Part shown: in pieces, positions 1 to 64,000 of the stretch | Layout: each line of letters opens with the position of its first letter | Numbering within the stretch: position 1 is the first letter of the stretch | NCBI GenBank assembly: GCA_964347945.1 | Contig: CAYGAW010000055.1 | Coordinates: 4,787-68,786, forward strand | Direction: 5' to 3' | Length of the DNA stretch: 64,000 bases | From: an uncultured Anaerolineales bacterium | Lineage (GTDB): Bacteria > Chloroflexota > Anaerolineae > UBA7937 > B3-Chlor | Made by a program: the position numbers and the translations under genes | Notes under the pieces: generated by a model | The model's database searches: none | The model's input: the letters and a program-made list of their open reading frames with translations, nothing else | What the model was told of the DNA's origin: nothing

Positions 1-876
1 GTACGCCAGTTTGAGCCGCTCCGCCTCCTTCCAGGGAAGGTTGAAGCTCTCAGCAAGGCGGTCGGTAAAGTCTCGTCCTCCCATGGGAATGCTCGACGTC
101 CGCCATGCCTTCCCATTGCGAGCCAACATCACATCGGTGGACCTTCCGCCTATATCGACACATATGGCTTCCCTTTCGACGACTGAGTGGGCCAAGGCCT
201 GCCAACCCGATGCGATCGCTGAGACGCCCAGCCCCAATTCCTCGGTCATCGCTTCAACAATTCTCAGATACGGTGACGAGGCAACCACATTGCAGATGGC
301 AACGGTCACCTTCCCGCCGCGGAAACCGACGGGATTCTTCACGTGCCGCCCGTCAATGAGGATGTCTGCCACCCCAGCTTCCAGCAACTCAAGCGCTTCC
401 CGTTGAGCCCATTGGAGAGGAAGAATACCCTGGGACAATTGTCGCAGAGCCAAGCGTTGAACGCGCTTGACAACCTCCCTCAGTTCCTTATCAGTCACCC
501 GCCTATCGGGATCGGGACGCCTGATCGTGGCCCCAAACGTATCGGCCGTGGTCGCCCTGTTCGGCAAGCCAACCACGACCCAATCAGGTACAACCTGCCT
601 ACCGTAATAGCCCTCCGTCATGTCCTCCGCTTGACGGAGAGCTCTGTCGCAAGCTCTTGTCAGCGTTCCCGCGTCAGCGTTGGAACCACTCACGCCCCCC
701 ACCATCGGCTGCCGCAGGAACGCTCTCCCGGCACCAATCACAGCGCACATGCTTGGCTGCAGCTCCAACACGAGAGCCTTCACTTGCTCAGTGCCTAGGT
801 CGAGAACACTGCAATGGGCTTGCTGTTCCGTCCCCTTCGTACGTCTCCCCGCTATCCTGGACCACAAGTCGTGCAA
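1..876 (-). CDS. ftsA: FtsA-like actin-fold cell-division ATPase, 3' end beyond the left window edge
   Basis: Not in the ORF track because the frame stays open to the window edge. My hand translation of the reverse strand reads ...HCSVLDLGTEQVKALVLE...ILIDGRHVKNPVGFRGGKV...REAICVDIGGRSTDVMLARNGK...IPMGGRDFTDRLAE.... This gives the phosphate-1 (LDLGT) and phosphate-2 (VDIGGRSTD) motifs and an FtsA-type middle region. The start is assumed to be TTG 876-874, 2 nt after the alaS stop, with GAAGG 5 nt upstream. Confidence 0.55.
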   Translation of the reverse strand, partial: MHDLWSRIAGRRTKGTEQQAHCSVLDLGTEQVKALVLELQPSMCAVIGAGRAFLRQPMVGGVSGSNADAGTLTRACDRALRQAEDMTEGYYGRQVVPDWVVVGLPNRATTADTFGATIRRPDPDRRVTDKELREVVKRVQRLALRQLSQGILPLQWAQREALELLEAGVADILIDGRHVKNPVGFRGGKVTVAICNVVASSPYLRIVEAMTEELGLGVSAIASGWQALAHSVVEREAICVDIGGRSTDVMLARNGKAWRTSSIPMGGRDFTDRLAESFNLPWKEAERLKLAY

Positions 877-878
877 CT

Positions 879-3503
879 TTACCTTCGCCCTACCAGGTCG
901 GCCACCAGGCTCAGCGCTTCTGCTATCCGTTCGGGATCCTTCCCTCCCGCCTGTGCCAGAGTCGGGCGCCCTCCCCCACCCCCACCCACTACCGCAGCAA
1001 CCTCTTTGATCAACTGGTCAGCCTTCAAGCCCTTGTCGACTAGGTCCGGGGTCACCGCTGCGACGAAGCCTGGCCTGCCACTCACTACAGCGCCCAATAC
1101 TATGACTGCCGAGCCCAGTTGGTCTCTCAGCCAGTCAGTCATCTCCCGGAGTGTCTCCATGGTGGTAGCCTCAACCTCTGCGGCGACGAAGCTAACCCCG
1201 TTGACCTCGCGCACTTCTTCCAGCACTCGACTCACCTCGGCTCTGGCCAAGCTCCGCTGCGACTCCAACGCCTCTTTCCGTTGAGACTCCAGATCAGATA
1301 TGAGGGCGCTCAAGTTGGATTCAACATCCGCGATTGTTCCTCCCAGCTGGGAAGCTACCCTACCAAGAAGATGCAGCTGTTGCCTTACGTACGTCTCAGC
1401 TCCGCGGCCGGTCACGGCCTCGATGCGGCGCAGCCCTCTACCAATACTGCCTTCGCTCAAGACGTGGAAGAACCCGATTTGACCAGTGGCCCGCAGATGG
1501 GTCCCGCCGCAGAGCTCACGAGTATAGTCGCCCGTGCTGACGATCCGAACTTCATCACCATACCTCTCACCGAAGATGGCAAAAGCCCCAGAAGCGACGG
1601 CCGCCTCGTAGTCGGTAACTTGGGTGACGACCGGCAGATCGTCCCTGATCTTGGCATTGACCAGCCTCTCTACAGCATCCAGTTCGTCCGTCGTCAGTGC
1701 CTGCAAGTGCGTGAAATCGAAACGTAGCCTCTCAGGAGCAACCTCGGATCCGGACTGCTGAGCGTGATCTCCCAGGACTTCACGCAGAGCCTTGTGCAGA
1801 AGGTGGGTAGCTGTATGATTACGAGCAATATCCAGACGCCTGGCCTCGTCCACCTTCGCGACCACTACGTCTCCCACTCGGACCGAGCCCCGCGTGACAG
1901 TCCCGTAGTGCAGGGTGAGTCCGGGCAGCGGGCTCTGCGTATCCGACACCGCTATCTCGCCCGCGGGATTGCTCAGCGTGCCGGTGTCACCAACTTGTCC
2001 CCCGGCCTCAGCGTAGAAAGCCGTCTGCCGGAGCACGACGGCAACCCGATCGTGCTCTGTCACTTCATCCACAACTTGCCCATCCCGTGCCAAGTTGATG
2101 ACCTCGGTCGTCGCCTCCAATGTCTCGTAGCCTAGGAAACCGGTCTCAGGCAACTCCAGAGAACGATAGAATTCGCCCTCCTTTGCCAATCCGAAGGCCT
2201 GCGCGTGCCTTGCCCGTTCGCGCTGCTCGAACATGGCCTGTGCGAATCCTTCTTCATCCAGCACGAGCCCCTTCTCGGCAGCCATCTCTCTGGTCAACTC
2301 CACAGGAAACCCATAGGTGTCATACAGGCGGAAAACCTGACGTCCCGGGATCTGTTTGGTCCCTTCCGAGGAGAGCCCAGCGATCAGGTCCTCCACTATG
2401 GTCGAGCCGATAGTCAAGGTGTATTGAAAGGCCCTCTCCTCTTGAGCCAGGACCTCCAAGATGAAGTCTCTCCGGACCCTTACCTCGGGGTACTGCTCGC
2501 CCATGACGTCCATCACTACTTGAGCTATCTCTTTGAGGAAGGGATCTTCCCTTCCCAACAGCTTGCCATGGCGCACTGCGCGCCGGAGAATGCGCCGCAA
2601 CACGTATCCACGCCCCTCATTGCTGGGCAGGACGCCATCGGCAACCAAGAACGTGATCGCACGCCCGTGCTCGGCGATGATACGGAGCGAACGATCCACT
2701 GTCTCATCGTCACCGTATGACCTGCGCACCAACTCGCCAGCCCTGCCGACGATAGGAGTGAAGAGATCTGTTTCGTAGACAGAGCCCACATCCTGCATTG
2801 CCGCAGCTGTCCGCTCCAATCCCATACCAGTATCGATGTTCTGCTGGGGGAGAGGTACGAGCTTGCCCTCCGAATCCTGGCCGTACTCCATGAAAACCAA
2901 GTTCCATATCTCCAGGAATCGCGCACAGTCGCAGCCGGGCAGGCAGCTCTCCCGACCGCACCCCACCTCAGCACCGCGGTCATAGAAGATCTCCGAGCAA
3001 GGGCCGCAGGGTCCTGTTTCGCCGGCAGGGCCCCAGAAATTGTCTTCCTTGCCCAGGCGAACTATCTTGGAAGCTGGCAACGCAATCTCCTGCCATAGAG
3101 AGAAAGCGTCCTCATCGTCATGGTAGATGCTGGCCCAGATGCGATCCTCGGGCAGGTCCAAACATTCTGTGACAAACTCCCACGCCAGCTCGATGGCACC
3201 TCGCTTGAAGTAATCACCTATGGAGAAGCTGCCGAGCATCTCAAAGAAGGTAAGGCTACGCTCGTTGCCGACTTTGTCGATGTCTGTAGTCCGAAAGCAC
3301 TTCTGCGCAGAGGCTAGACGCCTTGAGGGTGGCTCCGCCTCGCCAGAGAAGTATGGCTTGAACTGCACCATTCCAGCTCCTGTAAAAAGGAGAGTTGGGT
3401 CACCCTCAGGGATCAAGGAAGAGCTGGGGACCACCAAGTGCCCCCGCTCAGCGAAGAAATCCAAGAACGCGAATCTTATCTCTGCACCGCTCGTCGGTCT
3501 CAT
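879..3503 (-). CDS. alaS: Alanyl-tRNA synthetase
   Basis: 880-aa ORF. The N-terminus (MRPTSGAEIRFAFLDFFAERGHLVVPSSSLIP, FTGAGMVQFKPYF) and overall length are typical of AlaRS. The ORF track starts at TTG 3521. I prefer ATG 3503 because the family N-terminus begins there. Confidence 0.95.
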   Translation of the reverse strand: MRPTSGAEIRFAFLDFFAERGHLVVPSSSLIPEGDPTLLFTGAGMVQFKPYFSGEAEPPSRRLASAQKCFRTTDIDKVGNERSLTFFEMLGSFSIGDYFKRGAIELAWEFVTECLDLPEDRIWASIYHDDEDAFSLWQEIALPASKIVRLGKEDNFWGPAGETGPCGPCSEIFYDRGAEVGCGRESCLPGCDCARFLEIWNLVFMEYGQDSEGKLVPLPQQNIDTGMGLERTAAAMQDVGSVYETDLFTPIVGRAGELVRRSYGDDETVDRSLRIIAEHGRAITFLVADGVLPSNEGRGYVLRRILRRAVRHGKLLGREDPFLKEIAQVVMDVMGEQYPEVRVRRDFILEVLAQEERAFQYTLTIGSTIVEDLIAGLSSEGTKQIPGRQVFRLYDTYGFPVELTREMAAEKGLVLDEEGFAQAMFEQRERARHAQAFGLAKEGEFYRSLELPETGFLGYETLEATTEVINLARDGQVVDEVTEHDRVAVVLRQTAFYAEAGGQVGDTGTLSNPAGEIAVSDTQSPLPGLTLHYGTVTRGSVRVGDVVVAKVDEARRLDIARNHTATHLLHKALREVLGDHAQQSGSEVAPERLRFDFTHLQALTTDELDAVERLVNAKIRDDLPVVTQVTDYEAAVASGAFAIFGERYGDEVRIVSTGDYTRELCGGTHLRATGQIGFFHVLSEGSIGRGLRRIEAVTGRGAETYVRQQLHLLGRVASQLGGTIADVESNLSALISDLESQRKEALESQRSLARAEVSRVLEEVREVNGVSFVAAEVEATTMETLREMTDWLRDQLGSAVIVLGAVVSGRPGFVAAVTPDLVDKGLKADQLIKEVAAVVGGGGGGRPTLAQAGGKDPERIAEALSLVADLVGRR

Positions 3504-3550
3504 CCACCGATGCTCCAACAACGTCTACGCATGGTGTGAGTTTGGAAAAC

Positions 3551-3579
3551 ATTCTAGGACAACGGGCTATCATTGTCAA
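3551..3579 (-). promoter_or_regulatory. Sigma-70-type promoter for alaS
   Basis: The reverse strand reads TTGACA, a 17-nt spacer, then TAGAAT. The -35 element is at 3579-3574 and the -10 at 3556-3551, about 45 nt upstream of the alaS start. Confidence 0.6.
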
Positions 3580-3601
3580 ACCTCCACCCCGTTGCGAGAC
3601 C

Positions 3602-3630
3602 TTGACTTACCGAGCCCCATTGCTTAGAAT
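3602..3630 (+). promoter_or_regulatory. Sigma-70-type promoter, distal promoter upstream of rplY
   Basis: TTGACT (3602-3607), a 17-nt spacer, then TAGAAT (3625-3630). Confidence 0.5.
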
Positions 3631-3695
3631 CCCGCTGCCGCAGGAGGAGGTCAGTTGACAAGAGACGCCGTGGCATGACGACCAGGGGGCACTAC

Positions 3696-3723
3696 TTGAC
3701 GAACGTTCATGTGGTGATATAAT
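3696..3723 (+). promoter_or_regulatory. Sigma-70-type promoter with extended -10, proximal to rplY
   Basis: TTGACG (3696-3701), a 16-nt spacer, then TGaTATAAT (3715-3723) followed by AGTAG. Confidence 0.6.
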
Positions 3724-3755
3724 AGTAGGTTTAGAATGGCAAGGAAAGGTAAGGA

Positions 3756-4454
3756 TTGATGGAACAGATAGAGCTGAGAGCCGAAACGCGAAACCTGTTC
3801 GGCAAGAAAACCAAGCGTCTGCGAAGATCGGGAATTGTCCCTGCGACCCTCTACGGACCGAGAATCGAAGCTATCTCTCTTCAGGTGCCAGAGCGAGATC
3901 TGCGTCTGGTACTGGATCGAGCTGGCATGAACCAACTGATCACGCTGTGGATAGATCAGGCAGACAAACCGCGTATGACGTTGGCTCGTGAGGTCCAACG
4001 CGATTTGATCACCCGGTCCCTCATTCACGTTGATCTGTACCAGGTGGTGATGACCGAGAGGATCACGGCCGACACGCCTCTCGTGCTTGTTGGAGAATCA
4101 CCTGGTGTGGTCGGCAAAGAGGGGTTGCTGGTGCGAGGCCTCGACTCGGTTGAGGTACAGTGTCTCCCTGGTGAGTTGCCGGAGTCCATAGAGGTCGATG
4201 TGAGCGTGCTAGAGGAGAAGGATCAAGCGATCTTGGTCCAGGATCTCGTCGTGGACGACGCTGTTGAGATCCTGACCAATCCCGACGAAGTCGTGGTCAA
4301 GCTACTGCCGTTCAGGGAAGTGGTGATCGAAGAGATCGTCCCGGAAGAAGTCGAAGTCGCTGAAGTAGAGGCCATAGCCGCAGCCGAGGAACGCGAAGAG
4401 GTATTCGCAGAGGAGGCGGAGCCACCGACCGAAGAGCAACCGGAAGGCGACTAG
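3756..4454 (+). CDS. rplY: Ribosomal protein L25 / Ctc family
   Basis: MEQIELRAETRNLFGKKTKRLRRSGIVPATLYG plus an acidic C-terminal tail, as in long-form L25/Ctc. The start may be ATG 3759 rather than TTG 3756. Confidence 0.9.
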   Translation: MMEQIELRAETRNLFGKKTKRLRRSGIVPATLYGPRIEAISLQVPERDLRLVLDRAGMNQLITLWIDQADKPRMTLAREVQRDLITRSLIHVDLYQVVMTERITADTPLVLVGESPGVVGKEGLLVRGLDSVEVQCLPGELPESIEVDVSVLEEKDQAILVQDLVVDDAVEILTNPDEVVVKLLPFREVVIEEIVPEEVEVAEVEAIAAAEEREEVFAEEAEPPTEEQPEGD

Positions 4455-4497
4455 GATCAGTCCTTCAAGGACCGCGACCTGAAGAGAGGAGATATCT

Positions 4498-5559
4498 GTG
4501 TTTAGTCCTTTGAACGCCGTTCTGGGTCTATTCTCCCGAGACATCAGCATCGACTTGGGTACAGCCAATACCTTGGTCCTGGTGCGAGGCCAAGGAATCG
4601 TAATCAACGAACCATCCGTGGTCGCCATCGAGAAGAAGAGCAAGAAAGTTCTGGCCGTCGGTGACGAGGCCAAGGAGATGGTCGGACGCACACCGGCTAA
4701 CATCGTCGCGGTCAGACCCCTCCGGGACGGAGTCATCTCGGACTTTGATGTCGCCGAGAGAATGCTCCACTACTTCATAAAAAAGGTCCATGAGCGGGCT
4801 CTCCTCCCTATTCCACGACCGCGGGTCGTCGTGGGTCTCCCCAGCGGCGTCACGGAGGTCGAAAAAAGGGCTGTGCACGATGCCTGTGTCAACGCTGGTG
4901 CCCGTCAAACTCTACTTATCGAGCAGCCCACCGCCGCCGCCATAGGAGCCGACCTTCCCATAAACGAGACAGTGGGAAGTATGATCGTTGACATCGGAGG
5001 AGGAACCTCGGAAATGGCGGTGTTCGCCCTCGGGGGCATCATCGCTAGCCGCTCTCTGCGAGTGGCTGGGGACGAGATGGACGAGGAGATAATTCGCTAT
5101 GCGCGTGAGAAATACAACCTCCTGATCGGCCAACGGATGGCTGAACGGATCAAGATCGCCATCGGCTCCGCTTACCCTCTCTCGGAGGAGCAGAGCATGA
5201 CGCTGCGCGGCCGCAATCTCATCACGGGTCTCCCGGAGGCCGTGGAAATCAGTAGCGTTGAGGTCCGAGAGGCCCTGTCGCCTACCGTGAACCTGATCGT
5301 CGAAGAAATCCGTACCACCCTCGAAGAAACCCCACCAGAGTTGATTGCCGACTTGATGGAACAAGGCATAGCCCTCGCCGGCGGTGGTGCTCTCCTCAAA
5401 GGGATAGCAGAACGCCTCTCCGACGAAACCAAGATGCGCGTCTATGTGACTGATGACGCGATGACGTGCGTGGTTCGTGGCGGGGGGATAGTTCTCGAAC
5501 ACCTAGATACCTTGACCCACTTACTGACCACCACTCAGCGACGCAACACACGGCGCTAG
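4498..5559 (+). CDS. mreB: Rod-shape protein MreB
   Basis: FSRDISIDLGTANTLVLVRGQGIVINEPSVVAI and DIGGGTSEMAV motifs. 353 aa. Confidence 0.95.
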   Translation: MFSPLNAVLGLFSRDISIDLGTANTLVLVRGQGIVINEPSVVAIEKKSKKVLAVGDEAKEMVGRTPANIVAVRPLRDGVISDFDVAERMLHYFIKKVHERALLPIPRPRVVVGLPSGVTEVEKRAVHDACVNAGARQTLLIEQPTAAAIGADLPINETVGSMIVDIGGGTSEMAVFALGGIIASRSLRVAGDEMDEEIIRYAREKYNLLIGQRMAERIKIAIGSAYPLSEEQSMTLRGRNLITGLPEAVEISSVEVREALSPTVNLIVEEIRTTLEETPPELIADLMEQGIALAGGGALLKGIAERLSDETKMRVYVTDDAMTCVVRGGGIVLEHLDTLTHLLTTTQRRNTRR

Positions 5560-5574
5560 CGCAAGGAGGCTGTC

Positions 5575-6411
5575 TTGTCGCGGTTCCGGCGAGGAGGAAT
5601 TGCCATATTCCTCCTCCTTTTCCTTTCATTAGCGGTGCTTGGCTTGCTCCTCGACCGAGCCAACCGCCTTCAGCCCGTGAAGAATGCTGTGAGCCTAATT
5701 ACTGTGCCTGTGCAGGAGGGACTCACCTCCCTGGCGGGTCGCGTCGCCAACGCCCGTCGCTTCTTCGCCGATGTGGAGGCCTGCCGGGCGCAGAATGAAG
5801 ACCTGCAAGTGCTCGTCGATCAACTCATCATCGAGAATGTGCGCCTGCGCGAGGCTGAGATCGAAAATGTGACTTTGCGAGAACAGCTCAATTTCAAGCA
5901 AGCCAACCCGTCCCTTGAACTCCTGTCGGCGCAGGTCATTGGTCGGGACCCGAGCAACGTGGTGAGCTATCTGATCATCGATCGAGGCACTGCAGAAGGC
6001 GTTGCTGTCGGTATGCCGGCCCTCACGCACCGAGGGCTAGTGGGAAGAGTGACAGAGGCCAACCTTCGCTCCTCCAAAATCCTCTTGATAACGGACCCCA
6101 GCAGCTCGGTCAATGCTGTGATTCAAGAGTCACGCGCCACAGGCGTGGTCCAGGGAAAAGCGCGGGAGGCGCTTACGATGCGTTACATCCAGCAGACGGA
6201 GGAGGTTAGTCCCGGCGACTTGGTGCTTACCTCCGGGCTGGGAGGCAACTTCCCCACGCGACTGATCATCGGCCAGGTGACCTCGGTTAGGAAGAAAGAC
6301 GTCGAACTGTTCCAAGAAGCCGAAGTGAGGCCGGCCGTCGAATTCTGGCGGCTGGAGATGGTCATGATACTCACCAGCTTCGAGCCTATCGACTTCGAGA
6401 GTGAGGAATAG
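5575..6411 (+). CDS. mreC: Rod-shape protein MreC
   Basis: N-terminal TM segment, a coiled-coil region (ENVRLREAEIENVTLREQL), a C-terminal beta domain (GLVGRVTEA..., LVLTSGLGGNFP), and position directly after mreB. Confidence 0.85.
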   Translation: MSRFRRGGIAIFLLLFLSLAVLGLLLDRANRLQPVKNAVSLITVPVQEGLTSLAGRVANARRFFADVEACRAQNEDLQVLVDQLIIENVRLREAEIENVTLREQLNFKQANPSLELLSAQVIGRDPSNVVSYLIIDRGTAEGVAVGMPALTHRGLVGRVTEANLRSSKILLITDPSSSVNAVIQESRATGVVQGKAREALTMRYIQQTEEVSPGDLVLTSGLGGNFPTRLIIGQVTSVRKKDVELFQEAEVRPAVEFWRLEMVMILTSFEPIDFESEE

Positions 6412-6423
6412 GTCCGGGGGTAA

Positions 6424-6933
6424 TTGCCTATCAAGACCTACGCCGCTTTTGCATTGCTGGCTGCGGTGGCGCTGGTTCAGTCATCGGTGCTCTACCGCTT
6501 CTCCCTGGTGGGCGCACGCCTCAACCTTATGCTCCTTGTCGTAGTGTCATGGAGCCTGCTGAGGGGACCCAGAGAGGGAATCGTCTGGGGCTTCATTGGC
6601 GGTCTGTCTCTGGACTTTCTCTCAGGCGCGCCGATTGGCAGCTGTGCATTCGCCCTCACTGTCGCGGGATATCTCGCCAGCCTGGGCCAGTTGACTCTCT
6701 ACCGTACGAGCCCGGCGTTCCCCTCTGTCGTAGCTCTCGGAACCAGTCTAGTCTATGATATCATAATCATGATACTTCTTTCCACGACTGGTCGCTTGGC
6801 GGCATGGCAAGAGACCCTCGTCGCAGTCACCATGCCGACTGCCTTACTCGCGAGCTTGATGATGCCCCTGGTGCATCGAGGCCTGACTTGGCTTCACCGC
6901 AAGACGCTTCCGGAAGAGACGGAACTCCAGTGA
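6424..6933 (+). CDS. mreD: Rod-shape protein MreD
   Basis: 169-aa polytopic membrane protein immediately after mreC. The size and hydrophobic pattern are typical of MreD. Confidence 0.7.
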   Translation: MPIKTYAAFALLAAVALVQSSVLYRFSLVGARLNLMLLVVVSWSLLRGPREGIVWGFIGGLSLDFLSGAPIGSCAFALTVAGYLASLGQLTLYRTSPAFPSVVALGTSLVYDIIIMILLSTTGRLAAWQETLVAVTMPTALLASLMMPLVHRGLTWLHRKTLPEETELQ

Positions 6934-7089
6934 CAGAGTAGTTGATGGCGAGATCCGGGCTCAACAAGATAGCTCCGTGTGCCGGGGCACGGATGACTAT
7001 CTGCTTGCCAAACTTGCTCGCATCATATGCTGGCCGAGTGGAGCGAGCTCATCTGCTTTAGTGGCGACTTCTACCGCTTGGCGCCACTC

Positions 7090-7396
7090 TCGAAGGGGAG
7101 GAGCAGGCTGGATGATGACCTGCACCTGGTCATATCTGCGCCAGCCTGGCGAGAGAGCGCTGCCATGCTTGTGCCAGCCCGCAGTCGTTATGCGTTCGGC
7201 CAGCAGGTGGAAACGGGGTGAAAAGGTGAGACACTACCATGGAGTTTGGATCAGGGAAGAGGTCCCTTTGGGTAGCTACGCACTGCAGGTGACACCAGTT
7301 GACCCACCACGCCAGACGGCATGCCTCTCCTGGGTGACTGACGCTAGCCTGGTACAAGGCTACCTGGAGTGGTCACCAATCGAGGCGAAAAGCTAA
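7090..7396 (+). pseudogene. Relic copy of the GT-C C-terminal beta-sandwich repeat
   Basis: The frame of ORF 6977..7396 gives RRGGAGWMMTCTWSYL...SRWKRGEKVRHYHGVWIREEVPLGSYALQVTPV. Repeat 3 of the downstream gene reads RKGGSLELDLTWQAL...SQWREGETVVDPHTVWTDGNAPLGLYRVQVGLY. The middle of the repeat is deleted and the composition is rich in W, C and R. It ends at TAA 7394-7396, directly abutting the GTG start of the next gene in the same frame. Confidence 0.35.
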
Positions 7397-10300
7397 GTGT
7401 ATCGTCCGGCATTTAGGCCCAGCACCGGTGTCCCTCTGGTCTTGGCTGCGAGCTTGATAGCCGGGGCCTTCTTGAGCCGCTTCCTCACCGAGAATGCACA
7501 CTTCGGCTGGAGTGTCTTCTCCCTGTGGCTAGCATCGGCCGCCTTGGTGGCGCTGCTCGGACTTTCGGCTGCGCTTCTTTGGCGCACCGTGGTAAGGCAC
7601 GCGTTGGGCAGAGACCCGTTGTTGGCGGACGCATTGTGCCTTCTTCCTCTGCTTCTGCTGGCTCTGTATTTGTTTCAGCGGGAAGTAGATACACTCCAAG
7701 CCTCTGTCCTTCTCCTTGGCTCCCTCTCGCTGGTGGCAATTCTGATGGTCTCCAGGAAAGTGAGGAAAGAATGGACGGATAGAGCACTTCTGACGTTCAT
7801 CTTCTTTCTGCCGGTCGCCATGTACGTCAAGACTCTACTCCCTACCGTCGGCGAACACGACACCTTCGAGTTTCAGGTGCTGGCGTACCGACTAGGTATC
7901 GCCCATCCCACTGGCTATCCGCTGTACATCCTGCTGGGAAAGCTCTTTTCCTTCCTCCCCGTCGGAAACGTCGCCTATCGTCTGAATTTGTCGTCGGCGT
8001 TGTTCGCTGCCGGCGCCACGGTGCTAGTGTACGCCACCATCCACCTTCTCACGCGGCATCGAGCCGCGAGTGCTCTTTCAGCATTGAGTTTCGCCTTCAG
8101 CTACTCGTTTTGGTCCCAAGCTGTGGTGGCAGAGGTCTATGCACTTAACGCCCTGCTCGTCGCGTCGATCTGCTACCTGCTCCTTCGTTGGAGCCGCGAG
8201 GCGACGGATGATCCCAGAAGCTGCCAGGCCAAGCCGGAGGCGCGCGCCGCGCCCGTCCCAGCCAGGCTCCTGGCCCCACTCGGCCGCAGGTGGGCACTGC
8301 TGGTGACAGCTTCGTTCGTCTGCGGTCTGAGCCTCACTCATCATCGTACGATGCTGCTGTTGCTGCCCGCCGTCGTGCTGTACCTTCTGCTGAGTAGGCG
8401 TTGGACTGGCGTTCAAGTCGCCAGCGCACCAATACTGATCGGCGTCTTTGCTGTGCCACTTGTCGGCATACATCTGTACATACCGATTAGGTGGTGGCAG
8501 ATGCACGGCAAGATCATGCCCGTGAGCGAGTTCACAGACCTGATCCTGGGGACTCAGTTCGCCGGCGCCCTGCGGTGGGATGCCTGGCTTCGAGAACTGG
8601 ATCGGCTGCTCATGTACATTCGTGTCCTGCTGGAACAGTATCCTCTGCCCGCACTGGCACTCGCTCTCTTCGGCCTCTTCTGGCTATTCCGACCTGGAAG
8701 AACCTCCACGGCATATCCTGGTTGGAAGGAAGGGGTCTTCCTACTGACAGTCTTCATCGCCTATGTTCTCTTCGGTCTGAGCTACTACGTCCCAGACGTC
8801 TCGCTCTTCATGATCCCCTCACACTTGGTCATCGCTATCGCGCTGGGGATCGGCCTCAGCGCCTCGAGTCAGCTTGCTGAGAAGTGGCTCTCAAGCCTGG
8901 ATGCAGTCCCGCTCTCAACAGGGAGTACGATTGTCGGGGCAGCAACCCTATCTCTCGCAGCTCTACTTCCCATGAGTCTTATCTGGACCAACGTGCCGAG
9001 AGTGGACAGAAGCGACGAATACGCTAATTACGAGTGGGGTCGATACGTCCTACAGCAGGCGCTTCCCTCCTCCGCCGTGATCCTGGCTGACAGTGAGAAG
9101 ATAGCCCCCCTATACTATCTCCAGAAGGTGGAAGGCGTGCGAGCCGACACCGAGGCAGAGGTGTTCCCCGACGAGCAGAGCAACCGTGAGGAAGTAGAAA
9201 GGAGATTGGCGGAAGGAAGGCCTGTATTCCTGGCACGCTTCCTACCGGGCCTGGAGACGAGATACCACCTGCGATCTCTAGGGCCTCTTGTCGAGGTCAG
9301 CACCCACATGTTGACGGAAGTGCCCGTCGAGATCACTAGCTCGGATTGGAGCTTTGGAGGTGAGGTACTATTGCGGGGCTATCGCCTAGACTCGACGCAC
9401 GTCAGCGCCACCGACACGGTGCGTCTGACGTTATACTGGGAAGCTACGGAACGGATAGCGCAGAACTACGACGTTCGACTTCGTCTTGTAGGCCCTAGCG
9501 GGCGCGTGTGGCACCAGACTAGAGGAAGGCCGCCGGTGAACGGCTTATATCCTACTGCAGCCTGGCGTGCTGGAGAGATCGTGCCGGATTTCCACGAGTT
9601 GTATCTGGAAGGCAAGGTGCCTCCTGGGAGATACGCGCTGCAAGTCGGCTTGTTCGCGCCTTTCAGACAGGAGGGCCTCGCTGAAGTAAACACCGCAGAG
9701 GAATACGTCGCCATTGCGGAAGTCTCTATCAGTTATGCAGACCAATGGTCACCCACCATTGACCACCCCATGCGCGCGAGCTTCGACAATCGGATTATGC
9801 TGCTTGGATATGACCTGCCCTCGACTGCCTATCCCGGGGCAGAAATCCCCCTGACGCTCTATTGGCAGAGGATAGGCCACGTGCCCGTGGACTACGATGT
9901 GGCGATTGAACTGTGGGGATCTGGTTCAAAGCTCCTGCGGAGCAGTGTCGAGCAGCCGCTGTTCGGCGAATATACCCCATCTCGATGGAGAGAGGGTGAA
10001 GTACTGGCCGATGCGCACCTGGTAAGGATACCTCCCACTGCCTCTGGCCTGCTACACCTGCGGATTGCCATGCAAAATCCCGCAACCAAGCATGCCTTGC
10101 CGGTGGTAGACGGCTGGCCGGCTCGGCAACAGTGGTCCGCTACCCTTTCCGAAATCCGCGTCGAAGGATTGCCCGAAAGCACGAGTTCTGCAGACTATTC
10201 GCCCGCCAATTTCGAGGGCAAGATCCTGCTTCTGGGCCATGAGATTCACAATGTCCAAGTGAGAAAGGGTGGGTCTCTGGAACTGGACTTGACCTGGCAG

Positions 10301-10606
10301 GCTCTAGCCCCCGTTCATGAAGACTACACAGTGTTCGTTCATCTTCTGGACGAGTATGACCGGATCTGGGGTCAGGAGGACATACAGCCCGTCTACGGGA
10401 CCCGCCCCACCAGCCAATGGCGCGAAGGCGAGACGGTAGTAGACCCCCATACAGTATGGACCGATGGGAACGCACCACTGGGCCTGTATCGAGTCCAGGT
10501 TGGCCTCTATCTTCTTCGCACCATGGAGAGACTACACGTTCTCGACCCCTCCGGCAATCCAATTGGCGACAAAGTCATCATCGGCCTGATGGAGATAGTG
10601 CCCTAG
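7397..10606 (+). CDS. DUF2723/TMEM260-type GT-C membrane glycosyltransferase with three C-terminal ~100-aa lectin-like repeats
   Basis: About 530 aa of polytopic membrane domain carry the signature EHDTFEFQVLAYRLGIAHPTGYPLYILLGKLFSFLP (7853-7960). Three repeats follow at about 9352-9660, 9782-10075 and 10211-10603. Their pattern is LLGY...L.LYW.A....DY.V.V.L....G..W.Q....P..G..PTS.W..GE.V.D.H......PLG.Y..QVGLY. Confidence 0.75.
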   Translation: MYRPAFRPSTGVPLVLAASLIAGAFLSRFLTENAHFGWSVFSLWLASAALVALLGLSAALLWRTVVRHALGRDPLLADALCLLPLLLLALYLFQREVDTLQASVLLLGSLSLVAILMVSRKVRKEWTDRALLTFIFFLPVAMYVKTLLPTVGEHDTFEFQVLAYRLGIAHPTGYPLYILLGKLFSFLPVGNVAYRLNLSSALFAAGATVLVYATIHLLTRHRAASALSALSFAFSYSFWSQAVVAEVYALNALLVASICYLLLRWSREATDDPRSCQAKPEARAAPVPARLLAPLGRRWALLVTASFVCGLSLTHHRTMLLLLPAVVLYLLLSRRWTGVQVASAPILIGVFAVPLVGIHLYIPIRWWQMHGKIMPVSEFTDLILGTQFAGALRWDAWLRELDRLLMYIRVLLEQYPLPALALALFGLFWLFRPGRTSTAYPGWKEGVFLLTVFIAYVLFGLSYYVPDVSLFMIPSHLVIAIALGIGLSASSQLAEKWLSSLDAVPLSTGSTIVGAATLSLAALLPMSLIWTNVPRVDRSDEYANYEWGRYVLQQALPSSAVILADSEKIAPLYYLQKVEGVRADTEAEVFPDEQSNREEVERRLAEGRPVFLARFLPGLETRYHLRSLGPLVEVSTHMLTEVPVEITSSDWSFGGEVLLRGYRLDSTHVSATDTVRLTLYWEATERIAQNYDVRLRLVGPSGRVWHQTRGRPPVNGLYPTAAWRAGEIVPDFHELYLEGKVPPGRYALQVGLFAPFRQEGLAEVNTAEEYVAIAEVSISYADQWSPTIDHPMRASFDNRIMLLGYDLPSTAYPGAEIPLTLYWQRIGHVPVDYDVAIELWGSGSKLLRSSVEQPLFGEYTPSRWREGEVLADAHLVRIPPTASGLLHLRIAMQNPATKHALPVVDGWPARQQWSATLSEIRVEGLPESTSSADYSPANFEGKILLLGHEIHNVQVRKGGSLELDLTWQALAPVHEDYTVFVHLLDEYDRIWGQEDIQPVYGTRPTSQWREGETVVDPHTVWTDGNAPLGLYRVQVGLYLLRTMERLHVLDPSGNPIGDKVIIGLMEIVP

Positions 10607-10696
10607 GGGCTAGGCGAATTCGTGCACTCACATTTCACTTGTGGGCGCCATTGACCTGCAGGACCCAACACCTGGGAAAGAGCGCTGCGCCTGGTC

Positions 10697-10725
10697 TTGT
10701 AACGTGGTCAAGTGTGACGTATAAT
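10697..10725 (+). promoter_or_regulatory. Internal sigma-70-type promoter for mrdA, giving a near-leaderless transcript
   Basis: TTGTAA (10697-10702), a 17-nt spacer, then TATAAT (10720-10725). The ATG at 10736 is only 10 nt after the -10 element and no Shine-Dalgarno sequence lies between them. Confidence 0.5.
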
Positions 10726-10735
10726 CGTATTCGCA

Positions 10736-12688
10736 ATGGAGACCAAGGGACCGAACATCAAGGTTCTCGTATTCAGGGCCTTCGTTGTTGCCAGCTTTGC
10801 CCTGCTGGCCTTTCAAAGCTGGCAGCTCCAGATTGTGCGAGGCGAACAGTACCTCGAGCAGGCAGAGGGCAACAGATTTCGTCTTCGAGCCATCGATGCC
10901 CCGAGGGGTGTGATATACGACCGCAATGGCCGTCTGCTGGCTGGTAACGTGCCTAGCTTCGCCGTCTATATCGTCCCAGCGGATCTACCGGAAGAGGACG
11001 AGGACTACGTGTTCCAGCGGTTGTCCACCCTCCTAGAGATCCCAGTGAGCATTGAAGACCTCGACATCGGGTACGAGCCACTGGCCGAGCGCCATTCGCC
11101 TTCTCAGGGAGAGGAGTACAAACCAGAACCACAGATGATGGAGCGCGTGCACGCTGGTAGGGGAACCCCGCTCGCCCCTGTGCGTGTGAAATCGGACGTG
11201 CCCAGAGACATCGCATTCATCATCGAAGAAGAGCGTCTCGAGCTACCCGGTGTGATCGTAGAGACCGAACCCCTGAGGGAATATATCTCCAGCACCCTGG
11301 TCTCTCACGTGGTCGGCTACGTAGGGCACATTCCTGAGCGGGAGTTGGAGACTTACATCAACGGCCCGGATGCGGACTATGATGCGAATGACATCGTGGG
11401 ACTAACCGGAGTGGAGCTCACCTTTGAAGACGAATTGAGGGGCCGCAAGGGCCAGAGACACGTAGAAGTTGATGTGACGGGAAGAGAGATAGGGACCATC
11501 GGCGCTCCTGTACCACCCGTATCCGGGCGCAATCTAGTTCTCACCATTGATGTCGACTTGCAGGCGGTGGTGGAAGAAGCACTGCGAGCAGGCTTGGCCG
11601 CAGCCAATTCCGACTCGGGGGTAGCCATCGCCATGCATCCTCAGACGGGCGAAGTGCTGGCCATGGTCTCCCTGCCTAGCTACGACAACAACCTCTTCAT
11701 TGGCGGCATCTCTCAGGAAGAGTACGCCGAGCTGAGCGAGGATCCACGGCATCCCTTGGTCAACCACGCCATAAGCGGGCAGTACCCACCCGGGTCTACT
11801 TTCAAGGTGGTAACCGCTGTGGCAGGCCTGGAAGAAGGGGTAGTGGATCGATATGCCCTGTTCAACTGTCCTGGGACCATATGGATCCCGCACCGCTTCG
11901 CTCCCGATAACCCTGATCTGGCGCAGCCGTTCAACTGCTGGGCTACTGATGGCCATGGTTCCCTAAGCATCGTGCAAGCAATCGCGCAGTCCTGCGATAT
12001 CTATTTCGGCCTCCTCGCTGGAGGATATGGAGAATTCGAGGGGCTGGGGGAGGAGGCTCTGCACAATTACGCTGTCCTCTTCGGTGTAGGTCGGCCGACG
12101 GGCATAGACCTACCCGGCGAGAGCACAGGATTGGTCCCGGATGCAACCTGGAAGCGCCTGACGTATGGTGAGACCTGGGTTACAGGGGACACCTACAATG
12201 CCGCCATCGGGCAGGGTTTCATCCTGGCCACGCCTTTGCAGATGCTAGATGCCACAGCTGCGATTGCCAACGGCGGACGTCTCCATGAGCCACAGATCCT
12301 TCGTGAAATCAGAGATGCTGACGGCCGTGTGGTTACTCCTTTCAGTCCCCAGTTGATTCGCGAACTGCCCATCTCCGACGAAACGATAGGCCTTATCACG
12401 CAGGGCATGCTGGGCGCGGTCTCGTATGGTACGGCGCTGGGAGCCAGGTTGCCAGGGGTGGCTGTGGCCGGCAAGACAGGTACCGCTGAGTATCCCGGGG
12501 AGCGTGACTGGGAAGGGAACCTTCCGACACATGCCTGGTTCACGGCCTTCGCTCCCGCAGACGACCCACAAATCGCCCTCGTTGTGTTCGTCGAGGGCGG
12601 CGGAGAGGGCAGTAAGGTGGCAGTTCCGATCGCCGCAGAGATCCTCAGTTACTATTTCAATGTACCAGTGCTCGAATCACTGGAATGA
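10736..12688 (+). CDS. mrdA: Penicillin-binding protein 2, the elongasome transpeptidase
   Basis: N-terminal TM segment, QIVRGEQYLEQAEGNRFRLRAIDAPRGVIYDRNGRLLAGNVPSF, and the transpeptidase motifs STFK and KTGTAE. Confidence 0.9.
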   Translation: METKGPNIKVLVFRAFVVASFALLAFQSWQLQIVRGEQYLEQAEGNRFRLRAIDAPRGVIYDRNGRLLAGNVPSFAVYIVPADLPEEDEDYVFQRLSTLLEIPVSIEDLDIGYEPLAERHSPSQGEEYKPEPQMMERVHAGRGTPLAPVRVKSDVPRDIAFIIEEERLELPGVIVETEPLREYISSTLVSHVVGYVGHIPERELETYINGPDADYDANDIVGLTGVELTFEDELRGRKGQRHVEVDVTGREIGTIGAPVPPVSGRNLVLTIDVDLQAVVEEALRAGLAAANSDSGVAIAMHPQTGEVLAMVSLPSYDNNLFIGGISQEEYAELSEDPRHPLVNHAISGQYPPGSTFKVVTAVAGLEEGVVDRYALFNCPGTIWIPHRFAPDNPDLAQPFNCWATDGHGSLSIVQAIAQSCDIYFGLLAGGYGEFEGLGEEALHNYAVLFGVGRPTGIDLPGESTGLVPDATWKRLTYGETWVTGDTYNAAIGQGFILATPLQMLDATAAIANGGRLHEPQILREIRDADGRVVTPFSPQLIRELPISDETIGLITQGMLGAVSYGTALGARLPGVAVAGKTGTAEYPGERDWEGNLPTHAWFTAFAPADDPQIALVVFVEGGGEGSKVAVPIAAEILSYYFNVPVLESLE

Positions 12689-12803
12689 CAGGTACATTCT
12701 GCGCTTCCGATTCGAGGCAACCCCAGCAGGGAGCAAGCGCGGGCAACCGGAGACTTTAGTCCCCGACACACCCATCGGGACCTCTAGAAGCAGGAGAGAG
12801 TGA

Positions 12804-13919
12804 CTGATAGACGGTAGAACTTGGCAGCACTTTGACTTCAAATTGTTTGGAGCCACCCTCGTCCTTGTGGCTTTGGGCGTAGCACTGATCTACAGTGCCA
12901 CGCTCGCGTCTGCGCCGCCGAGCCAAGACTGGTGGGACACCTTTCTTGCTCGTCAGATCATCTACGCCGTCTTAGGCATAGCGCTGATGCTCCTTGTTTC
13001 CTTCACAGACTACAGCATCTTCGCCAATGTCAATCACCTCATATACGGCCTCACAATACTATCGCTGATACTTGTGTACGCAGTGGGTCAGATATCCTTC
13101 GGGGCGCAGCGTTGGATCAGCCTGGGGTTCTTCGATCTCCAGCCTTCGGAACTCGCAAAGGTGCTGCTCATCATCGTGCTGGCTAAATTCCTGGCGGACA
13201 GGCGGGAAGATCTGAAGCGACTGCCGTACTTCCTGATGTCGCTGGTCTATGTGGCAGTGCCAATCGTCTTCGTTTACATCCAGCCGGATTTAGGCACGGC
13301 GATTGTTCTCGGCGTGTGCTGGCTGGCCATGGTGCTGATGGCGGGAGTGCGTTTCAGGCACCTGGGTCTCATTGCTGCGATTGGGCTCATCGCTTCGCCC
13401 CTGGTCTGGAGTGCGTTGCATGGATACATGCGGGAACGCATCTTTGTCTTCCTCAACCCTGAACGAGACCCGTTGGGCGCTGGCTATAACATAAACCAGG
13501 CCCGCATCGCCGTGGGCTCTGGGGGCTGGCTTGGGCAAGGGTTCGCGAGGGGAAGCCAGAGTCAGCTGCACTTCCTGCGCGTCAGACACACTGACTACGT
13601 CTTTTCTGTATTAGGGGAGGAGTTGGGGTTTGTGGGCGTCGTCCTGGTATTGATCCTGTTCCTCGTGGTCATATGGCGCATGTTGAGAGCAGCCGAGATG
13701 GCGCGGGACACCTTTGGTCAACTGATCGCTTGTGGAATCACCACAGTGATAGCCTTCCAGGTTATTGCCAATATTGGCATGAACGTAGGCCTGTTGCCCT
13801 CATCGGGAGTACCGCTACCATTCGTCAGCTATGGAGGAAGCGCGCTTGTGGCCCTTCTGATCGGGGAAGGCGTAGTGCAAAACATCATCATACGTCACAA
13901 GAGACTCGAATTTCAGTGA
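12804..13919 (+). CDS. rodA: SEDS glycosyltransferase RodA
   Basis: FtsW/RodA family, with ten-TM character, GLPLPFVSYGGSALV and RHTDYVFSVLGEELGFVG. The ORF track starts at TTG 12843. The upstream in-frame residues LIDGRTWQHFDFKL resemble the conserved RodA N-terminus, and AGGAG (12792-12796) sits 7 nt before CTG 12804. Confidence 0.85.
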   Translation: MIDGRTWQHFDFKLFGATLVLVALGVALIYSATLASAPPSQDWWDTFLARQIIYAVLGIALMLLVSFTDYSIFANVNHLIYGLTILSLILVYAVGQISFGAQRWISLGFFDLQPSELAKVLLIIVLAKFLADRREDLKRLPYFLMSLVYVAVPIVFVYIQPDLGTAIVLGVCWLAMVLMAGVRFRHLGLIAAIGLIASPLVWSALHGYMRERIFVFLNPERDPLGAGYNINQARIAVGSGGWLGQGFARGSQSQLHFLRVRHTDYVFSVLGEELGFVGVVLVLILFLVVIWRMLRAAEMARDTFGQLIACGITTVIAFQVIANIGMNVGLLPSSGVPLPFVSYGGSALVALLIGEGVVQNIIIRHKRLEFQ

Positions 13920-14045
13920 CCGGCCGCGTTTCGCGACAACCGTATGCAGATAGGAGCGCAAGGGTTCCAGCTGGATTCGACGCGCTACCGCTACTTGAGG
14001 TGATCAACCCACGATGCGGCAAGACTCTTGGCGGAGAGTGCTTGC

Positions 14046-15527
14046 ATGACTGATAGCTCCCAGTCAGTACGTGTGCGCTTTGCGCCCAGCCCGACAGGGT
14101 ACCTGCACGTGGGAGGCGCCAGGACGGCTCTCTTCAACTGGCTGTTCGCCAGGAACCGTAGAGGTGCCTTTATCGTGCGCATCGAGGACACTGACAGACT
14201 GCGTTCTACCGAGGAGTCTACAGGAGGGATTCTGTCTTCCCTCGACTGGCTAGGGCTGGACTGGGACGAGGGCCCACGCGTAGGTGGCGAATTCGAGCCC
14301 TATTTCCAGATGCAGCGGTTGCCGTTCTACCAGGCGGTCATGGAACAACTTCTGGAGCAGAGAGAGGCCTACTACTGCTATTGTACGCAGGAGGAATTGG
14401 AGGCTCGGAGAAAAGCAGCTCTCGCTGAAGGGAAAGCCCCGGGGTATGACAGACGTTGCCGGTACTTGTCACCCCAAGAGACAGCAGCATGCGAAGCCGA
14501 GGGCAGGAAGCCTGCGGTTCGATTCGCCATGCCATTGGAGGGAGAGACCGTCGTTGATGATCTCATCCACGGTCGGGTCCGGTTCGGCAACGAGCAGTTG
14601 GATGACTTGGTGATTGTGAAGGCTGACGGTTCTCCTACCTACAACTTCGCAGTTGTGGTCGACGACGTGCTGATGAAGATCAGCCACGTCATCCGTGGCG
14701 ATGAGCACCTAGCCAACACACCGCGCCAGATCAGGATCTATGAGGCCCTCGGCTACCCCGTGCCGCAATTCGCGCACGTGTCCATGATCCTCGGTGAGGA
14801 TCGCGCCAAGCTCTCTAAACGCCACGGTGCCACTTCGCTGAGCGACTATCGAAACTCCGGTTATCTCCCTGAGGCTCTGTTCAACTTCCTGGCTCTCCTG
14901 GGTTGGGCATACGATGATCAGACCGAGATCATGAGCCGCGGTGAGATCATCGAACGCTTCCGTCTGGAGAATGTGAGCCCCGCTCCGGCGGTTTTCTCCA
15001 AGGATAAGCTAGACTGGATGAACGGAGTCTACATCCGAAACCTGCCCGCGGATGATCTGGCCACACGTCTCTTACCGTTCCTGGAGAACGCAGGACTGAC
15101 GGTGGAAAGGAAGACCGTGCGGCGGCTTGTGCCTTTGGTCCAAGAGCGCATCAAGGTGCTCGCCGATGCGGTGCCTCTTGTTGACTTCTTCTTCCAGGAG
15201 CATATCACCTACGACGCGGAACTGCTGATCGGCAAGGGGATGGATAGCGCACATTCCCTGACCGCTCTGGGGAGAGTTGGCGAGGCTCTGGATCGGCTCC
15301 CCACCTTTGACGAGACAGCCTTGGAGAGCACTCTGCGCGACCTCGCTGGAGAGCTGGAGTTGAAGGCGGGTCAGCTGTTCGGCATTATCCGGGTCGCTGT
15401 CACAGGGAAGACAGTGGCACCCCCCCTCTTTGGCACCGTGAGCGTTCTCGGCAAAGAGCGGGTCCTGAGTCGCATTAAGGAAGCCGAGAAAGCGCTTACG
15501 GATCTTGTGGATCCAGACGAGGTGTGA
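14046..15527 (+). CDS. gltX: Glutamyl-tRNA synthetase
   Basis: VRVRFAPSPTGYLHVGGARTALFNWLFARN (HIGH region) and KLSKRHG (KMSKS). ATG 14046 is preferred over TTG 14028. Confidence 0.95.
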   Translation: MTDSSQSVRVRFAPSPTGYLHVGGARTALFNWLFARNRRGAFIVRIEDTDRLRSTEESTGGILSSLDWLGLDWDEGPRVGGEFEPYFQMQRLPFYQAVMEQLLEQREAYYCYCTQEELEARRKAALAEGKAPGYDRRCRYLSPQETAACEAEGRKPAVRFAMPLEGETVVDDLIHGRVRFGNEQLDDLVIVKADGSPTYNFAVVVDDVLMKISHVIRGDEHLANTPRQIRIYEALGYPVPQFAHVSMILGEDRAKLSKRHGATSLSDYRNSGYLPEALFNFLALLGWAYDDQTEIMSRGEIIERFRLENVSPAPAVFSKDKLDWMNGVYIRNLPADDLATRLLPFLENAGLTVERKTVRRLVPLVQERIKVLADAVPLVDFFFQEHITYDAELLIGKGMDSAHSLTALGRVGEALDRLPTFDETALESTLRDLAGELELKAGQLFGIIRVAVTGKTVAPPLFGTVSVLGKERVLSRIKEAEKALTDLVDPDEV

Positions 15528-15533
15528 TACAAT
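15525..15533 (+). promoter_or_regulatory. Extended -10 promoter for tRNA-Gln, overlapping the gltX stop codon
   Basis: TGaTACAAT at 15525-15533, followed by AGTAG. The TGA is the gltX stop. The tRNA starts 12 nt downstream. Confidence 0.45.
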
Positions 15534-15544
15534 AGTAGCGGTAC

Positions 15545-15615
15545 TGGGGGATCGTCTAGTGGTAGGACAGCTGACTCTGGATCAGTAAGCGGGGGTTCGA
15601 ATCCTCCTCCCCCAG
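15545..15615 (+). tRNA. tRNA-Gln (anticodon CTG)
   Basis: Hand-folded cloverleaf: acceptor TGGGGGA/TCCCCCA, D-arm GTCT-AGTGGTA-GGAC, anticodon stem GCTGA/TCAGT with loop CTCTGGA, T-arm GGGGG-TTCGAAT-CCTCC. 71 nt, no encoded CCA. Confidence 0.9.
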
Positions 15616-15633
15616 CTGATCCGATGCGATCGT

Positions 15634-15656
15634 GGCCCATCTCGGATGGGCCTTTT
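15634..15656 (+). terminator. Rho-independent terminator after tRNA-Gln
   Basis: Perfect 8-bp stem GGCCCATC/GATGGGCC with a 3-nt loop, followed by TTTT. Confidence 0.75.
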
Positions 15657-15866
15657 GTCTATGTGCGGAGCAACTGCTTAGAGCCAAGGGAGCTCCTTGT
15701 CCAGGGCTGCCTTCGCGATCAACTCGTGGAGTGAGTGCCTGCCCACAGACAGCCCGTAGAAGCGTCACGGATGTCAATCGCTCAGGTGGAGGTTTCAGAA
15801 CCGCGTCTCAAAACCCAAATAGCCACATTCTTACACAAGCGGGTTCAGAATCGCCCTAAAGTCCTA

Positions 15867-15895
15867 TTGCTTTTGTCAACGAGCGGTGATATAAT
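15867..15895 (+). promoter_or_regulatory. Sigma-70-type promoter with extended -10 upstream of the kinase gene
   Basis: TTGCTT (15867-15872), a 17-nt spacer, then TGaTATAAT (15887-15895). Confidence 0.5.
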
Positions 15896-15940
15896 AGCAT
15901 CAGCAGAGTTGGCTGCTAGTAGATCACGGACTTCTTCACC

Positions 15941-18007
15941 ATGTCACCCACGGATGGAAAAAGGGGCTTGCTTCGCAGGCTCAAGGACACGGATGTAGCC
16001 GAGACTCCCGAGGAGAAGGAGCGGGAGCAGCCAGAGCCCGGTAGAGACCCGGGTTCTCGGACGCCGGAGACCTCCCAGTCCGAGAGACCAGTGGAGATCG
16101 TGCGCAGACACGGGATGGACCCTGAGGAGTTGCAGGCCCTCTCTGATTCTGTCAGGACTGACGATGAGTTCCTTGCTCCGGGAGAGGCACTTGCAGGCAG
16201 GTATGAGATACTGAGGTTCCTTAGCAAAGGGGGTATGGGGGCCGTCTACCAGGCTCGCGACAATCGATTTGCCGACGTTAACAAACTGGTAGCCGTGAAG
16301 GAGATGATTAGCCCCGTCCGCGACACCGTGACAGGGAGGATCAGCCTGGAGACCTTTGAGCGCGAAGCCAACATATTGGCTAGCCTGAGTCACCCCGCCA
16401 TACCCAAGGTCTTCGACTACTTTCATCACGAGCGCCGAGTATATCTGATTATCGAGTACATCGAAGGGACTGATCTCGAATCCTTGCTGACTGAGATCGA
16501 CTTCGCCCTCACCCAAGAGAAGGTCGTCGACTGGGCCCTTCAGGCTTGCGACGTTCTGTCCTACCTCCACAGCCACAAGCCAAACCCCATCGTGTTCCGT
16601 GACATGAAGCCCTCCAACATCATGCTCAGGGAAGATGGACGGATCATGCTCATAGACTTCGGAATCGCAAAGGTGTTCCAGGCGGGCAAACGGGGCACCA
16701 TGATTGGCACGGAAGGATACTCGCCACCAGAGCAGTACCGAGGTGTAGCCGAGCCGAGAGGAGACATCTACGCTCTGGGAGCCACGTTGCACCATCTCAT
16801 GACTCGCAGGGACCCCCGCAAAGAACCTCCATTCACATTCCACGATCATCCCATTCGGGACTACAATGTGACGGTGACTGCTGACTTTGAGACCACGATA
16901 TTCAAGGCTCTTGAGTATGAGGTTGAGGATCGCTACGCATCGGCAGAAGAGATGAAGCGGGCACTGGTAAGAGTCTTGGCAGGTTCGCCCCGGGCTACGG
17001 ACTCGCTGGTCTACACCCGCACTCTGTTGGCGCAAGATGTATCACCTATCTGGTCGTTCAACGCAGCGGACGAGATCCGAGCTACGCCGACGGTGGTTGA
17101 GGGTGCCGTCTTGTTCGGTTCCTATGACAACAACCTGTACTGCTTGGATGCAAAGACGGGAAAGGAACGCTGGAGCTACACCACCGACGGTGGAATTGTG
17201 TCGTCCCCATCCGTGTGGAGTGAGACCGCTTTCTTCGGCTCTGAGGATCAGGTATTGTATGCGGTATACACTCGCACCGGACGGATAGTGTGGACTTGTC
17301 CTACCGACGGAAAGATTCGGTCGTCTCCAAAGGTAGAGTATGATCACGTCTTCTTCGGTTCCGATGACCACCACCTGTATGCGGTAAGCGGCAAATCAGG
17401 GCAGGAGCTGTGGCGATTCGCCGCAGGAGGCCCCATACGTTCTTCGCCCGTGATCGCTGGCGAAATCATCATCTTCGGTTGCGATGATGGTAGTGTCTAC
17501 GCTCTCGACGTGCAGAGCGGCGAATCTAGGTGGCAGTACCACGCCGGACCGGCGCTGCAGTCGTCTCCCACCGTGGCGGGTGATATGGTGTTCATTGGAT
17601 CGGATGACCGCTGTATCTACGCCTTGGACCTCTCAAACGGCTGGGCCGTGTGGCGCTATCGGACCAAAGGCAAGGTCATATCTTCGCCTCTGGTCAGCGC
17701 GAACATGGTGTGGTGCGGTTCGAACGACCACCATCTCTATGCTCTGGATGCCAGAACCGGGGTGCTCAAATGGCAGTACAGCACTGAAGGCCCGGTGGTG
17801 TCTTCACCTAGACTGGCCGAGGGAGCAGTCTACATTGGATCTGTTGACGGGCATCTCTATTGCGTGGATGCCAAGACGGGAACTCTCCTCTGGCGATTCC
17901 GGACCGACGGAGCCATCACGGGCTCGCCTGGTGTGAGCGAGGGCATTGTGTACATTGGTTCCACTGATCAGACGATGTATGCGCTGCCGACCAAGACGAC
18001 GGAATAG
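15941..18007 (+). CDS. Ser/Thr protein kinase fused to a PQQ-like beta-propeller
   Basis: Hanks kinase motifs (GGMGAVYQARD, VAVKEM, FRDMKPSNIML, DFGIAK) are followed by 7-8 repeats of the type LYALD..TG...W. No TM segment is visible between the domains. Confidence 0.85.
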   Translation: MSPTDGKRGLLRRLKDTDVAETPEEKEREQPEPGRDPGSRTPETSQSERPVEIVRRHGMDPEELQALSDSVRTDDEFLAPGEALAGRYEILRFLSKGGMGAVYQARDNRFADVNKLVAVKEMISPVRDTVTGRISLETFEREANILASLSHPAIPKVFDYFHHERRVYLIIEYIEGTDLESLLTEIDFALTQEKVVDWALQACDVLSYLHSHKPNPIVFRDMKPSNIMLREDGRIMLIDFGIAKVFQAGKRGTMIGTEGYSPPEQYRGVAEPRGDIYALGATLHHLMTRRDPRKEPPFTFHDHPIRDYNVTVTADFETTIFKALEYEVEDRYASAEEMKRALVRVLAGSPRATDSLVYTRTLLAQDVSPIWSFNAADEIRATPTVVEGAVLFGSYDNNLYCLDAKTGKERWSYTTDGGIVSSPSVWSETAFFGSEDQVLYAVYTRTGRIVWTCPTDGKIRSSPKVEYDHVFFGSDDHHLYAVSGKSGQELWRFAAGGPIRSSPVIAGEIIIFGCDDGSVYALDVQSGESRWQYHAGPALQSSPTVAGDMVFIGSDDRCIYALDLSNGWAVWRYRTKGKVISSPLVSANMVWCGSNDHHLYALDARTGVLKWQYSTEGPVVSSPRLAEGAVYIGSVDGHLYCVDAKTGTLLWRFRTDGAITGSPGVSEGIVYIGSTDQTMYALPTKTTE

Positions 18008-18064
18008 CTCAGTCACATTGACAGACTACGCGGGAACCGTCTGGGCTTCGATGCGAGGGACTGA

Positions 18065-18931
18065 TTGAGTTTCTGGGACAAGCTCCTCGGCAAGAGAGGC
18101 AGTAAAAGAGAACCTACGCTGCCCGAGAGGGCGACGGCTCCGCAACCAAGCCAGAAGGCAGATCCGCTTGAGATCGGACAAGGTACCCACATCGGCAGGA
18201 CCCGCGAAGCCAATGAGGACACCTTCTTGACGTTGAAGTCGGTGATCGGGGACGAAGCAGACCCTCTTGCCGTCGCGCTACTGATCGTCGCAGACGGCAT
18301 GGGGGGGCACATGAAGGGACAGGAGGCGAGTTCTCTTGCCATACGGGTGGCGGGCGAAGTCATCGTGAGAGAGGCCTTGCTACCCGTACTCTCACGTCGC
18401 GCATCCGAGATCGCCATTCGCCCTATTCACGAAATCCTGACCGAAGCCGCTGTGTCCGCCAATCAAGCGGTTGGAGAAATGGAATCGGATGCAGGAACAA
18501 CACTCACATGCGCCCTGGTGCTAGGACACAGCGCCTACGTGGCCCATGTCGGCGACACCAGAGTGTACTACCTGGATGACGACGGGCTGCAGCAGATCAC
18601 TCAGGACCACTCCCTCGTGAACAGACTCACGGAGTTGGGTCAGATCTCCGCCCAGGAGGCACAACATCATCCCCAACGCAACTTCCTGTATCGGGCCTTG
18701 GGACAGGGCCACGATCTGAAGGTCGACACCTATTCTCGGCGCCTCGAGACCGGCAGCCATCTCATCCTGTGCAGCGACGGCCTTTGGAGTGCAGTGTCCG
18801 ACGAAGAGATCGTAGACGTGATAGGGATTTCGTGTTGTCCCCAGGAAGCCTGCAATGAGCTCATTGCCCGCGCCAATGATCACGGCGGCGAAGACAACAT
18901 CACGATGATATTGGCCAAGATCAACTACTAG
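18065..18931 (+). CDS. PP2C-family Ser/Thr phosphatase
   Basis: LLIVADGMGGHMKGQEAS, GTTLTCALV, VAHVGDTRVY, LILCSDGLW and HGGEDNITMILAKI. Confidence 0.85.
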   Translation: MSFWDKLLGKRGSKREPTLPERATAPQPSQKADPLEIGQGTHIGRTREANEDTFLTLKSVIGDEADPLAVALLIVADGMGGHMKGQEASSLAIRVAGEVIVREALLPVLSRRASEIAIRPIHEILTEAAVSANQAVGEMESDAGTTLTCALVLGHSAYVAHVGDTRVYYLDDDGLQQITQDHSLVNRLTELGQISAQEAQHHPQRNFLYRALGQGHDLKVDTYSRRLETGSHLILCSDGLWSAVSDEEIVDVIGISCCPQEACNELIARANDHGGEDNITMILAKINY

Positions 18932-18945
18932 CAGAGGAGACCACC

Positions 18946-19212
18946 ATGGCCCGGAGGGTGATAGTCCACCTACTGAATGAAGATCCCGTTGTCGCCGAAC
19001 TGGAGAGATTGCCCGAACCTGGAGACACCAACATCGTAGTATTAGATCCTCGCCGCCAAGATGGAAAGCCCATCCACTACTTGAGCGATAGCGCGACGAC
19101 CGTCATGTTTCCCATGCACCGGGTGAGTTCAATTGAACTCTTCGCCGAAGAGATGGCGGTGGAAGAGGAAGTCAGAATCTACCGGGAAGACGAAGGCATT
19201 TCGTCGCGATAG
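18946..19212 (+). CDS. Hypothetical 88-aa protein downstream of the kinase/phosphatase pair
   Basis: The ORF starts 15 nt after the PP2C stop with a plausible GGAG upstream. I recognise no motif. Confidence 0.4.
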   Translation: MARRVIVHLLNEDPVVAELERLPEPGDTNIVVLDPRRQDGKPIHYLSDSATTVMFPMHRVSSIELFAEEMAVEEEVRIYREDEGISSR

Positions 19213-19222
19213 AACGCGCTCG

Positions 19223-20569
19223 CTACGTCCTCAGGCCGTCTGCCAGTTCAGCGTGCCTGGTCACGACGGATCCCAAGTCCAGAGTCAGAAGCTCGCCGTC
19301 CTCGACTATCACGCGGCCGTCGATGATAGACAGATCGACGCCAACGGGACCGCAGAGAACAGCGGCTGCTACGTGATCACAGGCTCCTGAGAACTCCAAC
19401 CGGTCTACATTGATGGCTATCAGATCGGCGCTCCTGCCTGGCGAAAGAGCTCCGATGTCGTCCCGTCCAAGGACCGCCGCGCCGCTCAGCGTGGCCATCT
19501 CCAGCACGGTGCGTGCACTCAGAGCAGTGGGGCCATGCTTGACCCTCTGCAGAAGCATGGCCATCCGGGCCTCGTTCAGCATGTGGGATGAATCGTTGCT
19601 CGCACTTCCATCGACTGCCAGGCCCACTTTGACTCCCAGTTCCCGCATGCGCGGCACAGGAGCAATACCCGAACCCAGACGCATGTTGGAGGTCGGACAG
19701 TGAGCGATTCCGGTGCCCGTTTGGGAGAACAGTCTCATCTCGTCGTCCACTAGATGGACCCCGTGGGCGTAGGAGACATCGTCGCCCAACCATCCCACGT
19801 CCGCCATGTACTGAACCGGCCGACGGCCATACTTCTGCTGGCAGAATTCCTCTTCGTCCAGAGTCTCCGCCACATGAGTGTGGCAATGGACACCATAGCT
19901 TTGGGCCAACTCACGGGAGCTGAGTAACAGGTCAGTTGACACTGAAAAGGGAGAACACGGCGCAATCATGATCCGGCACATGGAGTACGCCTCAGGATCG
20001 TGATATTCCTCTATCACGCGCCGACAGTCAGCGAGGATAGCCTCCTCATCCTCGACGACCTCGTCGGGGGGTAAGCCGCCTTCGGACTCACCCAGTGACA
20101 TGCTGCCTCTGCACGGGTGGAAGCGTATTCCAACCTCCCGAGCAGCACGAAGTTCGTCCTCAAGCTTGACCCCGTTTGGGAAAAGGTACAGCTGATCGAC
20201 GGCCGTCGTGCAGCCCGTGAGGACCAACTCCGACAAGCCCACCAGGGCACTGACGTAAACCGCTTCTGGAGTCAGCTTCGCCCAAATGGGATACAGATTC
20301 TGCAGCCAAGTGAAGAGAGGCGCATCCTGAGTGGAGGGCAAGCAGCGCGTCAGGGTTTGAAACAGGTGGTGATGGGTGTTGACCAAACCCGGCAGTACCA
20401 TCTTCCCCTCAAGATCGATGACCCTATCTGCCTCCCCTGGAAGCTCGCTTGTGCGGCCCACAGCCTGTATGACATTGTCCTTCAACAGGATGGCGCCCTC
20501 TTCAATCTCCCGCCGTTCTTCGTCCATAGTGACCAGGAGGTCAGCGTTTCTCAGAAGCAAAGTAGACAT
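19223..20569 (-). CDS. Amidohydrolase-superfamily deaminase (ATZ/TRZ, 8-oxoguanine-deaminase-like)
   Basis: LPGLVNTHHHLFQTLTR metal-binding motif near the N-terminus, later HCHTHVAE and LAVDGSASND. 448 aa. Confidence 0.7.
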   Translation of the reverse strand: MSTLLLRNADLLVTMDEERREIEEGAILLKDNVIQAVGRTSELPGEADRVIDLEGKMVLPGLVNTHHHLFQTLTRCLPSTQDAPLFTWLQNLYPIWAKLTPEAVYVSALVGLSELVLTGCTTAVDQLYLFPNGVKLEDELRAAREVGIRFHPCRGSMSLGESEGGLPPDEVVEDEEAILADCRRVIEEYHDPEAYSMCRIMIAPCSPFSVSTDLLLSSRELAQSYGVHCHTHVAETLDEEEFCQQKYGRRPVQYMADVGWLGDDVSYAHGVHLVDDEMRLFSQTGTGIAHCPTSNMRLGSGIAPVPRMRELGVKVGLAVDGSASNDSSHMLNEARMAMLLQRVKHGPTALSARTVLEMATLSGAAVLGRDDIGALSPGRSADLIAINVDRLEFSGACDHVAAAVLCGPVGVDLSIIDGRVIVEDGELLTLDLGSVVTRHAELADGLRT

Positions 20570-20776
20570 TCAGCCCATGACTCCTTTCTCCAATGTGCTG
20601 CGGTGCCGACCCCTAAATTCGGCAGTAGATATCCCACCACGACCTTGGCCCTCACTCCGCCCTCACCGCCCAGGCTTGGGATGGTTGCGTCAACCGCTTC
20701 TGCTCCCTACTCGGCCAACCCAGCTAGGGACATCAACCACCACTGCTCGTGGAGTCTATTAGCGCCCTCATTCGGC

Positions 20777-21238
20777 TCAGCCTCCGTTCAGAACCGTCGC
20801 GGAGGCGATTTCCCAGGTGTCATCGTGCTTATGTAAACTGATCTCCTTGGCTATCGGCTTCCCGCTCCTCGGAGAGACGACGACCCCCACTGTGGCTCGA
20901 TTCTGAGATGGATCCACGCTGACATCCTGTATGAATACATAGGATCGCCCCGGGTCGCGCACCCGGAAGTACTCTGCTTCACGATACTGTCTCTCATAGG
21001 CCGTGCCGACCAGCCACACGATTCTGGACCCATGCCCGAAGTCACCGCGGAACTCGCCTGGGGAGAGGCGGATGATGATGTCATCAACGTCTCGCCCCTG
21101 CTCATCCAGTTCGTGGGCCACGACAGCCCGCCGTATAGCGTCCCTTTCCGAGTTCCACCACCCCGCGCAGCCAGAAAGGCACAGAAGCGAAGTCACCAAG
21201 GCTGCGGCCACACAGCTCTTCACCGACGTCTTTTCCAT
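20777..21238 (-). CDS. Hypothetical lipoprotein
   Basis: Signal peptide with lipobox LCLSGC. I recognise no other motif. Confidence 0.5.
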   Translation of the reverse strand: MEKTSVKSCVAAALVTSLLCLSGCAGWWNSERDAIRRAVVAHELDEQGRDVDDIIIRLSPGEFRGDFGHGSRIVWLVGTAYERQYREAEYFRVRDPGRSYVFIQDVSVDPSQNRATVGVVVSPRSGKPIAKEISLHKHDDTWEIASATVLNGG

Positions 21239-21361
21239 CCAAATAGAGCCACTTCATGTCATGGCAGCTGTCAGGTCGTGGTGCACCGCAGCTGACTCTT
21301 GCTGCCCTCAACACAATAACCCTTCCCGAGCGGGAAGGGTTGTCGCTGCACGAGACGCCTC

Positions 21362-22502
21362 CTAAGTTTCCTGCGCCTCCGCGATTTCGTCTATGGTAGA
21401 CCTGAGGTACACCTCGATAAAGTCGTCCAGATCACCATCCAGTACGTTGTCTACGTCACCCCTCTCGTACCCGGTGCGGTGGTCTTTAACCATGGTGTAG
21501 GGATGCATGATGTAGGACCGGATCTGATTGCCCCACTCAGCCGACACGTGCTCGCCTTTGAGTCGAGCTTGCTCGTTCTCCCGTTCTCGTATCCGGCGCT
21601 CCAGCAGGCGCCCATGGAGCACCTTGAGGGCCATTGCACGATTCTGAGCCTGCGACCGCTCGTTCTGGCAGGTAGCTACGATTCCCGTCGGAACATGCAC
21701 GACACGTACAGCTGAGTCCGTCTTGTTGACATGCTGACCGCCTGCACTGCTGGAGCGAAACGTGTCAATCCGCAGATCATTTGGGTCGATATCAACCTCA
21801 GCGGCATCATCAATGCTCGGTAGAACTTCGACGAGTGCGAAAGAAGTGTGGCGACGGTGGGCAGCATCGAAGGGAGAGAGCCGCACCAAACGATGTACCC
21901 CCCTCTCCGCCTTGAGATAGCCGTAGGCGAAGCTTCCAGCTACCTCCATAGTAGCGCTCTTCAAGCCAGCCTCCTCGCCGGGGGAACTGTCAATGAGCCG
22001 AGTCTTGAACCCGCGGTTGTCGGCCCAGCGCATATACATCCTGGCCAACCTTTCCGTCCACTCCTGGGAATCCGTCCCCCCTGCACCGGCATGGATGGCG
22101 AGTAGGGCGCCGTCGCGATCATATTCCCCCTGGAAAATCAGGCGAAACTCAGAGCGATGCAAGTCCCGATTGAGCTGCTCCACATCAGCCTCTAGCTCCG
22201 TTTGCAGCTCTTCGTCGCCCTCTTCCGCCGCCAGGACGAGAAGTTCCTCCAGTTCCCCAGCGCGGCGCGCCAGCTCGTTCCATTCCTCAATCTCCTCCTG
22301 GAGGAAGGACAACCTCCGCGCAGCCTCCTGGGCCTCCACCTGGTCCGACCACAGGTCCGGCTGTGTCAGCCTTCTCTCTAGCTGACGGATTTCTTTCTCC
22401 TTGCCAGCTAGGTCAAAGACCCTCCTTTGTCTTGTCTATGCGCTGCTCTAGGCGGTTTAATGCCTCAACCAGGTTTTCCACACGCACCTCCACCAGTCTC
22501 AA
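21362..22502 (-). CDS. prfB: Peptide chain release factor 2, requiring a programmed +1 frameshift
   Basis: The main ORF 21362..22339 carries SPF and GGQ (SSSAGGQHVNKTDSAVR). A short frame-0 ORF (TTG 22502 or GTG 22493) reads ...VENLVEALNRLEQRIDKTKEGL and ends at CTT TGA C. The +1 frame continues DLAGKEKEIRQLERRLTQPDLWSDQVEAQEAARR. Confidence 0.9.
22412..22426 (-). other. prfB +1 frameshift site
   Basis: The reverse strand reads AGGAGG GT CTT TGA C. This gives the internal Shine-Dalgarno-like element, the CTT slippery codon, an in-frame TGA stop, and a following C, as in the classical RF2 autoregulatory site. Confidence 0.85.
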
Positions 22503-22503
22503 C

Positions 22504-23472
22504 CTAGACTGTCTGAAACGATGATTCTTCAAAGAGCCCTGCTATGAATTCCTCAGCATCGAACTCCGCCAAGTCATCTAGTTGCTCCCCCGTGCCTACA
22601 TACTTGATAGGGATCCCCAACTCGGAGGCGATGGCGAACACGATACCTCCTTTGGCGGTGCCATCTAGCTTGGCCAAGAAGATACCATTCACATCCACAG
22701 CCTCCTTGAAGTTCCGTGCTTGAGAGAGAGCATTCTGCCCTGTAGTGGCGTCTAGCACCAATAGGGTCTCCTGCGGCGCCCCCGGAATCCGATTCTTGAT
22801 CACCCGATAGATCTTTGCTAACTCCTGCATAAGGTTGTATTTCGTATGCAGGCGCCCGGCTGTATCCACAATAAGAGTCTCAGCTTTCCGCGCCTGACCA
22901 GCCTGGATCGCATCGTACACCACTGCAGCGGGATCTGCGCCCGGCTGATGAGCTACGACATCGACGCCTAGCCGCTCCCCCCATATCTGCAACTGCTCGG
23001 CGGCTGCCGCCCGAAATGTGTCCGCCGCCGCCAGTAGCACCTTCCGTCCTTGTTGCTGGTGCCAGTGAGCTAGCTTCGCGATACTCGTGGTCTTCCCAGA
23101 CCCGTTCACTCCCACCACCAGAATGATCCACAAGCCGTCTTGCGTGTCGATCGGCGAACTCACCCCCGCCTCGAAGCTGTCCACCAGCTTCTGCCGAAGC
23201 GCGTCCTCCACCAAACTAGCCCTATTCAGCCCCCTGGAGCCAGCTTCATCCCGCACAGCCTGGACAAGATCGATCGTCGTGGTCGCACCCACATCTGCCT
23301 GGATCAGCAGTTCCTCAAGCTCCTCCCACACCTCATCCGTCAGTTCATCCTGTGCGAGAAGCTTCCCGATCCGTCCGAAAAACGAGCGCCGGGTCCGAGT
23401 CAAGCTCTGTTCAATATTCTTTCCTCGTCCGAACACCTTCTCTCCTCTGCTAACTGGATGTCGGCACCACAC
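22504..23472 (-). CDS. ftsY: Signal recognition particle receptor FtsY
   Basis: ILVVGVNGSGKTTSIAKLA, LAAADTFRAAA, DTAGRLH and an SRP-GTPase C-terminal region. Confidence 0.9.
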   Translation of the reverse strand: MWCRHPVSRGEKVFGRGKNIEQSLTRTRRSFFGRIGKLLAQDELTDEVWEELEELLIQADVGATTTIDLVQAVRDEAGSRGLNRASLVEDALRQKLVDSFEAGVSSPIDTQDGLWIILVVGVNGSGKTTSIAKLAHWHQQQGRKVLLAAADTFRAAAAEQLQIWGERLGVDVVAHQPGADPAAVVYDAIQAGQARKAETLIVDTAGRLHTKYNLMQELAKIYRVIKNRIPGAPQETLLVLDATTGQNALSQARNFKEAVDVNGIFLAKLDGTAKGGIVFAIASELGIPIKYVGTGEQLDDLAEFDAEEFIAGLFEESSFQTV

Positions 23473-23587
23473 TCCGACGAATCACACTTCGAATTATACA
23501 AGATGGATTCCCCCCCTGCAACGAGATATGAATGCGCAAAGAAGGGCATTGTGCTACAATTGCACGGCGGAAGCAAAGAGCATCAGA

Positions 23588-24313
23588 ATGACTGAGAATG
23601 AGCAAGCAGTGTCCGTGGATTTGGTGATCCCGGTTTACAATGAGGAACGAGCCCTGGAACCGAGCGTAAGAGCTCTGCGCGCGTTCCTCCAAGAACGCTG
23701 CCCCTATAGGTGGCGCATCGTCATAGCCGACAACGCTTCCGTTGACCGCACTCTGGAGGTGGCCAAGACGCTGTCCTCTCTCTACCCGGAAGTGAGCTAC
23801 CTACACCTGGACCAGAAAGGGCGCGGCCGGGCTTTGCGACGCGCCTGGCTTGATAGCGAAGCTGATATCTTGAGTTACATGGATGTGGACCTGTCAACAG
23901 ATCTTGAGGCGTTTCCGTTGTTGGTCGACGGACTTGCCAAGGAGGGGTACCACATCGCTATTGGCTCACGTCTCAAGCACGGGGCGAGAGTGGAACGGCA
24001 GTTGAAAAGGGAGATCATCTCCCGGTGCTACAATGTGTTGATCAAGCTGATGTTCCGAAACAAATTCTCGGACGCGCAGTGCGGGTTCAAGGCGCTGACC
24101 CGACACGCTGTTCAAGACCTGGTACCGATAGTCAAAGACCAAGGTTGGTTCTTCGATTCGGAGCTGCTCCTTAGGGCTGAGCAGAAGGGATACCAGATCT
24201 ACGAGGTTCCTGTGCGCTGGATCGATGACCCGGACAGTCGGGTTAACGTCTTCCAGACCGCTTGGGGTGACTTCAAGGGACTTGTCAGGGTACGGTTCAC
24301 CTCCATCGAATGA
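23588..24313 (+). CDS. GT2 glycosyltransferase, polyprenol-phosphate sugar synthase-like (DPM1/GtrB/ArnC type)
   Basis: VDLVIPVYNEE, IVIADNASVDRT, a DVD motif (YMDVDLSTD) and SDAQCGFKAL. The ORF-track start at 23087 is an antisense extension over ftsY. ATG 23588 (MTENEQ) fits the family N-terminus. Confidence 0.8.
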   Translation: MTENEQAVSVDLVIPVYNEERALEPSVRALRAFLQERCPYRWRIVIADNASVDRTLEVAKTLSSLYPEVSYLHLDQKGRGRALRRAWLDSEADILSYMDVDLSTDLEAFPLLVDGLAKEGYHIAIGSRLKHGARVERQLKREIISRCYNVLIKLMFRNKFSDAQCGFKALTRHAVQDLVPIVKDQGWFFDSELLLRAEQKGYQIYEVPVRWIDDPDSRVNVFQTAWGDFKGLVRVRFTSIE

Positions 24314-24451
24314 GTTGCCAGAAGAGTAGAGAATGCCTTGGTCAGTGACTTGCCTGAAAACGATGGGGAGTGAGCGATTATCTTCACCCGTCGGTCTCGA
24401 CAGATTCTGCGCCCCTCTACCCCGCAACCGACCCCGTAGCTGGAGCGAGTG

Positions 24452-24736
24452 ATGGTCATCGGCGTATGCACGTTGGTACTAGACATACCTAGCAGCCATT
24501 CGCTGAAGGACAAACGTCGTGTCGTGAAATCGATTCTCGCCAAGGTGAGGAATCAGTACAACGTCTCCATCGCCGAGGTAGAAGCCAACGACTCCTGGCA
24601 ATCGGCCGTGGTGGGCATTGCCTGCGTTTCCAACGATGCGAGTCACGCCCACGGCCTACTCAGCAGAGTAGTCGAGACTATCAGCAACACCAGATTCGAA
24701 GCCCAGGTCGCCGACTACCACATAGAGATACTCTAG
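24452..24736 (+). CDS. DUF503 (YlxP-like) protein
   Basis: MVIGVCTLVLDIPSSHSLKDKRRVVKSILAKVRNQYNVSIAEVEANDSWQSAVVGIA matches the pattern I remember for DUF503. Confidence 0.7.
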   Translation: MVIGVCTLVLDIPSSHSLKDKRRVVKSILAKVRNQYNVSIAEVEANDSWQSAVVGIACVSNDASHAHGLLSRVVETISNTRFEAQVADYHIEIL

Positions 24737-24836
24737 CGCCCGTTCCTCCTACCGCCTGCTGACTCCATCACTTCGCTGTCTTGCGTCGACGTGTGACTCG
24801 TGTGATTATGTAAATGATCCGTCCGTGCTCGGCAGA

Positions 24837-26585
24837 TTATGTCAACCGCCCCCTTCTCACCCGATCAACGATCAAGATGCTTGCTACGAGAAGCAAGCCG
24901 CCTACGGACAGAGCCGAGCCCAGCAGGCGACTGGGAGTGTGACCAAAGCGGATCGCAACGCGATGGTCGCCCGCGGGGACGCGGAGCGTAATCAACCCAT
25001 GAGGCCCCGTAGGATGGATTTCCACTTCTTGATCTTCCACGTAGCCGCGCCAGCCCGGGAAGTAGTAAGTGTAGAACTGCACTTCAGTCTCTGCGGGTGT
25101 GCTGACGAGCACCTCTTCGGAGGCCCCACCATGCCTGATGTTCTCTACCGTCGCCCCTTCCAGCAAGGCCCTGGCTTTGACCAGCGGCTGTCCTGACAGG
25201 TATTGCTGAACCAAGGGAGTGTTGTGAGGTTGCTCCGTCACCCAGGCCGTCATCCCTACCCTGTCCGGGGGATAGAAGGACTCAAAGTCAATGATGGCCA
25301 CTGGCTGCTCTGAGCGAGGAGACGGCGCAGTGTACTCGGGGAGCGTATAGTTGTGACTGGCCAAGATGACCACTAGTAGCAGGACACCTACCCCAGCGCT
25401 CCACGCGAAACGCGGCTGCCGTCGCTCGGCTGGAACAGCGTGCACCGCTGCCCCGCTCAAGAAGGACATTGTGAGTGCAGCCAGGCCGAGCAGCCGCCAC
25501 GGAAACTGGATGAAAGCGGCCAGCGGCAACACCTGCCAAACCGGCAGAGCGACTGGCACCATGGCCAGCACGATAACCAGCGAGGCGGCGAAGAAGAACA
25601 GTACGTGCCCTTTGCCGCTCACTCCTTTCCACAACGAGCAGGTCACCCCCACTATCGCCAACGTGGCAGCCGCGAGCCCCAATTGGAGCGACATCTCATC
25701 GTTCAAGCCCTCGCCGGCATATCCATAGCCCCAGAAAGGCGAAAAGAGCTGCGAAGGATACACAAAGTGCTTGGCGTATCCGAAGCTGCCCTGAGTCCAT
25801 TGACTCTCCACAATGTAGCTCTTCTCGGCCAGCATGGGCACGAGGAAAATCGAGCTCAGCATCAAAGCCAGGGCCGCTGCTGCTATGGAAAGCCCCGTAG
25901 CCCGCAGGAATTCCGCCCAACCAAGCCGGAGCCTCGAGATTAGTAGGAAGCCTACGTAAGGCACCAGCAGAATTGTGAAGATGAGTGCTGTGGCTGCGTG
26001 GGTGAGAAAAAGCGCGGCATACGCCAGGCTTGCCAGGACGAGACGGCGCACGGACCACCGCTCTGCCAGGTCATGGAAGCCCACCAGGATCAAGGGCAAG
26101 AATGCGAAGGCAAACGACTCCACGAAAGCGCTGCGCACGTATACATCCAGCAGGCGATAGGGTATGAACATGTACACAATCGCCGCCAGCACACCTGCGT
26201 CCCCTCCCAGCACCCTCTTGGCATAGGCGTACATGGTCAGCCCAGAGAGGACAAAGCCCAGTATGTAGGTCGCCTTGACAGACGCTGTGAGACTCGCACC
26301 CATCAGGTGAAACACTTCGGCTACATAGTAGGCCAGCGTCGAGTAGATATTGAACAATGGATAACCATACCCGAGCGCAAAATCCACGCCCCATCGAGGA
26401 TAAAGCACGCCATCTCTTATCGCCTGGTCAAACTGGTTCAGGTAGAAAACGCTGTGAGGAGCGTCATGGGCGTTGAGGAAGTAGGGAGGTCCGACAAGGG
26501 GAGCCCAGGCGAAAGTCGACAGGGCCGCGATGAGAACTACGTTCCAACTGAGCCGCTTGCTCAGCCTCTTCCGAAGATCCGTCAT
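24837..26585 (-). CDS. GT-C-like polytopic membrane protein, paralog 1 (family misnamed 6-pyruvoyl-tetrahydropterin-synthase-related)
   Basis: HDAPHSVFYLNQFDQAIRDGVLYPRWGVDFALGYGYPLFNIYSTLAYY, PYRLLDVYVRSAFVESFA, many TM segments, and a C-terminal beta domain plus TM anchor. Confidence 0.7.
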   Translation of the reverse strand: MTDLRKRLSKRLSWNVVLIAALSTFAWAPLVGPPYFLNAHDAPHSVFYLNQFDQAIRDGVLYPRWGVDFALGYGYPLFNIYSTLAYYVAEVFHLMGASLTASVKATYILGFVLSGLTMYAYAKRVLGGDAGVLAAIVYMFIPYRLLDVYVRSAFVESFAFAFLPLILVGFHDLAERWSVRRLVLASLAYAALFLTHAATALIFTILLVPYVGFLLISRLRLGWAEFLRATGLSIAAAALALMLSSIFLVPMLAEKSYIVESQWTQGSFGYAKHFVYPSQLFSPFWGYGYAGEGLNDEMSLQLGLAAATLAIVGVTCSLWKGVSGKGHVLFFFAASLVIVLAMVPVALPVWQVLPLAAFIQFPWRLLGLAALTMSFLSGAAVHAVPAERRQPRFAWSAGVGVLLLVVILASHNYTLPEYTAPSPRSEQPVAIIDFESFYPPDRVGMTAWVTEQPHNTPLVQQYLSGQPLVKARALLEGATVENIRHGGASEEVLVSTPAETEVQFYTYYFPGWRGYVEDQEVEIHPTGPHGLITLRVPAGDHRVAIRFGHTPSRLLGSALSVGGLLLVASILIVDRVRRGRLT

Positions 26586-26619
26586 TCGATTCCAGCAACC
26601 TACTCTGGGAGAGAGAAGT

Positions 26620-28434
26620 CTATCCTCGCGACTTCCTTCGCCAATAGATTTGCCATCCCAAGACAGCGAAGACCGCCAATAGGCTCAGCCAAGACAGCCA
26701 CCTGCTCACCACCCGCACCGGTGTGTCTTCGAACCGCAAGAGGAGATAGTACTCTCCCACCGGCACCCACACCGAGACTCGACCCAGGCTGCCATGGGGC
26801 AACACCTCCAATTGCCTTTCTATCTTGCCTTCCGGCCCTGTCAGCACATAGGCCTGCCAGCCGGGATAGTAGAAGATGTCGAAGATGATCCTCCCCTCCT
26901 CTTCGGCATGCACCCAAAGCTTGTGATAGACGGTGCCTGTATCCCGAAGATCAATCGCCAGACGTCTCCGAGGCTTGGGCAGCGACCCCAGGTCAACCTT
27001 CAGATCGGGAGCTTCACCTTCGATCGTCACGTGCTCTGCAAAAGACGACCATTGAGGCACCTCGTGGGTCCAGGCCACCGAGCCTGTCATCTGGTCGCTA
27101 CTCTCCATGAAACGCATCATTCCGGTCAGGGAAACCGGGCCCTCGGCCGGCTCTATGATCTGAGGCGACAGATAGGAATAGCTGCCGAAGATGACCAGCA
27201 CGATCAAGGCCAAGGTCGCTACGGCGGCTGGGCGCTTGCCATTGCCATCCGATGCCGCCATGACAGAACCTCCCAGGAAGGCGACACACGGCATCACCAG
27301 GGCCAGCAGGCGCCACGGGAACTGTGCGAAGATCACGATGGGCAGCAGCTCCCAGAATGCCACGGAGGCGGCCAACATCAAGAACGTGATGACCACCAAA
27401 GCCGCCTGGAAGAACAACACCATTCGTCTTCGCACCTGGTTCTTGAGCCGTGCCACCGCCGCAATGGAAAGCACCGAAAGGACAAGTGGCACTGCCCCAA
27501 TCTGGAAGGGCAGCTCATCATGCGGCCCCGGTCGGCTCAGACCGTAGCCCCAGAACGGGGAAAAGAACTGGAAGAAGTAGACGAAATCGTCTCGATAGTC
27601 GTAGTAGCCGCCCAGCCACTGGTCCAGCCGCACGTACTTGAATTCCGCGGCCATCGGGAGCCAGAAAACGGCGCTCAAGCCAAACCCGAGGACTAGCGCG
27701 ACAACGGGCATGCTGGCGTTGCGCGCCATGGACTTGCCCATCAACATCCACCATTCCCCTCTCGAAGATGTCGCTTGGCCGGCATCCTGCCACGATTTGG
27801 CGAGCACCAGGAAAACGAGGTAGATGCCCAAGAAGGGCGAGAAGAGAAGCAAGAGCCCGTTGTGCGAGAATACGAGTCCAGCATACGACAGCGCAGCGCC
27901 CAACAAAGCCACGGGACGGGGACTCTCGACAGTCTCGTAGAAACACCATAGGACCAGGGGGAAGAAGACCAGGGCTACCGACTCAGCGAACGCTCCGCGC
28001 ACGTATACGTCAAGTATGTGATAAGGGACATACACATATAGGAGACCTGCTATCAGACCAGCAGTGCGACCCAGTATCCTCCGCACAAAGAGGTACATGG
28101 TCAAGCCGGAAAGCACGAATGCCAGGGCAAACACTACCTTTATGGCCGCGGTGAGATCCAGGCCCAACAGGTGGAACGACTCGGCAAGGTAGAATGCCAG
28201 AGGGCTGTAGATGTTGAACAGAGGGTAGCCGTATCCGAAGGCGATGTCGGGGGACCACCGGGGATAGAAGATGCCGTCGCGGATGGAACGATCGAACTCA
28301 TACAGAAAGTAGACGCTATGCCGTGCGTCATGAGCCCCCCAGAAGAACCCTGGCTGAAACAACGGCGCGATAGCAAAGACTGTGAGCGCCATCACCAAGA
28401 TAATGTTGATGTCGAAACCCTTGACCTTGGTCAA
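26620..28434 (-). CDS. GT-C-like polytopic membrane protein, paralog 2
   Basis: HDARHSVYFLYEFDRSIRDGIFYPRWSPDIAFGYGYPLFNIYSPLAFY and PYHILDVYVRGAFAESVA. It is clearly paralogous to 24837..26585 over its full length. Confidence 0.7.
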   Translation of the reverse strand: MTKVKGFDINIILVMALTVFAIAPLFQPGFFWGAHDARHSVYFLYEFDRSIRDGIFYPRWSPDIAFGYGYPLFNIYSPLAFYLAESFHLLGLDLTAAIKVVFALAFVLSGLTMYLFVRRILGRTAGLIAGLLYVYVPYHILDVYVRGAFAESVALVFFPLVLWCFYETVESPRPVALLGAALSYAGLVFSHNGLLLLFSPFLGIYLVFLVLAKSWQDAGQATSSRGEWWMLMGKSMARNASMPVVALVLGFGLSAVFWLPMAAEFKYVRLDQWLGGYYDYRDDFVYFFQFFSPFWGYGLSRPGPHDELPFQIGAVPLVLSVLSIAAVARLKNQVRRRMVLFFQAALVVITFLMLAASVAFWELLPIVIFAQFPWRLLALVMPCVAFLGGSVMAASDGNGKRPAAVATLALIVLVIFGSYSYLSPQIIEPAEGPVSLTGMMRFMESSDQMTGSVAWTHEVPQWSSFAEHVTIEGEAPDLKVDLGSLPKPRRRLAIDLRDTGTVYHKLWVHAEEEGRIIFDIFYYPGWQAYVLTGPEGKIERQLEVLPHGSLGRVSVWVPVGEYYLLLRFEDTPVRVVSRWLSWLSLLAVFAVLGWQIYWRRKSRG

Positions 28435-28478
28435 TACAGTCCCTCAAACAGGAGCATTGCGTCCACGGCCTCCACAGC

Positions 28479-30053
28479 CTACTCTAGAGTTATGACGGTA
28501 CCGCGAGTGGATACTGGCAGCCTCTCACGGGTGTCTGGATCGTACACGCCAAGCTGGATCCTGTATCCCTTGCGCGGACCCTCAACATCTATCTTCAGTT
28601 GGTGTTCGTCCACCACTATCTCACCCATCTCCCACGAACTTGTGGGCTTCTCACCCTGCGCTGGCATGGCATCGCTCTGTCCCCAAATCGTGCCTTCGGG
28701 GTCGACAACGTGCACGAACACAGTGTAGTCCGTCCCCATCGGTCTTAGCGCCTGCCAATACAGGGTTAGCCGCACTGTCGCTCCGTGAAGCAGAGGACCT
28801 TCCCGCCGATAACTCAGTAGAGTCATTTCATCCCCTACTATTGCCAGCGGCGCCGCACCGACTTCCACGTCCGTGAAATGCGGGGTCAGATAGCTGTAAC
28901 TTGCCAGGACCGTCAACGTCAGCAAGACCGCCTGCCAATGAAACCGACCTAGCTCCCGGGCCAAGCCCACGGCGCCTCCCGAAGCCGCCGCCATACTCAG
29001 ACCGACGAGAGCCAGAAGCTGCCATGGGTATCGCAACAGTAACGAAAGCAGGCTGATCCGCCAGATGAGAGCCGCGGGATGGAGCAGCAGCAGAACCATG
29101 ACGAACGATGTTGTCACGAAAAACCCTACTCGTCTCACCACCGTGGGATCCGCTTCTCCTGCCCCCAGCCAGAGCATGCCAGCGAACAAGGTCAAGCCTG
29201 TGGCCACCAGGCCCACCTGGAGCGGCAATGTGTCGTCCCAGCCCGGCAGACTAGCCCCGTACCCCCAGCTTGCCGACAGCAGCTGGAAAGGATAGACGAA
29301 GTGCTGCCAGAAATCCTCCCCGCTCTGCAAAAGGATTCCGTGTCTCAACGCCATCGGTAGTTGCAGAAGCATGGCAAGACCCAGGCTTGCCGGTAACAGC
29401 AGAAGCGCCTGTCCTCTCGCTCGCCGGGAGGGAGAGAGGACCAAGACGTAGGCGAGCAAGAACAGGACAAACAACAGTGCTAGTCCAAGGTTGGTCAGCG
29501 CCAAAGAAGCATGCAGCAGAATGGCCGCCACACCCCATAGCGCGGCCCTCTGGGACATGAACTTCTCATAGCACAGAAGGATGAAGGGATAGAGCACGAG
29601 AGCCCAGGCCTCGGCAAAGGCACCTCTCACATACACTGTGGCCAGATGATAGGGCAGATACGTGTAGACGACGCCTGCTACCAAGCCTCCTCGAGAACCG
29701 TAAAGTTGCTTTCCCAGCAGGTACATGCCAACACCGGAGGCCACGAAGCTGATGAGATAGACACCCTCGATCGCTTGCACACCTCCGATCCCTAGCCACC
29801 GCAGAAACTCGGCGATGAGGTAGGGGACGGGCCCTTCTCGCGTGAGCAAATCCCACTCCCCCGCGGCACTAGGCAGCCAACCCCAATTGCCCCAAAGATT
29901 GCGCTCCAGGTCATAAAGATCGAAGACGGGCAGGAAACCGGAGTGGGATTGATGGAAGCCGGGGCGGGTCAAGGGAGCGAAGGCGAAGACGCTAAGGAGG
30001 GCTACCAATACGAGGTTGACGTCCAGCCGTATTCGAAACTCTGACCACTTCAT
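28479..30053 (-). CDS. GT-C-like polytopic membrane protein, paralog 3, with a C-terminal lectin-like repeat
   Basis: It shares LPYHLATVYVRGAFAEAWAL with paralogs 1 and 2. Its C-terminus (about 28485-28840) reads MTLLSYRREGPLLHGATVRLTLYWQALRPMGTDYTVFVHVVDPEGTIWGQSDAMPAQGEKPTSSWEMGEIVVDEH...GYRIQLGVY. This is the same repeat seen three times in 7397..10606. Confidence 0.7.
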   Translation of the reverse strand: MKWSEFRIRLDVNLVLVALLSVFAFAPLTRPGFHQSHSGFLPVFDLYDLERNLWGNWGWLPSAAGEWDLLTREGPVPYLIAEFLRWLGIGGVQAIEGVYLISFVASGVGMYLLGKQLYGSRGGLVAGVVYTYLPYHLATVYVRGAFAEAWALVLYPFILLCYEKFMSQRAALWGVAAILLHASLALTNLGLALLFVLFLLAYVLVLSPSRRARGQALLLLPASLGLAMLLQLPMALRHGILLQSGEDFWQHFVYPFQLLSASWGYGASLPGWDDTLPLQVGLVATGLTLFAGMLWLGAGEADPTVVRRVGFFVTTSFVMVLLLLHPAALIWRISLLSLLLRYPWQLLALVGLSMAAASGGAVGLARELGRFHWQAVLLTLTVLASYSYLTPHFTDVEVGAAPLAIVGDEMTLLSYRREGPLLHGATVRLTLYWQALRPMGTDYTVFVHVVDPEGTIWGQSDAMPAQGEKPTSSWEMGEIVVDEHQLKIDVEGPRKGYRIQLGVYDPDTRERLPVSTRGTVITLE

Positions 30054-30134
30054 CTACCAGCGGATCCCTCTACCAACCGAACGACGGTCCGCACCCTTCT
30101 GTTGCCACTCTCCTCATGATGGTGCAGTAGACAC

Positions 30135-31157
30135 TCACGGAATGATCACGATTTTCAACGACTCAGTCGCCTGAGCCGCCAAGAGTATGGCATCGTCCAC
30201 CTCATCCAGCCCGAACCGATGGGTGACCAGATTCTCTGCGCGAACTCTGCCTCGGCGGATCAACTCCAGAGCGGCCCGCGTGTCGTCAGGTGCGCACGAG
30301 TACGTGGTGACAAGGGTCTTCTCACCGAAGAGCAGGTCATGCACCTCCACTGGCAAGGTGGCTCCTGGTGGCAGTGGCGCGTAGATGAGCACTGTACCGC
30401 CTTTCCCAGCAAGCCTCAAACCCTGCTGCATCACTGAGACGCTACCAGGCGTCACGATCACCAGGTCTGCACCCACGCCCTCGGTCAATTCCAGAACCTG
30501 GCTGTCCCAATCGGGCGCGGTTGCGTTGATAGCGAAATCTGCCTCGAACTCCAGCGCCCGCTGTAGACGGTACTCCACAAGATCCGTGGCTACGATCAAG
30601 CTTGCGCCCCATATCCTGGCCAACTGGGTGAAGAGCAAGCCACTCACCCCAACTCCAATGACCAGGACTGTGTCACCTGTCCGCATGCGGACTCGCTTCA
30701 TGCCTCGGAGGGCACAGGCCGTAGGCTCAATCAGCGTAGCCTCCTCAAACCCGAGATGCGTGGGCAGCTTGAGCACGTCTCGTTCCACATTGATGGCCCT
30801 CACGCGGATGTATTCCGCGAACCCACCAGGGTAGATGCCGTTCTCTCTAAAAGTCGAGCAGGAAGAGTAATTCTCACGCCTGCAGTAGTGACACACAAAG
30901 CAAGGGACGTGATGATGAGCGAAGACCCTGTCGCCAACTGCGAACCCTTCCACCCCGCTCCCCACCCGGGAGACGAAACCCGCTGGCTCGTGCCCCAACA
31001 CCACGGGAGCCTTGCTGTCCGCATACCACTCCATCAGATCGCTCCCGCAGAGGCCACAGGCTTTCATCTGCACCAGCATCTCTCCACGGCCGATCTCAGG
31101 TATCGGCATGTCCTCCAGTCGAATATCTTCGCGATTGTAGTACCTCGCTACTCTCAT
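30135..31157 (-). CDS. Zn-dependent MDR dehydrogenase (polyol/threonine dehydrogenase-like)
   Basis: CGLCGSDL, GHEPAG, a structural-zinc Cys cluster (CFVCHYCRRENYSSC) and a GVGVSG Rossmann motif. Confidence 0.8.
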   Translation of the reverse strand: MRVARYYNREDIRLEDMPIPEIGRGEMLVQMKACGLCGSDLMEWYADSKAPVVLGHEPAGFVSRVGSGVEGFAVGDRVFAHHHVPCFVCHYCRRENYSSCSTFRENGIYPGGFAEYIRVRAINVERDVLKLPTHLGFEEATLIEPTACALRGMKRVRMRTGDTVLVIGVGVSGLLFTQLARIWGASLIVATDLVEYRLQRALEFEADFAINATAPDWDSQVLELTEGVGADLVIVTPGSVSVMQQGLRLAGKGGTVLIYAPLPPGATLPVEVHDLLFGEKTLVTTYSCAPDDTRAALELIRRGRVRAENLVTHRFGLDEVDDAILLAAQATESLKIVIIP

Positions 31158-31175
31158 GCCTGTGTCCGAACCATC

Positions 31176-32198
31176 CTAGGGGATGATTGCCATCTTGATC
31201 GCCTGGCCTGCCGCGACCATCTGCAAGGCCCGCTCCACATCCCTGAGGGACAGCTGTCCGGTTATCAGAGGCTCTGCCTTGACCACTCCAAGACGCAGTA
31301 GCTCAAGCGCCTTCCGAACCGTGTGGGGCGTGTGATGAAATACTCCCTTGATGGTCAACTCACCGTAGTGCAGTTGGCCCGTGTCCAACGGTATCTGTGT
31401 CCCAGCAGGACAACCGCCGAACATGACCACGCTTCCACCCTTGCGAACTAGTCGCAGGGCCATTTGCCAGACCTCCGGTGCTCCAGCAGTCTCGATGACT
31501 ACGTCAGCTCCTCGGCCATCGGTCAAATCCCCCACTACCGCGAATGGGTCCTCGGTCTCCGGATTCACTACTCTGGTTGCACCCAATTCACGGGCCAGCT
31601 GCAATCTCTTCTCGTTGAGGTCAATCACCACGATCTGCTCCGACCCTCTGTGCACCGCCAGCTGAAGGTGCATCAGACCGATGGGTCCGCCTCCTCCGGC
31701 GATCACCACGCTGTCGCCAGGAGAGATGCCAGCAGCCTCATTCCCCAGGACGACGCAGGCTAGCGGTTCGACAAGGGCCGCCTCCTCGTACGATAGACCA
31801 GGCGGAATCTCATAGACGTTCCGCTCCACGATGCGTGCAGGCACTCTGATGTACTCGGCGAAAGCACCCCAGTTGAACAAGATGTCGTCACAGAGATTCT
31901 GCTTCCCACGCTTGCAGAAGAAGCAGCTGTTGCAAGGAGCAGAGTTGGCAGCCACCACTCTCGCACCCTCGGCGAATCCCGTCACCCCATCCCCGACCTC
32001 GCATACATCACCTGAGAACTCATGGCCAAAAAGCATCGGTGGCTCCATCAGGTGATGCCCTCTGCGGTAGGTCTTGACGTCTGTCCCGCAGGTCAAGGCT
32101 GCCTTGACCCTCACCAGCAACTCGCCTGGATCAATCGCGGGCAGGTCCACCTCCTGATAGCTCAGCCGGCCTGGTCCTAAGTATACTGCCGCTTTCAC
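31176..32198 (-). CDS. Zn-dependent MDR dehydrogenase (sorbitol/iditol dehydrogenase-like)
   Basis: CGTDVKTY, GHEFSG, CNSCFFCKRGKQNLC and GGGGPIG. I place the start at GTG 32198-32196, which overlaps the cupin TGA as GTGA. The upstream 21 codons in the ORF track overlap the cupin gene. Confidence 0.8.
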   Translation of the reverse strand: MKAAVYLGPGRLSYQEVDLPAIDPGELLVRVKAALTCGTDVKTYRRGHHLMEPPMLFGHEFSGDVCEVGDGVTGFAEGARVVAANSAPCNSCFFCKRGKQNLCDDILFNWGAFAEYIRVPARIVERNVYEIPPGLSYEEAALVEPLACVVLGNEAAGISPGDSVVIAGGGGPIGLMHLQLAVHRGSEQIVVIDLNEKRLQLARELGATRVVNPETEDPFAVVGDLTDGRGADVVIETAGAPEVWQMALRLVRKGGSVVMFGGCPAGTQIPLDTGQLHYGELTIKGVFHHTPHTVRKALELLRLGVVKAEPLITGQLSLRDVERALQMVAAGQAIKMAIIP

Positions 32199-32578
32199 TC
32201 GTGAGTGTCTCTCTTCGACGGGATCACGCACAGGAAACCGAACGGTTCCTGCCCCAGGCACTTGAACCGATGCTCTTCTCGCGGCGAGACATAGATCATG
32301 TCGCCGAAGGAGACGTCCACCGAGTCGTCTCCCACAAGGACTCGTCCCTTGCCCCTGAGGACCATGACCCCATGATCGTGCTCGTGGCTATCCAGAGGAG
32401 TCTCGCCGCCTGGCTCAATCTCGAAGTATCGCATCGCGAAATGGCCTGCTCCTTCCTGGGGTCCGATCAGCCATCGCACAGAGACTGCGCGCACCCCTGG
32501 CGAGTCGTAGGCTTCCGCCTCAACGTCCTCCCACTCGAAATCGCCCTTTTCGCCGGTGAATCTGTGTAGAGAGCCCAT
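32195..32578 (-). CDS. Cupin-fold protein
   Basis: GETPLDSHEHDHGVMVLRGKGRVLVGD...GDMIYVSPREEHRFKCLG is a cupin_2 two-motif pattern. ATG 32578 has AGGAGG 6 nt upstream. Confidence 0.75.
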   Translation of the reverse strand: MGSLHRFTGEKGDFEWEDVEAEAYDSPGVRAVSVRWLIGPQEGAGHFAMRYFEIEPGGETPLDSHEHDHGVMVLRGKGRVLVGDDSVDVSFGDMIYVSPREEHRFKCLGQEPFGFLCVIPSKRDTHE

Positions 32579-32605
32579 AGAGCTCCTCCTCACGTTGCAC
32601 AGCAG

Positions 32606-32614
32606 ATTCTAGCA
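32606..32614 (-). promoter_or_regulatory. Extended -10 promoter for the cupin/dehydrogenase/GT-C transcription unit
   Basis: The reverse strand reads TGcTAGAAT about 28 nt upstream of ATG 32578. Confidence 0.4.
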
Positions 32615-32960
32615 TACCTGGGGCGAAAAAAGGTAGGGGCGCGAAGAGCGACAAGAGCGCGGCACAAAGAGAAAGCCAACAGACATGAACCGCCTGTTGG
32701 CTAGAGCCTGCGTCCCCCATCTTGCCGTGTGCTATCATTGTTTTGAACCTGCCGAGGCAGGTGGGTGCCTACCTGTCGGGTTTGCCCTCTCGGACAGCGC
32801 CTCCAGAGATCGGCTCCCTGTATATAGGTATTGGCTCAAAACGCTGATCACAGCATCACGAGCATGACGGGAGACGCATTTCTATTATAGCACATTATCA
32901 AAACCAGTGCAAGCTGGGCCTCAGAAGAGAAATCCTCTAGCCCAGCGACGGACAATCTGT

Positions 32961-32966
32961 TATAAT
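32961..32966 (+). promoter_or_regulatory. -10 box giving a near-leaderless GNAT transcript
   Basis: TATAAT at 32961-32966 lies 9 nt before ATG 32976, with no Shine-Dalgarno sequence between them. Confidence 0.4.
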
Positions 32967-32975
32967 GCGCCCACG

Positions 32976-34007
32976 ATGTCTGTACACCCGAACGTAAGAG
33001 TCGATGTCTGTCCCGGCCCCCGGGCCTTTGTCGATTTGGAGGAGGAATGGAACGACCTCCTCAGGCGGAGCACCATGAACACCATCTTCCTAACCTGGGA
33101 GTGGCAGGGAATCTGGTGGGACTGCTTCGGTGAGGACGCCCAACTGACCATACTGACCGTCCGAGAGAAAGGAGAGCTAATCGGCCTCGCTCCGCTCTAC
33201 GCCCGGCGTTCCAACGACGGCCAGAGGACACTGCGTCTTGTTGGCGGAGTTGAGGTGTCCGACTACCTGGACATCATCGCCAGCACCGGGAAGGAGCAAG
33301 TGGTCTACACGGCGCTGTGGCACTTCCTGGTCGACGAGCATCGTTATCCGTGGGATGTGTTGGACCTGCATAACGTGCCCGCTACCTCACCGACTTTGAC
33401 AGTGATGAGAGACCTCGTAGGGGACACACCTGGGTTTGAGATTAGCGCGGTGGTCGAGGATGTGTGCCCCGTTCTGGACCTGCCCTCCACCTGGGGCGAA
33501 TACTTGTCACTCCTGAACAAGAAGCAGCGTCACGAAGTGCGCCGCAAGATTCGCAAAGCTAATAGAGAGGCGGAAGTCACCTGGTACTACGCACTGAACG
33601 AGACATCACTCGAAGCTGAGGTGGACGATTTCATCCAGCTTCACCAAAAGAGCGATAAGCAGAAGATGGCTTTCATGGATCAGAGAATGCAGCCCTTCTT
33701 CCATGCCATAGCTCGAGCTGCCTTGGAGCAAGGATGGTTGAAACTGGCGTTTCTGGTTGTCAATAGTGCAAAGGTGGCCTCTGTGTTCTGTTTCGACTAT
33801 GACGATGCCATTCTCGTCTACAATTCCGGCTACGATCCGGCCTTGCACTCTTCCTTGAGTACGGGTATTGTTCTTCTCGCGTACTGCATTGAAGATGCGA
33901 TAGAGAACGGGCGCAAGGCGTTCGACTTCCTCCGTGGCGAGGAGGAGTACAAGTGTCGCTTCGGCGGCGCGCGAACCGAGATACACAATGTGAGAATCAG
34001 TAGATGA
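32976..34007 (+). CDS. CelD/BcsL-like (FemAB-fold) GNAT acyltransferase
   Basis: TIFLTWEWQGIWWDCFG and a C-terminal FDFLRGEEEYKCRFG are the pattern I remember for the cellulose-biosynthesis CelD-like acetyltransferase family. Confidence 0.65.
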   Translation: MSVHPNVRVDVCPGPRAFVDLEEEWNDLLRRSTMNTIFLTWEWQGIWWDCFGEDAQLTILTVREKGELIGLAPLYARRSNDGQRTLRLVGGVEVSDYLDIIASTGKEQVVYTALWHFLVDEHRYPWDVLDLHNVPATSPTLTVMRDLVGDTPGFEISAVVEDVCPVLDLPSTWGEYLSLLNKKQRHEVRRKIRKANREAEVTWYYALNETSLEAEVDDFIQLHQKSDKQKMAFMDQRMQPFFHAIARAALEQGWLKLAFLVVNSAKVASVFCFDYDDAILVYNSGYDPALHSSLSTGIVLLAYCIEDAIENGRKAFDFLRGEEEYKCRFGGARTEIHNVRISR

Positions 34008-34017
34008 GGCGAAGACA

Positions 34018-35325
34018 GTGTATCGCTTAGCTATGCTGAGTGTTCACACCTGCCCGCTGGCAACGCTGGGTGGCAAGGAGACTGGCGGGATGAACGTCTA
34101 TGTTCGAGACCTCAGTCGCGAACTGGGGCGTCGAGGCTTCCACGTGGACGTTTTCACCCGGTCGCAGAACCCAGATATGCCACAGATTGGCGATTTGGGA
34201 CCCAACGCCAGGGTGATACATCTCAAGGCCGGCCCTGAGGCCCCGTACGACAAGAACCTGGTCTATTCGCATCTGCCGGAGTTCGCCAGCAACCTGAGGG
34301 AGTTCGTAGCGGGAGAGAACATCGCGTATGACTTGATCCACAGCCACTACTGGCTCTCCGGAGTCGTGGCTCGACAACTGCGGGCTGAGTGGAACACGCC
34401 GGTGTTGCAGATGTTCCACACCCTGGGAAAGCTGAAGAACCAGGTAGCCAGGAGCACAGGACAGCGCGAGACGCCCCATCGTGTGGAAACAGAGCGCCAG
34501 ATAATGAGTTGTGCCGATCGACTCATTGCCGCCAATCCCCTTGAGAAGGCTCAAATGATCTGGCTCTACGGGGCAGACCCAGCCAAGATTGATGTGATCC
34601 CGTGTGGAGTCGACATGACTCTTTTCCATCGTATCCCACGAGACGAAGCCGAGGCGTACATAGAAATGCCCGAGCATCATAGAATGGTGCTCTTCGTGGG
34701 CCGGATCGAACCCCTGAAGGGGATAGACGTGTTGATGGAAGCCATGGCCCTCGTTCTGGAGCAAATGGATGAGCTGCGCGACGAAGTCTGCCTGTGCATC
34801 ATTGGCGGTGATCCAGATGGGGGCGTTGACACGGTGAACCAGGAGATGTCTCGCTTGCAGCAGATGCGAGAGCAGCTGGGCATTGACGACGTGGTCACTT
34901 TCCTCGGCAAGAAGGCGCAGGATGCGCTACCCTATCACTATTCCGCTGCCGAGGTATGCGTCGTTCCCTCCCACTACGAGTCCTTCGGAATGGTCGCACT
35001 GGAAGCCATGGCTTGTGGTACGCCGGTTATCGCGTCCAAGGTAGGAGGCCTTACCTTCACCGTAAGAGACGGACAGACCGGCTTCTTGGTGCCCAGTGAT
35101 GATCCGAGGGCCATGGCCGATAGGTTGCGCCTGCTGTTGGCGGATGAGAAACTACGATCGGCCATGGGGCGGCAGGCCATCCAACTGTCTCAAAGGTACA
35201 GCTGGACCGCCGTCGCATCTCAGGTGGTGGCCGCATATCGCAATCTCGTGGCCCAGGCCCGTGCCGAGATATGCTGTAGAGATGGCGATGAGCGAAGCGC
35301 GACACGGGCAAGCTGCTGTGAGTGA
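34018..35325 (+). CDS. GT4 glycosyltransferase, MshA-like
   Basis: LAMLSVHTCPLATLGGKETGGMNVYVRDLSRELGRRGFHVDVFTR and a C-terminal ESFGMVALEAMACGTPVIASKVGG (E-X7-E region). Confidence 0.75.
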   Translation: MYRLAMLSVHTCPLATLGGKETGGMNVYVRDLSRELGRRGFHVDVFTRSQNPDMPQIGDLGPNARVIHLKAGPEAPYDKNLVYSHLPEFASNLREFVAGENIAYDLIHSHYWLSGVVARQLRAEWNTPVLQMFHTLGKLKNQVARSTGQRETPHRVETERQIMSCADRLIAANPLEKAQMIWLYGADPAKIDVIPCGVDMTLFHRIPRDEAEAYIEMPEHHRMVLFVGRIEPLKGIDVLMEAMALVLEQMDELRDEVCLCIIGGDPDGGVDTVNQEMSRLQQMREQLGIDDVVTFLGKKAQDALPYHYSAAEVCVVPSHYESFGMVALEAMACGTPVIASKVGGLTFTVRDGQTGFLVPSDDPRAMADRLRLLLADEKLRSAMGRQAIQLSQRYSWTAVASQVVAAYRNLVAQARAEICCRDGDERSATRASCCE

Positions 35326-35362
35326 CCGGGGCGTCTGGCTCGCGTCTCTGTTGGATCAGCAA

Positions 35363-35390
35363 AGAACCCCCTCGGAATTGAGGGGGTTCT
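35363..35390. terminator. Bidirectional hairpin terminator between the GT4 gene and clpX
   Basis: 11-bp perfect stem AGAACCCCCTC/GAGGGGGTTCT with a 6-nt loop, in a convergent intergenic gap. Confidence 0.7.
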
Positions 35391-35413
35391 GCACATCAGG
35401 GCCGATGATTTGC

Positions 35414-36670
35414 CTAGGCCGTCTCAGACCAGTACGTAAGCTCCGGCCTCGCTTCTCCGGTAATAGCCTCCCTGGTGATCTCGCACCTTCGGACATTCCC
35501 CAACGAGGGTATCTCGTACATCACATCTAGAAGCACCTGCTCGATGATAGTACGCAAACCTCTCGCTCCTGTCTTGTACTCCAGGGCCTTCTCGGCCGCC
35601 GCTTCCAAGGCGTCATCCGTGAACAGCAATTCCACGTTGTCCAAGGCTAGTAGTTTCTTGAACTGGTTCACGATGGCATTCTTGGGTTCGGTGAGTATGC
35701 GGACCATTATCTCTTGGTCCAGGGGCTCGACGCTCACCACCATCGGCAAACGCCCCACAAACTCCGGTATGAGGCCGTATTTCAAGAGATCGTCGGCGAT
35801 AACCATTCGCAGCAGTTCGGCCGAGGTCAGTTCCGCCTTTCCCCGCGCCTCCCTATCTTTGAAGCCTATGGGTCTCTTGCCTCCCGCCCTCTCACCAACT
35901 ATGGTGTCCAGCCCCTCGAACGCTCCACCACAGATGAACAGCACGTCGGTGGTGTCCAGCTGGATGAAGTCTTGGTGAGGATGCTTCCTTCCGCCTTGCG
36001 GCGGGACGTTGGCGACGGTGCCCTCAATGATCTTCAGCAATGCTTGCTGGACACCCTCTCCGGAGACGTCGCGGGTGATGGAGGGGTTGTCGCCGGCCTT
36101 GCGCGCCGTCTTGTCGATCTCGTCTATGTACACAATTCCTGTCTCGGCGCGGGCGAGATCGTAGTCCGCAGCCTGAATCAGACGAAGGAGGATGTTTTCC
36201 ACGTCCTCGCCAACATAGCCCGCCTCGGTCAACGATGTAGCATCGGCGATGGTAAACGGGACGTCTAGGATCCTGGCCAGCGTCTGGGCGAGCAGCGTCT
36301 TGCCGCAGCCTGTGGGGCCGATGAGCAATATGTTTGTCTTCTGTAGCTCCACGTCGTCAACAAAAGATCCAGCGAAAACCCGCTTGTAGTGATTGTAGAC
36401 CGCTACACAGAGCACTCGCTTGGCCTGATCTTGCCCAATGACATACTCATTCAGCCGTTTGTAGATCTCTTTGGGCGGGAGTATCTTGCCCACAGCCATC
36501 GGACTCGTAGGAGTAGATGGCTCCTCTTCCGTCAGGATCTCCTGACAAAGCTCAACACACTGATCGCAAATGTTGACCGACCCTGGGCCAGCGATCAGGC
36601 GCCTCACCTGATGTTGTGGCCTGTTGCAGAATGAGCAGTAATGCAACCGCTCCGATGTCGTGCTCGTCAT
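35414..36670 (-). CDS. clpX: ATP-dependent protease ATPase subunit ClpX
   Basis: N-terminal zinc ribbon (CSFCNRPQ...CDQC), Walker A GPTGCGKT, and IVYIDEIDK. Confidence 0.95.
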
Positions 36671-36678
36671 GGCCCCTT

Positions 36679-37275
36679 CTACTCCTCCTCGGAAGGCCCC
36701 GATAGTACCTCGTCGATGATGCCGTACTCCACGCCCCCCTCAGCGTCCATGTAGTAGTCACGGTCAAAGTCCTGAGCGATCTTCTTCACGGTTTGCCCAG
36801 TGTGCTTGGATAATATCTCGTGGATCTTGTTTTGCATTCTCAGCAGTTCCCGTGCCTGGATCTCCACATCGGGCGCGTAGCCCCGAACACCCCCGCCAGC
36901 GGGGTGCATGTGTATCGTACTATTGGGTAGACCGTATCGCCTGCCCGGTGTGCCAGCAGCAAGGAGTACTGTGGCCAAGCTTGCCGTGGATCCCACGCAT
37001 ATCGTCGACACCGGAGCCTTGATCAACTGCATAGTGTCGTAGACTGCTAGGCCAGGGTAGATCAGACCGCCAGGACTGTTCACATACATGTGTATGTCTT
37101 TGTCGGGATCCTCCCGATCTAGGAATAGCAACTGCGCGATTATGACGTTGGCCACGCCGTCATCTATGGGCGTACCGAGAAAGACTATCCGCTCTTTTAG
37201 AAGCAGTGAGTAGATATCGTAGGCACGTTCTCCCCTGCCTGTAGACTCAATGACCATCGGAATCAGACTGTGCAC
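36679..37275 (-). CDS. clpP: ATP-dependent Clp protease proteolytic subunit
   Basis: [31 protein letters not shown] and the [14 protein letters not shown] catalytic Ser region. Confidence 0.95.
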
Positions 37276-37324
37276 GCCATTACCTCCCCGGCAACTTGCC
37301 GTTCACATATACTGCGCAGCCTGT

Positions 37325-38695
37325 CTAGGAAGACAGGTTCTCGGCAGACGAGACGTTCCCCTCGCCGTCAGCAGGGGGTTCCTTCTCGTCCACTACCTCC
37401 GGACGCTCCTCCTCTCCGATCTTGCCTGAGGTCTCGCCAAGTCGCTCGACGACCTTTCGTCCGTAAAGTCGACTTCGGATATCGTCCTTCACTTGCTCGC
37501 TGTTCAAGAGTGCATCTCGCAAGGCCTGGGTGTCCCGGCCATACGCCTCAGTCACCCTGGTCACTTCCACCTCGATCTCTGAATCATCTACCTCAATGCT
37601 CTCTTCTTCCACGAGTTTCGCTAGGATGAGGGATTTCTGCACGCGCCTCTCCGCCGTTGGCCGGAACTCGTCTAGCAATCCCTCCACAGTCGTGTCCGCA
37701 GTGGCCAGATATCCTTCCAGGGTGAAACCTTGATTTTGCAGGTCAAGCGCGAACGTTCTGACCATGGCCTCCAGCTCCCGATTCACGAACGCAGGCGGAG
37801 AGTCTACGGTAGCCTGCTCTACGAGGGAGTCCAGGAGTTCCTCGGCGAGGTCATCCTTCTGATTGGCTTCCCGCCTAGCCCGCACATCTTCGCGGACCTT
37901 CGCCTGCAGTTCGTCCAGACTGGCGAAGCCGCCCACCATTCTAGCCAGCTCATCATCTATGTCGGGGAGATTCTGCTCTTGCAGAGTGTGAAGGTGCACC
38001 TGCAGCGAAACCTCCTGACCAGCCAGATCTTCATCATCGTAGTCCTCAGCGAATGTCACGGTAAAGCTCTTCTGCTCGCCTGGCGAGACTCCCACCAGAT
38101 GGTCGGCGAAGTCAGCCACTGGAGAGTCCGCATCTTCCCGCAACTCATACTCTTGCTGCTCGAGCTCCAACACTACCCGATCCTCGAGCCTTCCTTCGAC
38201 GTCCACCAGGGCGAAATCGCCGATCTCTGCCGGCCGATCCACAGACACCATCTCGGCGTACTGCGCCTGAAGGTCCTGCAATACCTCCTGCACATCATCA
38301 TCCTCGACGTGGATCTCCTCCATCGCCACGGGTATGCTGCGGTAGTCACCTAGCTCGATGACTGGTTCCAGAGACACCGTCATCCGCAAAGTCAACGGCT
38401 CCCAGTCGGCAATCTCGAAATCGTCAAGCTGAATAGGTTCTAGACCGCTCTCCTCTACTGCCTCATCATAGACTGCTTTTCCCAGGTCATCTATGACCTC
38501 TCTGACCAACGCCTCCTTCCCCACGCGCTGTACGATAACCGCGTGCGGAGCCTTGCCTCGGCGGAAACCAGGGATGTCAACTCTCGTGGCCAGACGCCTC
38601 GAAGCCGTCCTCAAGAAAGGATCCAACCACTCGTCTTCGACCTTCGCCGTCAGAATGGCTTGTCTGCTTTCTATCTCCGTCGCGGAAACTTCCAA
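37325..38695 (-). CDS. tig: Trigger factor
   Basis: IPGFRRGKAPHAVIVQRVGKEAL motif, acidic multi-domain layout, and position upstream of clpP-clpX. Confidence 0.9.
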   Translation of the reverse strand: MEVSATEIESRQAILTAKVEDEWLDPFLRTASRRLATRVDIPGFRRGKAPHAVIVQRVGKEALVREVIDDLGKAVYDEAVEESGLEPIQLDDFEIADWEPLTLRMTVSLEPVIELGDYRSIPVAMEEIHVEDDDVQEVLQDLQAQYAEMVSVDRPAEIGDFALVDVEGRLEDRVVLELEQQEYELREDADSPVADFADHLVGVSPGEQKSFTVTFAEDYDDEDLAGQEVSLQVHLHTLQEQNLPDIDDELARMVGGFASLDELQAKVREDVRARREANQKDDLAEELLDSLVEQATVDSPPAFVNRELEAMVRTFALDLQNQGFTLEGYLATADTTVEGLLDEFRPTAERRVQKSLILAKLVEEESIEVDDSEIEVEVTRVTEAYGRDTQALRDALLNSEQVKDDIRSRLYGRKVVERLGETSGKIGEEERPEVVDEKEPPADGEGNVSSAENLSS

Positions 38696-38720
38696 CTCTG
38701 TGGTTCAACCCCCTCAGATT

Positions 38721-38729
38721 ATTATATCA
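38721..38729 (-). promoter_or_regulatory. Extended -10 promoter for tig
   Basis: The reverse strand reads TGaTATAAT about 26 nt upstream of the tig TTG start. Confidence 0.45.
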
Positions 38730-38763
38730 CAGAACGCATGAATCTTGTAGAATGGCCAGACGG

Positions 38764-38788
38764 AGAAAAGGGGCCTAAAACAGCCCCC
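38764..38788 (-). terminator. Putative terminator after the tRNA-Leu/tRNA-Gly unit
   Basis: The reverse strand reads GGGGC-TGTTTTAG-GCCCC followed by TTTTCT. The stem is short (5 bp). Confidence 0.45.
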
Positions 38789-38800
38789 TGCAAGCACAAG

Positions 38801-38873
<73 letters not shown>

Positions 38874-38888
38874 TTGTTTCAATCCCTG

Positions 38889-38970
38889 TGGGGAAGGTGG
38901 GACTCGAACCCACACGGATTGCTCCACGTGATCCTAAATCACGCTCGTCTGCCAGTTCCGACACTCCCCC
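38889..38970 (-). tRNA. tRNA-Leu (anticodon TAG)
   Basis: Hand-folded: acceptor GGGGGAG/CTTCCCC, anticodon stem CGTGA/TCACG with loop TTTAGGA, a long variable arm (TGGAGCAATCCGT), T-arm GTGGG-TTCGAGT-CCCAC. 82 nt. Confidence 0.9.
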
Positions 38971-38979
38971 GTTTCTACT

Positions 38980-39008
38980 ATTATACCACGGATTCGCGGT
39001 CTGCACAA
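38980..39008 (-). promoter_or_regulatory. Sigma-70-type promoter with extended -10 for tRNA-Leu/tRNA-Gly
   Basis: The reverse strand reads TTGTGC, a 17-nt spacer, then TGgTATAAT followed by AGTAG. The tRNA 5' end lies 10 nt after the -10 element. Confidence 0.55.
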
Positions 39009-39094
39009 TGTTGGTCAGCCAGACTCATGCCGGATCTCCCCGGCGGTGATCCTGTCCCAGAATCGTGTTCCAGAGACCAGGTTTCCGAGGCTGC

Positions 39095-40045
39095 TCACCG
39101 AGTTCTGACAAAGTGAAAGAAGTTGCTGAAGATGCGGTCCTGACTGCCGTCGTCCACCTGGTACCCCTTGCTTGCCATCTCAGCGGCGTCAATGCCGATG
39201 TCGGCCAACCACGGAGCTCCCAGGAGCACGCTCTCAGCGAGGCGCGCATCATATTGCGGATTCGCTTGTACACCCCAGACAGGCAAATCGCGATAACGAA
39301 ACACTTGGATTGAAACAAGATCCGAGGAGGCTAGATTCACGCCGCCGGGTGGCAGCTGCGTCACTTGGTCCCCATGCCACAGGAAGGCGTAGAATCGTTC
39401 GTTGATGCCGTCCAGCAGGGGATCGCTGAGGCCGTTCTCGTTGATGGTGACCTCAAGCCAGCCAACCTCGAACTGTGGACTCCGCTCGACCCGCCCTCCC
39501 AACCAGTGCGCCAGCAACTGGTGCCCCAGACATATCCCGAGGACGGGCACCCTTTGGCCAATCGCCTCCATCACCCGCTCGCGTTCCTCCTGCAAGAAGC
39601 CGACGCTGTCGAACTGGCTCGGGGGGTATTCGCCTCCTGACAGAATCACTGCGTCGTACTCCGTCAGATCGGGAATCGGGTCGCCATTGTAGGCGAGGAC
39701 AGGCACAGATGAAACATCGTTCTCGGCCAGCACTCGGTCAACCTGCAGGAACCGCGAGGGGCCGTGAAGGATCACCACTGCCTCCAGATGTCCCCGTGGT
39801 GTTGAAGTCGGTGTGGGAGATGGTGTCGGAGTGGCTGTGGGGGTAGCAGTGGGTTGTGGCGTCGCAGTGCTCGTGGGTGTCGATGTGGGGAAAGGCGTCG
39901 GTGTCGGTGTGACCGTCGGCGGAGCCAATGAATCGATCCGTTCGCACGACACCGCTAGTGGCAGCAGCACGAGAATTCCGCATACCAGCAAGCCTAGAAT
40001 CCCACAGTACGACCTCCCTCGCCATCGCCAATGAGCGCATTCCAC
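39095..40045 (-). CDS. Lipoprotein with a Pro/Thr-rich linker and a degenerate class-I glutamine amidotransferase domain
   Basis: Lipobox LAVSC, about 45 aa of TPTPTP-type linker, then a GATase1 fold with VLGICLGHQLL. The nucleophile Cys is kept. The G-V-Q-F-H-P-E motif reads GVQANPQ, so His and Glu are replaced. Confidence 0.65.
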   Translation of the reverse strand: MECAHWRWRGRSYCGILGLLVCGILVLLPLAVSCERIDSLAPPTVTPTPTPFPTSTPTSTATPQPTATPTATPTPSPTPTSTPRGHLEAVVILHGPSRFLQVDRVLAENDVSSVPVLAYNGDPIPDLTEYDAVILSGGEYPPSQFDSVGFLQEERERVMEAIGQRVPVLGICLGHQLLAHWLGGRVERSPQFEVGWLEVTINENGLSDPLLDGINERFYAFLWHGDQVTQLPPGGVNLASSDLVSIQVFRYRDLPVWGVQANPQYDARLAESVLLGAPWLADIGIDAAEMASKGYQVDDGSQDRIFSNFFHFVRTR

Positions 40046-41349
40046 AATGGCAGTATTCTATCACACGACGCGCGTCGAAGGCTACCTACAGCTCGTTCGG
40101 CTCCGCGGCATTCTCGAACCCAAATCCGGCTGAGAGACGCGAGTAGTTGCAGCATTTGAACCAGGCATCCGGATGTCGTGGGCTCAGCTTCTGGGATAGG
40201 CTTGGAGTTCAAGCTGGCATAGGCGTCGCCGCGGCCCGCTCCCTGGCTATTCGCTTCAAGACCCAAGTCGACGGCTGCGCCCATGATCAGCTGCTTGATC
40301 TCTCTCGGGGTCAGCCCAGGGTCAGACTCCAAGAGAAGCGCAGCGACCCCCGCAGCGTGAGGGGTGGCCATGCTTGTACCCGAAGCCTCTGTGTAAGCGA
40401 AATTGAGGGCGTTACCAAGAGATGTGTCGTGAGCCCGGCACGAGACGATGCCCGCTCCAGGGAAGACCACATCCGGCTTGACACGGCCGTCGGCCGTCGG
40501 TCCCCTCGAAGAAGCCTCAAGAATGTTATCATCGTCGGTGGAGGCTCCCACGGTGATTACTTGACGTGCACAGCCCGGCGGCCCGATGCTACCTGGAGTC
40601 GGCCCAGAGTTGCCGCCCGCCGCACAGACCACAAATCCACGCTCTGCCACCAGATCGGCGGTTTCCGACAGGGCATCAGTGCCGTCGCCGGGGGGAGGTC
40701 CCGACAGCGAGAGGTTGATCACATCTACGTTCTGCTTGACGGCCCAGTCAATGCCGGCCATGACATCGCTCATCAGAGCGGAGCCACGGCGATCCAGCAC
40801 CTTGGCTACAAATAGCTGTGCGGCCGGCGCCACACCTCTATACTTGCCGCCAGAACCTCTGCCGTCTCCGGCGGCGATGCCAGCCACATGCGTCCCGTGA
40901 CCGTTGAGATCTGACATACCCTCGCCTGTGAAGTCGGCCACCCCGGTGATTCGCCCGGCGAAGTCCGGATGCTCCAAGTCGATTCCAGTGTCGAGGATGC
41001 AGATTCCCACCCCCGCGCCCTCGTAACCCTCGTGCCAGACACTAGGCGCCCTGATGACCGAAGTACTCACGTCGAGACAAGCATGGACCGGCAAGTCGGG
41101 CCAGATTCTGTCGATGTCGGGCTCACGGCTGAGGGCCTCAATCTCAGATGGCGCGGCAGACAAGGCTACGGCCGGAACCACACTCAGCACCCTGGACGGA
41201 GGCTCTGGCAACCGAGCCGCTTCGATTGCCTTGCTCTTGGCAATGTGCTCCTTATACTTGACGATGATCCGGATGCGATGATCACCGGGCCGAGATGTCA
41301 TCTCCTTGGCTAGGACCTGATGGATTCTACTCCCCTGCACTCCCATCAC
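39994..41349 (-). CDS. Subtilisin-like serine protease (peptidase S8) with a propeptide-like N-terminus
   Basis: Catalytic triad contexts ILDTGID (Asp), NGHGTHVAGIAAG (His) and SGTSMATPHAAGVAALL (Ser). No obvious signal peptide. Confidence 0.85.
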   Translation of the reverse strand: MMGVQGSRIHQVLAKEMTSRPGDHRIRIIVKYKEHIAKSKAIEAARLPEPPSRVLSVVPAVALSAAPSEIEALSREPDIDRIWPDLPVHACLDVSTSVIRAPSVWHEGYEGAGVGICILDTGIDLEHPDFAGRITGVADFTGEGMSDLNGHGTHVAGIAAGDGRGSGGKYRGVAPAAQLFVAKVLDRRGSALMSDVMAGIDWAVKQNVDVINLSLSGPPPGDGTDALSETADLVAERGFVVCAAGGNSGPTPGSIGPPGCARQVITVGASTDDDNILEASSRGPTADGRVKPDVVFPGAGIVSCRAHDTSLGNALNFAYTEASGTSMATPHAAGVAALLLESDPGLTPREIKQLIMGAAVDLGLEANSQGAGRGDAYASLNSKPIPEAEPTTSGCLVQMLQLLASLSRIWVRECRGAERAVGSLRRASCDRILPLWNALIGDGEGGRTVGF

Positions 41350-41523
41350 CTCTGAATGTACTGCTGTTTCGCACCTTCTAGACGCTGATCAGTATTGGGC
41401 GTGCCATGCAGTCTCGCGCACCGATGAAATGATCCCCACTCCTCAGCTGGCCCCTTTGGGCACACCCAATGAACTGGTCAGCACGGGGATCCACGCACTG
41501 CGATAAGGGCCGAACCAGCATCC

Positions 41524-43998
41524 CTAGTCCAGCGACGGAAGGCCACTGTGGAAGAGTCCCGACCCGGCAGCGACCAACAAGCGATCACGAGTTACATCAA
41601 CAGTGAACGCTCGCAAGTCGTCGAAGGGATCCACACCGTCGCGGGAAGCACGGAACTGCCTTATGAACTGGCCGTCCCTATTGAACTCTACAATCCGGCC
41701 CTGACTCGGCTCCGCGACGAAGACCGACGACGCATCTGGAAGCGCGAATATGCCCGCAGGATGCTCCAAGGGAGGATATAATCCATCCTGTGGGAAAGGC
41801 TGAGCTGTCCCGCCCGCAAGCTTGATGATAGAGCCATCCGACATTAGCAGGTAGACGAAGCCATCTATGGCCATGTCAATCACGTCAGGCCACTGGACGT
41901 CCACCGGGCCTTGCACATACTCAACTGGCGGATGCAGGTAGTCGTCCCCAGACGGGACGTACTTGATGATACTCTCACGCCCCACGTCAAGTACATAGAG
42001 ATTTCCAGAGTAGGTTCTCAGTGCCTTCGGGCGTTGCCACTGCGCCGCATCGGCGATGGCGACAGGCCGGACGTTGCCGTCTGAGCCCAACTCCAGAATT
42101 TCTCCCTCGGCCGTCAGCATTAGAAGTGCCGGCGTCAGCCGTCCGTTGGCTGCCTCAATCCATTCTATGTCCACGATCTCGGTAGTAGGACCTCCATATG
42201 CCGCTGTCGATAGTTCCCACATCCAAGGCTCTTCATCTGCGAGAAGGACTCCGTCTTGATCCAGCGCATACCGATACAGACGCTGTCCACCCTCGTCGAG
42301 GACGTACAGTTCGTCATCACGGGTCAGCATTCGTCCAGCGACGTGGTCAGGCGTGGCTAACGTGTGCTCTTCGCCGAACATCATCGGGATGGAGCCCGTC
42401 AGCCCGTCCCATTGTCGGTCCATCTCCTCAACTAGTTGCCTCAACTCTACGCTGTCACTCTCATTGATCTGCGACTCGTCAAGCAACCGCTGGGCTTCTG
42501 CGAGCAAAGTCAGAGTGGCCTCGGTGTCGTCCTGTTGGTCTGCCAGCACAAGCTGTTCCCACACTTGGGTCGCCAGTCTCTCTACCTCCGCTTGCTCGAA
42601 CCGAGATCTGACCCGCACGGCAGCGGTGGCCACCAAGACGACAACGCCCAGCATGATGAGAGCTCCTATCAGCGTTCGGCTCCTGCGGGAAGGGTGGAAG
42701 CCGAGGACTCTAGCTCTTGCCATCGGACGCGCCGAGGCCCCGTATGTGACCGTAGCACCCTGTCGTTCCGGCAGGATGTTAATGAGAAGCCCTTTCGACG
42801 CTGCCCAAAGACCGATGAGTGCCATCCGACAACCGTTACCCAGCCGCTCAAGGACGCGGTTCCGCCTGGTCCAGGTGCAGGCTCGGCTCATGAAACCTAG
42901 GCACGATCTGAGCAACCTCAAGGTCCCTGTCCAGAGGCCGAGGAGCAGAGAGATCACCGCAGTCGCGGCCAGCCGAACACTTGCCTGCCGCTGTCCCAAG
43001 AGTTGTTGCGATTGCCGCTGCTTCCGGCCCAGACCCTGCATCTCCCGTCCGTCGAACTCTGCACTCGGCTTCGAGGTACGGACCCTACCGATAGGTTGGA
43101 CTTCTCCCAGAGAGACGTGGTCTTCACACAGGCGGATGCCCTCCATGTCGACAAACGAGCCTGCTGCTGCACCGGCATCGTCGTTGTCCGATTGAAGCGA
43201 CGACACAGATGTCTGCCCCGGAGATGCGACAGTCGTTGTGACACCTGTGCCGTAGTCACCACGACCTTCGGACAGCCAATCGCCGTGGGGGGTCATTCTC
43301 ACAAGCAGTGCTGAAAGGTCAATGTTCTTGCCCAGACGTCTCTCCAGACCTCTCGCTACCCCATCCATCCCGTGTTCGTCCAGGATAGTCGCCAACTCAC
43401 CACCGGCCTGCTGAAACGCGCCCTCGTCGCCGCCGCACATGATCAGCACACACTCACCAGGCAAGATCTGGCGATAGGAGAACTTCGGGTCCGACAGGGT
43501 CTGGCTGTGTCCCAGCAGAGAGCCATTCTCGGGCCAGTTCTGATCGGCGATGGGTTCGCTACGTGGGCTGGGATTGACGAAAGCGCGCACTCGTCCCCGG
43601 CTCAGAATGAGAATGGAATGGGGTCCCACACCACAACCATAGGCATCCATGCCACGTATTGCCACGCAGCCCAGGGCAGCGAGAAGCGCCTGTCCCTTTC
43701 GCCGCACCCGATTCCTAAGGTACAGATACTTGTTGGCGTTCCTTACAGCTTGTCGCAGGCGATTGGTCACTCCACCTTGTGATCGACGGTAGGTCTCTCG
43801 CGCGACTGCCTCTACTCGGTCACAGACGAGTTCTGTACCAGCGCTGGTGTTGACCACATGTGACACTGCGTAGAGTGCGCCCCACTTGTCGGACGCAGTC
43901 GGTGAAGCAGCATCAGACCCAGAGAATCTGCTCACCTTGACCTTGCCGTTGACGACAAGCAACCTAGTAGCCTCCCCACCCAAGTGCTCTTTCATCAT
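41524..43998 (-). CDS. Membrane protein with an N-terminal degenerate PP2C/SpoIIE-like domain and a C-terminal NHL-like beta-propeller
   Basis: The start is moved to ATG 43998/43995 because AGGAGG sits 3-6 nt upstream; the ORF-track start at 44175 overlaps the divergent gene. TM segments occur mid-protein (e.g. TLIGALIMLGVVVLVATAAV). C-terminal repeats include LYVLDEGGQRLYRY, LYVLDVGRESIIKY and VFVAEPSQGRIVEFNRDGQFIRQF. Confidence 0.55.
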   Translation of the reverse strand: MMKEHLGGEATRLLVVNGKVKVSRFSGSDAASPTASDKWGALYAVSHVVNTSAGTELVCDRVEAVARETYRRSQGGVTNRLRQAVRNANKYLYLRNRVRRKGQALLAALGCVAIRGMDAYGCGVGPHSILILSRGRVRAFVNPSPRSEPIADQNWPENGSLLGHSQTLSDPKFSYRQILPGECVLIMCGGDEGAFQQAGGELATILDEHGMDGVARGLERRLGKNIDLSALLVRMTPHGDWLSEGRGDYGTGVTTTVASPGQTSVSSLQSDNDDAGAAAGSFVDMEGIRLCEDHVSLGEVQPIGRVRTSKPSAEFDGREMQGLGRKQRQSQQLLGQRQASVRLAATAVISLLLGLWTGTLRLLRSCLGFMSRACTWTRRNRVLERLGNGCRMALIGLWAASKGLLINILPERQGATVTYGASARPMARARVLGFHPSRRSRTLIGALIMLGVVVLVATAAVRVRSRFEQAEVERLATQVWEQLVLADQQDDTEATLTLLAEAQRLLDESQINESDSVELRQLVEEMDRQWDGLTGSIPMMFGEEHTLATPDHVAGRMLTRDDELYVLDEGGQRLYRYALDQDGVLLADEEPWMWELSTAAYGGPTTEIVDIEWIEAANGRLTPALLMLTAEGEILELGSDGNVRPVAIADAAQWQRPKALRTYSGNLYVLDVGRESIIKYVPSGDDYLHPPVEYVQGPVDVQWPDVIDMAIDGFVYLLMSDGSIIKLAGGTAQPFPQDGLYPPLEHPAGIFALPDASSVFVAEPSQGRIVEFNRDGQFIRQFRASRDGVDPFDDLRAFTVDVTRDRLLVAAGSGLFHSGLPSLD

Positions 43999-44097
43999 CT
44001 GCCTCCTGACGGGCGCCTGGTAACGGAACCCGTTTGTCGCTCGTGAGTACAATAGGCTATAATGGTTCTTGGGCCTACTTGCCTGCCCAAGGTCATC

Positions 44098-44997
44098 ATG
44101 CTCAAGAAGGTGGTTCTGCCCGTCGTCGGGTGCCTGGCTCTCGCTCTCCTCGTCTTGCTGTGGCTTCCTGGCCAAGCCCAGCAGGTGTCACCCACGTACT
44201 TCCCACAGACCGGCCACTATCTTGATGAACCCTTTCTATCTGTTTTTGAAGCGAAGGGCGGACTACAGGCATTGGGTGCCCCGATCACCGAAGCCTTCGA
44301 GGAAGACGGCCTCCTGGTCCAGTACTTCCGACGCGCGCGCATGGAGTGCCCGGTAGGAACCCAGGCCCCAAGCGAAGTACACATGAGTCCGCTGGGAGAA
44401 CTCCTCGGTCATGGAACGCCGCGAACGACCCCAGCCCCAGACGTGATGATCAGGGATGGACTCTGTCGTTACTTCCCGGAAACCGGACACAACATCTGCT
44501 TCAGCTTCCTTGGCTTTTACACGGATCACGGCGGGTCCGACATCTTGGGACTCCCCATTAGCGAACTCACCGTTGAGCCAGGGGTGATCATCCAGTATTT
44601 CCAGCGTGCGCGAATAGAGTGGCATATGGACGCGCCAGCGGACGCTGCAATGAGACTTGGAGCTCTCGGCCAAGAACACTTTGAGGCGACAGGACTGGAT
44701 CCGAACCTGCTCCTGCCCGTGGAATCGGTGACTGTGTCTCCCTCCAGCACCCGGCACATCAACGTGGGAGACAACGTCAGGGTTGGAGACACCGAAGGGG
44801 CAGGCCTGCGGTTGCGATCCGGCCCTGGTCTCGGCCACGATACCATCGAAATGCTTGAGGAAGGCACCACTCTGCGCGTGGTCGGAGGGCCACAGGTTGC
44901 CGACGGCTTCACCTGGTGGTACCTGGAGCACCGCGGAACCCTTGGCTGGTGCGCCGAAGACTGGCTTGAGCCCGACCAGACTGTTGGCTCGCCATAG
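44098..44997 (+). CDS. Secreted protein with two YFxxTGH repeats and a C-terminal bacterial SH3 domain
   Basis: Signal peptide MLKKVVLPVVGCLALALLVLLWLPGQAQQ. The repeats read YFPQTGHYLDEPF...QYFRRARME and YFPETGHNICFSF...QYFQRARIEWH. The SH3b-like C-terminus reads GLRLRSGPGLGHDTIEMLEEGTTLRVVGGPQVADGFTWWYL. Confidence 0.65.
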   Translation: MLKKVVLPVVGCLALALLVLLWLPGQAQQVSPTYFPQTGHYLDEPFLSVFEAKGGLQALGAPITEAFEEDGLLVQYFRRARMECPVGTQAPSEVHMSPLGELLGHGTPRTTPAPDVMIRDGLCRYFPETGHNICFSFLGFYTDHGGSDILGLPISELTVEPGVIIQYFQRARIEWHMDAPADAAMRLGALGQEHFEATGLDPNLLLPVESVTVSPSSTRHINVGDNVRVGDTEGAGLRLRSGPGLGHDTIEMLEEGTTLRVVGGPQVADGFTWWYLEHRGTLGWCAEDWLEPDQTVGSP

Positions 44998-45062
44998 ACC
45001 CTGTCCACACCTAGATCCGAATCCGTCTCTCTCGATCACGAGCTCATTACCCCACTATTCCC

Positions 45063-46415
45063 CTATTCTGGCATCACGAAGCTCCGCCCCAATGTCACCA
45101 CAATGTCACTGCCCTCCTTCAGGTTCGGATCCAGGATGACATACTCGGGGCCCACGCGCAGCAAGGCAGATATGAGGGCAGCCGTGCCAGCCATCTCGCG
45201 ACGACTGGCGATGAACGTTCCGTCGGACTCGATTTGAAGTCCGTCGCTCTCCGCGCGAGCAGTGTATCCGCGCCGACGCAGATAATCGGCGATTTCGATC
45301 GCTAATCCTGGACTGGATGCATCAGCACGTACGAGGATCCGAGCTTCTGCCAGTTCCGGGTCCCAAGACTCAGTGATGACAGGTGAATCCTCCAACAGGT
45401 TAGCTATCATCCCCCGAATGCGCTGCAACCTTGGCAAGAGTACCTGTGCGCCGTCAGGCGCAACGTAGGGGATCGTCAAGGATTCGTCAATCACCCTCAG
45501 CTGCACGTCCTCCAGTTCGATTCGGGTTGCCAGATTGGCCAAGGCCAGCAAATCTTGGGCGGGCAAGTCAGTCGAGAAGGCATCGCGGAACACCGGGAGC
45601 AAATCACGAAGCGAGAAGATTATGTCTAGTCTCAGAGCCTTCTCCCTCATGGCCAAGATCACCTGCTGCTGCCGACGCATCCTGGAGAAGTCACTCGTCT
45701 CGTGACGAGCCCTCACGTATTGCAAAGCGGTCTCGCCATTCATGTGCTGGCTCCCGGCCGGGATATAGATCCTCATGTATCCATAGCTGTCGTCCGGGTA
45801 GCGATCATCGCTGATGGCCTCCGGCACGTCGACCGTGATACCGCCCAAGATGTCTACGATTTGTTTGAAGCATTCGAAATTGAGTGTCCCATAGTAGTCG
45901 ATGGCAACTCCGAAGTTGTGCTCGATGGTCCGCTTCATCAACCCAGGGCCAGCCTCTTCCGTGCCTTCGAACTCTCCGTAGAAGTATGCGCTGTTTATCC
46001 TATTCTCACCGTGTCCCGGGATCTCGACCCAGAGGTCCCGGGCAATTGAAAGCAACGCGACCTCTCTCTCCACCGGGTCCACGCTGGCGATCATGATTAC
46101 ATCGGCCCTACCCGGCAACGCTGAGCCAGGGCGCTGATCAATCCCCATCACCAAGATGTTCACCCTATCGGTGCCCCGCCACATCGGCAACGGCTCGGTT
46201 GCGGGCACCACCGTCTCCACGGGCACAGATCCGGCAGGCCCGTGTTCCGTCCCCGGGGAGCGGTCTATCACTTTCACCGCCTGTCCCGCGCCGTGTGTCA
46301 GACGATAGCCCGTTTGGAAGCCTGTCACCAGAAAGGCTATGGCCAGTATGCTGCTGACAATTCGATCAACCCGGGCAAGCAAGGACGTTCGTTGCCGCGC
46401 AGGCTGTCCAATCAC
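45063..46415 (-). CDS. LytR-CpsA-Psr (LCP) family wall-glycopolymer ligase with a C-terminal LytR_C-like domain
   Basis: N-terminal TM anchor, RVNILVMGIDQRPG...RADVIMIASVDPVEREVALLSIARDLWVEIPGHGENRINSAY. Confidence 0.85.
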   Translation of the reverse strand: MIGQPARQRTSLLARVDRIVSSILAIAFLVTGFQTGYRLTHGAGQAVKVIDRSPGTEHGPAGSVPVETVVPATEPLPMWRGTDRVNILVMGIDQRPGSALPGRADVIMIASVDPVEREVALLSIARDLWVEIPGHGENRINSAYFYGEFEGTEEAGPGLMKRTIEHNFGVAIDYYGTLNFECFKQIVDILGGITVDVPEAISDDRYPDDSYGYMRIYIPAGSQHMNGETALQYVRARHETSDFSRMRRQQQVILAMREKALRLDIIFSLRDLLPVFRDAFSTDLPAQDLLALANLATRIELEDVQLRVIDESLTIPYVAPDGAQVLLPRLQRIRGMIANLLEDSPVITESWDPELAEARILVRADASSPGLAIEIADYLRRRGYTARAESDGLQIESDGTFIASRREMAGTAALISALLRVGPEYVILDPNLKEGSDIVVTLGRSFVMPE

Positions 46416-46482
46416 TGGATTTCTCCTTCAGCCTGACTCAGACTGTGCAACGGCGCGAAAGAGCGCGTCTGCGTCTCTGGGC

Positions 46483-46944
46483 CTATTTCTGGACCCCAGT
46501 GTGCCTCGCCGCCCGGGTGGCAACGACGACGACTATCAGCGCCAGGCCAAGCCCCACCGTCTCCAGCAGGCCAAGCCCTGTCTGAGGCATTCCCGGTGAG
46601 TCCGGGCTAGGGCTGCTCATGCCTGGACCATTCTGACCACCGCCGTTCTCCGGGCCTTCGACTGTCGGACTTGGAGTAGTCGAAGCCATGACCAAAGTGG
46701 GAGTCGGCGCCCGTGTAGGTGTTGCACTGGGCAGCGGCGAAGGAGTAGGAACGTCAGGCTCCTCAAGCACCGGCGTGGGCGAGGCCGCCTCAAGCGGTGG
46801 CATGGCGACCTCCGTGGGGCCAGAGATGAGCCTGAACATCACCAGTCCTCCGATGCCAAGCAGACCCAAGACAAGCGACGCCGTGAGCACGAGTGCAACC
46901 ACCATGAACAACCTGCTACTTCCCGTGTCTGTTCCCTTCTGCAT
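46483..46944 (-). CDS. Small Pro/Thr-rich surface protein with a sortase-type C-terminal sorting signal
   Basis: N-terminal TM or signal segment, a PT-rich region, then MPQTG, a hydrophobic stretch (LGLLETVGLGLALIVVVVA) and a basic tail (TRAARH). Confidence 0.5.
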   Translation of the reverse strand: MQKGTDTGSSRLFMVVALVLTASLVLGLLGIGGLVMFRLISGPTEVAMPPLEAASPTPVLEEPDVPTPSPLPSATPTRAPTPTLVMASTTPSPTVEGPENGGGQNGPGMSSPSPDSPGMPQTGLGLLETVGLGLALIVVVVATRAARHTGVQK

Positions 46945-47021
46945 TTTCCTTCTGAACCTCCTTCAAGCTATGATCACTCTCTCTTCTCTGTAACTGACAG
47001 AAGCTTGGCTTCCACCGAGCA

Positions 47022-50000
47022 CTACTGCCTTTCCACGGCGAACAGATCTTCGTACCGGCTCAGGCCCCGCAGTAGTTCCTCAACGACCTCTGGTTCCATC
47101 CAGTTCGTGACCAACCGAGTGTCAGCCTCAACATCGCCCTCGGTCCCGCCCTGAGTGCCGTTCTCACTGAACGTCAATATCACGACCTCGTGCCTCACAT
47201 CCACCTGGAACGCCTCACCCAGGAAGCGTAGCGTGTAGACGGCATCGGCCCAAACTGGGACCTCGAAGCCACCCGACCCATAGTCCGTCTTCGAGCCACT
47301 GGTGACGCTCACCGAATTGCCCCACGGGTCAACGATGTCCAGGCGTATTCCTTGGCGCGGGAAACATCCAGCTATGGCTCTGACTCCATCGCTCCGAGGT
47401 TGCCGGACCACGCTCATGCTCCACTTCGCTCCGGGCCGCCCAGGACTTGGCTGAGGCGCGGGGGGCGGAACGGGCTCAGGTGAGGGGCCCGGGGACGGAG
47501 GCGCTGGAGCGGGCGGCCGCACCGGGACGGTGATTCCTTGCCGTACGAAACGCGCCATCGCCGACACAGCATCTATGGTTTGCTGGCGCGTGCCGTTTGG
47601 GCCATCGTACCAAGCGGCTGGTTCCTCGCTTCCAGACAGAATCGAAGGGCACACAGCGAACAAGTACTCGGGCAAGCGATCACCGTGGGATAGCATTCCA
47701 TACCTGAACCACGAAAACATGGCCACATGATGGGCCTGATGCAGGAAGTCATCTACCTTGGGATAGCGACGGTCGGTGAGATCACCATACTCCCATCCTC
47801 CTGCGGCACAGATGAAGGGTGGAGCGAAACCCAGTTCATCTTCGAATACCTTCGCATACGCCAGGAATCCCAGGACACAATCATGGTCGTCATTGATGGT
47901 CTGCCCCGGGCGCTGGCCTTCGCGGCGCCAGCGGTTCACTTCCTCTATCGAGCCCGCGAACTCCCACTCGGGATGCTGAACCGGCAACGCGCGCTGGTTG
48001 ATGTCATCGTACGGATAGCGCGCCGGGCGGTTTCGGCCATAGTTGTGGCAGCAGAACCAGCTGTGCCGGAAGATGTGCTCCAGTCCTCGTCTCTTCGCTT
48101 CGCTGATGACCTTTCGCAAGTCCTCGGTCCTATTGACCTGCAGCCCGGGATAGGCATCAGCCTCGACCAGGGACTGCGCTTGCGTCAGCCAGCGTGAGGC
48201 AAACACTTCCATGTCCACGCGACCTGTCTTCCACTCCGTCGCCTTCTCTGGAGCGTTGTACACCTGTATGTAGGCCGGAATCTTCAGCTTCGATAAGATC
48301 CTCGCATCCTTTGCGAAATCATGATCCTCATCGACTAAGCATCTTGGCCGCACCACTGGCATGATGCCCCTCTCCCAGTAGGCCGGGGCCGCCTTTCGCA
48401 GTTGTGCATCCTCCTCAGTGGCCAGCACCACCCATCTCAGGTTGAGCGCCTCCACCCGCGCCAGATCTGTGGCTATGGCCTGGTCCGAGAAATCCAAGCC
48501 TGCATGGATTCCCAGGCCGTTGTCGCCAGGAGGACGCGGCCAATCGGAGTATCCCGTCCTTAGTTCGGGCCAGGTGTCTACAGGCACTCTGTCGGCGCCC
48601 ACAATCTCGACATCGGTATAGTAGTGCGTCAGGATGTCCGCGTAGGTTGCACCCTGCTCCGCCATGGCGATGGCCCCTTGTTGACACATGCCTACGCCGT
48701 GCCCATGCATGGATGGGTAGGGCTTTATGCAAGGTACGCTCCTGCAATAGGGCAAAGCCCGAACCCAAACATCTTCGCTGTTGCGGGTGTGTCCGTCACA
48801 ATGGTCGAAGTAGAAAGCTTGGATCACCTCATCGCCGTGCAGGGCCACTATGTCTGCGGTGTCCTCCACAGCTTTGTCTGTGCTAGGGTACGTATCTGCC
48901 GACCAAGCCTGGCAATGAGTGGTGGTACAGACATCGGCGCTCTGGGCGCTGTGCCTCGGATTCGCCACTGCGAATGCCGCGTAGCAACGGGTGGCCACGG
49001 CCTGGGCCTTGATCGCCTCAATTGGGGCTTCCTCGTCCATCTGTCGCGGGACCACGCCTCGAAGGTACTCTTCGAGACGCATCACCTTGACATTGCCGTC
49101 CGTCGTCAGAACCCTGATCTCCGTCGGTACATGCACGCGGAGTTGGCGCTTCACCTTCGGCAAGGTCTTCAGTCGGACAGCAGTCTGTGGCAAGCGTGGT
49201 TCGCCATTAGGCCTGTACCAACTGTGCCTCACGAAGAAGTTGTCATCCTCTGCTGCCAACAGCCAGAACGCATTGTTGAAGACGTAGTACGGAACGTCGC
49301 CGTTCATCAACATCTGGCACATCGCAGCATGCCGCTCAGCATGTAGAGCTTCGTTGATGGCAGGGGATCGAGGGTCGTCAGCATCCCCCAGCCGCACACC
49401 ATTCTCACAACAGATCATGGGCAGCCGCCGTCCGGTGTACTGGCGGACTATCTCATCGTACCATTCGAACATGTAGAAGCCTGTGTGATCCTCGCAGCCT
49501 GGAGGGCGCTGGAAAGGTTGTGCACAGCGCCAGCGTGCGCTGCCTCCCTTTCCATAGTCCAGCGGCTTGTTGAAGGCATAGTTGTGGATGCCGATAGCCA
49601 TCTTGTCGTACAGGTATTTCTTTCCACGTTGGTTCAGGATGGCCAATGCAGACTTCAAGAAGGAGGTGTCCCAGTAGTCACCGGCCGGAGCCAGAGGGGT
49701 AAACACTGGAATGATCCCGTCCACCGAGTACATTGTTTCTAGGCAAGGTATCAGGAAATCCATGAATCGAGCGGGCAGGCCTTGGGCATTCCACTCGGCC
49801 CACTCAAGCCTGAGGTTGGGTTCGTTGAACGCGTGCACATAGTGCACGCCAAGGGAGGCATAGTACTTGCAGGCCTTGCGCAACCCAGCCTGGTCGATGA
49901 AGGTCACGAATCTCGTGTAGATGCGGATAAGCGGCTCGATGTCGTGGTCAATCAGCCCGCGTAGAAACCACTCGGGGATCGGGTTCACGCCGTCGGACAG

Positions 50001-50150
50001 CACCAATAGCCAACTGGTGCCCATGGCCTTCAACTCCGGCACGAAGGTGTCGAAGTAGCGACGCTCGTAGTGCCATTGATCCGGAAACCAGTGAAACCCT
50101 ATGCCGGTGTCTCCCCTTGGTCTGGGATAGTCGAGCAAGTTCACAATCAT
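47022..50150 (-). CDS. 1042-aa multidomain protein: TIM-barrel glycosidase-like unit 1, SpoIID/LytB-like domain, TIM-barrel-like unit 2 (degenerate), Pro-rich linker, beta-sandwich module
   Basis: Unit 1 has AFNEPNL and ICCENGV. The SpoIID-like segment reads EEYLRGVVPRQMDEEAPIEAIKAQAVATRCYA...GHGVGMCQQGAIAMAEQG (about 48603-49133). Unit 2 has VYNAPEK and ICAAGGW. It is paralogous to 59511..61958. No signal peptide. The start may be GTG 50144. Confidence 0.7.
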   Translation of the reverse strand: MIVNLLDYPRPRGDTGIGFHWFPDQWHYERRYFDTFVPELKAMGTSWLLVLSDGVNPIPEWFLRGLIDHDIEPLIRIYTRFVTFIDQAGLRKACKYYASLGVHYVHAFNEPNLRLEWAEWNAQGLPARFMDFLIPCLETMYSVDGIIPVFTPLAPAGDYWDTSFLKSALAILNQRGKKYLYDKMAIGIHNYAFNKPLDYGKGGSARWRCAQPFQRPPGCEDHTGFYMFEWYDEIVRQYTGRRLPMICCENGVRLGDADDPRSPAINEALHAERHAAMCQMLMNGDVPYYVFNNAFWLLAAEDDNFFVRHSWYRPNGEPRLPQTAVRLKTLPKVKRQLRVHVPTEIRVLTTDGNVKVMRLEEYLRGVVPRQMDEEAPIEAIKAQAVATRCYAAFAVANPRHSAQSADVCTTTHCQAWSADTYPSTDKAVEDTADIVALHGDEVIQAFYFDHCDGHTRNSEDVWVRALPYCRSVPCIKPYPSMHGHGVGMCQQGAIAMAEQGATYADILTHYYTDVEIVGADRVPVDTWPELRTGYSDWPRPPGDNGLGIHAGLDFSDQAIATDLARVEALNLRWVVLATEEDAQLRKAAPAYWERGIMPVVRPRCLVDEDHDFAKDARILSKLKIPAYIQVYNAPEKATEWKTGRVDMEVFASRWLTQAQSLVEADAYPGLQVNRTEDLRKVISEAKRRGLEHIFRHSWFCCHNYGRNRPARYPYDDINQRALPVQHPEWEFAGSIEEVNRWRREGQRPGQTINDDHDCVLGFLAYAKVFEDELGFAPPFICAAGGWEYGDLTDRRYPKVDDFLHQAHHVAMFSWFRYGMLSHGDRLPEYLFAVCPSILSGSEEPAAWYDGPNGTRQQTIDAVSAMARFVRQGITVPVRPPAPAPPSPGPSPEPVPPPAPQPSPGRPGAKWSMSVVRQPRSDGVRAIAGCFPRQGIRLDIVDPWGNSVSVTSGSKTDYGSGGFEVPVWADAVYTLRFLGEAFQVDVRHEVVILTFSENGTQGGTEGDVEADTRLVTNWMEPEVVEELLRGLSRYEDLFAVERQ

Positions 50151-50725
50151 CCTCCTGTCTGGCCATGCTCGCGGTCCTCGGCGCTCTGCGGAATCAGCAA
50201 TTCCTGTCCAAGGGCCAAGATCGCCTCAGGATCCAGTTCGTTCAGAGCCGCAATCTCATCTACTGTCGTACCGTATTGCATGGCGACATCCCACAGATTG
50301 TCACCGGCGCTGATCACGTGCACACGTCGCCGTTCCGTGCGCTCTGTCTCTACCGAGACTGGCTCTCCAGCGAGGACGTCGCCAGTGGTTGCTTCCTCCA
50401 CAGCTGGGATAGCAAGCTCCTGACCCGGCTGCAAGCGATCAGGCTCCGGTAGCGAGTTCGCGTCCACCAGGGCCTGCGGCGTGACTCCGAAGCGCTGCGC
50501 GATTCCCCACACTGTGTCTCCTGCTTGTACGGTGTAGTGGGTGAGCTTCGGCCGTTCAGGGGTGCCTACCGGCGAAGCGGTCGGCGAGGGTGCGGCGAGC
50601 TCTGGCTCCGCCTCCACCGTTGGAGTTGCGGTCGCCATCGGCTTCTCCCTCGTGCAGCCGCCAATCGGAAGCGCGACCGTTATGCACAGCACAGACACCC
50701 ATTGCCATGGGATCCTGCGACCCAC
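50147..50725 (-). CDS. Lipoprotein with two LysM domains
   Basis: Lipobox IGGC. LysM domains read YTVQAGDTVWGIAQRFGVTPQALVDANSL and HVISAGDNLWDVAMQYGTTVDEIAALNEL. Its stop overlaps the next gene start as ATGA. Confidence 0.85.
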   Translation of the reverse strand: MGRRIPWQWVSVLCITVALPIGGCTREKPMATATPTVEAEPELAAPSPTASPVGTPERPKLTHYTVQAGDTVWGIAQRFGVTPQALVDANSLPEPDRLQPGQELAIPAVEEATTGDVLAGEPVSVETERTERRRVHVISAGDNLWDVAMQYGTTVDEIAALNELDPEAILALGQELLIPQSAEDREHGQTGG

Positions 50726-50744
50726 GGGATGACCTCCTCTCAGT

Positions 50745-52472
50745 CTACTTGGGAGCGTTCCTCAGGGCGTCATAGGCCGGCCTGGTAGTGCCATCAGGAT
50801 TAGTGATGGCCCACCAATACTGCTCATCGGCCTCGGTCCATTTCACATCCGCAATGGAGAGCACCGTCATGGGGCCCATCCACGGCGACCAATGGTCGCG
50901 TGCCCATTGAAAGGCGCGTACTATGTAGTCAGCCTTCGTTTCCTCGGACACCGCATGCCACTGGTACGGGGATCCGGGTCTAGGATCGCTCGTCCAGCCG
51001 AACTCCAACACGGCCATCTGCTTCCCTGCGTCGCCGTTCTGCACCATGATCTGGCGCAAATCTTCGACACGCCTGAAGCAGAAGAAGCGCCTTCCTCCCA
51101 AGGCAGGGTTGTTCGCCACCTCAGCTGGATCTGTCTCTGGGGCAGCCTTGTAACCCGGTGCATGAACGCCCAGCACGTCGAAATAGTTCTTGGCGCCGGC
51201 CTGGTACATCTCACGCAGATATTGGGCATCCGGAATGGCGTGGGGGAGCCCAGTTCCTGTGGGAGCCAAACCCGCCGTCATGACCACGGCGTTGGGGTCG
51301 GCCTGCTTGATGCCACGATGGGCCACTCGCAGGAGAGCGACATATTCTGCGGCGTTGGGTGCCTTGCCACCCCACTCGCGCGCCAGATTCGGCTCATTCC
51401 AGATCTCATACGCATGGATCTTCCCGCGATATCGGCTCGCCATAGCGTAGAGAAAGTCACCATAGTCAATGTAGTTGTCCGGCGGACCGTTGTTCGCGCC
51501 GTCGGCTCTCGCCCAAATCGGCTGGAAATCCACGCGAGCAATGATCTTCAGTCCACGATCATTGAGGATCTGGACCAGCTGGTCCGCAACCGACCAATCG
51601 AAGATACCTTTACCTGCCCCTTCGATGTTTTTCCATGGGAACACCTCTTTGACCCAGGTCACTCCCGCGTCCTTTGCCAACTGAGCATCTCGATCGCGGT
51701 GCTCCCCATTCCACCACATGAAGGTATGAACCCCGTACTCTGGCGTCTTCGTGCCAGGCGCCGGGCCAGGCTTCGCGGTCGGTGTCGGAGAAACCGTGGG
51801 CCCAGGTGCTGGAGTGGTCGGTCGGGGTGTTGGCGTGGGCGAACTGCTCGGCGAGCATCCCGGGATCGTCAGCCGCTGGCCAACCCAGATGAAGGAAGGA
51901 TTGGCCAGGTTGTTGGCGATGGCAATGGCCCACACCGTAGTGCGATACGCGAGAGCGATTCTCGTCAAGTTATCGCCACGCTTCACGACATAGACACAGG
52001 TCTGAGCTGGCTGAGAGGGCTGGGACGGTGCTCCCTGCCCGGGAACCCGGAGCGTCTGTCCCGCGAAGATGAGGTTGGGATTCACCAGCCCGTTCAACGA
52101 GACGAGGCCGTTGACGGTGGTTCCAAAGCGGTAGGCAATACCCGATAGGGTGTCTCCTCTCCGCACCACATAGGTGGTCGTCGAGCCCGACGGAGGCGGC
52201 GCAGGAGATGTCGAACCAGTCGGGATCACCAACCTCTGGCCTGCGTAGATGTAGTTGGGATTGGCTATCCCGTTCGCCTGCGCGATAGCCGTGGTGCTGA
52301 CACCATAGCGCCGGGCTATCAAGGTAAGATTCTCACCCCACTGGACTATGTGGATCTGCGAAACCGTACTTTGAGGATTCGTCTCAGGCGCCCCCCAGAC
52401 AGGAGATGCCAGGCCTGCGAGAAGCGCAACCAGAGATACCACCATCACCAGCCGACGTTTTCTGTTCCCCAT
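50745..52472 (-). CDS. Secreted protein with three LysM domains plus a clan GH-A (GH5-like) TIM-barrel glycoside hydrolase
   Basis: Signal peptide, three LysM domains, a PT linker, then YEIWNEPNL (acid/base context) and [10 protein letters not shown] (nucleophile context). Confidence 0.8.
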
Positions 52473-52567
52473 TTCTCTACCTCCTTCTTGCGACCGTCAT
52501 GGACGACAGGGTGCTGCTGGTCCGCGATCCGTCGATCTGAACCGAACTGCCGTGTGATAAACACTCT

Positions 52568-52753
52568 CTAAAACCCTCTTCCATAGGCCATACCAATAAG
52601 CCAGCCAACGACATACGCGACCACCAGGATGACCAGCAGAAACCTCACCTGAAGCAGTCCACTGGTTATCGATGCTGTGGCTCTCCAGAAGATCAGCCGA
52701 AGCATGCCCACACCTCCAGGACCGGGCTCCTCAGAGCCTGCGGCCTGCAACAA
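52568..52753 (-). CDS. Possible small membrane protein
   Basis: The ORF starts 1 nt after the upstream stop and has a C-terminal hydrophobic helix FLLVILVVAYVVGWLIGMAYG. There is no homology evidence, and the true start could be the internal MLRLIFW. Confidence 0.25.
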   Translation of the reverse strand: MLQAAGSEEPGPGGVGMLRLIFWRATASITSGLLQVRFLLVILVVAYVVGWLIGMAYGRGF

Positions 52754-52754
52754 C

Positions 52755-54362
52755 TCACCGATATACAGTCCGTTGAAATGTCAGGACGAACCCTGTGTGG
52801 ATTGTCCAGTCAGGGTGCTCCGGAGTGCCCAATCCCATCCCCACCATGATATCGCTGGGCAACCCTTCTACATACGCGCTGTAAGAACAAAGCACGTTGA
52901 ACATCGGATACTTCACCGGATAGTCCCACGGGTAGCAGCAACTCTGGGGTTCGCTGACCACCCGGTTGCGGCCGCCGTTCTCAAAGATCACGGCCTCTCC
53001 GAACACGCGCTGCCCGGCTTCGTCCAGCAGATCCACGTGGATCTGGATGTCTTTGCGGCTCTCCTCCTCACTCAGCCATCTCGCGCTCACCAGCCGCCAG
53101 TAGCGATCGCCTGCTCGCAGCTGTATCCCTCGATCCGCCACAGTCCGCATTCCTACGCACGGCAAAGCGTTCAGCCGCGAATCCCATTCTACGGGGGGCA
53201 ACGGTGTGTTTGGCACGGCAGTCGGGGAGGTATTGCTGGTTGGCACAGGAGTGGGATTCCCTCCGGAGTACTGGAAGACGATGCTGTCGAACTGTCCGGC
53301 GGTGCCGCAGTCGGTGAACCGGATTTCCGCCGTGCCCGACTCGGGTACTGGATTAGCCTCGCTCTTCACGATGTCAATCAGAAACGTGAAAGGAGAATGG
53401 AAGTTCTCCGGAGCCAACGGCGCGAACCCCCACATACCCGGGTCCTGGCCCGCTCCGCTTATGTTGTAGACGACATGACCCGCGAAGCGTAGCCGCACGG
53501 TCCTGCCGCTCACCGGCTCGCCTCCAACACCTCTGATCTGGCCCTTGAAGTACACCGTTCCGCAGTTGGGGTATTGGCGCATGCTACCCTGCACGTACGT
53601 GAATGCGTACGCGGATGGCGTCGGCTGGCTAGGAGGCCTCGACGTCGGTGTCGCCGCCTGACGAGTAGGGACAGCTGTCCTCGTCGGCACGGGCGCTGGA
53701 TTGTCGTCTGCAGGTGACCGAGCCCCTGGTATGACCAACGATTGGCCAACGTAGATGAATGATGGATTCGCGATATTGTTCGCGAGGACAATATCCCACA
53801 TGCTGACGCCGAAACGGGTGGCAATGCCTATCAGGGTGTCCCCCCACTGAACGTGATAGGTCGTACGGGTCGTGGGCTGACTCGCTGGCTGGCTGGGCGC
53901 TGCACCCCCAGGGACCGCCAGCCTCTGCCCAACGATTATCAGGTTCGGGTTGGTTAGACCATTCAATTGCACCAGGCGCTGCACCGTCGTTCCACGCCGA
54001 GCAGCTATGGCAGACAGCGTATCTCCCCTCTGAACCACGTAGACCCCGGAGTTGGCGGGTGCGGGAGATGTGGTCCCTGGGATAGTAAGCCTCTGGCCTA
54101 CGTAGATCCAATCGGGGTTGCTGAGCTGGTTGGCCTGCGTGATCGCGGAGACGGAGGTCCCATACCGCCGCGCTATGCTGGACAAAGTATCCCCCCAGGA
54201 AACGACATAGATGGTGGGTTCAAGAGCTTCAGGTACTGCAGACATGGCTGAGGGAACACTCGCGACAAGGCCTAGCATGACCAGCGACAACAGACCAGCG
54301 ACCAGGAGCCCCCGAGCAGTGAGTGTCATTATGATACGCTTGCGTGTCCTTGCCATCGTCAA
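52755..54362 (-). CDS. Secreted protein with three LysM domains, a PT linker and C-terminal beta-sandwich modules
   Basis: Signal/TM segment, three LysM domains collinear with those of 50745..52472, and a C-terminal module YWRLVSARW...[28 protein letters not shown]...HTGFVLTF that is shared with 59511..61958. Confidence 0.8.
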
Positions 54363-54378
54363 TCCCCTGGTCTGAGCC

Positions 54379-54615
54379 CTATCTTGAGACAGCGACCTTC
54401 AAGACCCTTCCTTCTTCGTTGGTGGTCAAATGCACAATCTGCTGGAACTTCTCTCCATTGGGTGAGCTCAGGGCCTTCCGGTAGGTGAAGCGATGCCTCG
54501 CCTGTCCTCCACGATTTGTGGAGCTGACCCTCGGCTTCACACTTGCCATCTCCGGGAAGTGCTTCTCAAGATGTTTCTGCGCCCTCGTTCTACACTCTTT
54601 GGAAGGCTTAGGCAT
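54379..54615 (-). CDS. Small basic protein overlapping the ftsZ stop
   Basis: 78 aa. The ATG overlaps the ftsZ 3' end by 8 nt. The C-terminal 43 aa align without gaps to the C-terminus of 61946..64000. Confidence 0.55.
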
Positions 54616-55807
54616 GTTTCTCCTCCCCTTCCTCCCCTACCCTGGCCAATCTCCGGCGTCTTAGGAAGGTGGGCACGTCCAAGTCAAGTAGATCGACGCC
54701 CTGCCGGGACCGGTCGAACTCCAGCGATTCCTTCCCTGTGGCGGCTCGCGGAGTACTAGGCGGCCTGCGGTAGAAAGATCTACGGTCGCCCACGGGCAAA
54801 CTCAGAGCGGATGGCGCTGATCGCAGACCATCCATCCCTACCGCTATGAGCATCACCTGCAATTGCCTGCCCATGCCGGGATCCACCGTAGCGCCGAAAA
54901 AGATGTTAGCCTCGGGACTGGCCACCCCGGCCACGGTGCTCACAGCCTGCTGGATCTCGTCCAGAGACAGGTCGTTTCCACCGGTGATGTTGACCAAGAT
55001 TCCCGATGCGCCTGCAATGGAGGACAGCTCGGAAAGAGGGCTGGCGATTGCCAGCTCTGCGGCTTCTATTGCCCGATCATCCCCACGGCCCTGTCCGATC
55101 GACATGAGTGCGGGGCCAGCGTCTTGCAGTATGGTCCGGACGTGCATGAGATTGAGATTGATGACGCCTGTACTCGTGATCAGCTCTGCCACGCCTTGAA
55201 TCCCTTGCCTCAGTACCTCGTCCGCTATCCGGAAGGAGATGTCGAGCGAGGTCTCCTCATCGATGAACTCCAGCAGGCGGTCATTGGATATGGCGACGAG
55301 GGTGTCCGACTTCACCGCGAGAGCCTCCATGCCTTCTTGAGCCGTCTCACTGCGTCGGCGCCCCTCGAAGCTAAAGGGGGTCGTCGCAACGGCGATGGTC
55401 AACGCTCCGCTCTCACGCGCCAACTCCGCAATGACCGGGCCTGCACCCGTCCCCGTACCACCACCTAGACCGAGTGCCAGAAAGACGATCTCTGCCCCGC
55501 TCAAGGACTGTCGCACTGCTTCCGCGCTTTCTTTGGCTGCCTTGGCCCCAACTTCAGGATTCCCCCCAGCTCCGAGGCCTCTGGTGGTCTTCGGCCCGAG
55601 TTGAACCTTACGCGGTGCCTCCGACAGGGCAAGAGCCTGCGCGTCGGTATTCGCCGCGAGGAATTGCACCCCAGGAATACCTACGTGAATCATCCTATCG
55701 ATGGCGTTACTGCCCCCGCCACCAATTCCGATGACCTTGATCAATGGTTGGTAGTGCTGTGGAGTCATTGCTTCCCTCTGCGAACGCCCGCTAGCTAACC
55801 CATTCAT
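54608..55807 (-). CDS. ftsZ: Cell division protein FtsZ
   Basis: IKVIGIGGGGSNAIDRM, GLGGGTGTGAGPVIAE (tubulin signature), and a C-terminal peptide LDVPTFLRRRR. Confidence 0.95.
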   Translation of the reverse strand: MNGLASGRSQREAMTPQHYQPLIKVIGIGGGGSNAIDRMIHVGIPGVQFLAANTDAQALALSEAPRKVQLGPKTTRGLGAGGNPEVGAKAAKESAEAVRQSLSGAEIVFLALGLGGGTGTGAGPVIAELARESGALTIAVATTPFSFEGRRRSETAQEGMEALAVKSDTLVAISNDRLLEFIDEETSLDISFRIADEVLRQGIQGVAELITSTGVINLNLMHVRTILQDAGPALMSIGQGRGDDRAIEAAELAIASPLSELSSIAGASGILVNITGGNDLSLDEIQQAVSTVAGVASPEANIFFGATVDPGMGRQLQVMLIAVGMDGLRSAPSALSLPVGDRRSFYRRPPSTPRAATGKESLEFDRSRQGVDLLDLDVPTFLRRRRLARVGEEGEEKHA

Positions 55808-55821
55808 TCGCGCTGCTCCCC

Positions 55822-58452
55822 TCAGCCTCGCTCCGATCCCACGTACCTACGGAGCACAGCCAAGAGTCCCTCCAAACGGTCAAGAAAGATGCGTAAGGCT
55901 TGCGCTGCGCCCTGGGTGACTGGCTCAGAGCCATCCGCGTCTGATCCATCGCCAATCTGTACGATGACCGGACCCACGAGGTTGTTGGCCTCGTCAACCT
56001 CAGACACGAGCCCAGCCTCTCCCTCGGGGTTGTAGGCATCCGCGTAGGCGTAGAGTTCGTGTCTGCCGGTCGGGAGACTGCCTCCGAAGTTGGTGTAGCG
56101 CCCGTCAACATCCTCCAAGGATAGGCTCAGCGATTCCTGAGCACCTAGGCTCGGCACGTACCAAAAGGCACCAACACCATCCGCCACTGCGATCGAGTTT
56201 ATGGTCGGAACGGTCGGCGGGTCCACGAAGAGCTCAACCCAGAAGCCGGTCGCTATCTCAACCCTGGCCCGGTTCCCGATCGTCACGGTGATCCCTACGC
56301 TGCCCGCATCCAGTCCCGCCTCAGGCGTCACCGTGATGCCATCTACCACCAAGTCCGGTAGATCACTTGACGGAAGGTCCGGAGTAACCGTGAGCGTAGG
56401 TGAAGCCGTGGGTAGGGGGCTGGCTCCTGGCGTAGTGCCAGGGGTTGGACGCGCCGATTCACCATAGGCCGGACTTAGCCCTTCGTTGCCTGCCCTGTCC
56501 GCTATCCTAAAACGCACGTCCGCGCCAGCCATTCCAGCCGATAGCCGACAGTAGGTGACCAATGGGTCCTCCCCCTCGGGAGCGTCGCAGGAGACAGGCT
56601 GCCAGGCGCCCCAGGTCAGACCCCCGTCGGAGGACACGGAAAACACGGCGCTCGATGGATCCAGCCCGCTTCCGTGATCAAACACTTCGACGACCACCCC
56701 GCCAGACTCGTCCATGTCCACAGAGTCCCAATCGCCTGGCGTCACCGTGTCCAGACCGATGGTGTCGGTATATGTGGCTGACGTGTTCCCCGCTTGGTCG
56801 AGGAAACGCACCCCGATAGTCTTCTCTCCGTCGCCAGAACTCAGAACCCATTCCTTGGTACTTGCGAACTCCTCCACCTCGCTGAACTGGCTGGCGCCAT
56901 CGTGGGTGAACTTCATGCCGGCTATGTCGCTCCGATCATCCTCGGCCTCAAGGCTGAGGGTGACCGTCAGCTGCGATGTGTAGGATGCGCCTTCGTCAAT
57001 CTCGACGGAGCCGGTCGGCAGCGTGTTGTCCACTATTACCTCACGCACCACACGAGAAGTGCGGCCTTGGATGCTGGTGGCCACTGCCTCGATTCGGTGT
57101 TGGCCTTCGATGAACTGGCGTGTGTTCCATGTCCATGTGAGCGACGCCGTGCTTTCCTTTTGCACCGTTCCGTCCAGGTACAGCTGTATGCGGGAAGTCG
57201 TGGGACTCGGACTGGATAAGCGGACCTCCGTCACACCAGACACGGCCTCCCCTGCCTCCGGGCTAGCTATCTCTACTCTCGGTTTGTGCGCCAGAAGCCG
57301 CTGCCACGTCTGCTGGCGTAGCTCGGGCAGTACCTTGTACACGTTGTCGCCCGGACAGATCGTGGGCCAGAGATCGCGATGCGCCACCAAATGGGGGAAC
57401 TTGCGCTGGATGAAGTACGACGATTCCAGTGGATGAATGTTGAAGCGATCAGCCTCCCACGCCATGAGGGAGATCAATGCCTCCTTCATCGCGGGGGTCA
57501 TCTTGGCATATCGGTAATCACCCAGTAGAGCGATTCCAATGCTGCCGTAGCTGTAATCGCGAGCGTGTATCCCAACCACGCCATCTCCGCCCTTGCGTCC
57601 CTCGTAGACGTTGCCTTGGCGATCGATCAAGAAGTTGTAGCCGATGTCACCCCATCCCCGTGATATGGCATGATACTGGTAGATGGCACGCACGATGTAC
57701 GCCGGATCTTCGGGGTTATTCGGCGTCACCGTGTGGTGGATAACGAAGGTAGTCGGCTGGCGATAGATCGGCTTCCGCGTCGCCCAAGCCTCGTTGGCTC
57801 CCCAGCCCCTGCGAGAGATGATGCGCGGTTGGGGCACTCCAGATGTTGCCTCCTGAGGGAGAATCATAGCCCTGGCCTCCTCGACACCGGGCCCGTCGCG
57901 CGTGTTCATGAGCGCGAATACCAGCTCCCGCACCAAGGGCGACATGCTAGCATCGAAGGTGCCCAGGATCAGCCGATACTGCAGGTACCGCGATGGAGAC
58001 ACTTCGATCAGATTGCCGTGCGTCAACTCCTCCATCTCAAGCCCGTCCTCATCTGGAGGGACCTCCGTCCAGTCAGTCCACGCCCTCCGATCACGGCTGG
58101 CACGAACCTCAAGATGAAACGTAGTCCCCGGGGGCCTGTCTGCGGCCCAAGCGGCGCCCACCATGTTGAAGACCACCGACGACTCGTGAACGGCGGAAGT
58201 GAAGCTGCCCCTTGGGCAGAACTCCGCTCCCTCCTCCTGGGACAGGCTGACCTCTCCGTCGTCCAATACGGAGAGTGCGGTGCAGTCCCGCTCTCCCAGT
58301 TCGAAGTCAGCCAAGGTGGTCTGCGTCCACTCGGCGTAAGTCCCCTCTTGCACGCTGGTTTCGCTCCTCACCAGCATCTCCTTGAACGGTACGCCCTGCA
58401 GTATGAACAGCGTAGCAGAGAGTAGAATCAAGGCGGTCAGTGTCCGTCGCAT
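55822..58452 (-). CDS. Secreted multidomain N-acetylmuramoyl-L-alanine amidase (Amidase_2/PGRP type)
   Basis: Signal peptide. The Amidase_2 core reads FVIHHTVTPN...YQYHAISRGWGDIGYNFLIDRQGNVYEGRKGG...GIALLGDY. Ig-like domains and a CARDB-like C-terminal domain (LPDLVVDGITVTPE...) follow. Confidence 0.8.
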   Translation of the reverse strand: MRRTLTALILLSATLFILQGVPFKEMLVRSETSVQEGTYAEWTQTTLADFELGERDCTALSVLDDGEVSLSQEEGAEFCPRGSFTSAVHESSVVFNMVGAAWAADRPPGTTFHLEVRASRDRRAWTDWTEVPPDEDGLEMEELTHGNLIEVSPSRYLQYRLILGTFDASMSPLVRELVFALMNTRDGPGVEEARAMILPQEATSGVPQPRIISRRGWGANEAWATRKPIYRQPTTFVIHHTVTPNNPEDPAYIVRAIYQYHAISRGWGDIGYNFLIDRQGNVYEGRKGGDGVVGIHARDYSYGSIGIALLGDYRYAKMTPAMKEALISLMAWEADRFNIHPLESSYFIQRKFPHLVAHRDLWPTICPGDNVYKVLPELRQQTWQRLLAHKPRVEIASPEAGEAVSGVTEVRLSSPSPTTSRIQLYLDGTVQKESTASLTWTWNTRQFIEGQHRIEAVATSIQGRTSRVVREVIVDNTLPTGSVEIDEGASYTSQLTVTLSLEAEDDRSDIAGMKFTHDGASQFSEVEEFASTKEWVLSSGDGEKTIGVRFLDQAGNTSATYTDTIGLDTVTPGDWDSVDMDESGGVVVEVFDHGSGLDPSSAVFSVSSDGGLTWGAWQPVSCDAPEGEDPLVTYCRLSAGMAGADVRFRIADRAGNEGLSPAYGESARPTPGTTPGASPLPTASPTLTVTPDLPSSDLPDLVVDGITVTPEAGLDAGSVGITVTIGNRARVEIATGFWVELFVDPPTVPTINSIAVADGVGAFWYVPSLGAQESLSLSLEDVDGRYTNFGGSLPTGRHELYAYADAYNPEGEAGLVSEVDEANNLVGPVIVQIGDGSDADGSEPVTQGAAQALRIFLDRLEGLLAVLRRYVGSERG

Positions 58453-58487
58453 GCTAGTCTCCTCTACGAGCCATCAACCCCTTGCGG

Positions 58488-58934
58488 CTAGATGCCATAC
58501 TCACTCAGGGCCTCTGAGAACCTCTCTGCTCGTTCCTCGATACCGGATTCCTGTCTCGCCCAACGCTGTGGATTCCAGATCTCGAGACGTGTCGCAACAC
58601 CGACGAGCACCACCTCATCGCCCAATTCTGCATAGCGCCGCAGATGGTCCGGGACCTCTATTAGTCCATCAGACTCGAGGCTACCGATCGAAGCCCCCCC
58701 GTAGACATGCCGCTGGAACATCCGAGCAGCTTCTCGCAAGAATGTGGTCCCATGGTCGATCCGGTCCGACAGTTCCTTCCACCGATCACGAGGGAAAATG
58801 GCCACGCAGTGATCCAACCCTCTGGTCATGACAAACCCCGGCTGCAGAGCCTTCCCTATCTCAGCGGGCACAACAAGACCCTCACCAGAAAGCCGTATGC
58901 CTTCGTAAGTACCCAGCAACAGATCACCTACCAC
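58488..58934 (-). CDS. mraZ: MraZ-like (SpoVT/AbrB-fold) protein
   Basis: Duplicated half-domains and the family C-terminal pattern VVLVGVATRLEIWNPQRW. Both DXXXR motifs look degenerate (LSGEGLVVP and ESDGLIEVP). Confidence 0.65.
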   Translation of the reverse strand: MVGDLLLGTYEGIRLSGEGLVVPAEIGKALQPGFVMTRGLDHCVAIFPRDRWKELSDRIDHGTTFLREAARMFQRHVYGGASIGSLESDGLIEVPDHLRRYAELGDEVVLVGVATRLEIWNPQRWARQESGIEERAERFSEALSEYGI

Positions 58935-58949
58935 GCCTCCGCCACCTCC

Positions 58950-59501
58950 CTACCGTCTGAGCCTGCCGAGGCGAGCTCTGACCAGCTCCTTCACATCGCG
59001 GAGAAGTAGATCCAGTTCGTGCTCCAATCCCTGGTACACGTCGCGGGTATCCTGCTCAGCTCGCTGGAGAAGTCGCGCTGCCTCCTGCTCCGCCGCTTCC
59101 AGCACCTCCTGGGCTCGAACCTCGGCCATCTTCGCCAGTTGGGTCTGGTCGAGAATCAGAGCCGCCTCGCGCTCCGCCCGTTGTCTAATCTCCTCAGCCT
59201 CTACCTCTGCCCTCTCCAGTACCTCGCCCTCTTCCAACAGGATTCGCTTTGCCTGCATCATCTCCGACGGCCAGGCGGCACGAATCGCCTCCAGAGTCTC
59301 CAGGCAATGCTCCTGATCGATGATCACCCTGGAGCTCAACGGGACTTTGACACCAGAGCAGATGAGGTCCTCGATCTCGTCCATGAAGAGGTTCATCTCG
59401 TAGGCAAATGGCAGGCTCGCATCGTCGAATTGGCTGCTGCGGTCGCCACTCGTGGTCTCGTACACTTCACCGTATGAAGAGCCGTCCAGTCTCATGATCA
59501 T
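58950..59501 (-). CDS. Coiled-coil protein of unknown function
   Basis: 183 aa. The N-terminal segment reads FMDEIEDLICSGVKVPLSSRVIIDQEHCLETLEAIRAAWPSEMMQAKRIL. A long Ala/Glu/Arg/Gln-rich helix follows. Confidence 0.5.
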   Translation of the reverse strand: MIMRLDGSSYGEVYETTSGDRSSQFDDASLPFAYEMNLFMDEIEDLICSGVKVPLSSRVIIDQEHCLETLEAIRAAWPSEMMQAKRILLEEGEVLERAEVEAEEIRQRAEREAALILDQTQLAKMAEVRAQEVLEAAEQEAARLLQRAEQDTRDVYQGLEHELDLLLRDVKELVRARLGRLRR

Positions 59502-59510
59502 CCTAGCCCT

Positions 59511-61958
59511 CTAGCTGGTGCCCTGAGATGCAGTGCTCGCTCTGACAAAGCCAGAGATGTCCTTCACCGACTGTATGGTCAGCACCTTGGTTGTGAAGCC
59601 ATACCAAGCTTCGTCGCTCGGGCCGCTTAGTATCCATGGGCAGGCGGCGAACAGATATTCGGGAAGCGTTTCCCCATTGGAGAGTTCGCCGTGGCGGAAC
59701 CACTCGAACATCGTCCTCGTGTATCTGGCGTGAACCATTCCATCCACGCGCGGATAGCGATGGTCATCGTATGCTCCATACAGCCACCCGCCCTCTCCGC
59801 AGATGATTGGTGGGACGAAGCCCAGGCGCCTCTCGAACACGTCGGCGAAGAACGTGTAGCCGAGAACACACCAAGGATCCTCTTGCCAGTCTGGAGGATG
59901 GTTCAGACCATAGTTGTGGGCACAGAACCAGACCCGCTCCCACACCTGAGAGTCGGGCCCCAGCGCGTGTATGGCCGCCTCCAGCTCCTCTGGCTGCAAG
60001 CACTGTAGCCCCGGATAGCCACCGGCGTTGTACACATCGATGGCCTTCTGCGCCCACAGCCCTGCCCACTTCTGGACGTAGTCCTTGGGCCTCTCGCGCC
60101 GCCATTCCCGGGGGTCCGACGGCTCGTTGAAGATCTGGAGGTAGGCCGGGATGCCATGCTCGATGAGGACACGAGCGTCCCGATCGAACGGATAGGTCCT
60201 GTTGATTTCTGTGATCTGTCTACACACCGGCATGATCCCTGCATCCCAGATCATCTTGGCGCACCTCAGGAGCTGTCCTTCGCCCTCGTAACAGAGAGTC
60301 GCCCAGGTGAGCTTCATGTCCTTGGCTCTCCTGATGTCCAGAGACATAGCCTCGTCGGTTGTATTGAGCCCAAGGTGAATCCCCATCCCGTTGTCGCCAG
60401 GCGGTCTGGGGAAATCGCTGTATTTCACCGATCGTTGTGGAGCTGGCTCAGGCGCCGGCGCTGGTGTCGGCGGCCCCAGAGGCGAGTCCTCTGCACCCGG
60501 ACCCGCTTGTACAAACGTGACCAGCACTGGATGATGCTGGATACCATTCAACTCCAGGTTGTCGCCATAAAGGCCGAACCCGCTCAGTCTCTCGCTGTTG
60601 CCTACAACCTCCACCGAGTAGCCACCCCAGCCTGCGAACATGGGCATGGAAGCTGCCTGGTGCCGAGCACCTGGCGGCGCATACGGGTCATCCTTGGGAC
60701 CGACTACATATTCACCATCAGGCCACGAGAAGCGGACGGTCTCCGCATCTACGATGGCAAAGGCACTCATGTTGCCGGTACCAGGCTGCACCTCGACACG
60801 AACAACTTTCCAGTATGGCTCGCTCTCGTTCTGGGGACCGCTGATGCGCAAGGTATCGATCATCTCTTGAGAGAGCCCAATGAACTCCACATCCCCGACT
60901 GAATCAGGCGGCGGGGTAGGAGAAACCGGGCCTGGATCCTGCCCATCAATAGAGCGAGGATGCTTGAGCATGCCCTTCACTGCAGAAGCCGCCTGGCACT
61001 CTTTCCCGTCTGGCCCGTGCCAAGCGTGAACCCTGGATGGGTGGCCTTCATCGGTAGCCAAGAGCCAGAATGTGTGGTTCACCACATACTCCGGAATCGA
61101 CCCATCCATCATCATCCCGGCAATACTCACAGCGCGATCCGCATGTCGCTTCTCGTCGGTCCACACACCATTGACTGGGGAATATGGATCTCCTACGGTC
61201 CCACTGCCCATGCATACCAGCCCCAATGAGGCTCCCACTGTAGCCTTGATGATTTCGTCGTACCACTCGAAGAGGTTGAAGCCGATGTGATCTTGGGACT
61301 CCCCAGGGCTGAAGTACGGTCTGGCTGCCGGCCAGCGTTTCCGTCCTCCCTGACCCCAAGACAGAGATTTGTCCCAGGCATGGTTGTGCATACCCACGCC
61401 CATCCTCTCAAAGAGGGACGCCTCTACCTTTGAAGTCAGAAGTTGCAGAGCTGTCTGCAGGAAGCTCAGATCCCAATAGCTCCCCGGGGGGCGCAATGCA
61501 GGGAAGACTGGATGCAAGCCAGCGGCCTGCATCTCTTCGAGACAAGGCACCAGCACGTCCACGAACCTCTGTACGAGAGAGAGCTGACACCAGTCTTGAG
61601 GGTGCCATCGCGAAGCCACATTGGCCTCACCTAATACCTCCACATAGTTGACACCCCAGCCAGCATAAGCACCGAGAAGCTCGCCTAGGCTAGACCTGTC
61701 TATGGGCTCGACCGCTGGCGTCGATACCCGTACCACGGGCTCGATCTCATTGGCTATCAGTTCCTTGACGAAGAACTCCGGGATCGGCCCACCCAGGCGG
61801 GACAGGACGACGAGCCAACTGGCACCCATACTTTTCAGTTCAGGCACCCACTGCTTGATGTCCTGCGGGCTGTAATGCTGAGTGTCCGGGAAATAGTGAA
61901 AGCCAAACCCAGTATCGTTCTGCGGCCGCGAGTATCGCTCCAATGTCATTTTGGCCAA
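59511..61958 (-). CDS. 815-aa multidomain protein: TIM-barrel-like unit 1 (degenerate), beta-sandwich module, Pro-rich linker, TIM-barrel glycosidase-like unit 2
   Basis: Paralog of 47022..50150. Unit 1 has VLGEANV and VCMGSGT. The module lies at about 60507-60896. Unit 2 has IFNEPSD and ICGEGGW. No signal peptide. Confidence 0.7.
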   Translation of the reverse strand: MAKMTLERYSRPQNDTGFGFHYFPDTQHYSPQDIKQWVPELKSMGASWLVVLSRLGGPIPEFFVKELIANEIEPVVRVSTPAVEPIDRSSLGELLGAYAGWGVNYVEVLGEANVASRWHPQDWCQLSLVQRFVDVLVPCLEEMQAAGLHPVFPALRPPGSYWDLSFLQTALQLLTSKVEASLFERMGVGMHNHAWDKSLSWGQGGRKRWPAARPYFSPGESQDHIGFNLFEWYDEIIKATVGASLGLVCMGSGTVGDPYSPVNGVWTDEKRHADRAVSIAGMMMDGSIPEYVVNHTFWLLATDEGHPSRVHAWHGPDGKECQAASAVKGMLKHPRSIDGQDPGPVSPTPPPDSVGDVEFIGLSQEMIDTLRISGPQNESEPYWKVVRVEVQPGTGNMSAFAIVDAETVRFSWPDGEYVVGPKDDPYAPPGARHQAASMPMFAGWGGYSVEVVGNSERLSGFGLYGDNLELNGIQHHPVLVTFVQAGPGAEDSPLGPPTPAPAPEPAPQRSVKYSDFPRPPGDNGMGIHLGLNTTDEAMSLDIRRAKDMKLTWATLCYEGEGQLLRCAKMIWDAGIMPVCRQITEINRTYPFDRDARVLIEHGIPAYLQIFNEPSDPREWRRERPKDYVQKWAGLWAQKAIDVYNAGGYPGLQCLQPEELEAAIHALGPDSQVWERVWFCAHNYGLNHPPDWQEDPWCVLGYTFFADVFERRLGFVPPIICGEGGWLYGAYDDHRYPRVDGMVHARYTRTMFEWFRHGELSNGETLPEYLFAACPWILSGPSDEAWYGFTTKVLTIQSVKDISGFVRASTASQGTS

Positions 61959-64000
61959 CTTCCTCTGTCCACGCGTGTCCCACCCCTTGACATCACGACC
62001 TTCATTACCTTTCCATCAGTGTTCACGGTGACCTTGACCACCTGCCGCAGCTGCTGCGCTCCTTTCGAAACGACCCTTTGCTGAGAAGTCACCATCAGCT
62101 CAGTGACACCTCCCTCCCTTTCCTTGGCACAACTGGACTTGCTCGAGGCACAATTCTCACCAGAACAGTCGACTCTACACAGGATGAGTGGATGGCCTTC
62201 AAGCCCGTTCGTGCGAAGGAAAGGCACACTGCGCTGCAGTTGTTGCTGCACATCCTTGGCAAGCGGCACTGACTCTGTTTCCTTCATCCTTGAGCAGCAG
62301 GCCAGCGGGGGGCAGGCAACCTCGAGTTGCGTCTCCAGTTCCAGCGGTTTGGAGGCCGCTTCTAGTCTCAACGAAGGGTCACCATACAGGACAAAGCTCA
62401 ACAACGCCTTCTGATCTTCCCCATCCAGGTAGCCGTGCTCTGACGCTACTGCCTGAATGAACGCTGACCTGGCTCTGCGCAACGCGCATCCGATGGGCAG
62501 CCCTGCTACGACACCCTCCCACAGATGCCTGCCAAGCAGGTCGGCACCAGAGAGTGGAGGCGCCAAAGATCCGTAGGACATTGCAGTGCTCCCAATGAAC
62601 CCCAGAGCACCATTGCCGAGGAAACTCAAGGCTATTGAACCATCGCCACACTCATTCTCAACTTGAGCGCCGTAGCATGCCTCCGAGTAGATCACGGCCC
62701 CGTCTGCATTCGCCCAAGAAACCGATAGAGGCGTAAGCGCGATGGGTAGCAAGGGCGAACCGTGCTCCGATTCACCATGACCGTACCAGTACGGACTTCC
62801 CCGGAAGCCATGAAGATTGAAGTAGCCGAGTGTGCGTATCTCCTCATACGCGCTCAGGAAGTCATAATCAGTGAAAGGGGGAGAGACTTGCAGTTTGTCG
62901 GCGTCGCCGATCACTTCGAACACCGAGCGAGATGCCTCTGCCCAAATCTCAGCCGAGTAGCCAACGCTGCTCCACGAGCCCTGTCCGCTGCGGAACAATC
63001 TCGTCACAGGATTCACCCACCGCCGAGACGCATTTCCCTTGCCCAGGCGAGCGAACGCATTGTGATGTGCGATAGCATTGTCCACCAGCTGCAATAACAT
63101 CTCCGGATTGGACGGCTGACCATCGGGAAGACGCCCTACGCTCAACCGGGAAAGCAACGAACTGCCGTCCGCAGCGGCGTACGGCCAGTCTGACAACACC
63201 TCGGCGTCTTCATCATCGGCAGGGTTAGCCAGCCTGTGGAAGGGAATCACCGAGTCGCCACCGATGATCAAGAGTGATCTGAGTTCCCTCGATTCTTGCT
63301 TCAATGCGGAACCCAGTTGTTCGACAAGTCGTGATACCTGCTGTGCATCTGACGGATCAACCCCAGTGAGCCCAAACTCATCAAGGCACGAGTCGTCATC
63401 TACATAGACCTTGATGACCTCATCTCCCGTCGACCGCGATGCGGCCTCACATAATTCTGAGAGCCTGGCATCCAGTTCACGGTGTCCGGCCTCCCCATAC
63501 CGTGAAATCAGCCTGTCGCGACTGGACAGAATGAGACGGACCGTGGTCTCCTCGCCTGCACTGTCCACGGGGGCTTCCCACATGGGCACGTCACGGGTGG
63601 ACGCCAAGTCGGCCGTCTGACCAGACCTAGCAGCCACGATGTCCCAATCCTGGCCCTTCTGGTGCCGATCTGGGCTTGACGAGAGCCAGGACCACTCCGC
63701 CGAAGTCTTCGTTGCGGCTGGTGGCTCAAGCAAAGGCTCTGCCCCGAGGAGATGCCGAAGGACTGTCGGAGCGCTGTCCATGGTCGCCGTCTCCGGACCC
63801 GGCACTTCGAGGCTTCTCACCATCACGGAATCGTACCGCTCATCCATGCCAAACAGCTCTCGTGCGACGACCCAACTGCAATCCAAGGACTGGGCGTCGT
63901 GCAGCAGAGCGACTCCCAGGGCGTCATCTCGCTGGTCCAAGGCTATGTCCGCCAGAATCAGCCTGGGCCTGATCCACGTGGGATGCTCATCGACGAGTCT
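61946..64000 (-). CDS. Gingipain/caspase-like (clan CD-type His/Cys dyad context) protein with a Cys-rich region and a C-terminal small domain; the 5' end possibly lies beyond the window
   Basis: LLIIGGDSVIPFHRL, YFNLHGFRGSPYWYGHG (His-Gly context), AVIYSEACYGAQ (Ala-Cys context), and the Cys cluster ACPPLACC...CRVDCSGENCASSKSSC. The ORF track starts at TTG 63940, but my reverse translation of 63941-64000 (RLVDEHPTWIRPRLILADIA) has no stop. The gene overlaps the next one by 13 nt. Confidence 0.55.
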   Translation of the reverse strand, partial: RLVDEHPTWIRPRLILADIALDQRDDALGVALLHDAQSLDCSWVVARELFGMDERYDSVMVRSLEVPGPETATMDSAPTVLRHLLGAEPLLEPPAATKTSAEWSWLSSSPDRHQKGQDWDIVAARSGQTADLASTRDVPMWEAPVDSAGEETTVRLILSSRDRLISRYGEAGHRELDARLSELCEAASRSTGDEVIKVYVDDDSCLDEFGLTGVDPSDAQQVSRLVEQLGSALKQESRELRSLLIIGGDSVIPFHRLANPADDEDAEVLSDWPYAAADGSSLLSRLSVGRLPDGQPSNPEMLLQLVDNAIAHHNAFARLGKGNASRRWVNPVTRLFRSGQGSWSSVGYSAEIWAEASRSVFEVIGDADKLQVSPPFTDYDFLSAYEEIRTLGYFNLHGFRGSPYWYGHGESEHGSPLLPIALTPLSVSWANADGAVIYSEACYGAQVENECGDGSIALSFLGNGALGFIGSTAMSYGSLAPPLSGADLLGRHLWEGVVAGLPIGCALRRARSAFIQAVASEHGYLDGEDQKALLSFVLYGDPSLRLEAASKPLELETQLEVACPPLACCSRMKETESVPLAKDVQQQLQRSVPFLRTNGLEGHPLILCRVDCSGENCASSKSSCAKEREGGVTELMVTSQQRVVSKGAQQLRQVVKVTVNTDGKVMKVVMSRGGTRVDRGSWPK

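Follow-up and report, generated by a model that had tools for sequence, protein, structure and literature searches.

A TMEM260/DUF2723-family GT-C glycosyltransferase with three beta-sandwich repeats is encoded in the mreBCD-mrdA-rodA cluster of Anaerolineae

The open reading frame at 7397..10606 (+ strand, GTG start, 1069 aa) was found between mreBCD and mrdA-rodA in the analysed window (the whole 64,000-nt stretch of DNA from an uncultured Anaerolineales bacterium). Its product, an integral membrane protein with a clade-specific build, belongs to the TMEM260/DUF2723 family of GT-C glycosyltransferases. The best explanation of its role, to which we assign a probability of about 0.55, is glycosylation outside the cytoplasm, with a polyprenyl-phosphate sugar as donor and in coupling with cell elongation. 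The orthologous group appears to be restricted to the Chloroflexota class Anaerolineae, a class of filamentous bacteria. The conserved place of the gene in the operon suggests, though it does not prove, that these bacteria couple growth of the wall to glycosylation of wall or protein.

The gene order of the cluster was checked with Pfam and NCBIfam. All genes lie on the + strand in the order L25, mreB, mreC, mreD, GT-C, mrdA, rodA, gltX, which confirms the order mreB-mreC-mreD-1069-aa gene-mrdA-rodA given in a preliminary description of this DNA. The best terminator-like hairpin (15634-15652) was located 3' of gltX. The cluster is composed as follows:

3756-4454, + strand: L25 (Pfam/NCBIfam)
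4498..5559, + strand: mreB (PF06723, E=1.5e-139; TIGR00904, 470 bits)
5575..6411, + strand: mreC (PF04085, E=3e-46; TIGR00219, 139 bits)
6424..6933, + strand: mreD (TIGR03426, 66 bits, cut-off 34.9)
7397..10606, + strand: TMEM260/DUF2723-family GT-C glycosyltransferase, 1069 aa (Pfam, profile match, AlphaFold2 model)
10736..12688, + strand: mrdA, encoding PBP2 (TIGR03423, 608 bits)
12843..13919, + strand: rodA (TIGR02210, 369 bits)
14028..15527, + strand: gltX, the conserved last cluster gene (same place in the clusters of relatives)

The earlier assignment to the DUF2723/TMEM260-type family was borne out by sequence searches. PF11028 (TMEM260-like) matched aa 155-334 with E=2.3e-39 (135.4 bits; gathering cut-off 24.2), and a profile built from 26 orthologs and searched against the PDB matched human TMEM260 (9rql_A) with E=2.9e-50 over 430 residues. 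In this match, profile positions 131-558 were aligned to chain residues 30-462 of 9rql, including the start of the luminal domain. The AlphaFold2 model of the whole 1069-aa protein had a mean pLDDT of 83.8 and a pTM of 0.81. The following parts were distinguished within the gene:

7397..7765, + strand: clade-specific N-terminal extension, aa 1-123, with four predicted TM helices (model helices 12-33, 44-70, 76-92 and 99-119)
7859..7924, + strand: first extracytoplasmic loop motif D155-TFE158-FQ...GIAH170-PTGYPL, with the donor-site residues (HMM alignment to TMEM260)
9017..9316, + strand: extracytoplasmic alpha/beta Rossmann-like 'palm' domain, aa 541-640, with the loop A-D565-S-E567-K (strands and helices alternate in the model)
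9347..9730, + strand: beta-sandwich repeat 1, aa 651-778 (repeat HMM and model)
9776..10162, + strand: beta-sandwich repeat 2, aa 794-922, the least conserved of the three (repeat HMM, alignment and model)
10205..10597, + strand: beta-sandwich repeat 3, aa 937-1067, the most conserved (alignment, separate model and fold search)

TMEM260 (structures PDB 9rql/9rqm/9rqn) is the only characterised member of the family: it is a protein-specific O-mannosyltransferase (IPT domains) that binds extended peptides, and its D52 and H67 are essential (PMC10214176; bioRxiv 10.64898/2026.03.17.711096). By HMM alignment, D155, E158 and H170 of the window protein correspond to TMEM260 D52, E55 and H67, respectively. 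Each of the three is invariant (26/26 orthologs), and the donor-site Asp and His were present in every protein of the long clade (proteins of ~1000-1100 aa, which form one clade in an NJ tree). The palm domain was aligned to TMEM260 residues 421-462, so that E567 (acidic in 23/26) falls on the catalytic base D441; D565, two residues upstream in the same loop, is invariant in 26/26. The D441 counterpart may be either E567 or D565, a choice that needs coordinates. Invariance at the catalytic positions speaks for an active enzyme.

TMEM260 is one of the closest known systems: the window protein shares with it a homologous GT-C core, the Rossmann-like domain, the donor-site residues and an acidic loop at the D441 site, and a polyprenyl- or dolichyl-phosphate monosaccharide would be the expected donor. 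The window protein differs from TMEM260 in being bacterial and encoded in a cell-elongation operon, in its four extra N-terminal TM helices and in carrying three beta-sandwich repeats instead of TPR fingers: no TPR match was obtained in the Pfam search of the protein, and in the model the Rossmann-like domain is followed by three domains that are all-beta. The equivalents of R264 and R355 also appear not to be conserved, as judged by alignment. The TMEM260 mannose/phosphate contacts R264, Y267 and R355 fall on G385 (an invariant Gly), F388 (F in 23 orthologs, Y in 3) and S469 by the HMM alignment, in which the placement of the loop is uncertain; if this alignment is right, donor recognition would differ from that of TMEM260.

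The N-terminal extension separates the long clade from the other DUF2723 proteins. Long-clade proteins have ~110 extra N-terminal residues with ~4 TM helices in every one, and the catalytic motif lies at aa 138-276. A regex located the motif in 27 short paralogs, with no match in another six; in 26 of the 27 it lies at aa 36-84. In the short paralogs the position resembles that of TMEM260 D52, and at most one TM helix precedes the motif. The exception is the paralog L037, with the motif at aa 113 and a crude TM count of 0; its start codon was not curated. None of the short paralogs was linked to elongasome genes. Within the extension, R28 is invariant and E32 is kept in 25/26 orthologs.

For detection of the repeats, an independent HMM was built from repeat 3 of 18 homologs, without the window sequence, and the window was scanned with it as 891 segments from six-frame translation. 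It matched the GT-C at aa 652-753 (i-E 4e-21), aa 795-905 (6e-15) and aa 937-1067 (1e-60). The three repeats proposed earlier were thus recovered; as domains they span ~130 aa rather than the ~100 aa first estimated. Repeat 3, modelled separately, gave a confident fold prediction (pLDDT 97.5) with ~9 strands, and each of the repeats is all-beta in the model of the whole protein. In a fold search with repeat 3, the carbohydrate-binding domain of Aquifex Wzt, which binds O antigen, was among the best matches (TM 0.58-0.62, E ~1e-4, rmsd 3.3-3.9); NIS1, NPC2 and FnIII, which are not lectins, scored similarly. The repeats may be 'lectin-like' or CBM-like, as labelled earlier, in view of the predicted beta-sandwich and a modest Wzt match; the fold itself is generic. 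Since non-lectin folds score similarly, the likeness to the C-terminal domain of Aquifex aeolicus Wzt (PDB 6o14/8dky; PF14524) goes no further than a generic beta-sandwich. The window repeats matched no Pfam model even at E<=10 and gave no significant PDB sequence match; one repeat-bearing homolog scored PF14524 (Wzt_C) at E=4.6e-7.

The repeat family comprises 26,921 cluster representatives. Among 58 sampled members, the repeat sits C-terminal to GT-C cores of several families (PMT_2 in 24, PMT in 8, TMEM260-like in 7 and PTPS_related in 3). Repeat 3 has 18 invariant columns in the 26 orthologs, and its being the best conserved copy points to a specific ligand site in this distal repeat.

Mycobacterial EmbA/B/C and AftD arabinosyltransferases combine a GT-C core with C-terminal carbohydrate-binding beta-sandwich modules that bind the growing wall glycan. 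The layout of the window protein was previously compared with theirs, and the comparison holds for the architecture, in which a GT-C for lipid-linked sugars precedes beta-sandwich modules outside the cytoplasm. It does not extend to the core or the modules: no sequence kinship was detected (PF11028 was the only Pfam match), the best structural match to the core among the top 50 was ArnT (5f15), with no Emb or AftD entry, and the window repeats belong to a different, unannotated domain family.

The preliminary description had left open that the insertion was unique to this genome, which proved not to be so. Orthologs with 36-85% identity were found within the mreBCD/mrdA/(minCDE)/rodA cluster on 24 further Anaerolineae contigs, in two slots relative to mrdA. 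In the two inner sub-clades the gene is in the cluster at 25/25 loci, a count to which the window, incomplete contigs and six contigs from metagenomes or NCBI contribute. The order mreBCD-[YfhO-like]-GTC-mrdA was observed in the window and in L001, L004, L082 and L083, and the order mreBCD-mrdA-GTC-(minCDE-rodA-gltX) in L002, L003, L006-L012, L029, L030, L036, L042, L051, L062, L076, L081 and L084-L086. The GT-C gene often abuts or overlaps mrdA (in L081, mrdA ends at 10000 and the GT-C gene starts at 10001; in L086, the overlap is 4 nt). The third sub-clade (Ardenticatenales/Promineifilales) shows a weaker linkage: at 6 loci rodA adjoins the gene or lies no more than 10 kb away, and no elongasome gene was found within ~10 kb at 11 loci with at least 9 kb of both flanks. 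Because the gene kept its place despite the change of mrdA slot, the gain or loss of minCDE and the loss of the YfhO-like gene, the comparison argues for selection on the linkage; the third sub-clade loci without elongasome genes indicate that it is nevertheless dispensable.

The spacer between mreD and the GT-C gene (6934-7396, a 464-nt 'gap') holds a pseudogene relic:

7136..7375, + strand: remnant of the last repeat, from the decayed 3' end of a second GT-C gene of the YfhO/PTPS_related type (tblastn and repeat HMM)

The tblastn search of the spacer with the 933-aa protein of L001 gave 36% identity over 80 aa (E=1e-11), with an upstream piece in another frame, and the repeat HMM matched the relic with i-E 3e-5. 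The second GT-C gene is intact (933 aa) in the same position in L001 and L082, so that in relatives a YfhO/PTPS_related GT-C directly adjoins the TMEM260-like gene. In L083, an 85%-identical relative, the relic region is 83% identical in DNA, with indels and stop codons.

On the other side of the gene, a promoter-like element precedes mrdA:

10697..10725, + strand: sigma-70-like promoter match TTGTAA-17-TATAAT, upstream of mrdA (10/12 matches)

Its elements TCTTG.A and TA[TC]AAT are kept in the window, L001, L004 and L082, and the remaining spacer diverges. This site had been named, along with transcript data, as something that could show independent expression of the GT-C gene. A promoter-like site is indeed present and is kept in three relatives, but it stands directly upstream of mrdA; the GT-C gene may therefore end an mreBCD transcription unit in this sub-clade, and mrdA-rodA may also be transcribed separately there.

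Elsewhere, the window carries three more GT-C genes, an LCP glycopolymer-peptidoglycan ligase gene (45063-46415) and the following candidate for donor synthesis:

23588..24313, + strand: candidate polyprenyl-phosphate-sugar synthase, a small GT2 of 241 aa from an internal ATG (PF00535, E=2.5e-24)

The best NCBIfam matches of this GT2 were the dolichyl- or undecaprenyl-phosphate hexose transferases PgfS, AglJ, ArnC and PpgS, all below cut-off. As judged from these predicted functions, the genome context fits extracytoplasmic wall glycosylation.

A precedent is provided by the three-component systems of Gram-positive bacteria (GT2 CsbB/GtrB/PgfS, flippase GtcA, GT-C YfhO/PgtC2/PgfM1): the cytoplasmic GT2 makes a C55-P-sugar, and the GT-C hands the sugar outside either to a teichoic acid or, in PBP1a, PknB and FtsQ, to regions rich in Ser/Thr (PMC12041528; see also PMC5836110). 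The same logic may apply here, since a YfhO/PTPS_related GT-C stands beside the gene in relatives and a PgfS/AglJ-like small GT2 is present in the window; the window GT-C differs in being TMEM260-like, not YfhO, and the genes identified in the 64 kb include no GtcA/GtrA-type flippase. We know of no three-component system that is encoded within mreBCD-mrdA-rodA.

In the most likely mechanism, a cytoplasmic GT2 (candidate 23588-24313) would place a monosaccharide on polyprenyl phosphate, the lipid-linked sugar would be flipped across the membrane, and the GT-C would move the sugar, at the external face of the membrane, to a hydroxyl of an acceptor that the beta-sandwich modules grip. Through co-expression with MreBCD/PBP2/RodA, glycosylation would occur where and when lateral wall is made, and the clade-specific TM extension might help by docking. 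As acceptor, we favour newly made peptidoglycan, or a secondary polymer attached to peptidoglycan, over an envelope protein, but only by a narrow margin and with low confidence in either. Homology does not favour the glycan, because TMEM260 is protein-specific and YfhO-type GT-Cs glycosylate teichoic acids or proteins (PMC12041528).

The gene product could instead be a protein O-glycosyltransferase like TMEM260, actinobacterial Pmt or streptococcal PgtC2/PgfM1, in which the beta-sandwiches do the work of TPR fingers and grip a polypeptide. Its clients would be extracytoplasmic proteins, possibly enzymes of the cell wall or proteins that bind it, and the operon would ensure no more than co-expression during growth. 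TMEM260 homology and the kept donor-site and Rossmann-loop acidic residues agree with this, as does the O-glycosylation of PBP1a, PknB, FtsQ and PrsA by streptococcal GT-Cs (PMC12041528), and as do the Pro/Thr/Ser-rich linkers of LysM proteins encoded in the window (e.g. 50745-52472, with 40% S+T over 30 aa). However, MreC, MreD, PBP2 and RodA of the operon contain no Ser/Thr-rich disordered segment (maximum 0.20-0.30 S+T per 30 aa, in folded regions), the protein lacks the TPR domain with which TMEM260 binds its acceptor, and the repeat is common to many GT-C families, which a common envelope ligand explains more easily than a common protein client. We consider this alternative possible, though with the odds clearly against it.

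A general envelope glycosyltransferase with no special tie to the Rod system is unlikely. Its gene order would come from an Anaerolineae ancestor and persist by inertia. A parallel is gltX, for which no link to elongation is obvious and which is as firmly tied to rodA as the GT-C gene is to mrdA. The 11 well-flanked loci of one sub-clade where the linkage is gone, the decay of the YfhO-like neighbour in a cluster that was still kept, and the conserved internal promoter-like site before mrdA all agree with inertia; yet the gene occupies two slots, before or after mrdA, without leaving the cluster, often abutting or overlapping mrdA, the linkage holds down to 36% protein identity, and only the clade with the four-TM extension is linked, whereas many shorter paralogs in the same and related genomes are not. 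The invariant R28, the nearly invariant E32 and the large extracytoplasmic beta-sandwich array would also suit a partner of RodA-PBP2 whose role is structural or regulatory rather than catalytic (RodZ-like, or a wall-sensing scaffold), in which the TM extension docks, the beta-sandwiches touch the wall and the GT-C fold is vestigial. Invariance of D155, E158, H170 and D565 and clade-wide retention of the donor-site motif are unexpected for a dead enzyme, and make such a partner highly improbable.

Glycosylation coupled to elongation would share with two other bacterial systems, the MreB-associated wall-teichoic-acid and LCP machinery of Bacillus subtilis and the MreBCD-PBP2-Sfr spore-wall complex of Streptomyces, the idea that synthesis or attachment of a secondary wall polymer is spatially coupled to the Rod/MreB machinery. 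Coupling in these systems is achieved by protein-protein interaction between separately encoded enzymes, and to our knowledge neither has a GT-C encoded in the operon.

Outside the cluster, the repeat HMM also matched one end of the ORF 28479-30053:

28482..28856, - strand: fourth intact repeat copy, at the C-terminus of the YfhO/PTPS_related-type GT-C 28479-30053 (independent HMM, i-E 8e-32)

This ORF had been described as a GT-C paralog ending in a fourth repeat. The repeat is present; the gene lies on the minus strand and is of the YfhO/PTPS_related (PF10131) rather than the DUF2723 type, and the repeat is all that the two proteins have in common.

The glycosyltransferase gene GTC (7397-10606, + strand, GTG start) encodes a protein of 1069 aa, which belongs to the Pfam family 'TMEM260-like' (PF11028, E=2.3e-39); no NCBIfam model matched the whole protein, and an identical protein is recorded from an Anaerolineae MAG (P0001). 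The neighbouring genes were identified with Pfam and NCBIfam, with scores well over the cut-offs, and confirmed the position between mreBCD and mrdA-rodA given in the preliminary description:

3756-4454, + strand, ribosomal protein L25
4498-5559, + strand, mreB
5575-6411, + strand, mreC
6424-6933, + strand, mreD
10736-12688, + strand, mrdA, encoding PBP2 (TIGR03423, 608 bits)
12843-13919, + strand, rodA (TIGR02210, 369 bits)
14028-15527, + strand, gltX

The only good terminator-like hairpin across the cluster stretch was found 3' of gltX, at 15634. The promoter-like site that had been noticed upstream of mrdA (10697-10725) is present: it is sigma-70-like, with 10/12 matches, and its TCTTG.A and TA[TC]AAT elements are kept in the window and in three relatives (L001, L004 and L082), while the remainder of the 130-nt spacer upstream of mrdA diverges. 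Judged on this pattern, the element is likely an internal promoter of the cluster. Co-transcription of GTC with mrdA and rodA is thus not guaranteed in the window, but the linkage of GTC to the cluster is not broken.

For the comparison of loci, one genome per GTDB species was scanned (80 loci, Chloroflexota only) and MreB, MreC, MreD, MrdA, RodA, GltX, MinC, MinD and MinE were placed by tblastn. In a neighbour-joining (NJ) tree of the GT-C cores, the proteins of ~1000-1100 aa formed one clade with three sub-clades (the additional loci being listed last):

Sub-clade i: the window, L001, L004, plus L082 and L083
Sub-clade ii: L002, L003, L006-L012, L029, L030, L036, L042, L051, L062, L076, plus L081, L084-L086
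Sub-clade iii: loci of Ardenticatenales/Promineifilales

The gene order of sub-clade i was L25-mreBCD-[933-aa YfhO/PTPS_related GT-C]-GTC-mrdA-(minCDE)-rodA-gltX-Ser/Thr kinase-PP2C; here a mreBCD-(yfhO-like)-GTC transcription unit probably ends with GTC, and mrdA-rodA-gltX may have a separate promoter. In sub-clade ii the order was mreBCD-mrdA-GTC-(minCDE-rodA-gltX), and mrdA and GTC were separated by 0-100 nt or overlapped by 4 nt (mrdA ends at 10000 and GTC starts at 10001 in L081; the corresponding positions are 9004 and 9001 in L086). For sub-clade iii, GTC-rodA-gltX was contiguous in L024 and L028 and rodA lay 2-10 kb downstream of GTC in L015, L038, L040 and L064; 11 well-flanked loci carried no elongasome gene within about 10 kb, and the recurring neighbours of these unlinked genes were housekeeping genes only (e.g. 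PLP enzyme, YihY-like membrane protein). Altogether GTC lies inside the cluster in 25 loci, window counted, at 36-100% identity, so the insertion is not unique to this genome; uniqueness was the outcome that the preliminary description had named as fatal to its proposal.

Two local variations were recorded. A Peptidase_C39_2 gene (7715-8680) sits between mrdA and GTC in L084. In many relatives minCDE sits between mrdA/GTC and rodA (loci compared: L004, L006, L008, L064, L081, L082); the mrdA-rodA interval of the window (12689-12842) holds no minCDE, the same position is empty of these genes in L001 and L083, and tblastn for minC, minD and minE was negative over the full 64 kb.

The short DUF2723 paralogs (620-880 aa) were unlinked to the mreBCD-mrdA-rodA cluster, and they differ from the long clade at the N-terminus. 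The DxFEFQ motif was found in every long-clade protein at aa 138-276 (mostly 144-200), preceded by several TM helices. Among short paralogs, 26/27 proteins with a regex match had it at aa 36-84 with at most one TM helix before it, like D52 of TMEM260 (six more had no match); the exception, L037, has the motif at aa 113 and a crude TM count of 0, with an uncurated start codon. The protein of L005 (1028 aa) has a long-type N-terminus, yet falls outside the long clade and is unlinked. Near a short paralog, the only elongasome-like match was in L053 (4-6893), where two genes with weak (27-30%) likeness to RodA and MrdA lie on the opposite strand, ~3 kb away from an unlinked-type gene; this pair is probably ftsW/ftsI-like.

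The GTC protein was modelled with AlphaFold2, with 26 orthologs included in the input (mean pLDDT 83.8, pTM 0.81). The clade-specific TM extension consists of four N-terminal helices (12-33, 44-70, 76-92 and 99-119). The GT-C core begins at ~aa 124 and is followed by a small alpha/beta domain (aa 541-640) and three all-beta domains. An ortholog profile matched the cryo-EM structure of human TMEM260 (9rql) with E=2.9e-50 (profile 131-558 on chain residues 30-462), and this alignment was read against the TMEM260 papers (PMC10214176; bioRxiv 10.64898/2026.03.17.711096).

Residues of human TMEM260, the GTC residues aligned to them, and how these are kept among 26 orthologs
D52 (donor site, essential): D155, 26/26
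E55 (donor-site loop): E158, 26/26
H67 (donor site, essential): H170, 26/26
D441 (catalytic base in the Rossmann-like 'palm'): E567, acidic in 23/26
Two residues ahead of D441, same loop: D565, 26/26
R264 (donor contact): G385, Gly invariant
Y267 (donor contact): F388, F in 23, Y in 3
R355 (donor contact): S469, unconserved

From these alignments GTC is very probably an active enzyme; the mapping does not allow its donor sugar to be named. In TMEM260, TPR 'fingers' grip the acceptor peptide, whereas three beta-sandwiches take that place in GTC. The predicted topology places the N-terminus in the cytoplasm and, on the outer side, D155 together with the C-terminal domains, and the positively charged residues of the N-terminus and of loop 119-129 (RKVRKEWTDR) agree with it. 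When the full model was searched with Foldseek, TMEM260 was absent from the matches (its entries are probably too recent) and ArnT was best for the core; the repeats, as a tandem array, were matched by arrays of complement macroglobulin domains that superposed too poorly to be useful (TM 0.07-0.12). The Rossmann-like segment had no Pfam match at E<=10.

The three C-terminal repeats are evident in alignment; each is ~130 aa long and not ~100 aa as described initially. Self-BLASTP of the C-terminal half missed them because their mutual identity is only 26-34% (repeats 1 and 2 versus repeat 3: 32% and 27%), and alignment and HMMs were required. An HMM built from repeat 3 of 18 homologs, window sequence excluded, was searched against 891 six-frame segments of the window.

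Matches of the repeat HMM in the window
GTC aa 652-753: i-E 4e-21
GTC aa 795-905: i-E 6e-15
GTC aa 937-1067: i-E 1e-60
C-terminus of ORF 28479-30053 (- strand): i-E 8e-32
mreD-GTC spacer, weak match: i-E 3e-5

The fourth repeat copy that had been assigned to ORF 28479-30053 was therefore recovered; the protein itself is a YfhO/PTPS_related/PMT_2-type GT-C on the minus strand and not a DUF2723 paralog.

Repeat 3 modelled alone (pLDDT 97.5) gave a beta-sandwich. The best Foldseek matches in the PDB, every one modest, were the fungal effector NIS1 (E=7e-5, TM 0.56) and the Wzt carbohydrate-binding domain of Aquifex aeolicus (8dky/6o14; E=1e-4 to 6e-4, TM 0.58-0.62, rmsd 3.3-3.9), followed by NPC2, RbmA FnIII domains and C-terminal domains of GH3 enzymes. 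The ligand of the Wzt domain is the O-antigen cap. With regard to the suggested carbohydrate-binding-module-like fold, Wzt is among the best folds, but the TM scores are modest and NIS1, NPC2 and FnIII domains match alike. No Pfam model matched any repeat at E<=10, and the repeat profile found Ig-like matches only among PDB sequences, none significant. Repeat 3, the distal one, was the best conserved among the orthologs, with 18 invariant columns; repeat 1 had nine and repeat 2 had none. Conservation of repeat 3 was densest in GQxDxxPxxGxxPTSxWxxGE, the predicted ligand site; in the model this stretch starts where a strand ends, forms a short helix and continues as a long loop.

The repeat HMM was also searched against 1.84 billion cluster representatives (50% identity clustering), of which 26,921 passed E<=1e-3 and 18,412 passed E<=1e-10; each of the top 150 had 2-4 copies. 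Among the top matches, 58 repeat-bearing proteins were scanned with Pfam.

Pfam families in the 58 repeat-bearing proteins
PMT_2: 24
PMT: 8
TMEM260-like: 7
PTPS_related: 3
MG2: 2, weakly
Wzt_C: 1, at 4.6e-7

The repeat is thus a large unannotated module, C-terminal in several GT-C families; having ~27,000 representatives and no Pfam model, it would repay domain annotation and a search for its ligands.

The weak spacer match has its own explanation. An intact 933-aa GT-C gene lies between mreD and GTC in L001 (8063-10864) and L082 (7199-10000); its product matched PF10131 (4.9e-14) and PF09586 YfhO (8.6e-13) and ends with two repeat copies. The window spacer (6934-7396) retains remains of the last repeat only, best preserved at 7136-7375 (tblastn: E=1e-11 for an 80-aa match with 36% identity, and a further piece upstream in a shifted frame). 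Blastn of the spacer against the L001 gene gave no match, and the relic is visible at protein level alone. In the 85%-identical relative L083 the spacer shares 83% DNA identity with the window, with indels and stop codons (flanking genes 88-89%), and the relic is equally broken in both. By these comparisons the spacer holds a pseudogene relic, the 3' end of a YfhO/PTPS_related GT-C gene, and the ancestral operon therefore encoded a pair of distinct GT-C enzymes that shared one type of C-terminal module. The 139-aa ORF 6977-7396 was rejected as a genuine small gene, since its frame is broken in L083.

In the proposed mechanism, GTC would take a monosaccharide from a polyprenyl-phosphate donor and transfer it, at the outer membrane face, to an acceptor bound by the repeats, in a reaction tied temporally and spatially to synthesis of the lateral wall. 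A 241-aa GT2 (23588-24313, + strand) is a plausible candidate for the donor-making enzyme: its best NCBIfam matches, every one below cut-off, were PgfS, AglJ, ArnC and PpgS, models of dolichyl/undecaprenyl-phosphate hexose transferases. The window also encodes an LCP glycopolymer-peptidoglycan ligase (45063-46415), which suggests attachment of secondary polymers to the wall in this organism.

As acceptor, a glycan is slightly favoured, because the same repeat serves many GT-C families and because the Rod proteins encoded here lack Ser/Thr-rich disordered regions (none in MreC, MreD, PBP2 or RodA of the window). Homology points the opposite way, to a protein acceptor, TMEM260 being a protein O-mannosyltransferase. 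The YfhO-type GT-Cs offer both cases: teichoic acids are the acceptors in Bacillus and Listeria (PMC5836110), and PBP1a, PknB, FtsQ and PrsA in streptococci (PMC12041528).

The core Rod system, for its part, is regarded as a fixed set of MreBCD, RodZ, RodA and PBP2. We give a probability of roughly one in five to GTC being a genuine additional subunit of the Rod complex in Anaerolineae. In this reading GTC would dock via its 4-TM extension onto RodA-PBP2 or MreCD and, while the nascent strand emerges from RodA, glycosylate either that strand or a polymer under attachment to it, with the three beta-sandwiches tracking the product. If true, GTC would be the first case of an elongasome with an integral wall-modifying glycosyltransferase. 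More generally, a lipid-linked-sugar transferase in the operon class-wide would establish, for some lineages, a direct coupling of elongation to wall decoration or wall-enzyme glycosylation, and would give access to the poorly known Chloroflexota envelope.

The TMEM260/DUF2723 enzyme family is already known. In the searchable literature, the term 'DUF2723' was confined to one paper, on human TMEM260, with no bacterial homolog function described, and no relevant link was found between GT-C enzymes or O-mannosyltransferases and mreBCD, the Rod complex or the elongasome; the author of the preliminary description, too, was not aware of such a component having been described. As far as could be checked, the architecture (additional TM extension, beta-sandwich fingers) and the conserved slot inside the elongation operon across the whole class are new, and the long clade provides a defined context for finding the function of a bacterial DUF2723/TMEM260 homolog.

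Other loci of the window were annotated as follows:

15941-18931, + strand, 3' of gltX: 688-aa Ser/Thr kinase with PQQ-type beta-propeller ectodomain, and PP2C phosphatase
24837-30053, - strand, divergent from the GT2: three tandem YfhO/PTPS_related/PMT_2-type GT-C genes, the last (28479-30053) ending in the same repeat as GTC
32907-35325, + strand: Acetyltransf_6 (PF13480, FemX/CelD-like GNAT kind) and GT4 pair
39994-58452, - strand: second cell-envelope neighbourhood, with an S8 protease, the LCP ligase, a 1042-aa SpoIID-domain protein, three LysM proteins with Pro/Thr/Ser-rich linkers, ftsZ (54608-55807) and an Amidase_2 + Big_7 protein (55822-58452)

Three minus-strand ORFs (41524-44175, 883 aa; 58950-59501, 183 aa; 59511-61958, 815 aa) had no Pfam family at E<=1e-5. 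The GT2 and the three tandem GT-C genes look like a multi-component extracytoplasmic glycosylation locus. Orthologs of the Acetyltransf_6 and GT4 pair (43% and 56% identity) lie directly 3' of GTC in two distant relatives, L085 (11999-14323) and L086 (12343-14774); the pair was discarded as a general neighbour, since it adjoins GTC only there. The kinase and PP2C pair is also found 3' of the cluster in L001, L004, L082 and L083, and may be a wall-related signalling pair in which the propeller replaces PASTA domains.

What the first reader, a model, noticed from the sequence alone, without database searches (positions are those of the whole stretch)
23588..30053. Polyprenol-phosphate-sugar synthase-like GT2 plus three tandem GT-C paralogs: a candidate O-glycosylation system for the many Pro/Thr-rich linkers
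**The genes.** The GT2 at 23588..24313 has the DPM1/GtrB/ArnC-type motifs (PVYNEE, DNASVDRT, DVD, QCGFK). Such enzymes make lipid-linked monosaccharide donors. Converging on it are three back-to-back GT-C-like membrane proteins: 24837..26585, 26620..28434 and 28479..30053, separated by gaps of 34 and 44 nt. They share PY[RH].L.VYVR[SG]AF.E. Two of them also share HDA.HSV..L..FD..IRDG..YPRW......GYGYPLFNIYS.LA.Y.

**The analogy.** GT2 plus GT-C is the logic of actinobacterial Ppm1/Pmt protein O-mannosylation, whose targets are Pro/Thr-rich linkers.

**Possible targets in this window.** At least five secreted or lipoproteins carry long Thr/Pro-rich or Pro-rich linkers: 39095..40045, 46483..46944, 50745..52472, 52755..54362 and 55822..58452. 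The signal-less proteins 47022..50150 and 59511..61958 also have Pro-rich linkers.

**Open question.** Triplication suggests different acceptors or sugars. Alternatively the enzymes polymerise a wall glycan.
Basis: inference. Interest (0 to 1): 0.65.

Follow-up and report, generated by a model that had tools for sequence, protein, structure and literature searches.

The report
Conserved three-gene membrane glycosyltransferase cassette
Three neighbouring genes for membrane sugar-transferring enzymes are real and form an old, fixed-order cassette across filamentous Chloroflexota, but the adjacent donor-making enzyme is only a local neighbour and what the cassette glycosylates (envelope proteins or wall polymers) is unresolved.

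Summary
**Observation: confirmed.** All four ORFs, the quoted motifs and the 34 and 44 nt gaps are present. The three membrane proteins are paralogs (33-36% identity). AlphaFold models (pLDDT 84 and 92) match only GT-C glycosyltransferases.

**Interpretation: partly supported.**
- The enzymes are not PMT-family. They belong to PF10131, a GT-C family of unknown function, with weaker YfhO and PMT_2 similarity.
- The triplication is ancient. The order GT-C3→GT-C2→GT-C1 holds in 40 of 47 informative loci from Anaerolineae, Caldilineae and Ardenticatenales-labelled MAGs.
- GT-C1 and GT-C2 keep an outer-loop His-Asp and other invariant charged residues. GT-C3 has lost them and carries a C-terminal β-sandwich.
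- The GT2 is a TM-less, DPM1-like enzyme. It lies beside the triad only in the window's own clade (0 of 42 distant loci). Elsewhere it stays with FtsY/RF2.
- The recurrent partner, absent here, is a zinc-ribbon/TM/PT-linker/LysM protein.

**Acceptor.** Not resolved. I lean slightly towards Ser/Thr-rich linkers over wall glycopolymers.

**Novelty.** New variant of a known kind, of moderate interest.

The parts
24837..26585 (-). GT-C1: PF10131/YfhO-like GT-C membrane glycosyltransferase, last gene of the triad. Has about 10 or more TM segments, an extracytoplasmic β-sandwich and a C-terminal TM helix. Keeps H40-D41 and the other invariant charged residues.
   Evidence: - PF10131, 62.7 bits.
- Model pLDDT 84, pTM 0.89.
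- Foldseek top hits are all GT-C enzymes, with TMq 0.36-0.46 among the E<=0.001 hits.
- Invariant residues.
- TM segments.
26620..28434 (-). GT-C2: middle paralog with the same architecture as GT-C1. Keeps the AHDA.HS loop-1 motif, R64/W65/D68, E254 and R364.
   Evidence: - PMT_2 E 1.5e-8; PF10131 at 25.6 bits.
- 36% identical to GT-C1, E 1e-119.
- Conservation across 51 orthologs.
28479..30053 (-). GT-C3: first gene of the triad, a degenerate paralog.
- The loop-1 Asp is replaced (S/T/A, never D).
- The R64/W65/D68 loop is deleted.
- PWRLL has become PWQLL.
- It has its own conserved HSGF motif.
- There is no terminal TM helix; the C-terminal β-sandwich spans about residues 400-524.
   Evidence: - Pairwise comparisons.
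- Conservation.
- Model pLDDT 92.
- Foldseek: GT-C enzymes for the membrane part; GH2 Ig-like domains, Wzt CBD 6o14 and NPC2/MD-2 for the C-terminal domain.
23588..24313 (+). GT2: TM-less DPM1/ALG5-like GT-A enzyme with DXD at D99-V-D101. A plausible polyprenyl-phosphate hexose synthase. It converges on the triad and is a neighbour by clade-specific synteny, not a conserved partner.
   Evidence: - PF00535 E 7e-25.
- 5mlz E 2.4e-17 with aligned motifs.
- No TM-like segment.
- Context in other lineages.
- Absent from distant triad loci.
24449..24736 (+). DUF503 gene between the GT2 and GT-C1. Not part of the system; it travels with the GT2 in the close clade.
   Evidence: PF04456 E 6e-32; synteny.
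30135..32593 (-). Cupin (32195..32593) plus two Zn-dependent MDR dehydrogenases (31176..32261 and 30135..31157), directly upstream of GT-C3 on the same strand. Possibly co-transcribed. The arrangement is conserved only down to the clade at about 58% identity.
   Evidence: Pfam; NCBIfam sub-threshold hits to Tdh and scyllo-inosose dehydrogenase; synteny; no convincing terminator between these genes and GT-C3.
32710..32876 (-). 6S RNA gene followed by a 12-bp-stem terminator-like hairpin (32702..32674). Marks the upstream boundary of the minus-strand gene run that ends with GT-C1.
   Evidence: Rfam RF00013, 70 bits; terminator scan.

Best explanation
**What it is.** GT-C3→GT-C2→GT-C1 is an ancient, fixed-order cassette of PF10131/YfhO-like GT-C membrane glycosyltransferases. 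It is shared by MAGs labelled Anaerolineae, Caldilineae and Ardenticatenales.

**How it most likely works.**
- GT-C1 and GT-C2 are the catalytic enzymes. Each has a positively charged cytoplasmic N-terminus and TM1. An outer loop follows, carrying an invariant His-Asp, further invariant Asp/Arg/Trp, the VYVR..F.E motif, and E254 and R364.
- By analogy with ArnT, PglB, PMT and YfhO, they take a sugar from a polyprenyl-phosphate-linked donor. They pass it to an acceptor on the outer face of the cytoplasmic membrane (inferred).
- GT-C3 has systematically lost the loop-1 Asp, the RW..D loop and the Arg of PWRLL. It keeps its own HSGF motif and a C-terminal β-sandwich. It most likely acts as an acceptor- or lipid-binding subunit that is non-catalytic or differently catalytic (inferred).

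**The GT2.** It is a highly conserved, TM-less DPM1-like enzyme that may supply polyprenyl-phosphate hexose to this and other GT-Cs of the cell. It is not a dedicated operon partner. Its adjacency is a synteny peculiarity of the window's clade.

**Acceptor.** Not established. I lean slightly towards Ser/Thr-rich Pro/Thr linkers of envelope proteins. These would include the zinc-ribbon/TM/PT-linker/LysM protein encoded just downstream of GT-C1 in most other lineages.

**Rough confidence.** About 0.8 for the general part (a GT-C envelope glycosylation cassette with an unlinked GT2). About 0.4 for the protein acceptor.
For: **Shown here.**
- Paralogy.
- GT-C fold for GT-C1 and GT-C3 from confident models. 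The top Foldseek hits are exclusively GT-C enzymes: AglB, STT3, PglB, AftD, EmbA/B/C, Pmt4, ArnT and ALG12.
- Family placement for the GT-C1 ortholog set: PF10131 23/24, PMT_2 16/24, YfhO 13/24 with best E 1.9e-12.
- The full ordered triad is present in 40 of 47 loci with enough upstream DNA, and in 31 of 38 outside the close clade.
- Residue conservation splits GT-C1/2 from GT-C3.
- The GT2 is absent from 42 distant loci. It is tied to FtsY/RF2 in L086, L089 and L090.
- The GT2 aligns to P. furiosus DPMS across its nucleotide-binding, DXD and acceptor-loop motifs.

**In favour of a protein acceptor.**
- A gene for a Zn-ribbon/TM/LysM protein follows GT-C1 in 24 of 46 distant loci, at gaps of -22 to 192 nt with one exception of 1911 nt. 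All 31 full-length orthologs keep at least two PT-rich linkers.
- YfhO-type PgtC2 and PgfM1/M2 O-glycosylate Ser/Thr-rich disordered regions of PBP1a, PrsA, LytR and PknB in streptococci (PMC12041528).
- Likely O-glycans on Thr were seen in the archaellin of a Caldilineae member, with no enzyme assigned (PMC12488501).
- PT linkers sit on wall enzymes in this window.
Against: - There is no direct evidence on the acceptor, the donor or the activity.
- PT-rich linkers occur in many envelope proteins here and in relatives, so their presence in the neighbour gene is weak evidence. That neighbour also has LysM domains, which point to peptidoglycan.
- The LysM partner is not next to the triad in this window's clade, and no full-length ortholog is in the window.
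- TM-scores to solved GT-Cs are only 0.36-0.46 among the E<=0.001 hits, which is fold-level similarity. No sequence-profile hit to any solved structure was found.
- GT-C3 keeps semi-conserved acidic residues in the loop-1 helix (D48 71%, E50 51%), so catalysis by GT-C3 is not excluded.
- Physical association of the three proteins is pure inference from conserved gene order.
- Whether the GT2 acts on a polyprenyl phosphate at all is inferred from similarity of about 32% identity. No NCBIfam equivalog threshold is met.
Confidence: 0.4

Rival explanations
1. The triad builds or decorates a non-protein envelope glycopolymer: a secondary cell-wall polysaccharide, a lipoglycan or a sheath-like layer. 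This would resemble mycobacterial EmbC/EmbA/EmbB and AftD, or YfhO/GtlB glycosylation of lipoteichoic acid. GT-C3's β-sandwich would serve as a carbohydrate-binding module, and the LysM protein would tether the machine to peptidoglycan.
For: - Three tandem GT-C paralogs in fixed order recall embCAB (established knowledge).
- AftD gives the lowest-rmsd Foldseek match among the E<=0.001 hits (5.8 Å over 429 columns, TMq 0.44). EmbA/B/C are also hit.
- GT-C3's C-terminal domain resembles the Wzt carbohydrate-binding domain (6o14, TMt 0.53) and GH2 Ig-like domains.
- The conserved partner carries 2-3 LysM domains.
- The window encodes an LCP ligase at 45063..46415.
- YfhO homologs glycosylate teichoic acids in Bacillus and Listeria (as cited in PMC12041528; the primary paper PMC5836110 is listed but was not read).
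- The layered envelope of Chloroflexota is thought to contain polysaccharide or protein of unknown origin (PMC13319060).
Against: - No Pfam match to the Emb/Aft families.
- No donor-synthesis, polymer-export or priming genes are conserved next to the triad.
- The β-sandwich also matches lipid-binding folds (NPC2, MD-2), so a carbohydrate-binding role is not specific.
- LysM partners are found in only about half of the distant loci.
Confidence: 0.35
2. The GT2 and the three GT-Cs form one dedicated Ppm1/Pmt-type protein O-mannosylation locus. Its triplication reflects different sugars or acceptors among the PT-linker proteins encoded nearby.
For: The GT2 is DPM1-like. The GT-C fold is confirmed. 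The genes are adjacent in the window and its close relatives. PT linkers are present.
Against: - Adjacency is lost in all 42 distant loci, while the triad persists.
- The GT2 is syntenic with FtsY/RF2 rather than with GT-Cs. In one lineage it sits in a Wzy_C-GT2-epimerase operon.
- The orientation is convergent, with a DUF503 gene in between.
- No PMT (PF02366) membership.
- The third paralog is degenerate.
- The window holds a TMEM260-like GT-C at 7397..10606, whose Pfam family is named after a protein O-mannosyltransferase.
Confidence: 0.1
3. The cassette modifies a lipid or a lipid-linked precursor, in the way ArnT modifies lipid A or other enzymes modify lipid II or membrane glycolipids. 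Alternatively, some members are structural, lipid-binding pseudo-enzymes with no transferase role.
For: ArnT is among the fold matches. Sources label some homologs 'ArnT-like'. GT-C3 lacks the canonical catalytic residues, and its C-terminal domain resembles lipid-binding β-sandwiches.
Against: GT-C1 and GT-C2 keep a full set of invariant polar residues typical of active GT-Cs. Chloroflexota lack lipid A (as cited in PMC13319060). No lipid-synthesis genes are conserved alongside.
Confidence: 0.1

Closest known systems
YfhO-family GT-C enzymes with a GtrB/CsbB/PgfS-type GT2. Examples: B. subtilis YfhO and Listeria GtlB acting on lipoteichoic acid; streptococcal PgtC2, PgfM1 and PgfM2 acting on Ser/Thr-rich disordered regions.
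   Same: - GT-C fold with a catalytic acid in the first outer loop.
- 13 of 24 GT-C1 orthologs hit PF09586.
- A C-terminal β-sandwich followed by a final TM helix in GT-C1/2; that YfhO proteins share this arrangement is recalled from memory and was not checked here.
- More than one GT-C can act in one pathway (PgfM1 and PgfM2).
- The acceptors are envelope polymers or Ser/Thr-rich linkers of wall-biogenesis proteins.
   Different: - The window proteins do not reach YfhO in Pfam; their best family is PF10131.
- The GT2 here has no TM helices, whereas GtrB/CsbB-type enzymes are reported to carry C-terminal TM helices (background knowledge, not checked here), and it is not operon-linked.
- No GtrA/GtcA flippase is nearby.
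- A fixed triad with a degenerate member and a LysM partner was not found described for YfhO systems in the papers searched.
Mycobacterial embCAB / AftD arabinosyltransferases
   Same: Three tandem GT-C paralogs. Extracytoplasmic accessory β-sandwich domains. AftD and Emb are among the best structural matches.
   Different: No sequence-family membership (no PF04602 or PF12250 hits). The proteins here are much smaller, at 524-604 aa against the 1034-1312-residue Emb/AftD chains matched. All Emb proteins are catalytic as far as known, whereas GT-C3 here lacks the loop-1 Asp.
Actinobacterial Ppm1/Pmt (GT39) protein O-mannosylation
   Same: The overall logic: a cytoplasmic GT2 makes a polyprenyl-phosphate sugar, and a GT-C transfers it outside to Ser/Thr in Pro/Thr-rich regions. 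M. smegmatis Ppm1 and human DPM1 are, from background knowledge, likewise TM-less catalytic subunits.
   Different: No PF02366 match. Only fold-level similarity to Pmt1/2/4 (TMq 0.28-0.42). The motif is His-Asp rather than the Asp-Glu recalled for PMTs. Three genes rather than the single pmt gene recalled for actinobacteria. The GT2 is not a conserved neighbour.
Pfam PF10131 (PTPS_related), GT-C clan CL0111
   Same: GT-C1 scores 62.7 bits against a cutoff of 26.4. 23 of 24 GT-C1 orthologs and 50 of 70 GT-C3 orthologs match at E<=1e-3.
   Different: The family has no known function (PMC7801869). GT-C2 falls just below the gathering score and GT-C3 clearly below it.

Membership tests
GT-C fold glycosyltransferase superfamily | Multi-pass membrane fold shared with STT3/PglB/ArnT/PMT/Emb | tested here: met
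   GT-C1 model (pLDDT 84) and GT-C3 model (pLDDT 92). Foldseek hits with E<=0.001 are all GT-C enzymes, with TMq 0.32-0.47 across the two searches. GT-C2 was not modelled; it is 36% identical to GT-C1.
GT-C fold glycosyltransferase superfamily | Conserved acidic residue in the first extracytoplasmic loop | tested here: met
   - GT-C1 and GT-C2: D41 is conserved at 99% and 98%, just after TM1 and preceded by H40; D58 and D68 are also conserved.
- GT-C3: not met. The equivalent position is S 78%, T 9%, A 9% and never D, and the D68 loop is deleted.
PF10131 PTPS_related (GT-C clan, function unknown) | Score at or above the Pfam gathering threshold (26.4 bits) | tested here: met
   GT-C1 62.7 bits (met). 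GT-C2 25.6 bits (just below). GT-C3 18.9 bits (below). Orthologs: 23/24 and 50/70 at E<=1e-3.
YfhO family (PF09586) | Pfam match | tested here: inconclusive
   No hit for the three window proteins at E<=0.1. 13 of 24 GT-C1 orthologs match at E<=1e-3, best 1.9e-12. 0 of 70 GT-C3 orthologs match.
YfhO/GtrC-type three-component glycosylation system | Partner GtrB/CsbB-type GT2 with C-terminal TM helices, plus a GtrA/GtcA flippase | tested here: not met
   The GT2 has no TM-like segment (maximum 19-aa Kyte-Doolittle score 0.79). No small 4-TM ORF other than MreD is in the window. The GT2 is not a conserved neighbour.
PMT / GT39 protein O-mannosyltransferase | PF02366 match or sequence similarity to Pmt1/2/4 or bacterial Pmt | tested here: not met
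   No PF02366 hit in the window proteins or in 94 orthologs. phmmer and profile hmmsearch against PDB chains found nothing. Foldseek to Pmt4 gives TMq 0.42 and to Pmt1-Pmt2 0.28, which is fold level only.
PMT / GT39 protein O-mannosyltransferase | Transfers mannose from polyprenyl-P-Man to Ser/Thr | not testable with these tools
   Needs a biochemical assay or glycoproteomics.
Emb/Aft arabinosyltransferases | Pfam Arabinose_trans / AftA-type match | tested here: not met
   No such Pfam hit. Only fold-level Foldseek matches, with AftD at TMq 0.44 and Emb at 0.33-0.41.
DPM1/ALG5/GtrB/ArnC-like polyprenyl-phosphate glycosyltransferases (GT2) | GT-A GT2 domain with a DXD motif, and closest relatives that are Pol-P-sugar synthases | tested here: met
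   PF00535 E 7e-25. DXD at D99-V-D101. The best solved relatives are P. furiosus DPMS (E 2.4e-17, motifs aligned) and ArnC. Some homologs are named 'dolichyl-phosphate beta-glucosyltransferase' by their source.
DPM1/ALG5/GtrB/ArnC-like polyprenyl-phosphate glycosyltransferases (GT2) | Reaches an NCBIfam equivalog threshold, or lipid-phosphate acceptor demonstrated | tested here: not met
   All NCBIfam hits are far below their cutoffs, for example Dol-P-hexose transferase at 53 bits against 375 and PgfS at 51 against 500. The acceptor is not testable here.

The most novel reading that the evidence does not exclude
The triad is a class-spanning Chloroflexota machine. It would consist of two catalytic GT-Cs, a pseudo-GT-C subunit with a binding domain, and often a zinc-ribbon/LysM transmembrane partner. 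It would either be the missing enzyme system that O-glycosylates the abundant Pro/Thr linkers (and perhaps the archaellin) of these bacteria, or build the unexplained outer layers of their envelope. No bacterial GT-C assembly with a conserved degenerate subunit turned up in the literature searched here.
Probability: 0.25. Interest if true: 0.7.

Novelty: new variant of a known kind. Interest (0 to 1): 0.45.

Why it matters
**Why it matters.**
- The envelope of filamentous Chloroflexota is poorly understood. They lack lipid A and BAM genes, yet show layered, sometimes diderm-like walls (PMC13319060).
- No enzyme has been assigned to the O-glycans seen on a Caldilineae archaellin (PMC12488501).
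- A cassette conserved in order across MAGs labelled as three classes is a concrete candidate for either process.
- The cassette has two intact GT-Cs and one degenerate GT-C, and a frequent peptidoglycan-binding, PT-linker partner.
- It also gives a first functional handle on Pfam family PF10131, which has no known function.

**Practical lesson.** The attractive GT2 + GT-C pairing in this window is a synteny accident of one clade. It should not be used to infer the donor or the pathway.

Tried and rejected
- **Sequence searches of GT-C1 and of profiles A2 and A3 against all PDB chains.** No meaningful hit, so only fold comparison links them to known enzymes.
- **NCBIfam on the GT-Cs.** No family matched.
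- **Promoter and terminator scan of 23300..33000.** Counts were at shuffle level. Only the hairpin after the 6S RNA looks real, so operon boundaries remain inferred.
- **Search for a GtrA-like flippase or a second GT2 in the window.** None found.
- **Search for the Zn-ribbon/LysM partner in the window.** Only LysM-domain-level matches to 50147..54362, with no ortholog.
- **First ORF-based count of triads and LysM partners.** It mis-assigned some genes. It was replaced by counts based on tblastn for the triad and GT2 and on ORF clusters for the LysM partner.
- **Functional link to the upstream cupin and two Zn-dehydrogenases, or to the MshA-like GT4 and GNAT.** The dehydrogenases persist only to the clade at about 58% identity. 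The GT4/GNAT pair persists only in the close clade. Both were rejected as core components.
- **Literature searches for PF10131, DUF6541 and 'PTPS-related', and for Chloroflexota O-glycosylation of linkers.** No study of this family was found.

Full report
**1. What is in the sequence**

The four ORFs exist exactly as reported:
- GT2: 23588..24313 (+), 241 aa.
- GT-C1: 24837..26585 (-), 582 aa.
- GT-C2: 26620..28434 (-), 604 aa.
- GT-C3: 28479..30053 (-), 524 aa.

The gaps between the GT-C genes are 34 and 44 nt. The GT2 motifs PVYNEE, DNASVDRT, DVD and QCGFK are at residues 15, 48, 99 and 164. The shared PY[RH].L.VYVR[SG]AF.E motif is in all three membrane proteins. The long AHDA.HS...GYGYPLFNIYS block is in GT-C1 and GT-C2 only.

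The three are clear paralogs: 36% identity (E 1e-119), 33% (1e-47) and 34% (3e-47).

The GT2 and DUF503 converge on the GT-C genes, so they are not co-transcribed with them.

Upstream of GT-C3 on the same strand lie two Zn-dependent dehydrogenases and a cupin (30135..32593). Beyond them is a 6S RNA gene (32710..32876) with a strong hairpin after it.

All source-named homologs are from Anaerolineae or Chloroflexi MAGs, and locus L004, labelled an uncultured Anaerolineales MAG, is 94% identical in GT-C1.

**2. What the proteins are**

*The GT2.*
- It has a PF00535 domain (E 7e-25).
- Its best solved relatives are Pyrococcus furiosus dolichol-phosphate mannose synthase (E 2.4e-17) and ArnC (about 1e-7). 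The nucleotide-binding, DXD (D99-V-D101) and acceptor-loop motifs align.
- It has no TM-like segment. From background knowledge, human DPM1, M. smegmatis Ppm1 and mycobacterial PpgS are likewise TM-less.
- No NCBIfam equivalog threshold is approached. 'Polyprenyl-phosphate hexose synthase' is therefore a well-founded inference, not a demonstration.

*The membrane proteins.*
- GT-C1 matches PF10131 (PTPS_related, 62.7 bits). GT-C2 matches PMT_2 and, just under threshold, PF10131. GT-C3 matches PF10131 only weakly.
- Across the GT-C1 ortholog set the hits are PF10131 23/24, PMT_2 16/24, YfhO 13/24 (best E 1.9e-12), DUF6541 6/24 and PF02366 (true PMT) 0/24.
- For the GT-C3 orthologs the hits are PF10131 50/70, PMT_2 16/70 and STT3 3/70.
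- PF10131 belongs to the GT-C clan and has no known function (PMC7801869). No paper on this family was found.

*Structure.*
- The AlphaFold models are confident: GT-C1 pLDDT 84 and pTM 0.89; GT-C3 pLDDT 92 and pTM 0.90.
- Foldseek against the PDB returns only GT-C enzymes at the top. These are AglB, STT3, PglB, AftD, EmbA/B/C, Pmt4, ArnT and ALG12, at TMq 0.32-0.47.
- That is fold-level similarity. Sequence and profile searches of the PDB find nothing.
- The GT-C fold is therefore shown. Membership of PMT, Emb/Aft or ArnT is not.

**3. The triad is ancient and has a fixed order**

I fetched 80 loci encoding GT-C1 relatives from GTDB species genomes. They carry Anaerolineae, Caldilineae and Ardenticatenia/Ardenticatenales labels, at 40-94% identity.
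- tblastn of the window's proteins shows GT-C3→GT-C2→GT-C1, same strand and same order, in 40 of 47 loci with at least 4.2 kb upstream of GT-C1. Outside the window's own clade the figure is 31 of 38.
- Best-hit classification of each ORF agrees with its position in all 40 full triads. An ordered triad is also seen in loci labelled Caldilineaceae and Ardenticatenales, which indicates that the triplication is old. No tree was built to confirm this.

**4. Two intact enzymes and one degenerate one**

In a 177-sequence alignment, GT-C1 and GT-C2 orthologs keep the following residues, at 88-100% in GT-C1 and 80-98% in GT-C2:
- H40-D41 directly after TM1.
- H44, D58, R64, W65, D68, E90 and K104.
- R151 and E156 (the VYVR..F.E motif).
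- E254, Q262-W263 and R364 (PWRLL).

The N-terminus is Lys/Arg-rich, so loop 1 faces outward. This is the usual position of the GT-C catalytic acid.

GT-C3 orthologs differ systematically:
- Ser, Thr or Ala (never Asp) at the D41 position.
- Leu at H44.
- A deletion removing R64/W65/D68.
- Thr, Val or Ala at D147.
- No conserved E254.
- Gln (100%) in place of R364.

They keep R151/E156 and have their own conserved HSGF motif (at least 90%). They lack the terminal TM helix. They end in a β-sandwich (about residues 400-524) that resembles GH2 Ig-like domains, the Wzt carbohydrate-binding domain (6o14, TMt 0.53) and NPC2/MD-2.

I infer that GT-C3 is a binding or regulatory subunit, or that it uses different chemistry. 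Semi-conserved acids remain in its loop-1 helix (D48 71%, E50 51%), so activity is not excluded.

**5. The GT2 is a neighbour, not a partner**
- The GT2, together with DUF503, FtsY and RF2, is beside the triad only in the close clade, where GT-C1 is at least 66% identical. It is present in 7 of 49 loci with at least 3 kb downstream and in 0 of 42 more distant loci.
- phmmer with the GT2 against every ORF of all loci finds it only in that clade.
- The GT2 itself is very conserved, at 66-94% identity over the best 120 clusters.
- In three other lineages (L086, L089, L090) it remains divergent from FtsY-RF2. MoaC, FabF, RNase III and SMC lie on its other side, and no GT-C is near.
- In a fourth lineage (L084) it sits in a Wzy_C-GT2-epimerase operon.
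- No GtrA-type flippase is in the window.

The GT2 may well feed polyprenyl-phosphate hexose to these and other GT-Cs. Gene context gives no support for a dedicated system.

**6. What does travel with the triad**
- Clustering all ORFs of the loci gives one recurrent partner. It is a 370-465 aa protein encoded on the same strand just after GT-C1, at gaps of -22 to 192 nt with one exception of 1911 nt. It is present in 24 of 46 distant loci with room for it.
- Its architecture is one or two N-terminal zinc ribbons, one TM helix, two or three LysM domains and a conserved C-terminal domain.
- All 31 full-length orthologs keep at least two Pro/Thr-rich linkers.
- It is not beside the triad in the window's clade, and the window holds no ortholog.
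- The cupin and dehydrogenase genes persist only to the clade at about 58% identity.

**7. Acceptor: two live hypotheses**

*For protein O-glycosylation of PT linkers.*
- The conserved neighbour is itself a PT-linker membrane protein.
- YfhO-type PgtC2 and PgfM1/M2, together with a GT2, glycosylate Ser/Thr-rich disordered regions of wall-biogenesis proteins in streptococci (PMC12041528).
- Likely O-glycans on Thr were seen on a Caldilineae archaellin, with no enzyme assigned (PMC12488501).
- The window's PT linkers sit on LysM proteins, an amidase and similar envelope proteins.

*For a wall polymer or lipoglycan.*
- The embCAB-like triad.
- AftD as the lowest-rmsd match among the E<=0.001 hits.
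- The CBM-like domain of GT-C3.
- LysM in the partner.
- An LCP ligase in the window.
- YfhO acting on teichoic acids (as cited in PMC12041528).

Nothing computed here separates the two. I put protein acceptors at about 0.4 and glycopolymers at about 0.35.

**8. Verdict**
The GT2 + GT-C logic is plausible at the level of biochemistry. The locus is not a Ppm1/Pmt-type unit, and the enzymes are not PMTs. The informative feature is a conserved, uncharacterised GT-C triad with a degenerate member.
- This is a new variant of a known kind of system, of moderate interest.

Noticed in passing
window 7397..10606 (+), within 4498..13919: A fourth GT-C: a 1069-aa protein with a PF11028 TMEM260-like/DUF2723 domain (E 2e-39). 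It sits inside the rod-shape operon, in the order mreB, mreC, mreD, [GT-C], PBP2, RodA. Its Pfam family is named after a protein O-mannosyltransferase, unlike the PF10131 triad, and its placement suggests a link to elongasome or wall synthesis. In L084/L085 the mreBCD and PBP2 genes are adjacent without it.
   Followed up: partly
loci L002, L015, L031, L039 and others, directly downstream of GT-C1 (e.g. L015:11776-12981): A conserved partner gene of the triad in other lineages. Its architecture is double zinc ribbon, TM helix, PT-rich linker, 2-3 LysM domains and a conserved C-terminal domain with no Pfam match. All 31 full-length orthologs keep PT-rich linkers.
   Followed up: yes
window 32907..35325 (+): An Acetyltransf_6/FemAB-like GNAT followed by a GT4 that scores 389 bits against the mycothiol MshA model (D-inositol-3-phosphate glycosyltransferase; cutoff 462). 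The pair is conserved in the close clade. Together with the nearby dehydrogenases that resemble scyllo-inosose dehydrogenase or Tdh, this hints at inositol-linked glycoconjugate chemistry.
   Followed up: no
window 32710..32876 (-) and 32674..32702: A 6S RNA gene (Rfam, 70 bits) followed by a hairpin with a 12-bp stem and a T-rich tail. It lies just upstream of the cupin, dehydrogenase and GT-C gene run.
   Followed up: partly
window 45063..58452 (-): A dense run of cell-wall and division genes, many with PT-rich linkers:
- LCP ligase, 45063..46415.
- SpoIID-domain protein, 47022..50150.
- Three LysM proteins, 50147..54362.
- FtsZ, 54608..55807.
- Amidase_2 with a Big_7 domain, 55822..58452.
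   Followed up: partly
L084:5304-9690: In a Chloroflexi MAG the GT2 ortholog (69% identical) lies in an apparent operon between an 894-aa Wzy_C-domain membrane protein and an NAD-dependent sugar epimerase. This is a different candidate partnership for this GT2. The GT2-plus-epimerase pairing recalls the streptococcal PgfS/PgfE pair.
   Followed up: no
L058, L059, L063 (between GT-C2 and GT-C1): In some Caldilinea-, Caldilineaceae- and Anaerolineales-labelled loci, one or two response-regulator receiver genes are inserted between GT-C2 and GT-C1.
   Followed up: no
window 47022..50150 and 59511..61958 (-): Two large signal-less proteins share an N-terminal 'YPRP..DTG.GFH.FPD' start. The second has no Pfam hit, and no P/T/S-rich segment at the threshold used.
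   Followed up: no
L089:769-4349: Near the GT2/FtsY block of another lineage lie an inositol-1-phosphate synthase, two Lip_A_acyltrans genes and a GT4. This looks like a phosphatidylinositol-mannoside-type gene set.
   Followed up: no

Follow-up and report, generated by a model that had tools for sequence, protein, structure and literature searches.

An ftsZ-centred division and cell-wall gene array with a proposed septal role in an uncultured Anaerolineales bacterium

Canonical dcw clusters follow the order mraZ-rsmH-ftsL-ftsI-mur...-ftsQ-ftsA-ftsZ. In Chloroflexi the cluster is split into sub-clusters, and its fragmentation is already known (PMC8871954). Loss of the inner dcw genes leaves mraZ and ftsZ adjacent, and a collapsed mraZ-mraW-ftsA-ftsZ cluster has been described in Dehalococcoidales, SAR202 and Mollicutes (PMC10608941). 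Here we analysed an ftsZ locus within the window, the whole stretch of 64,000 nucleotides from an uncultured Anaerolineales bacterium. The ORF coordinates place 14 minus-strand genes in one array at 45063-64000, bordered by a convergent gene:

61946..64000, minus: C25-like cysteine peptidase (Pfam PF01364, E 1.5e-14), cut by the window end, 866 aa in the contig
59511..61958, minus: 815-aa (812 aa from the ATG) double TIM-barrel protein, GH39/clan GH-A-like in its AlphaFold model
58950..59501, minus: 183-aa acidic coiled-coil protein, cytoplasmic; weak DivIVA match only (E 0.008)
58488..58934, minus: divergent MraZ-like protein (Pfam MraZ, E 9e-18)
55822..58452, minus: 876-aa exported N-acetylmuramoyl-L-alanine amidase, Amidase_2 with Ig-like domains (PF01510; PF17957, Big_7)
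54608..55807, minus: ftsZ, 399 aa (TIGR00065, 368 bits, cut-off 295; domains Tubulin and FtsZ_C)
54379..54615, minus: b78, 78-aa basic cytoplasmic protein, its start overlapping the ftsZ stop
52755..54362, minus: 535-aa exported 3xLysM protein (Pfam LysM x3, E 3e-51) with a signal/TM segment
52568..52753, minus: small single-pass membrane protein (TM segment), conserved in loci L003, L005-L010 and L012
50745..52472, minus: 575-aa exported protein, 3xLysM (Pfam LysM x3) plus PslG/GH39-like glycosidase
50147..50725, minus: 192-aa 2xLysM lipoprotein (Pfam LysM x2), lipobox IGGC
47022..50150, minus: 1042-aa barrel-SpoIID-barrel protein (PF08486, SpoIID, E 3e-20; TIGR02669, 165 bits)
46483..46944, minus: 153-aa surface protein rich in Pro/Ser/Thr, with a TM/signal segment at the N-terminus and the sorting signal MPQTG at the C-terminus
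45063..46415, minus: LCP-family glycopolymer-to-peptidoglycan ligase with a LytR_C domain (PF03816, E 2e-41; TIGR00350, 110 bits)
44062-44997, plus: convergent SH3 gene, adjoining the LCP end of the array

The domains named in a sequence-only reading of this DNA (LCP, SpoIID, LysM, FtsZ, Amidase_2, MraZ and Peptidase_C25) were confirmed by Pfam and NCBIfam, and every intergenic gap it had listed (9, 15, 35, 14, 16, 1, 95, 19, 77 and 67 nt) was reproduced from the ORF coordinates. Spacing in the array thus ranges from 1 to 95 nt, with three overlaps in addition. Two of these stood as first given, namely ATGCCTAA, the 8 nt at 54608-54615 shared by the ftsZ stop and the b78 start, and ATGA at 50147-50150, where the gene of the 192-aa LysM protein meets that of the 1042-aa protein. 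The third, which had been put at 13 nt (61946-61958), comes to 4 nt (ATGA, over the C25 stop) when the 815-aa gene is read from its ATG start. The overlaps indicate coupling at these three junctions, and we infer that the array is co-transcribed and in places translationally coupled. Scans with consensus promoters and terminators gave matches below chance. The array had also been taken to run from 45063 to 64000; it is co-directional over this range but does not end there, and goes on for about 8.4 kb past the window, where a response-regulator gene, a gene for a 103-aa membrane protein and one for a 2271-aa P-loop/TPR protein lie co-directionally upstream of the C25 gene. The genes of this giant protein, the C25 protein and the barrel protein are joined by gaps of at most 10 nt or by overlaps.

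FtsZ ends in the canonical C-terminal peptide DLDVPTFLRRR, which is conserved in relatives. The protein encoded immediately downstream, b78, was modelled as one helix with a four-stranded sheet (pLDDT 91); it matched no Pfam family and no PDB fold below E 0.03. Its family comprises 79 representative clusters and at least 209 proteins, and its gene lay directly 3' of ftsZ at each locus that was inspected and right after ftsZ in 28 of 35 informative metagenomic loci. A domain of about 45 aa at the C-terminus of the C25 protein is homologous to b78 (hmmsearch 1e-6; blastp 31% identity). The C25 protein itself belongs to clan CD and has the caspase fold, with an N-terminal TPR and an HG...AC dyad, and the motifs YFNLHG and SEACYG are kept in all relatives. 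No signal peptide or TM segment was found in the 664 aa that lie inside the window.

The 815-aa protein had no match in Pfam or in a PDB sequence search, but its AlphaFold model is confident (pLDDT 93) and its best fold matches are PslG, GH39, GH128 and GH79 (E 7e-9), which bears out the earlier description as a double TIM barrel and places it in clan GH-A. The N-terminal barrel is without the nucleophile Glu, whereas the C-terminal one retains NEP and GEGG. In the 1042-aa protein a first barrel (NEP and CENG) is followed by the SpoIID/LytB domain, a second barrel (NAP, AAGG) and a C-terminal domain. Alignment to 5txu showed Gln in place of the catalytic Glu of the SpoIID domain (E101 position), and this position varies among relatives. 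Catalytic motifs are intact, and conserved, in two of the four barrels of these two proteins, neither of which has a detectable signal peptide. The barrels are paralogous between the two proteins (41% and 39% identity). The sequence-only reading had proposed four kinds of module shared within the array: the barrels, a 3xLysM block (47% identity) and the C-terminal domain of b78 and the C25 protein were recovered, but a beta-sandwich was undetected by profile-profile comparison of the segments tried.

Between the barrel gene and ftsZ, relatives conserve the place of the coiled-coil gene, as do metagenomic loci L025-L033, L051 and L053. The MraZ-like protein scored 70 bits against TIGR00242, below the cut-off of 98, and, aligned with the proteins of 10 relatives, E. 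coli and B. subtilis, it has Leu in place of the DNA-binding arginine in both DxxxR motifs; a search for MraZ boxes found none. The amidase has an N-terminal hydrophobic segment and intact, conserved Zn-ligand motifs (HH...HRD...CPG). Downstream of b78, the C-terminal region of the 535-aa LysM protein (about 300 aa) gave no match in a PDB sequence search, and the neighbouring 61-aa ORF probably starts at Met17 (nt 52705) and encodes a membrane protein of 45 aa. The glycosidase domain of the 575-aa protein gave a weak Pfam signal (GH42/14/39) and resembled PslG/GH39 in a PDB sequence search (E 5e-11); its motifs NEP and EFG are invariant in relatives, and it is predicted to be a polysaccharide hydrolase. 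The sortase-signal protein keeps an MP(Q/E)TG motif, a hydrophobic stretch and a basic tail in relatives. The LCP ligase, the last gene of the array, carries a TM segment and is membrane-anchored. As had been noted, the array holds no rsmH, ftsL/I/W/Q or mur gene, and the FtsA-like gene lies some 54 kb from ftsZ as a fragment at 1-876 (TIGR01174, 76 bits, against 27 for PilM). The same window contains mreBCD-PBP2-RodA.

Conservation of the gene order around ftsZ, which the earlier reading had put forward as the check on its proposal, was strong. The order is identical in the eight related species for which a contig takes in most of the cluster (FtsZ 71-95% identical), and 10 related-species loci repeat the order of all 14 genes and of the convergent SH3 gene, wherever a contig covers them, with non-FtsZ proteins 50-75% identical. 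A compact version is found in a more distant lineage (locus L022, FtsZ 52%), which encodes the giant protein, C25, barrel, MraZ (with both DxxGR motifs retained), Amidase_2, FtsZ, b78 and barrel/SpoIID between different flanks, and loci whose FtsZ is only 43-45% identical still carry barrel, ftsZ and b78. The census took in 80 metagenomic loci that the barrel family had retrieved. In 53 of them ftsZ is co-directional, in 38 it is directly abutted by the barrel gene, and only one well-covered locus (L068) is without it. Of 42 informative loci, 33 have C25 immediately upstream of the barrel. In 36 of the 38 abutting cases the barrel is without the nucleophile Glu, so that these proteins are mostly predicted pseudo-enzymes. 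Judged from these loci, the conserved core is the C25-like protease with its b78-like end, the GH39-like TIM-barrel protein, ftsZ and b78; the LysM, GH39, SpoIID, LCP and amidase genes are lineage-specific additions outside it.

On balance, we take the array to be the most expanded form of an Anaerolineae-specific, ftsZ-centred division/cell-wall cluster with a proposed septal role. mraZ and ftsZ would be the surviving ends of an ancestral dcw cluster whose synthesis genes moved elsewhere, and genes for exported wall-processing proteins would then have accreted around ftsZ in this lineage. If the packed, partly overlapping genes are co-transcribed and partly translationally coupled, the Z-ring protein would be made together with the wall enzymes. 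Going by their domain functions, these enzymes may work where a multicellular filament forms a new septum, stripping stem peptides there, cutting a wall-linked polysaccharide and re-attaching glycopolymer. The amidase, the three LysM proteins, the PslG-like GH39, the LCP ligase and the sortase substrate fit such processing of septal wall or secondary polymer, and export signals on the amidase, the LysM proteins, the LCP ligase and the sortase-signal protein are consistent with an extracytoplasmic role. Gene linkage suggests that b78, and with it the barrel protein, which has no signal peptide and is often catalytically dead, could be FtsZ-associated factors on the cytoplasmic side. The earlier proposal of FtsZ-linked septal remodelling is partly supported, by synteny and by the exported products, but its wall-hydrolase/LysM/LCP part falls outside the core, and the barrels and protease are without an export signal. 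In this filamentous Chloroflexota (Anaerolineae) group, the non-canonical ftsZ cluster offers new candidate division-ring partners.

The upstream half of the array allows another explanation, which we consider unlikely: the response regulator, the 103-aa and 2271-aa proteins, the TPR-C25 protease and possibly the barrel could form a signalling or programmed-cell-death/conflict-type module, frequently juxtaposed to ftsZ in this lineage but independent of division, with a STAND-like NTPase and a caspase-like effector. The giant protein indeed has a Walker A (GAAGSGKT) and a NACHT-like Walker B (LFLLDG) motif followed by about 50 TPRs, the C25 protein retains the caspase-type His/Cys dyad, two loci (L021, L068) hold the C25-barrel pair without ftsZ, and architectures of NTPase plus caspase-like protein are typical of multicellular bacteria. 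Yet C25 lies directly 5' of barrel-ftsZ in most informative loci, at FtsZ identities of 47-87%, its C-terminus resembles the very protein whose gene is coupled to ftsZ, the genes across the supposed boundary are closely joined, and PADLOC returned no defence-system match except TPR repeats.

That ftsZ simply landed among wall-hydrolase genes after dcw fragmentation, uncoupled from them in function and with the order kept by descent over several transcription units independent of one another, seems quite improbable. Since close relatives conserve the SH3 gene just as well although it lies outside the array, part of the synteny may reflect descent and not selection; the gaps of 67-95 nt have room for internal promoters, and more distant lineages lack the LysM, GH39 and LCP block. 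The core adjacency, however, persists to 43-52% FtsZ identity with wholly changed flanks, the three overlaps indicate coupling, and the accreted genes are all wall-related and not random. Least credence is given to a specialised second division system, in which an ftsZ paralogue would serve filament fragmentation or a sporulation-/engulfment-like event while a housekeeping ftsZ resides in a canonical dcw cluster elsewhere. The distant FtsA-like gene would suit it, and an amidase with a SpoIID-type domain recalls the SpoIID/SpoIIP engulfment hydrolase pair. Against this, FtsZ clears its equivalog cut-off by a wide margin and ends in a normal peptide, relatives do not conserve the SpoIID catalytic residue, each related genome showed a single FtsZ locus in a pattern scan that would miss divergent paralogues, and the matching ftsZ context is shared by hundreds of metagenomic contigs.

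Among known systems, PslG, an exopolysaccharide endoglycosidase of family GH39 from Pseudomonas aeruginosa, heads the matches of the LysM-GH domain by sequence and those of the barrel family by fold (TM ~0.58), and NEP and nucleophile Glu motifs recur in three barrels; unlike PslG, the barrel family has no signal peptide, is only 10-12% identical to it, and most of its ftsZ-adjoining members are without the nucleophile. SpoIID cleaves glycan strands already denuded by an amidase. The array shares with the SpoIID-SpoIIP(-SpoIIM) system of endospore formers the pairing of an amidase with a SpoIID/LytB-domain protein, but the amidase is of the Amidase_2 and not the SpoIIP type, and the SpoIID domain sits between two GH-A-like barrels, without signal peptide or TM segment and with Gln for the catalytic Glu. 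An exported amidase with several LysM proteins is also reminiscent of the separation systems AmiA/B/C with NlpD/EnvC/ActS, DipM, LytE/F and AcmA, although such LysM-targeted systems are normally encoded away from ftsZ. The NCBIfam similarity to ActS, DipM, NlpD and MltD stays at the LysM level, from the LysM repeats alone and far below the family cut-offs, and no LytM/M23 or NlpC/P60 domain was detected in the array proteins. The tight linkage of ftsZ to a gene for a small cytoplasmic protein on its 3' side, and the presence of a coiled-coil protein in the cluster, parallel the sepF, ylmG, divIVA and zapA-type genes of Actinobacteria and Firmicutes; b78 nevertheless resembles none of SepF, ZapA and DivIVA in sequence or fold, and the DivIVA match of the coiled-coil protein is sub-threshold.

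Like the canonical dcw cluster, the array is long, co-directional and packed, combines division and wall genes and has an MraZ-family gene upstream of ftsZ. It differs in being without rsmH, ftsL/I/W/Q/A and all mur/mraY genes, in having hydrolases and binding proteins in place of synthases, in the position of ftsZ in mid-cluster rather than at the 3' end, and in an MraZ without the DxxxR arginines that falls below the equivalog cut-off. The collapsed cluster provides a same-phylum example of dcw border genes that stay near each other after the synthesis genes have left (PMC10608941). Its hosts, however, are without peptidoglycan and retain mraW and ftsA (PMC10608941), whereas here mraW and ftsA are missing, peptidoglycan-related genes (LysM, amidase) are abundant and new genes have been inserted. 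By its predicted gene content and order, the cluster is a new, conserved variant of the division/cell-wall cluster.

A tight cluster around a bona fide ftsZ recurs across Anaerolineae. In the window it takes the form of 14 minus-strand genes (45063-64000) encoding a C25 peptidase, an 815-aa barrel protein, a coiled-coil protein, an MraZ-like protein, an amidase, FtsZ, the 78-aa basic protein b78, and then LysM, SpoIID, sortase-type and LCP proteins. The gene order, gene families and ten intergenic gaps described in the sequence-only reading were all reproduced by ORF coordinates and by Pfam and NCBIfam searches. Overlaps are also present, ATGCCTAA between ftsZ and the following b78 gene; the junction of the C25 and barrel genes is ATGA, given an ATG start, and not the 13 nt originally claimed. 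The array members discussed by position are:

61946-64000 (-), C25 caspase-fold peptidase gene, running past the window end
58488-58934 (-), MraZ-like gene
54379-54615 (-), b78 gene
52568-52753 (-), small membrane protein gene
50745-52472 (-), gene of a 575-aa protein with three LysM copies and a PslG/GH39-like domain

The ftsZ product carries the GTPase and FtsZ_C domains (PF00091 and PF12327), scores 368 bits against TIGR00065 (equivalog cut-off 295) and keeps the conserved C-terminal peptide DLDVPTFLRRR, features by which its sequence classes it as FtsZ. GC content is even across the window (0.57-0.61), and a reading as mobile or foreign DNA was rejected, GC being uniform at 0.58-0.61 and integrase or phage genes lacking. 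Beyond the window end the C25 gene (866 aa in the contig) is preceded by further co-directional genes with gaps of at most 10 nt. Directly upstream of it, at 598-7413 of the contig beyond the window (L024), lies the gene of a 2271-aa protein with a Walker A motif (GAAGSGKT) and a NACHT-like Walker B motif followed by about 50 TPR repeats; before that gene come two more, encoding a putative membrane protein of 103 aa and the receiver of a response regulator. Since the array continues through these three genes, the unit spans at least 27 kb.

In the NCBI MAG record (L001/L024), indels relative to window positions 47022-54362 split or shorten three genes (516 versus 535 aa, 117+74 versus 192 aa and 85+916 versus 1042 aa). 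All three are whole in the window and in relatives with covering contigs, and the Logan assembly, which covered only the 535-aa gene, has it whole; the indels are assembly differences and not pseudogenes. Elsewhere in the window the genes are ordinary chromosomal ones (alaS, rplY, gltX, mreBCD, PBP2, RodA, prfB, ftsY, clpXP, tig, tRNAs and 6S RNA), among which we noted:

4498-13919 (+), elongasome operon with an unusual insertion, a TMEM260-like membrane protein of 1069 aa (protein O-mannosyltransferase-type) that parts mreB-mreC-mreD from PBP2 and RodA
15941-18931 (+), fusion of a Ser/Thr kinase with a PQQ-type beta-propeller, then a PP2C phosphatase
24837-30053 (-), three tandem PTPS_related/PMT_2-type membrane glycosyltransferase-like paralogues (582, 604 and 524 aa) adjoining a GT2 gene
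32710-32876 (-), 6S RNA (Rfam RF00013, 70 bits), flanked by alcohol-dehydrogenase genes on one side and a FemAB-like GNAT gene on the other
41524-44175 (-), protein of 883 aa that matches nothing in Pfam or NCBIfam and has a single TM segment in its middle, just past the convergent SH3-domain gene at which the array ends

Conservation of the gene order around ftsZ had been proposed as a check, and it was passed: in 10 loci from related species, all members of the 14-gene set that the contigs cover stand in identical order, with the convergent SH3 gene likewise kept in place, at identities to the window of 71-95% for FtsZ and 50-75% for the other proteins. A locus of an intermediate lineage, L022 (FtsZ 52%), reads 2320-aa giant protein, C25, barrel (with NEP and TENG motifs), CvpA, canonical MraZ, GGDEF, Amidase_2/Big_7, FtsZ, the b78 counterpart b75 and barrel-SpoIID, followed by unrelated sigma-54 genes. 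In Anaerolineaceae-type loci (FtsZ 43-45%) the conserved part is reduced to an approximately 440-aa barrel, ftsZ, b78 and an approximately 70-aa membrane protein. We then surveyed the barrel family in JGI metagenomes, where 567 relatives were found and the best 80 loci analyzed (FtsZ core identity to the window 47-87%). A co-directional ftsZ was present in 53 of the 80. Of the 27 loci lacking ftsZ, most were cut by a contig end or showed the cluster in part; a single well-covered one, the metagenomic locus L068, lacked ftsZ, and an earlier locus, L021, is similar. The barrel gene stood directly upstream of ftsZ in 38 loci, and in 10 others coiled-coil, MraZ or amidase genes lay in between. A b78-like ORF followed ftsZ in 28 of 35 informative loci, and a C25-like gene directly preceded the barrel in 33 of 42. 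From these counts, and from the gene order in close, intermediate and distant loci, the recurring core is C25 (with its b78-like tail), barrel, ftsZ and b78; the window lineage has the most expanded version of the cluster.

The b78 family comprises 79 representative clusters among 1.84 billion proteins, with at least 209 members of 70-100 aa, all annotated as hypothetical and all from Anaerolineae or Chloroflexi sources. Homologues with 26-28% identity to the window protein lie directly 3' of ftsZ in all five distant cases examined, and the family alignments contain no conserved stretch of 7-10 columns. The structural model (pLDDT 91) places a single helix against a four-stranded antiparallel sheet. 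A PepSY- or NTF2-like identity is unsupported, as 42 members gave no Pfam match at E up to 1 and PDB fold matches were no better than E 0.037. After b78 in Anaerolineaceae-type loci comes the approximately 70-aa single-pass membrane protein with the motif IELxFWD (L015 10252-10464, L016 10228-10446, also L018, L019 and L020), which might serve to tether to the membrane. Its comparison with the small membrane protein of the window, which has a similar FW motif, detected no homology.

The closest folds to the N-terminal module of the 815-aa protein, modeled as a (beta/alpha)8 barrel with pLDDT 93, are the clan GH-A enzymes PslG/GH39, GH128 and GH79 heparanase (E 7e-9, TM approximately 0.58). The model points to a clan GH-A fold for this N-terminal barrel; the 815-aa protein gave no sequence match in the PDB. 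In the 575-aa LysM protein, the sequence of the catalytic domain resembles PslG (E 5e-11). Clan GH-A/GH39 enzymes were defined here by such a barrel in which strand 4 bears an acid/base Glu (NEP) and strand 7 a nucleophile Glu. Both Glu motifs are invariant within the clade in the 575-aa protein, the N-terminal barrel of the 1042-aa protein and the C-terminal barrel of the 815-aa protein, and the pair is missing from the remaining two, the N-terminal barrel of the 815-aa and the C-terminal barrel of the 1042-aa protein. In the metagenomic survey the nucleophile Glu was absent from 36 of the 38 homologues abutting ftsZ; barrels set apart from ftsZ mostly retained both residues. The paralogy proposed among cluster members was borne out for the barrel modules (41% and 39% identity), for the block of three LysM copies (47%) and for the small C-terminal domain common to b78 and the C25 protein. 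A common beta-sandwich module was not detected in a profile-profile comparison of five candidate segments, where the best probability of 13% leaves it unconfirmed.

Among the remaining enzymes, the amidase has an Amidase_2 domain (PF01510, 63.7 bits, cut-off 26), a Big_7 domain, an N-terminal hydrophobic segment and the conserved zinc-ligand motifs IHHT and HRD...CPG, and is a predicted exported N-acetylmuramoyl-L-alanine amidase of the Amidase_2 type. The LCP protein (PF03816 142 bits; TIGR00350 110 bits, cut-off 62), with a TM segment at residues 12-30 and a LytR_C domain, is a predicted LytR-CpsA-Psr ligase. The C25 protein (PF01364 54 bits, cut-off 23) keeps the dyad motifs NLHG and EACYG in the eight close relatives whose contigs cover the gene, in L022 and in a further locus, L017, and has lost the dyad Cys in L021; its sequence predicts a clan CD protease of the C25 family. 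The sortase-type substrate has a conserved tripartite signal (motif, hydrophobic stretch and basic tail) with the motif MP(Q/E)TG where LPXTG is the reference; among the genes of the window none was identified as a sortase. The SpoIID/LytB domain of the 1042-aa protein scores 165 bits against TIGR02669 (cut-off 83). At the catalytic position (residues ~365-372), aligned to C. difficile SpoIID, it has Gln in place of the Glu that we take to be E101 in C. difficile (5txu numbering) and E88 in B. subtilis. This position is Gln in the window and L003, Glu in L005, L007, L008 and L012, Ala in L006, L009 and L010, and Gly in L022. With neither the catalytic Glu nor a signal peptide or TM segment, the window protein is probably not a lytic transglycosylase; some lineages seem to have lost this activity or to be able to do without it. 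Signal or TM segments were found in the amidase, the three LysM proteins (2, 3 and 3 Pfam LysM copies), the small membrane protein, the MP(Q/E)TG substrate and the LCP ligase. None was found in the two large barrel proteins, FtsZ, b78, the MraZ-like and coiled-coil proteins or the 664 aa of the C25 protein encoded in the window.

Several enzymes of the array have intact catalytic motifs, and the wall-acting subset has export signals. Together with the conserved cluster, this partly supports the earlier proposal of septal wall remodelling. The array genes would be co-transcribed and translationally coupled, and the exported set (amidase, LysM proteins, PslG-like glycosidase, LCP ligase and sortase substrate) would process the septal wall and wall-linked polysaccharide of a filamentous monoderm-like cell, and b78 and the barrel protein would act in the cytoplasm close to FtsZ. 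The neighbourhood may instead be inherited with no coupling; the cluster is conserved far more deeply than its neighbouring genes, and a scan of 44500-64000 for sigma-70 promoters and intrinsic terminators, which found fewer sites than in shuffled sequence, is uninformative on transcription units. The window ftsZ may also be a specialised paralogue. The FtsZ protein of the window is found on MAG contig WWBG01001086.1 (GCA_011771555.1, 'Anaerolineae bacterium'), and its nearest relatives are from uncultured Anaerolineales and Anaerolineae MAGs.

The upstream sensor and protease genes may instead make up a module of their own, for signalling or of a cell-death type. A counterpart of the 2271-aa protein is the giant protein of L022. 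A reading of the upstream genes as a known anti-phage defence system was rejected, as PADLOC gave generic TPR matches alone, with no match for C25, the barrel, the coiled-coil protein or b78. Returning to coupling with FtsZ, it is conceivable, though we consider it rather unlikely, that the signal-less b78, the GH39-like pseudo-glycosidase barrel and C25, whose C-terminus copies half of b78, are direct cytoplasmic FtsZ partners. They would form an Anaerolineae-specific module for Z-ring anchoring or regulation, here under the giant P-loop/TPR sensor and the response regulator, that decides whether a filament septates or breaks, for instance through controlled proteolysis of FtsZ or of its tether, and functionally replaces the FtsA/ZipA/SepF-type factors encoded beside ftsZ elsewhere.

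Cell division is essentially unstudied in Chloroflexota, an abundant and mostly uncultured phylum of multicellular filaments whose envelope is debated; according to a 2025 preprint (10.1101/2025.08.19.671072), live imaging of division was unreported for the phylum before that work. Among open-access texts we found no paper on the cluster, b78 or the barrel family. The cluster offers conserved candidates for the link between the Z-ring and the processing of the septal wall in phyla other than the model ones. Across Anaerolineae, ftsZ is tightly linked to two uncharacterised families, b78 and the barrel, both without a Pfam model and bound to ftsZ as tightly as classical division genes, and likewise to a caspase-like protease.

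Compared with known systems, the cluster is a new conserved variant of the cluster of division and wall genes known as dcw. Where canonical dcw clusters have mraZ followed by rsmH (mraW) at the 5' end, the array has the MraZ-like gene followed by the Amidase_2 gene, and no Methyltransf_5/RsmH match was obtained in domain searches of the 14 genes. The ftsL/ftsI, mur ligase, mraY, ftsW and murG genes that canonically lie between mraZ and ftsZ are not there; Pfam and NCBIfam found no rsmH, ftsL/I/W/Q/A or mur genes in the array. The sole SEDS/bPBP pair of the window (10736-13919) lies 35-50 kb away beside mreBCD, and an FtsA-like fragment at 1-876 scores 76 bits as FtsA versus 27 as PilM. Canonically ftsQ-ftsA stand directly upstream and ftsZ is terminal, whereas here the amidase gene is upstream and eight more genes follow ftsZ. 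The MraZ-like protein has two Pfam repeats (E 9e-18) and scores 70 bits against TIGR00242 (cut-off 98). Both DxxxR Arg residues are Leu in 11 of 11 sequences (the window and its 10 relatives), so that by motif and score the protein of this clade would fall outside MraZ proper; the L022 orthologue (12002-12424) is canonical, with both Arg retained. Arg15 of E. coli MraZ is required for DNA binding. The two Leu substitutions, the sub-threshold score and the canonical L022 orthologue suggest that DNA binding was lost or altered. E. coli-type MraZ boxes (GTGGK or TGGG repeats, 10-nt spacing) did not occur above chance in the window or L022. Plausibly, mraZ and ftsZ are the leftover ends of an ancestral dcw cluster, which is supported by the division of dcw into sub-clusters already in the Chloroflexi ancestor (PMC8871954) and by Dehalococcoidales and Mollicutes, in which mraZ-mraW-ftsA-ftsZ are still adjacent after loss of the inner genes (PMC10608941). 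The array documents one way in which a dcw cluster can be remade, with synthesis genes out, hydrolases and binding proteins in, and MraZ degenerating.
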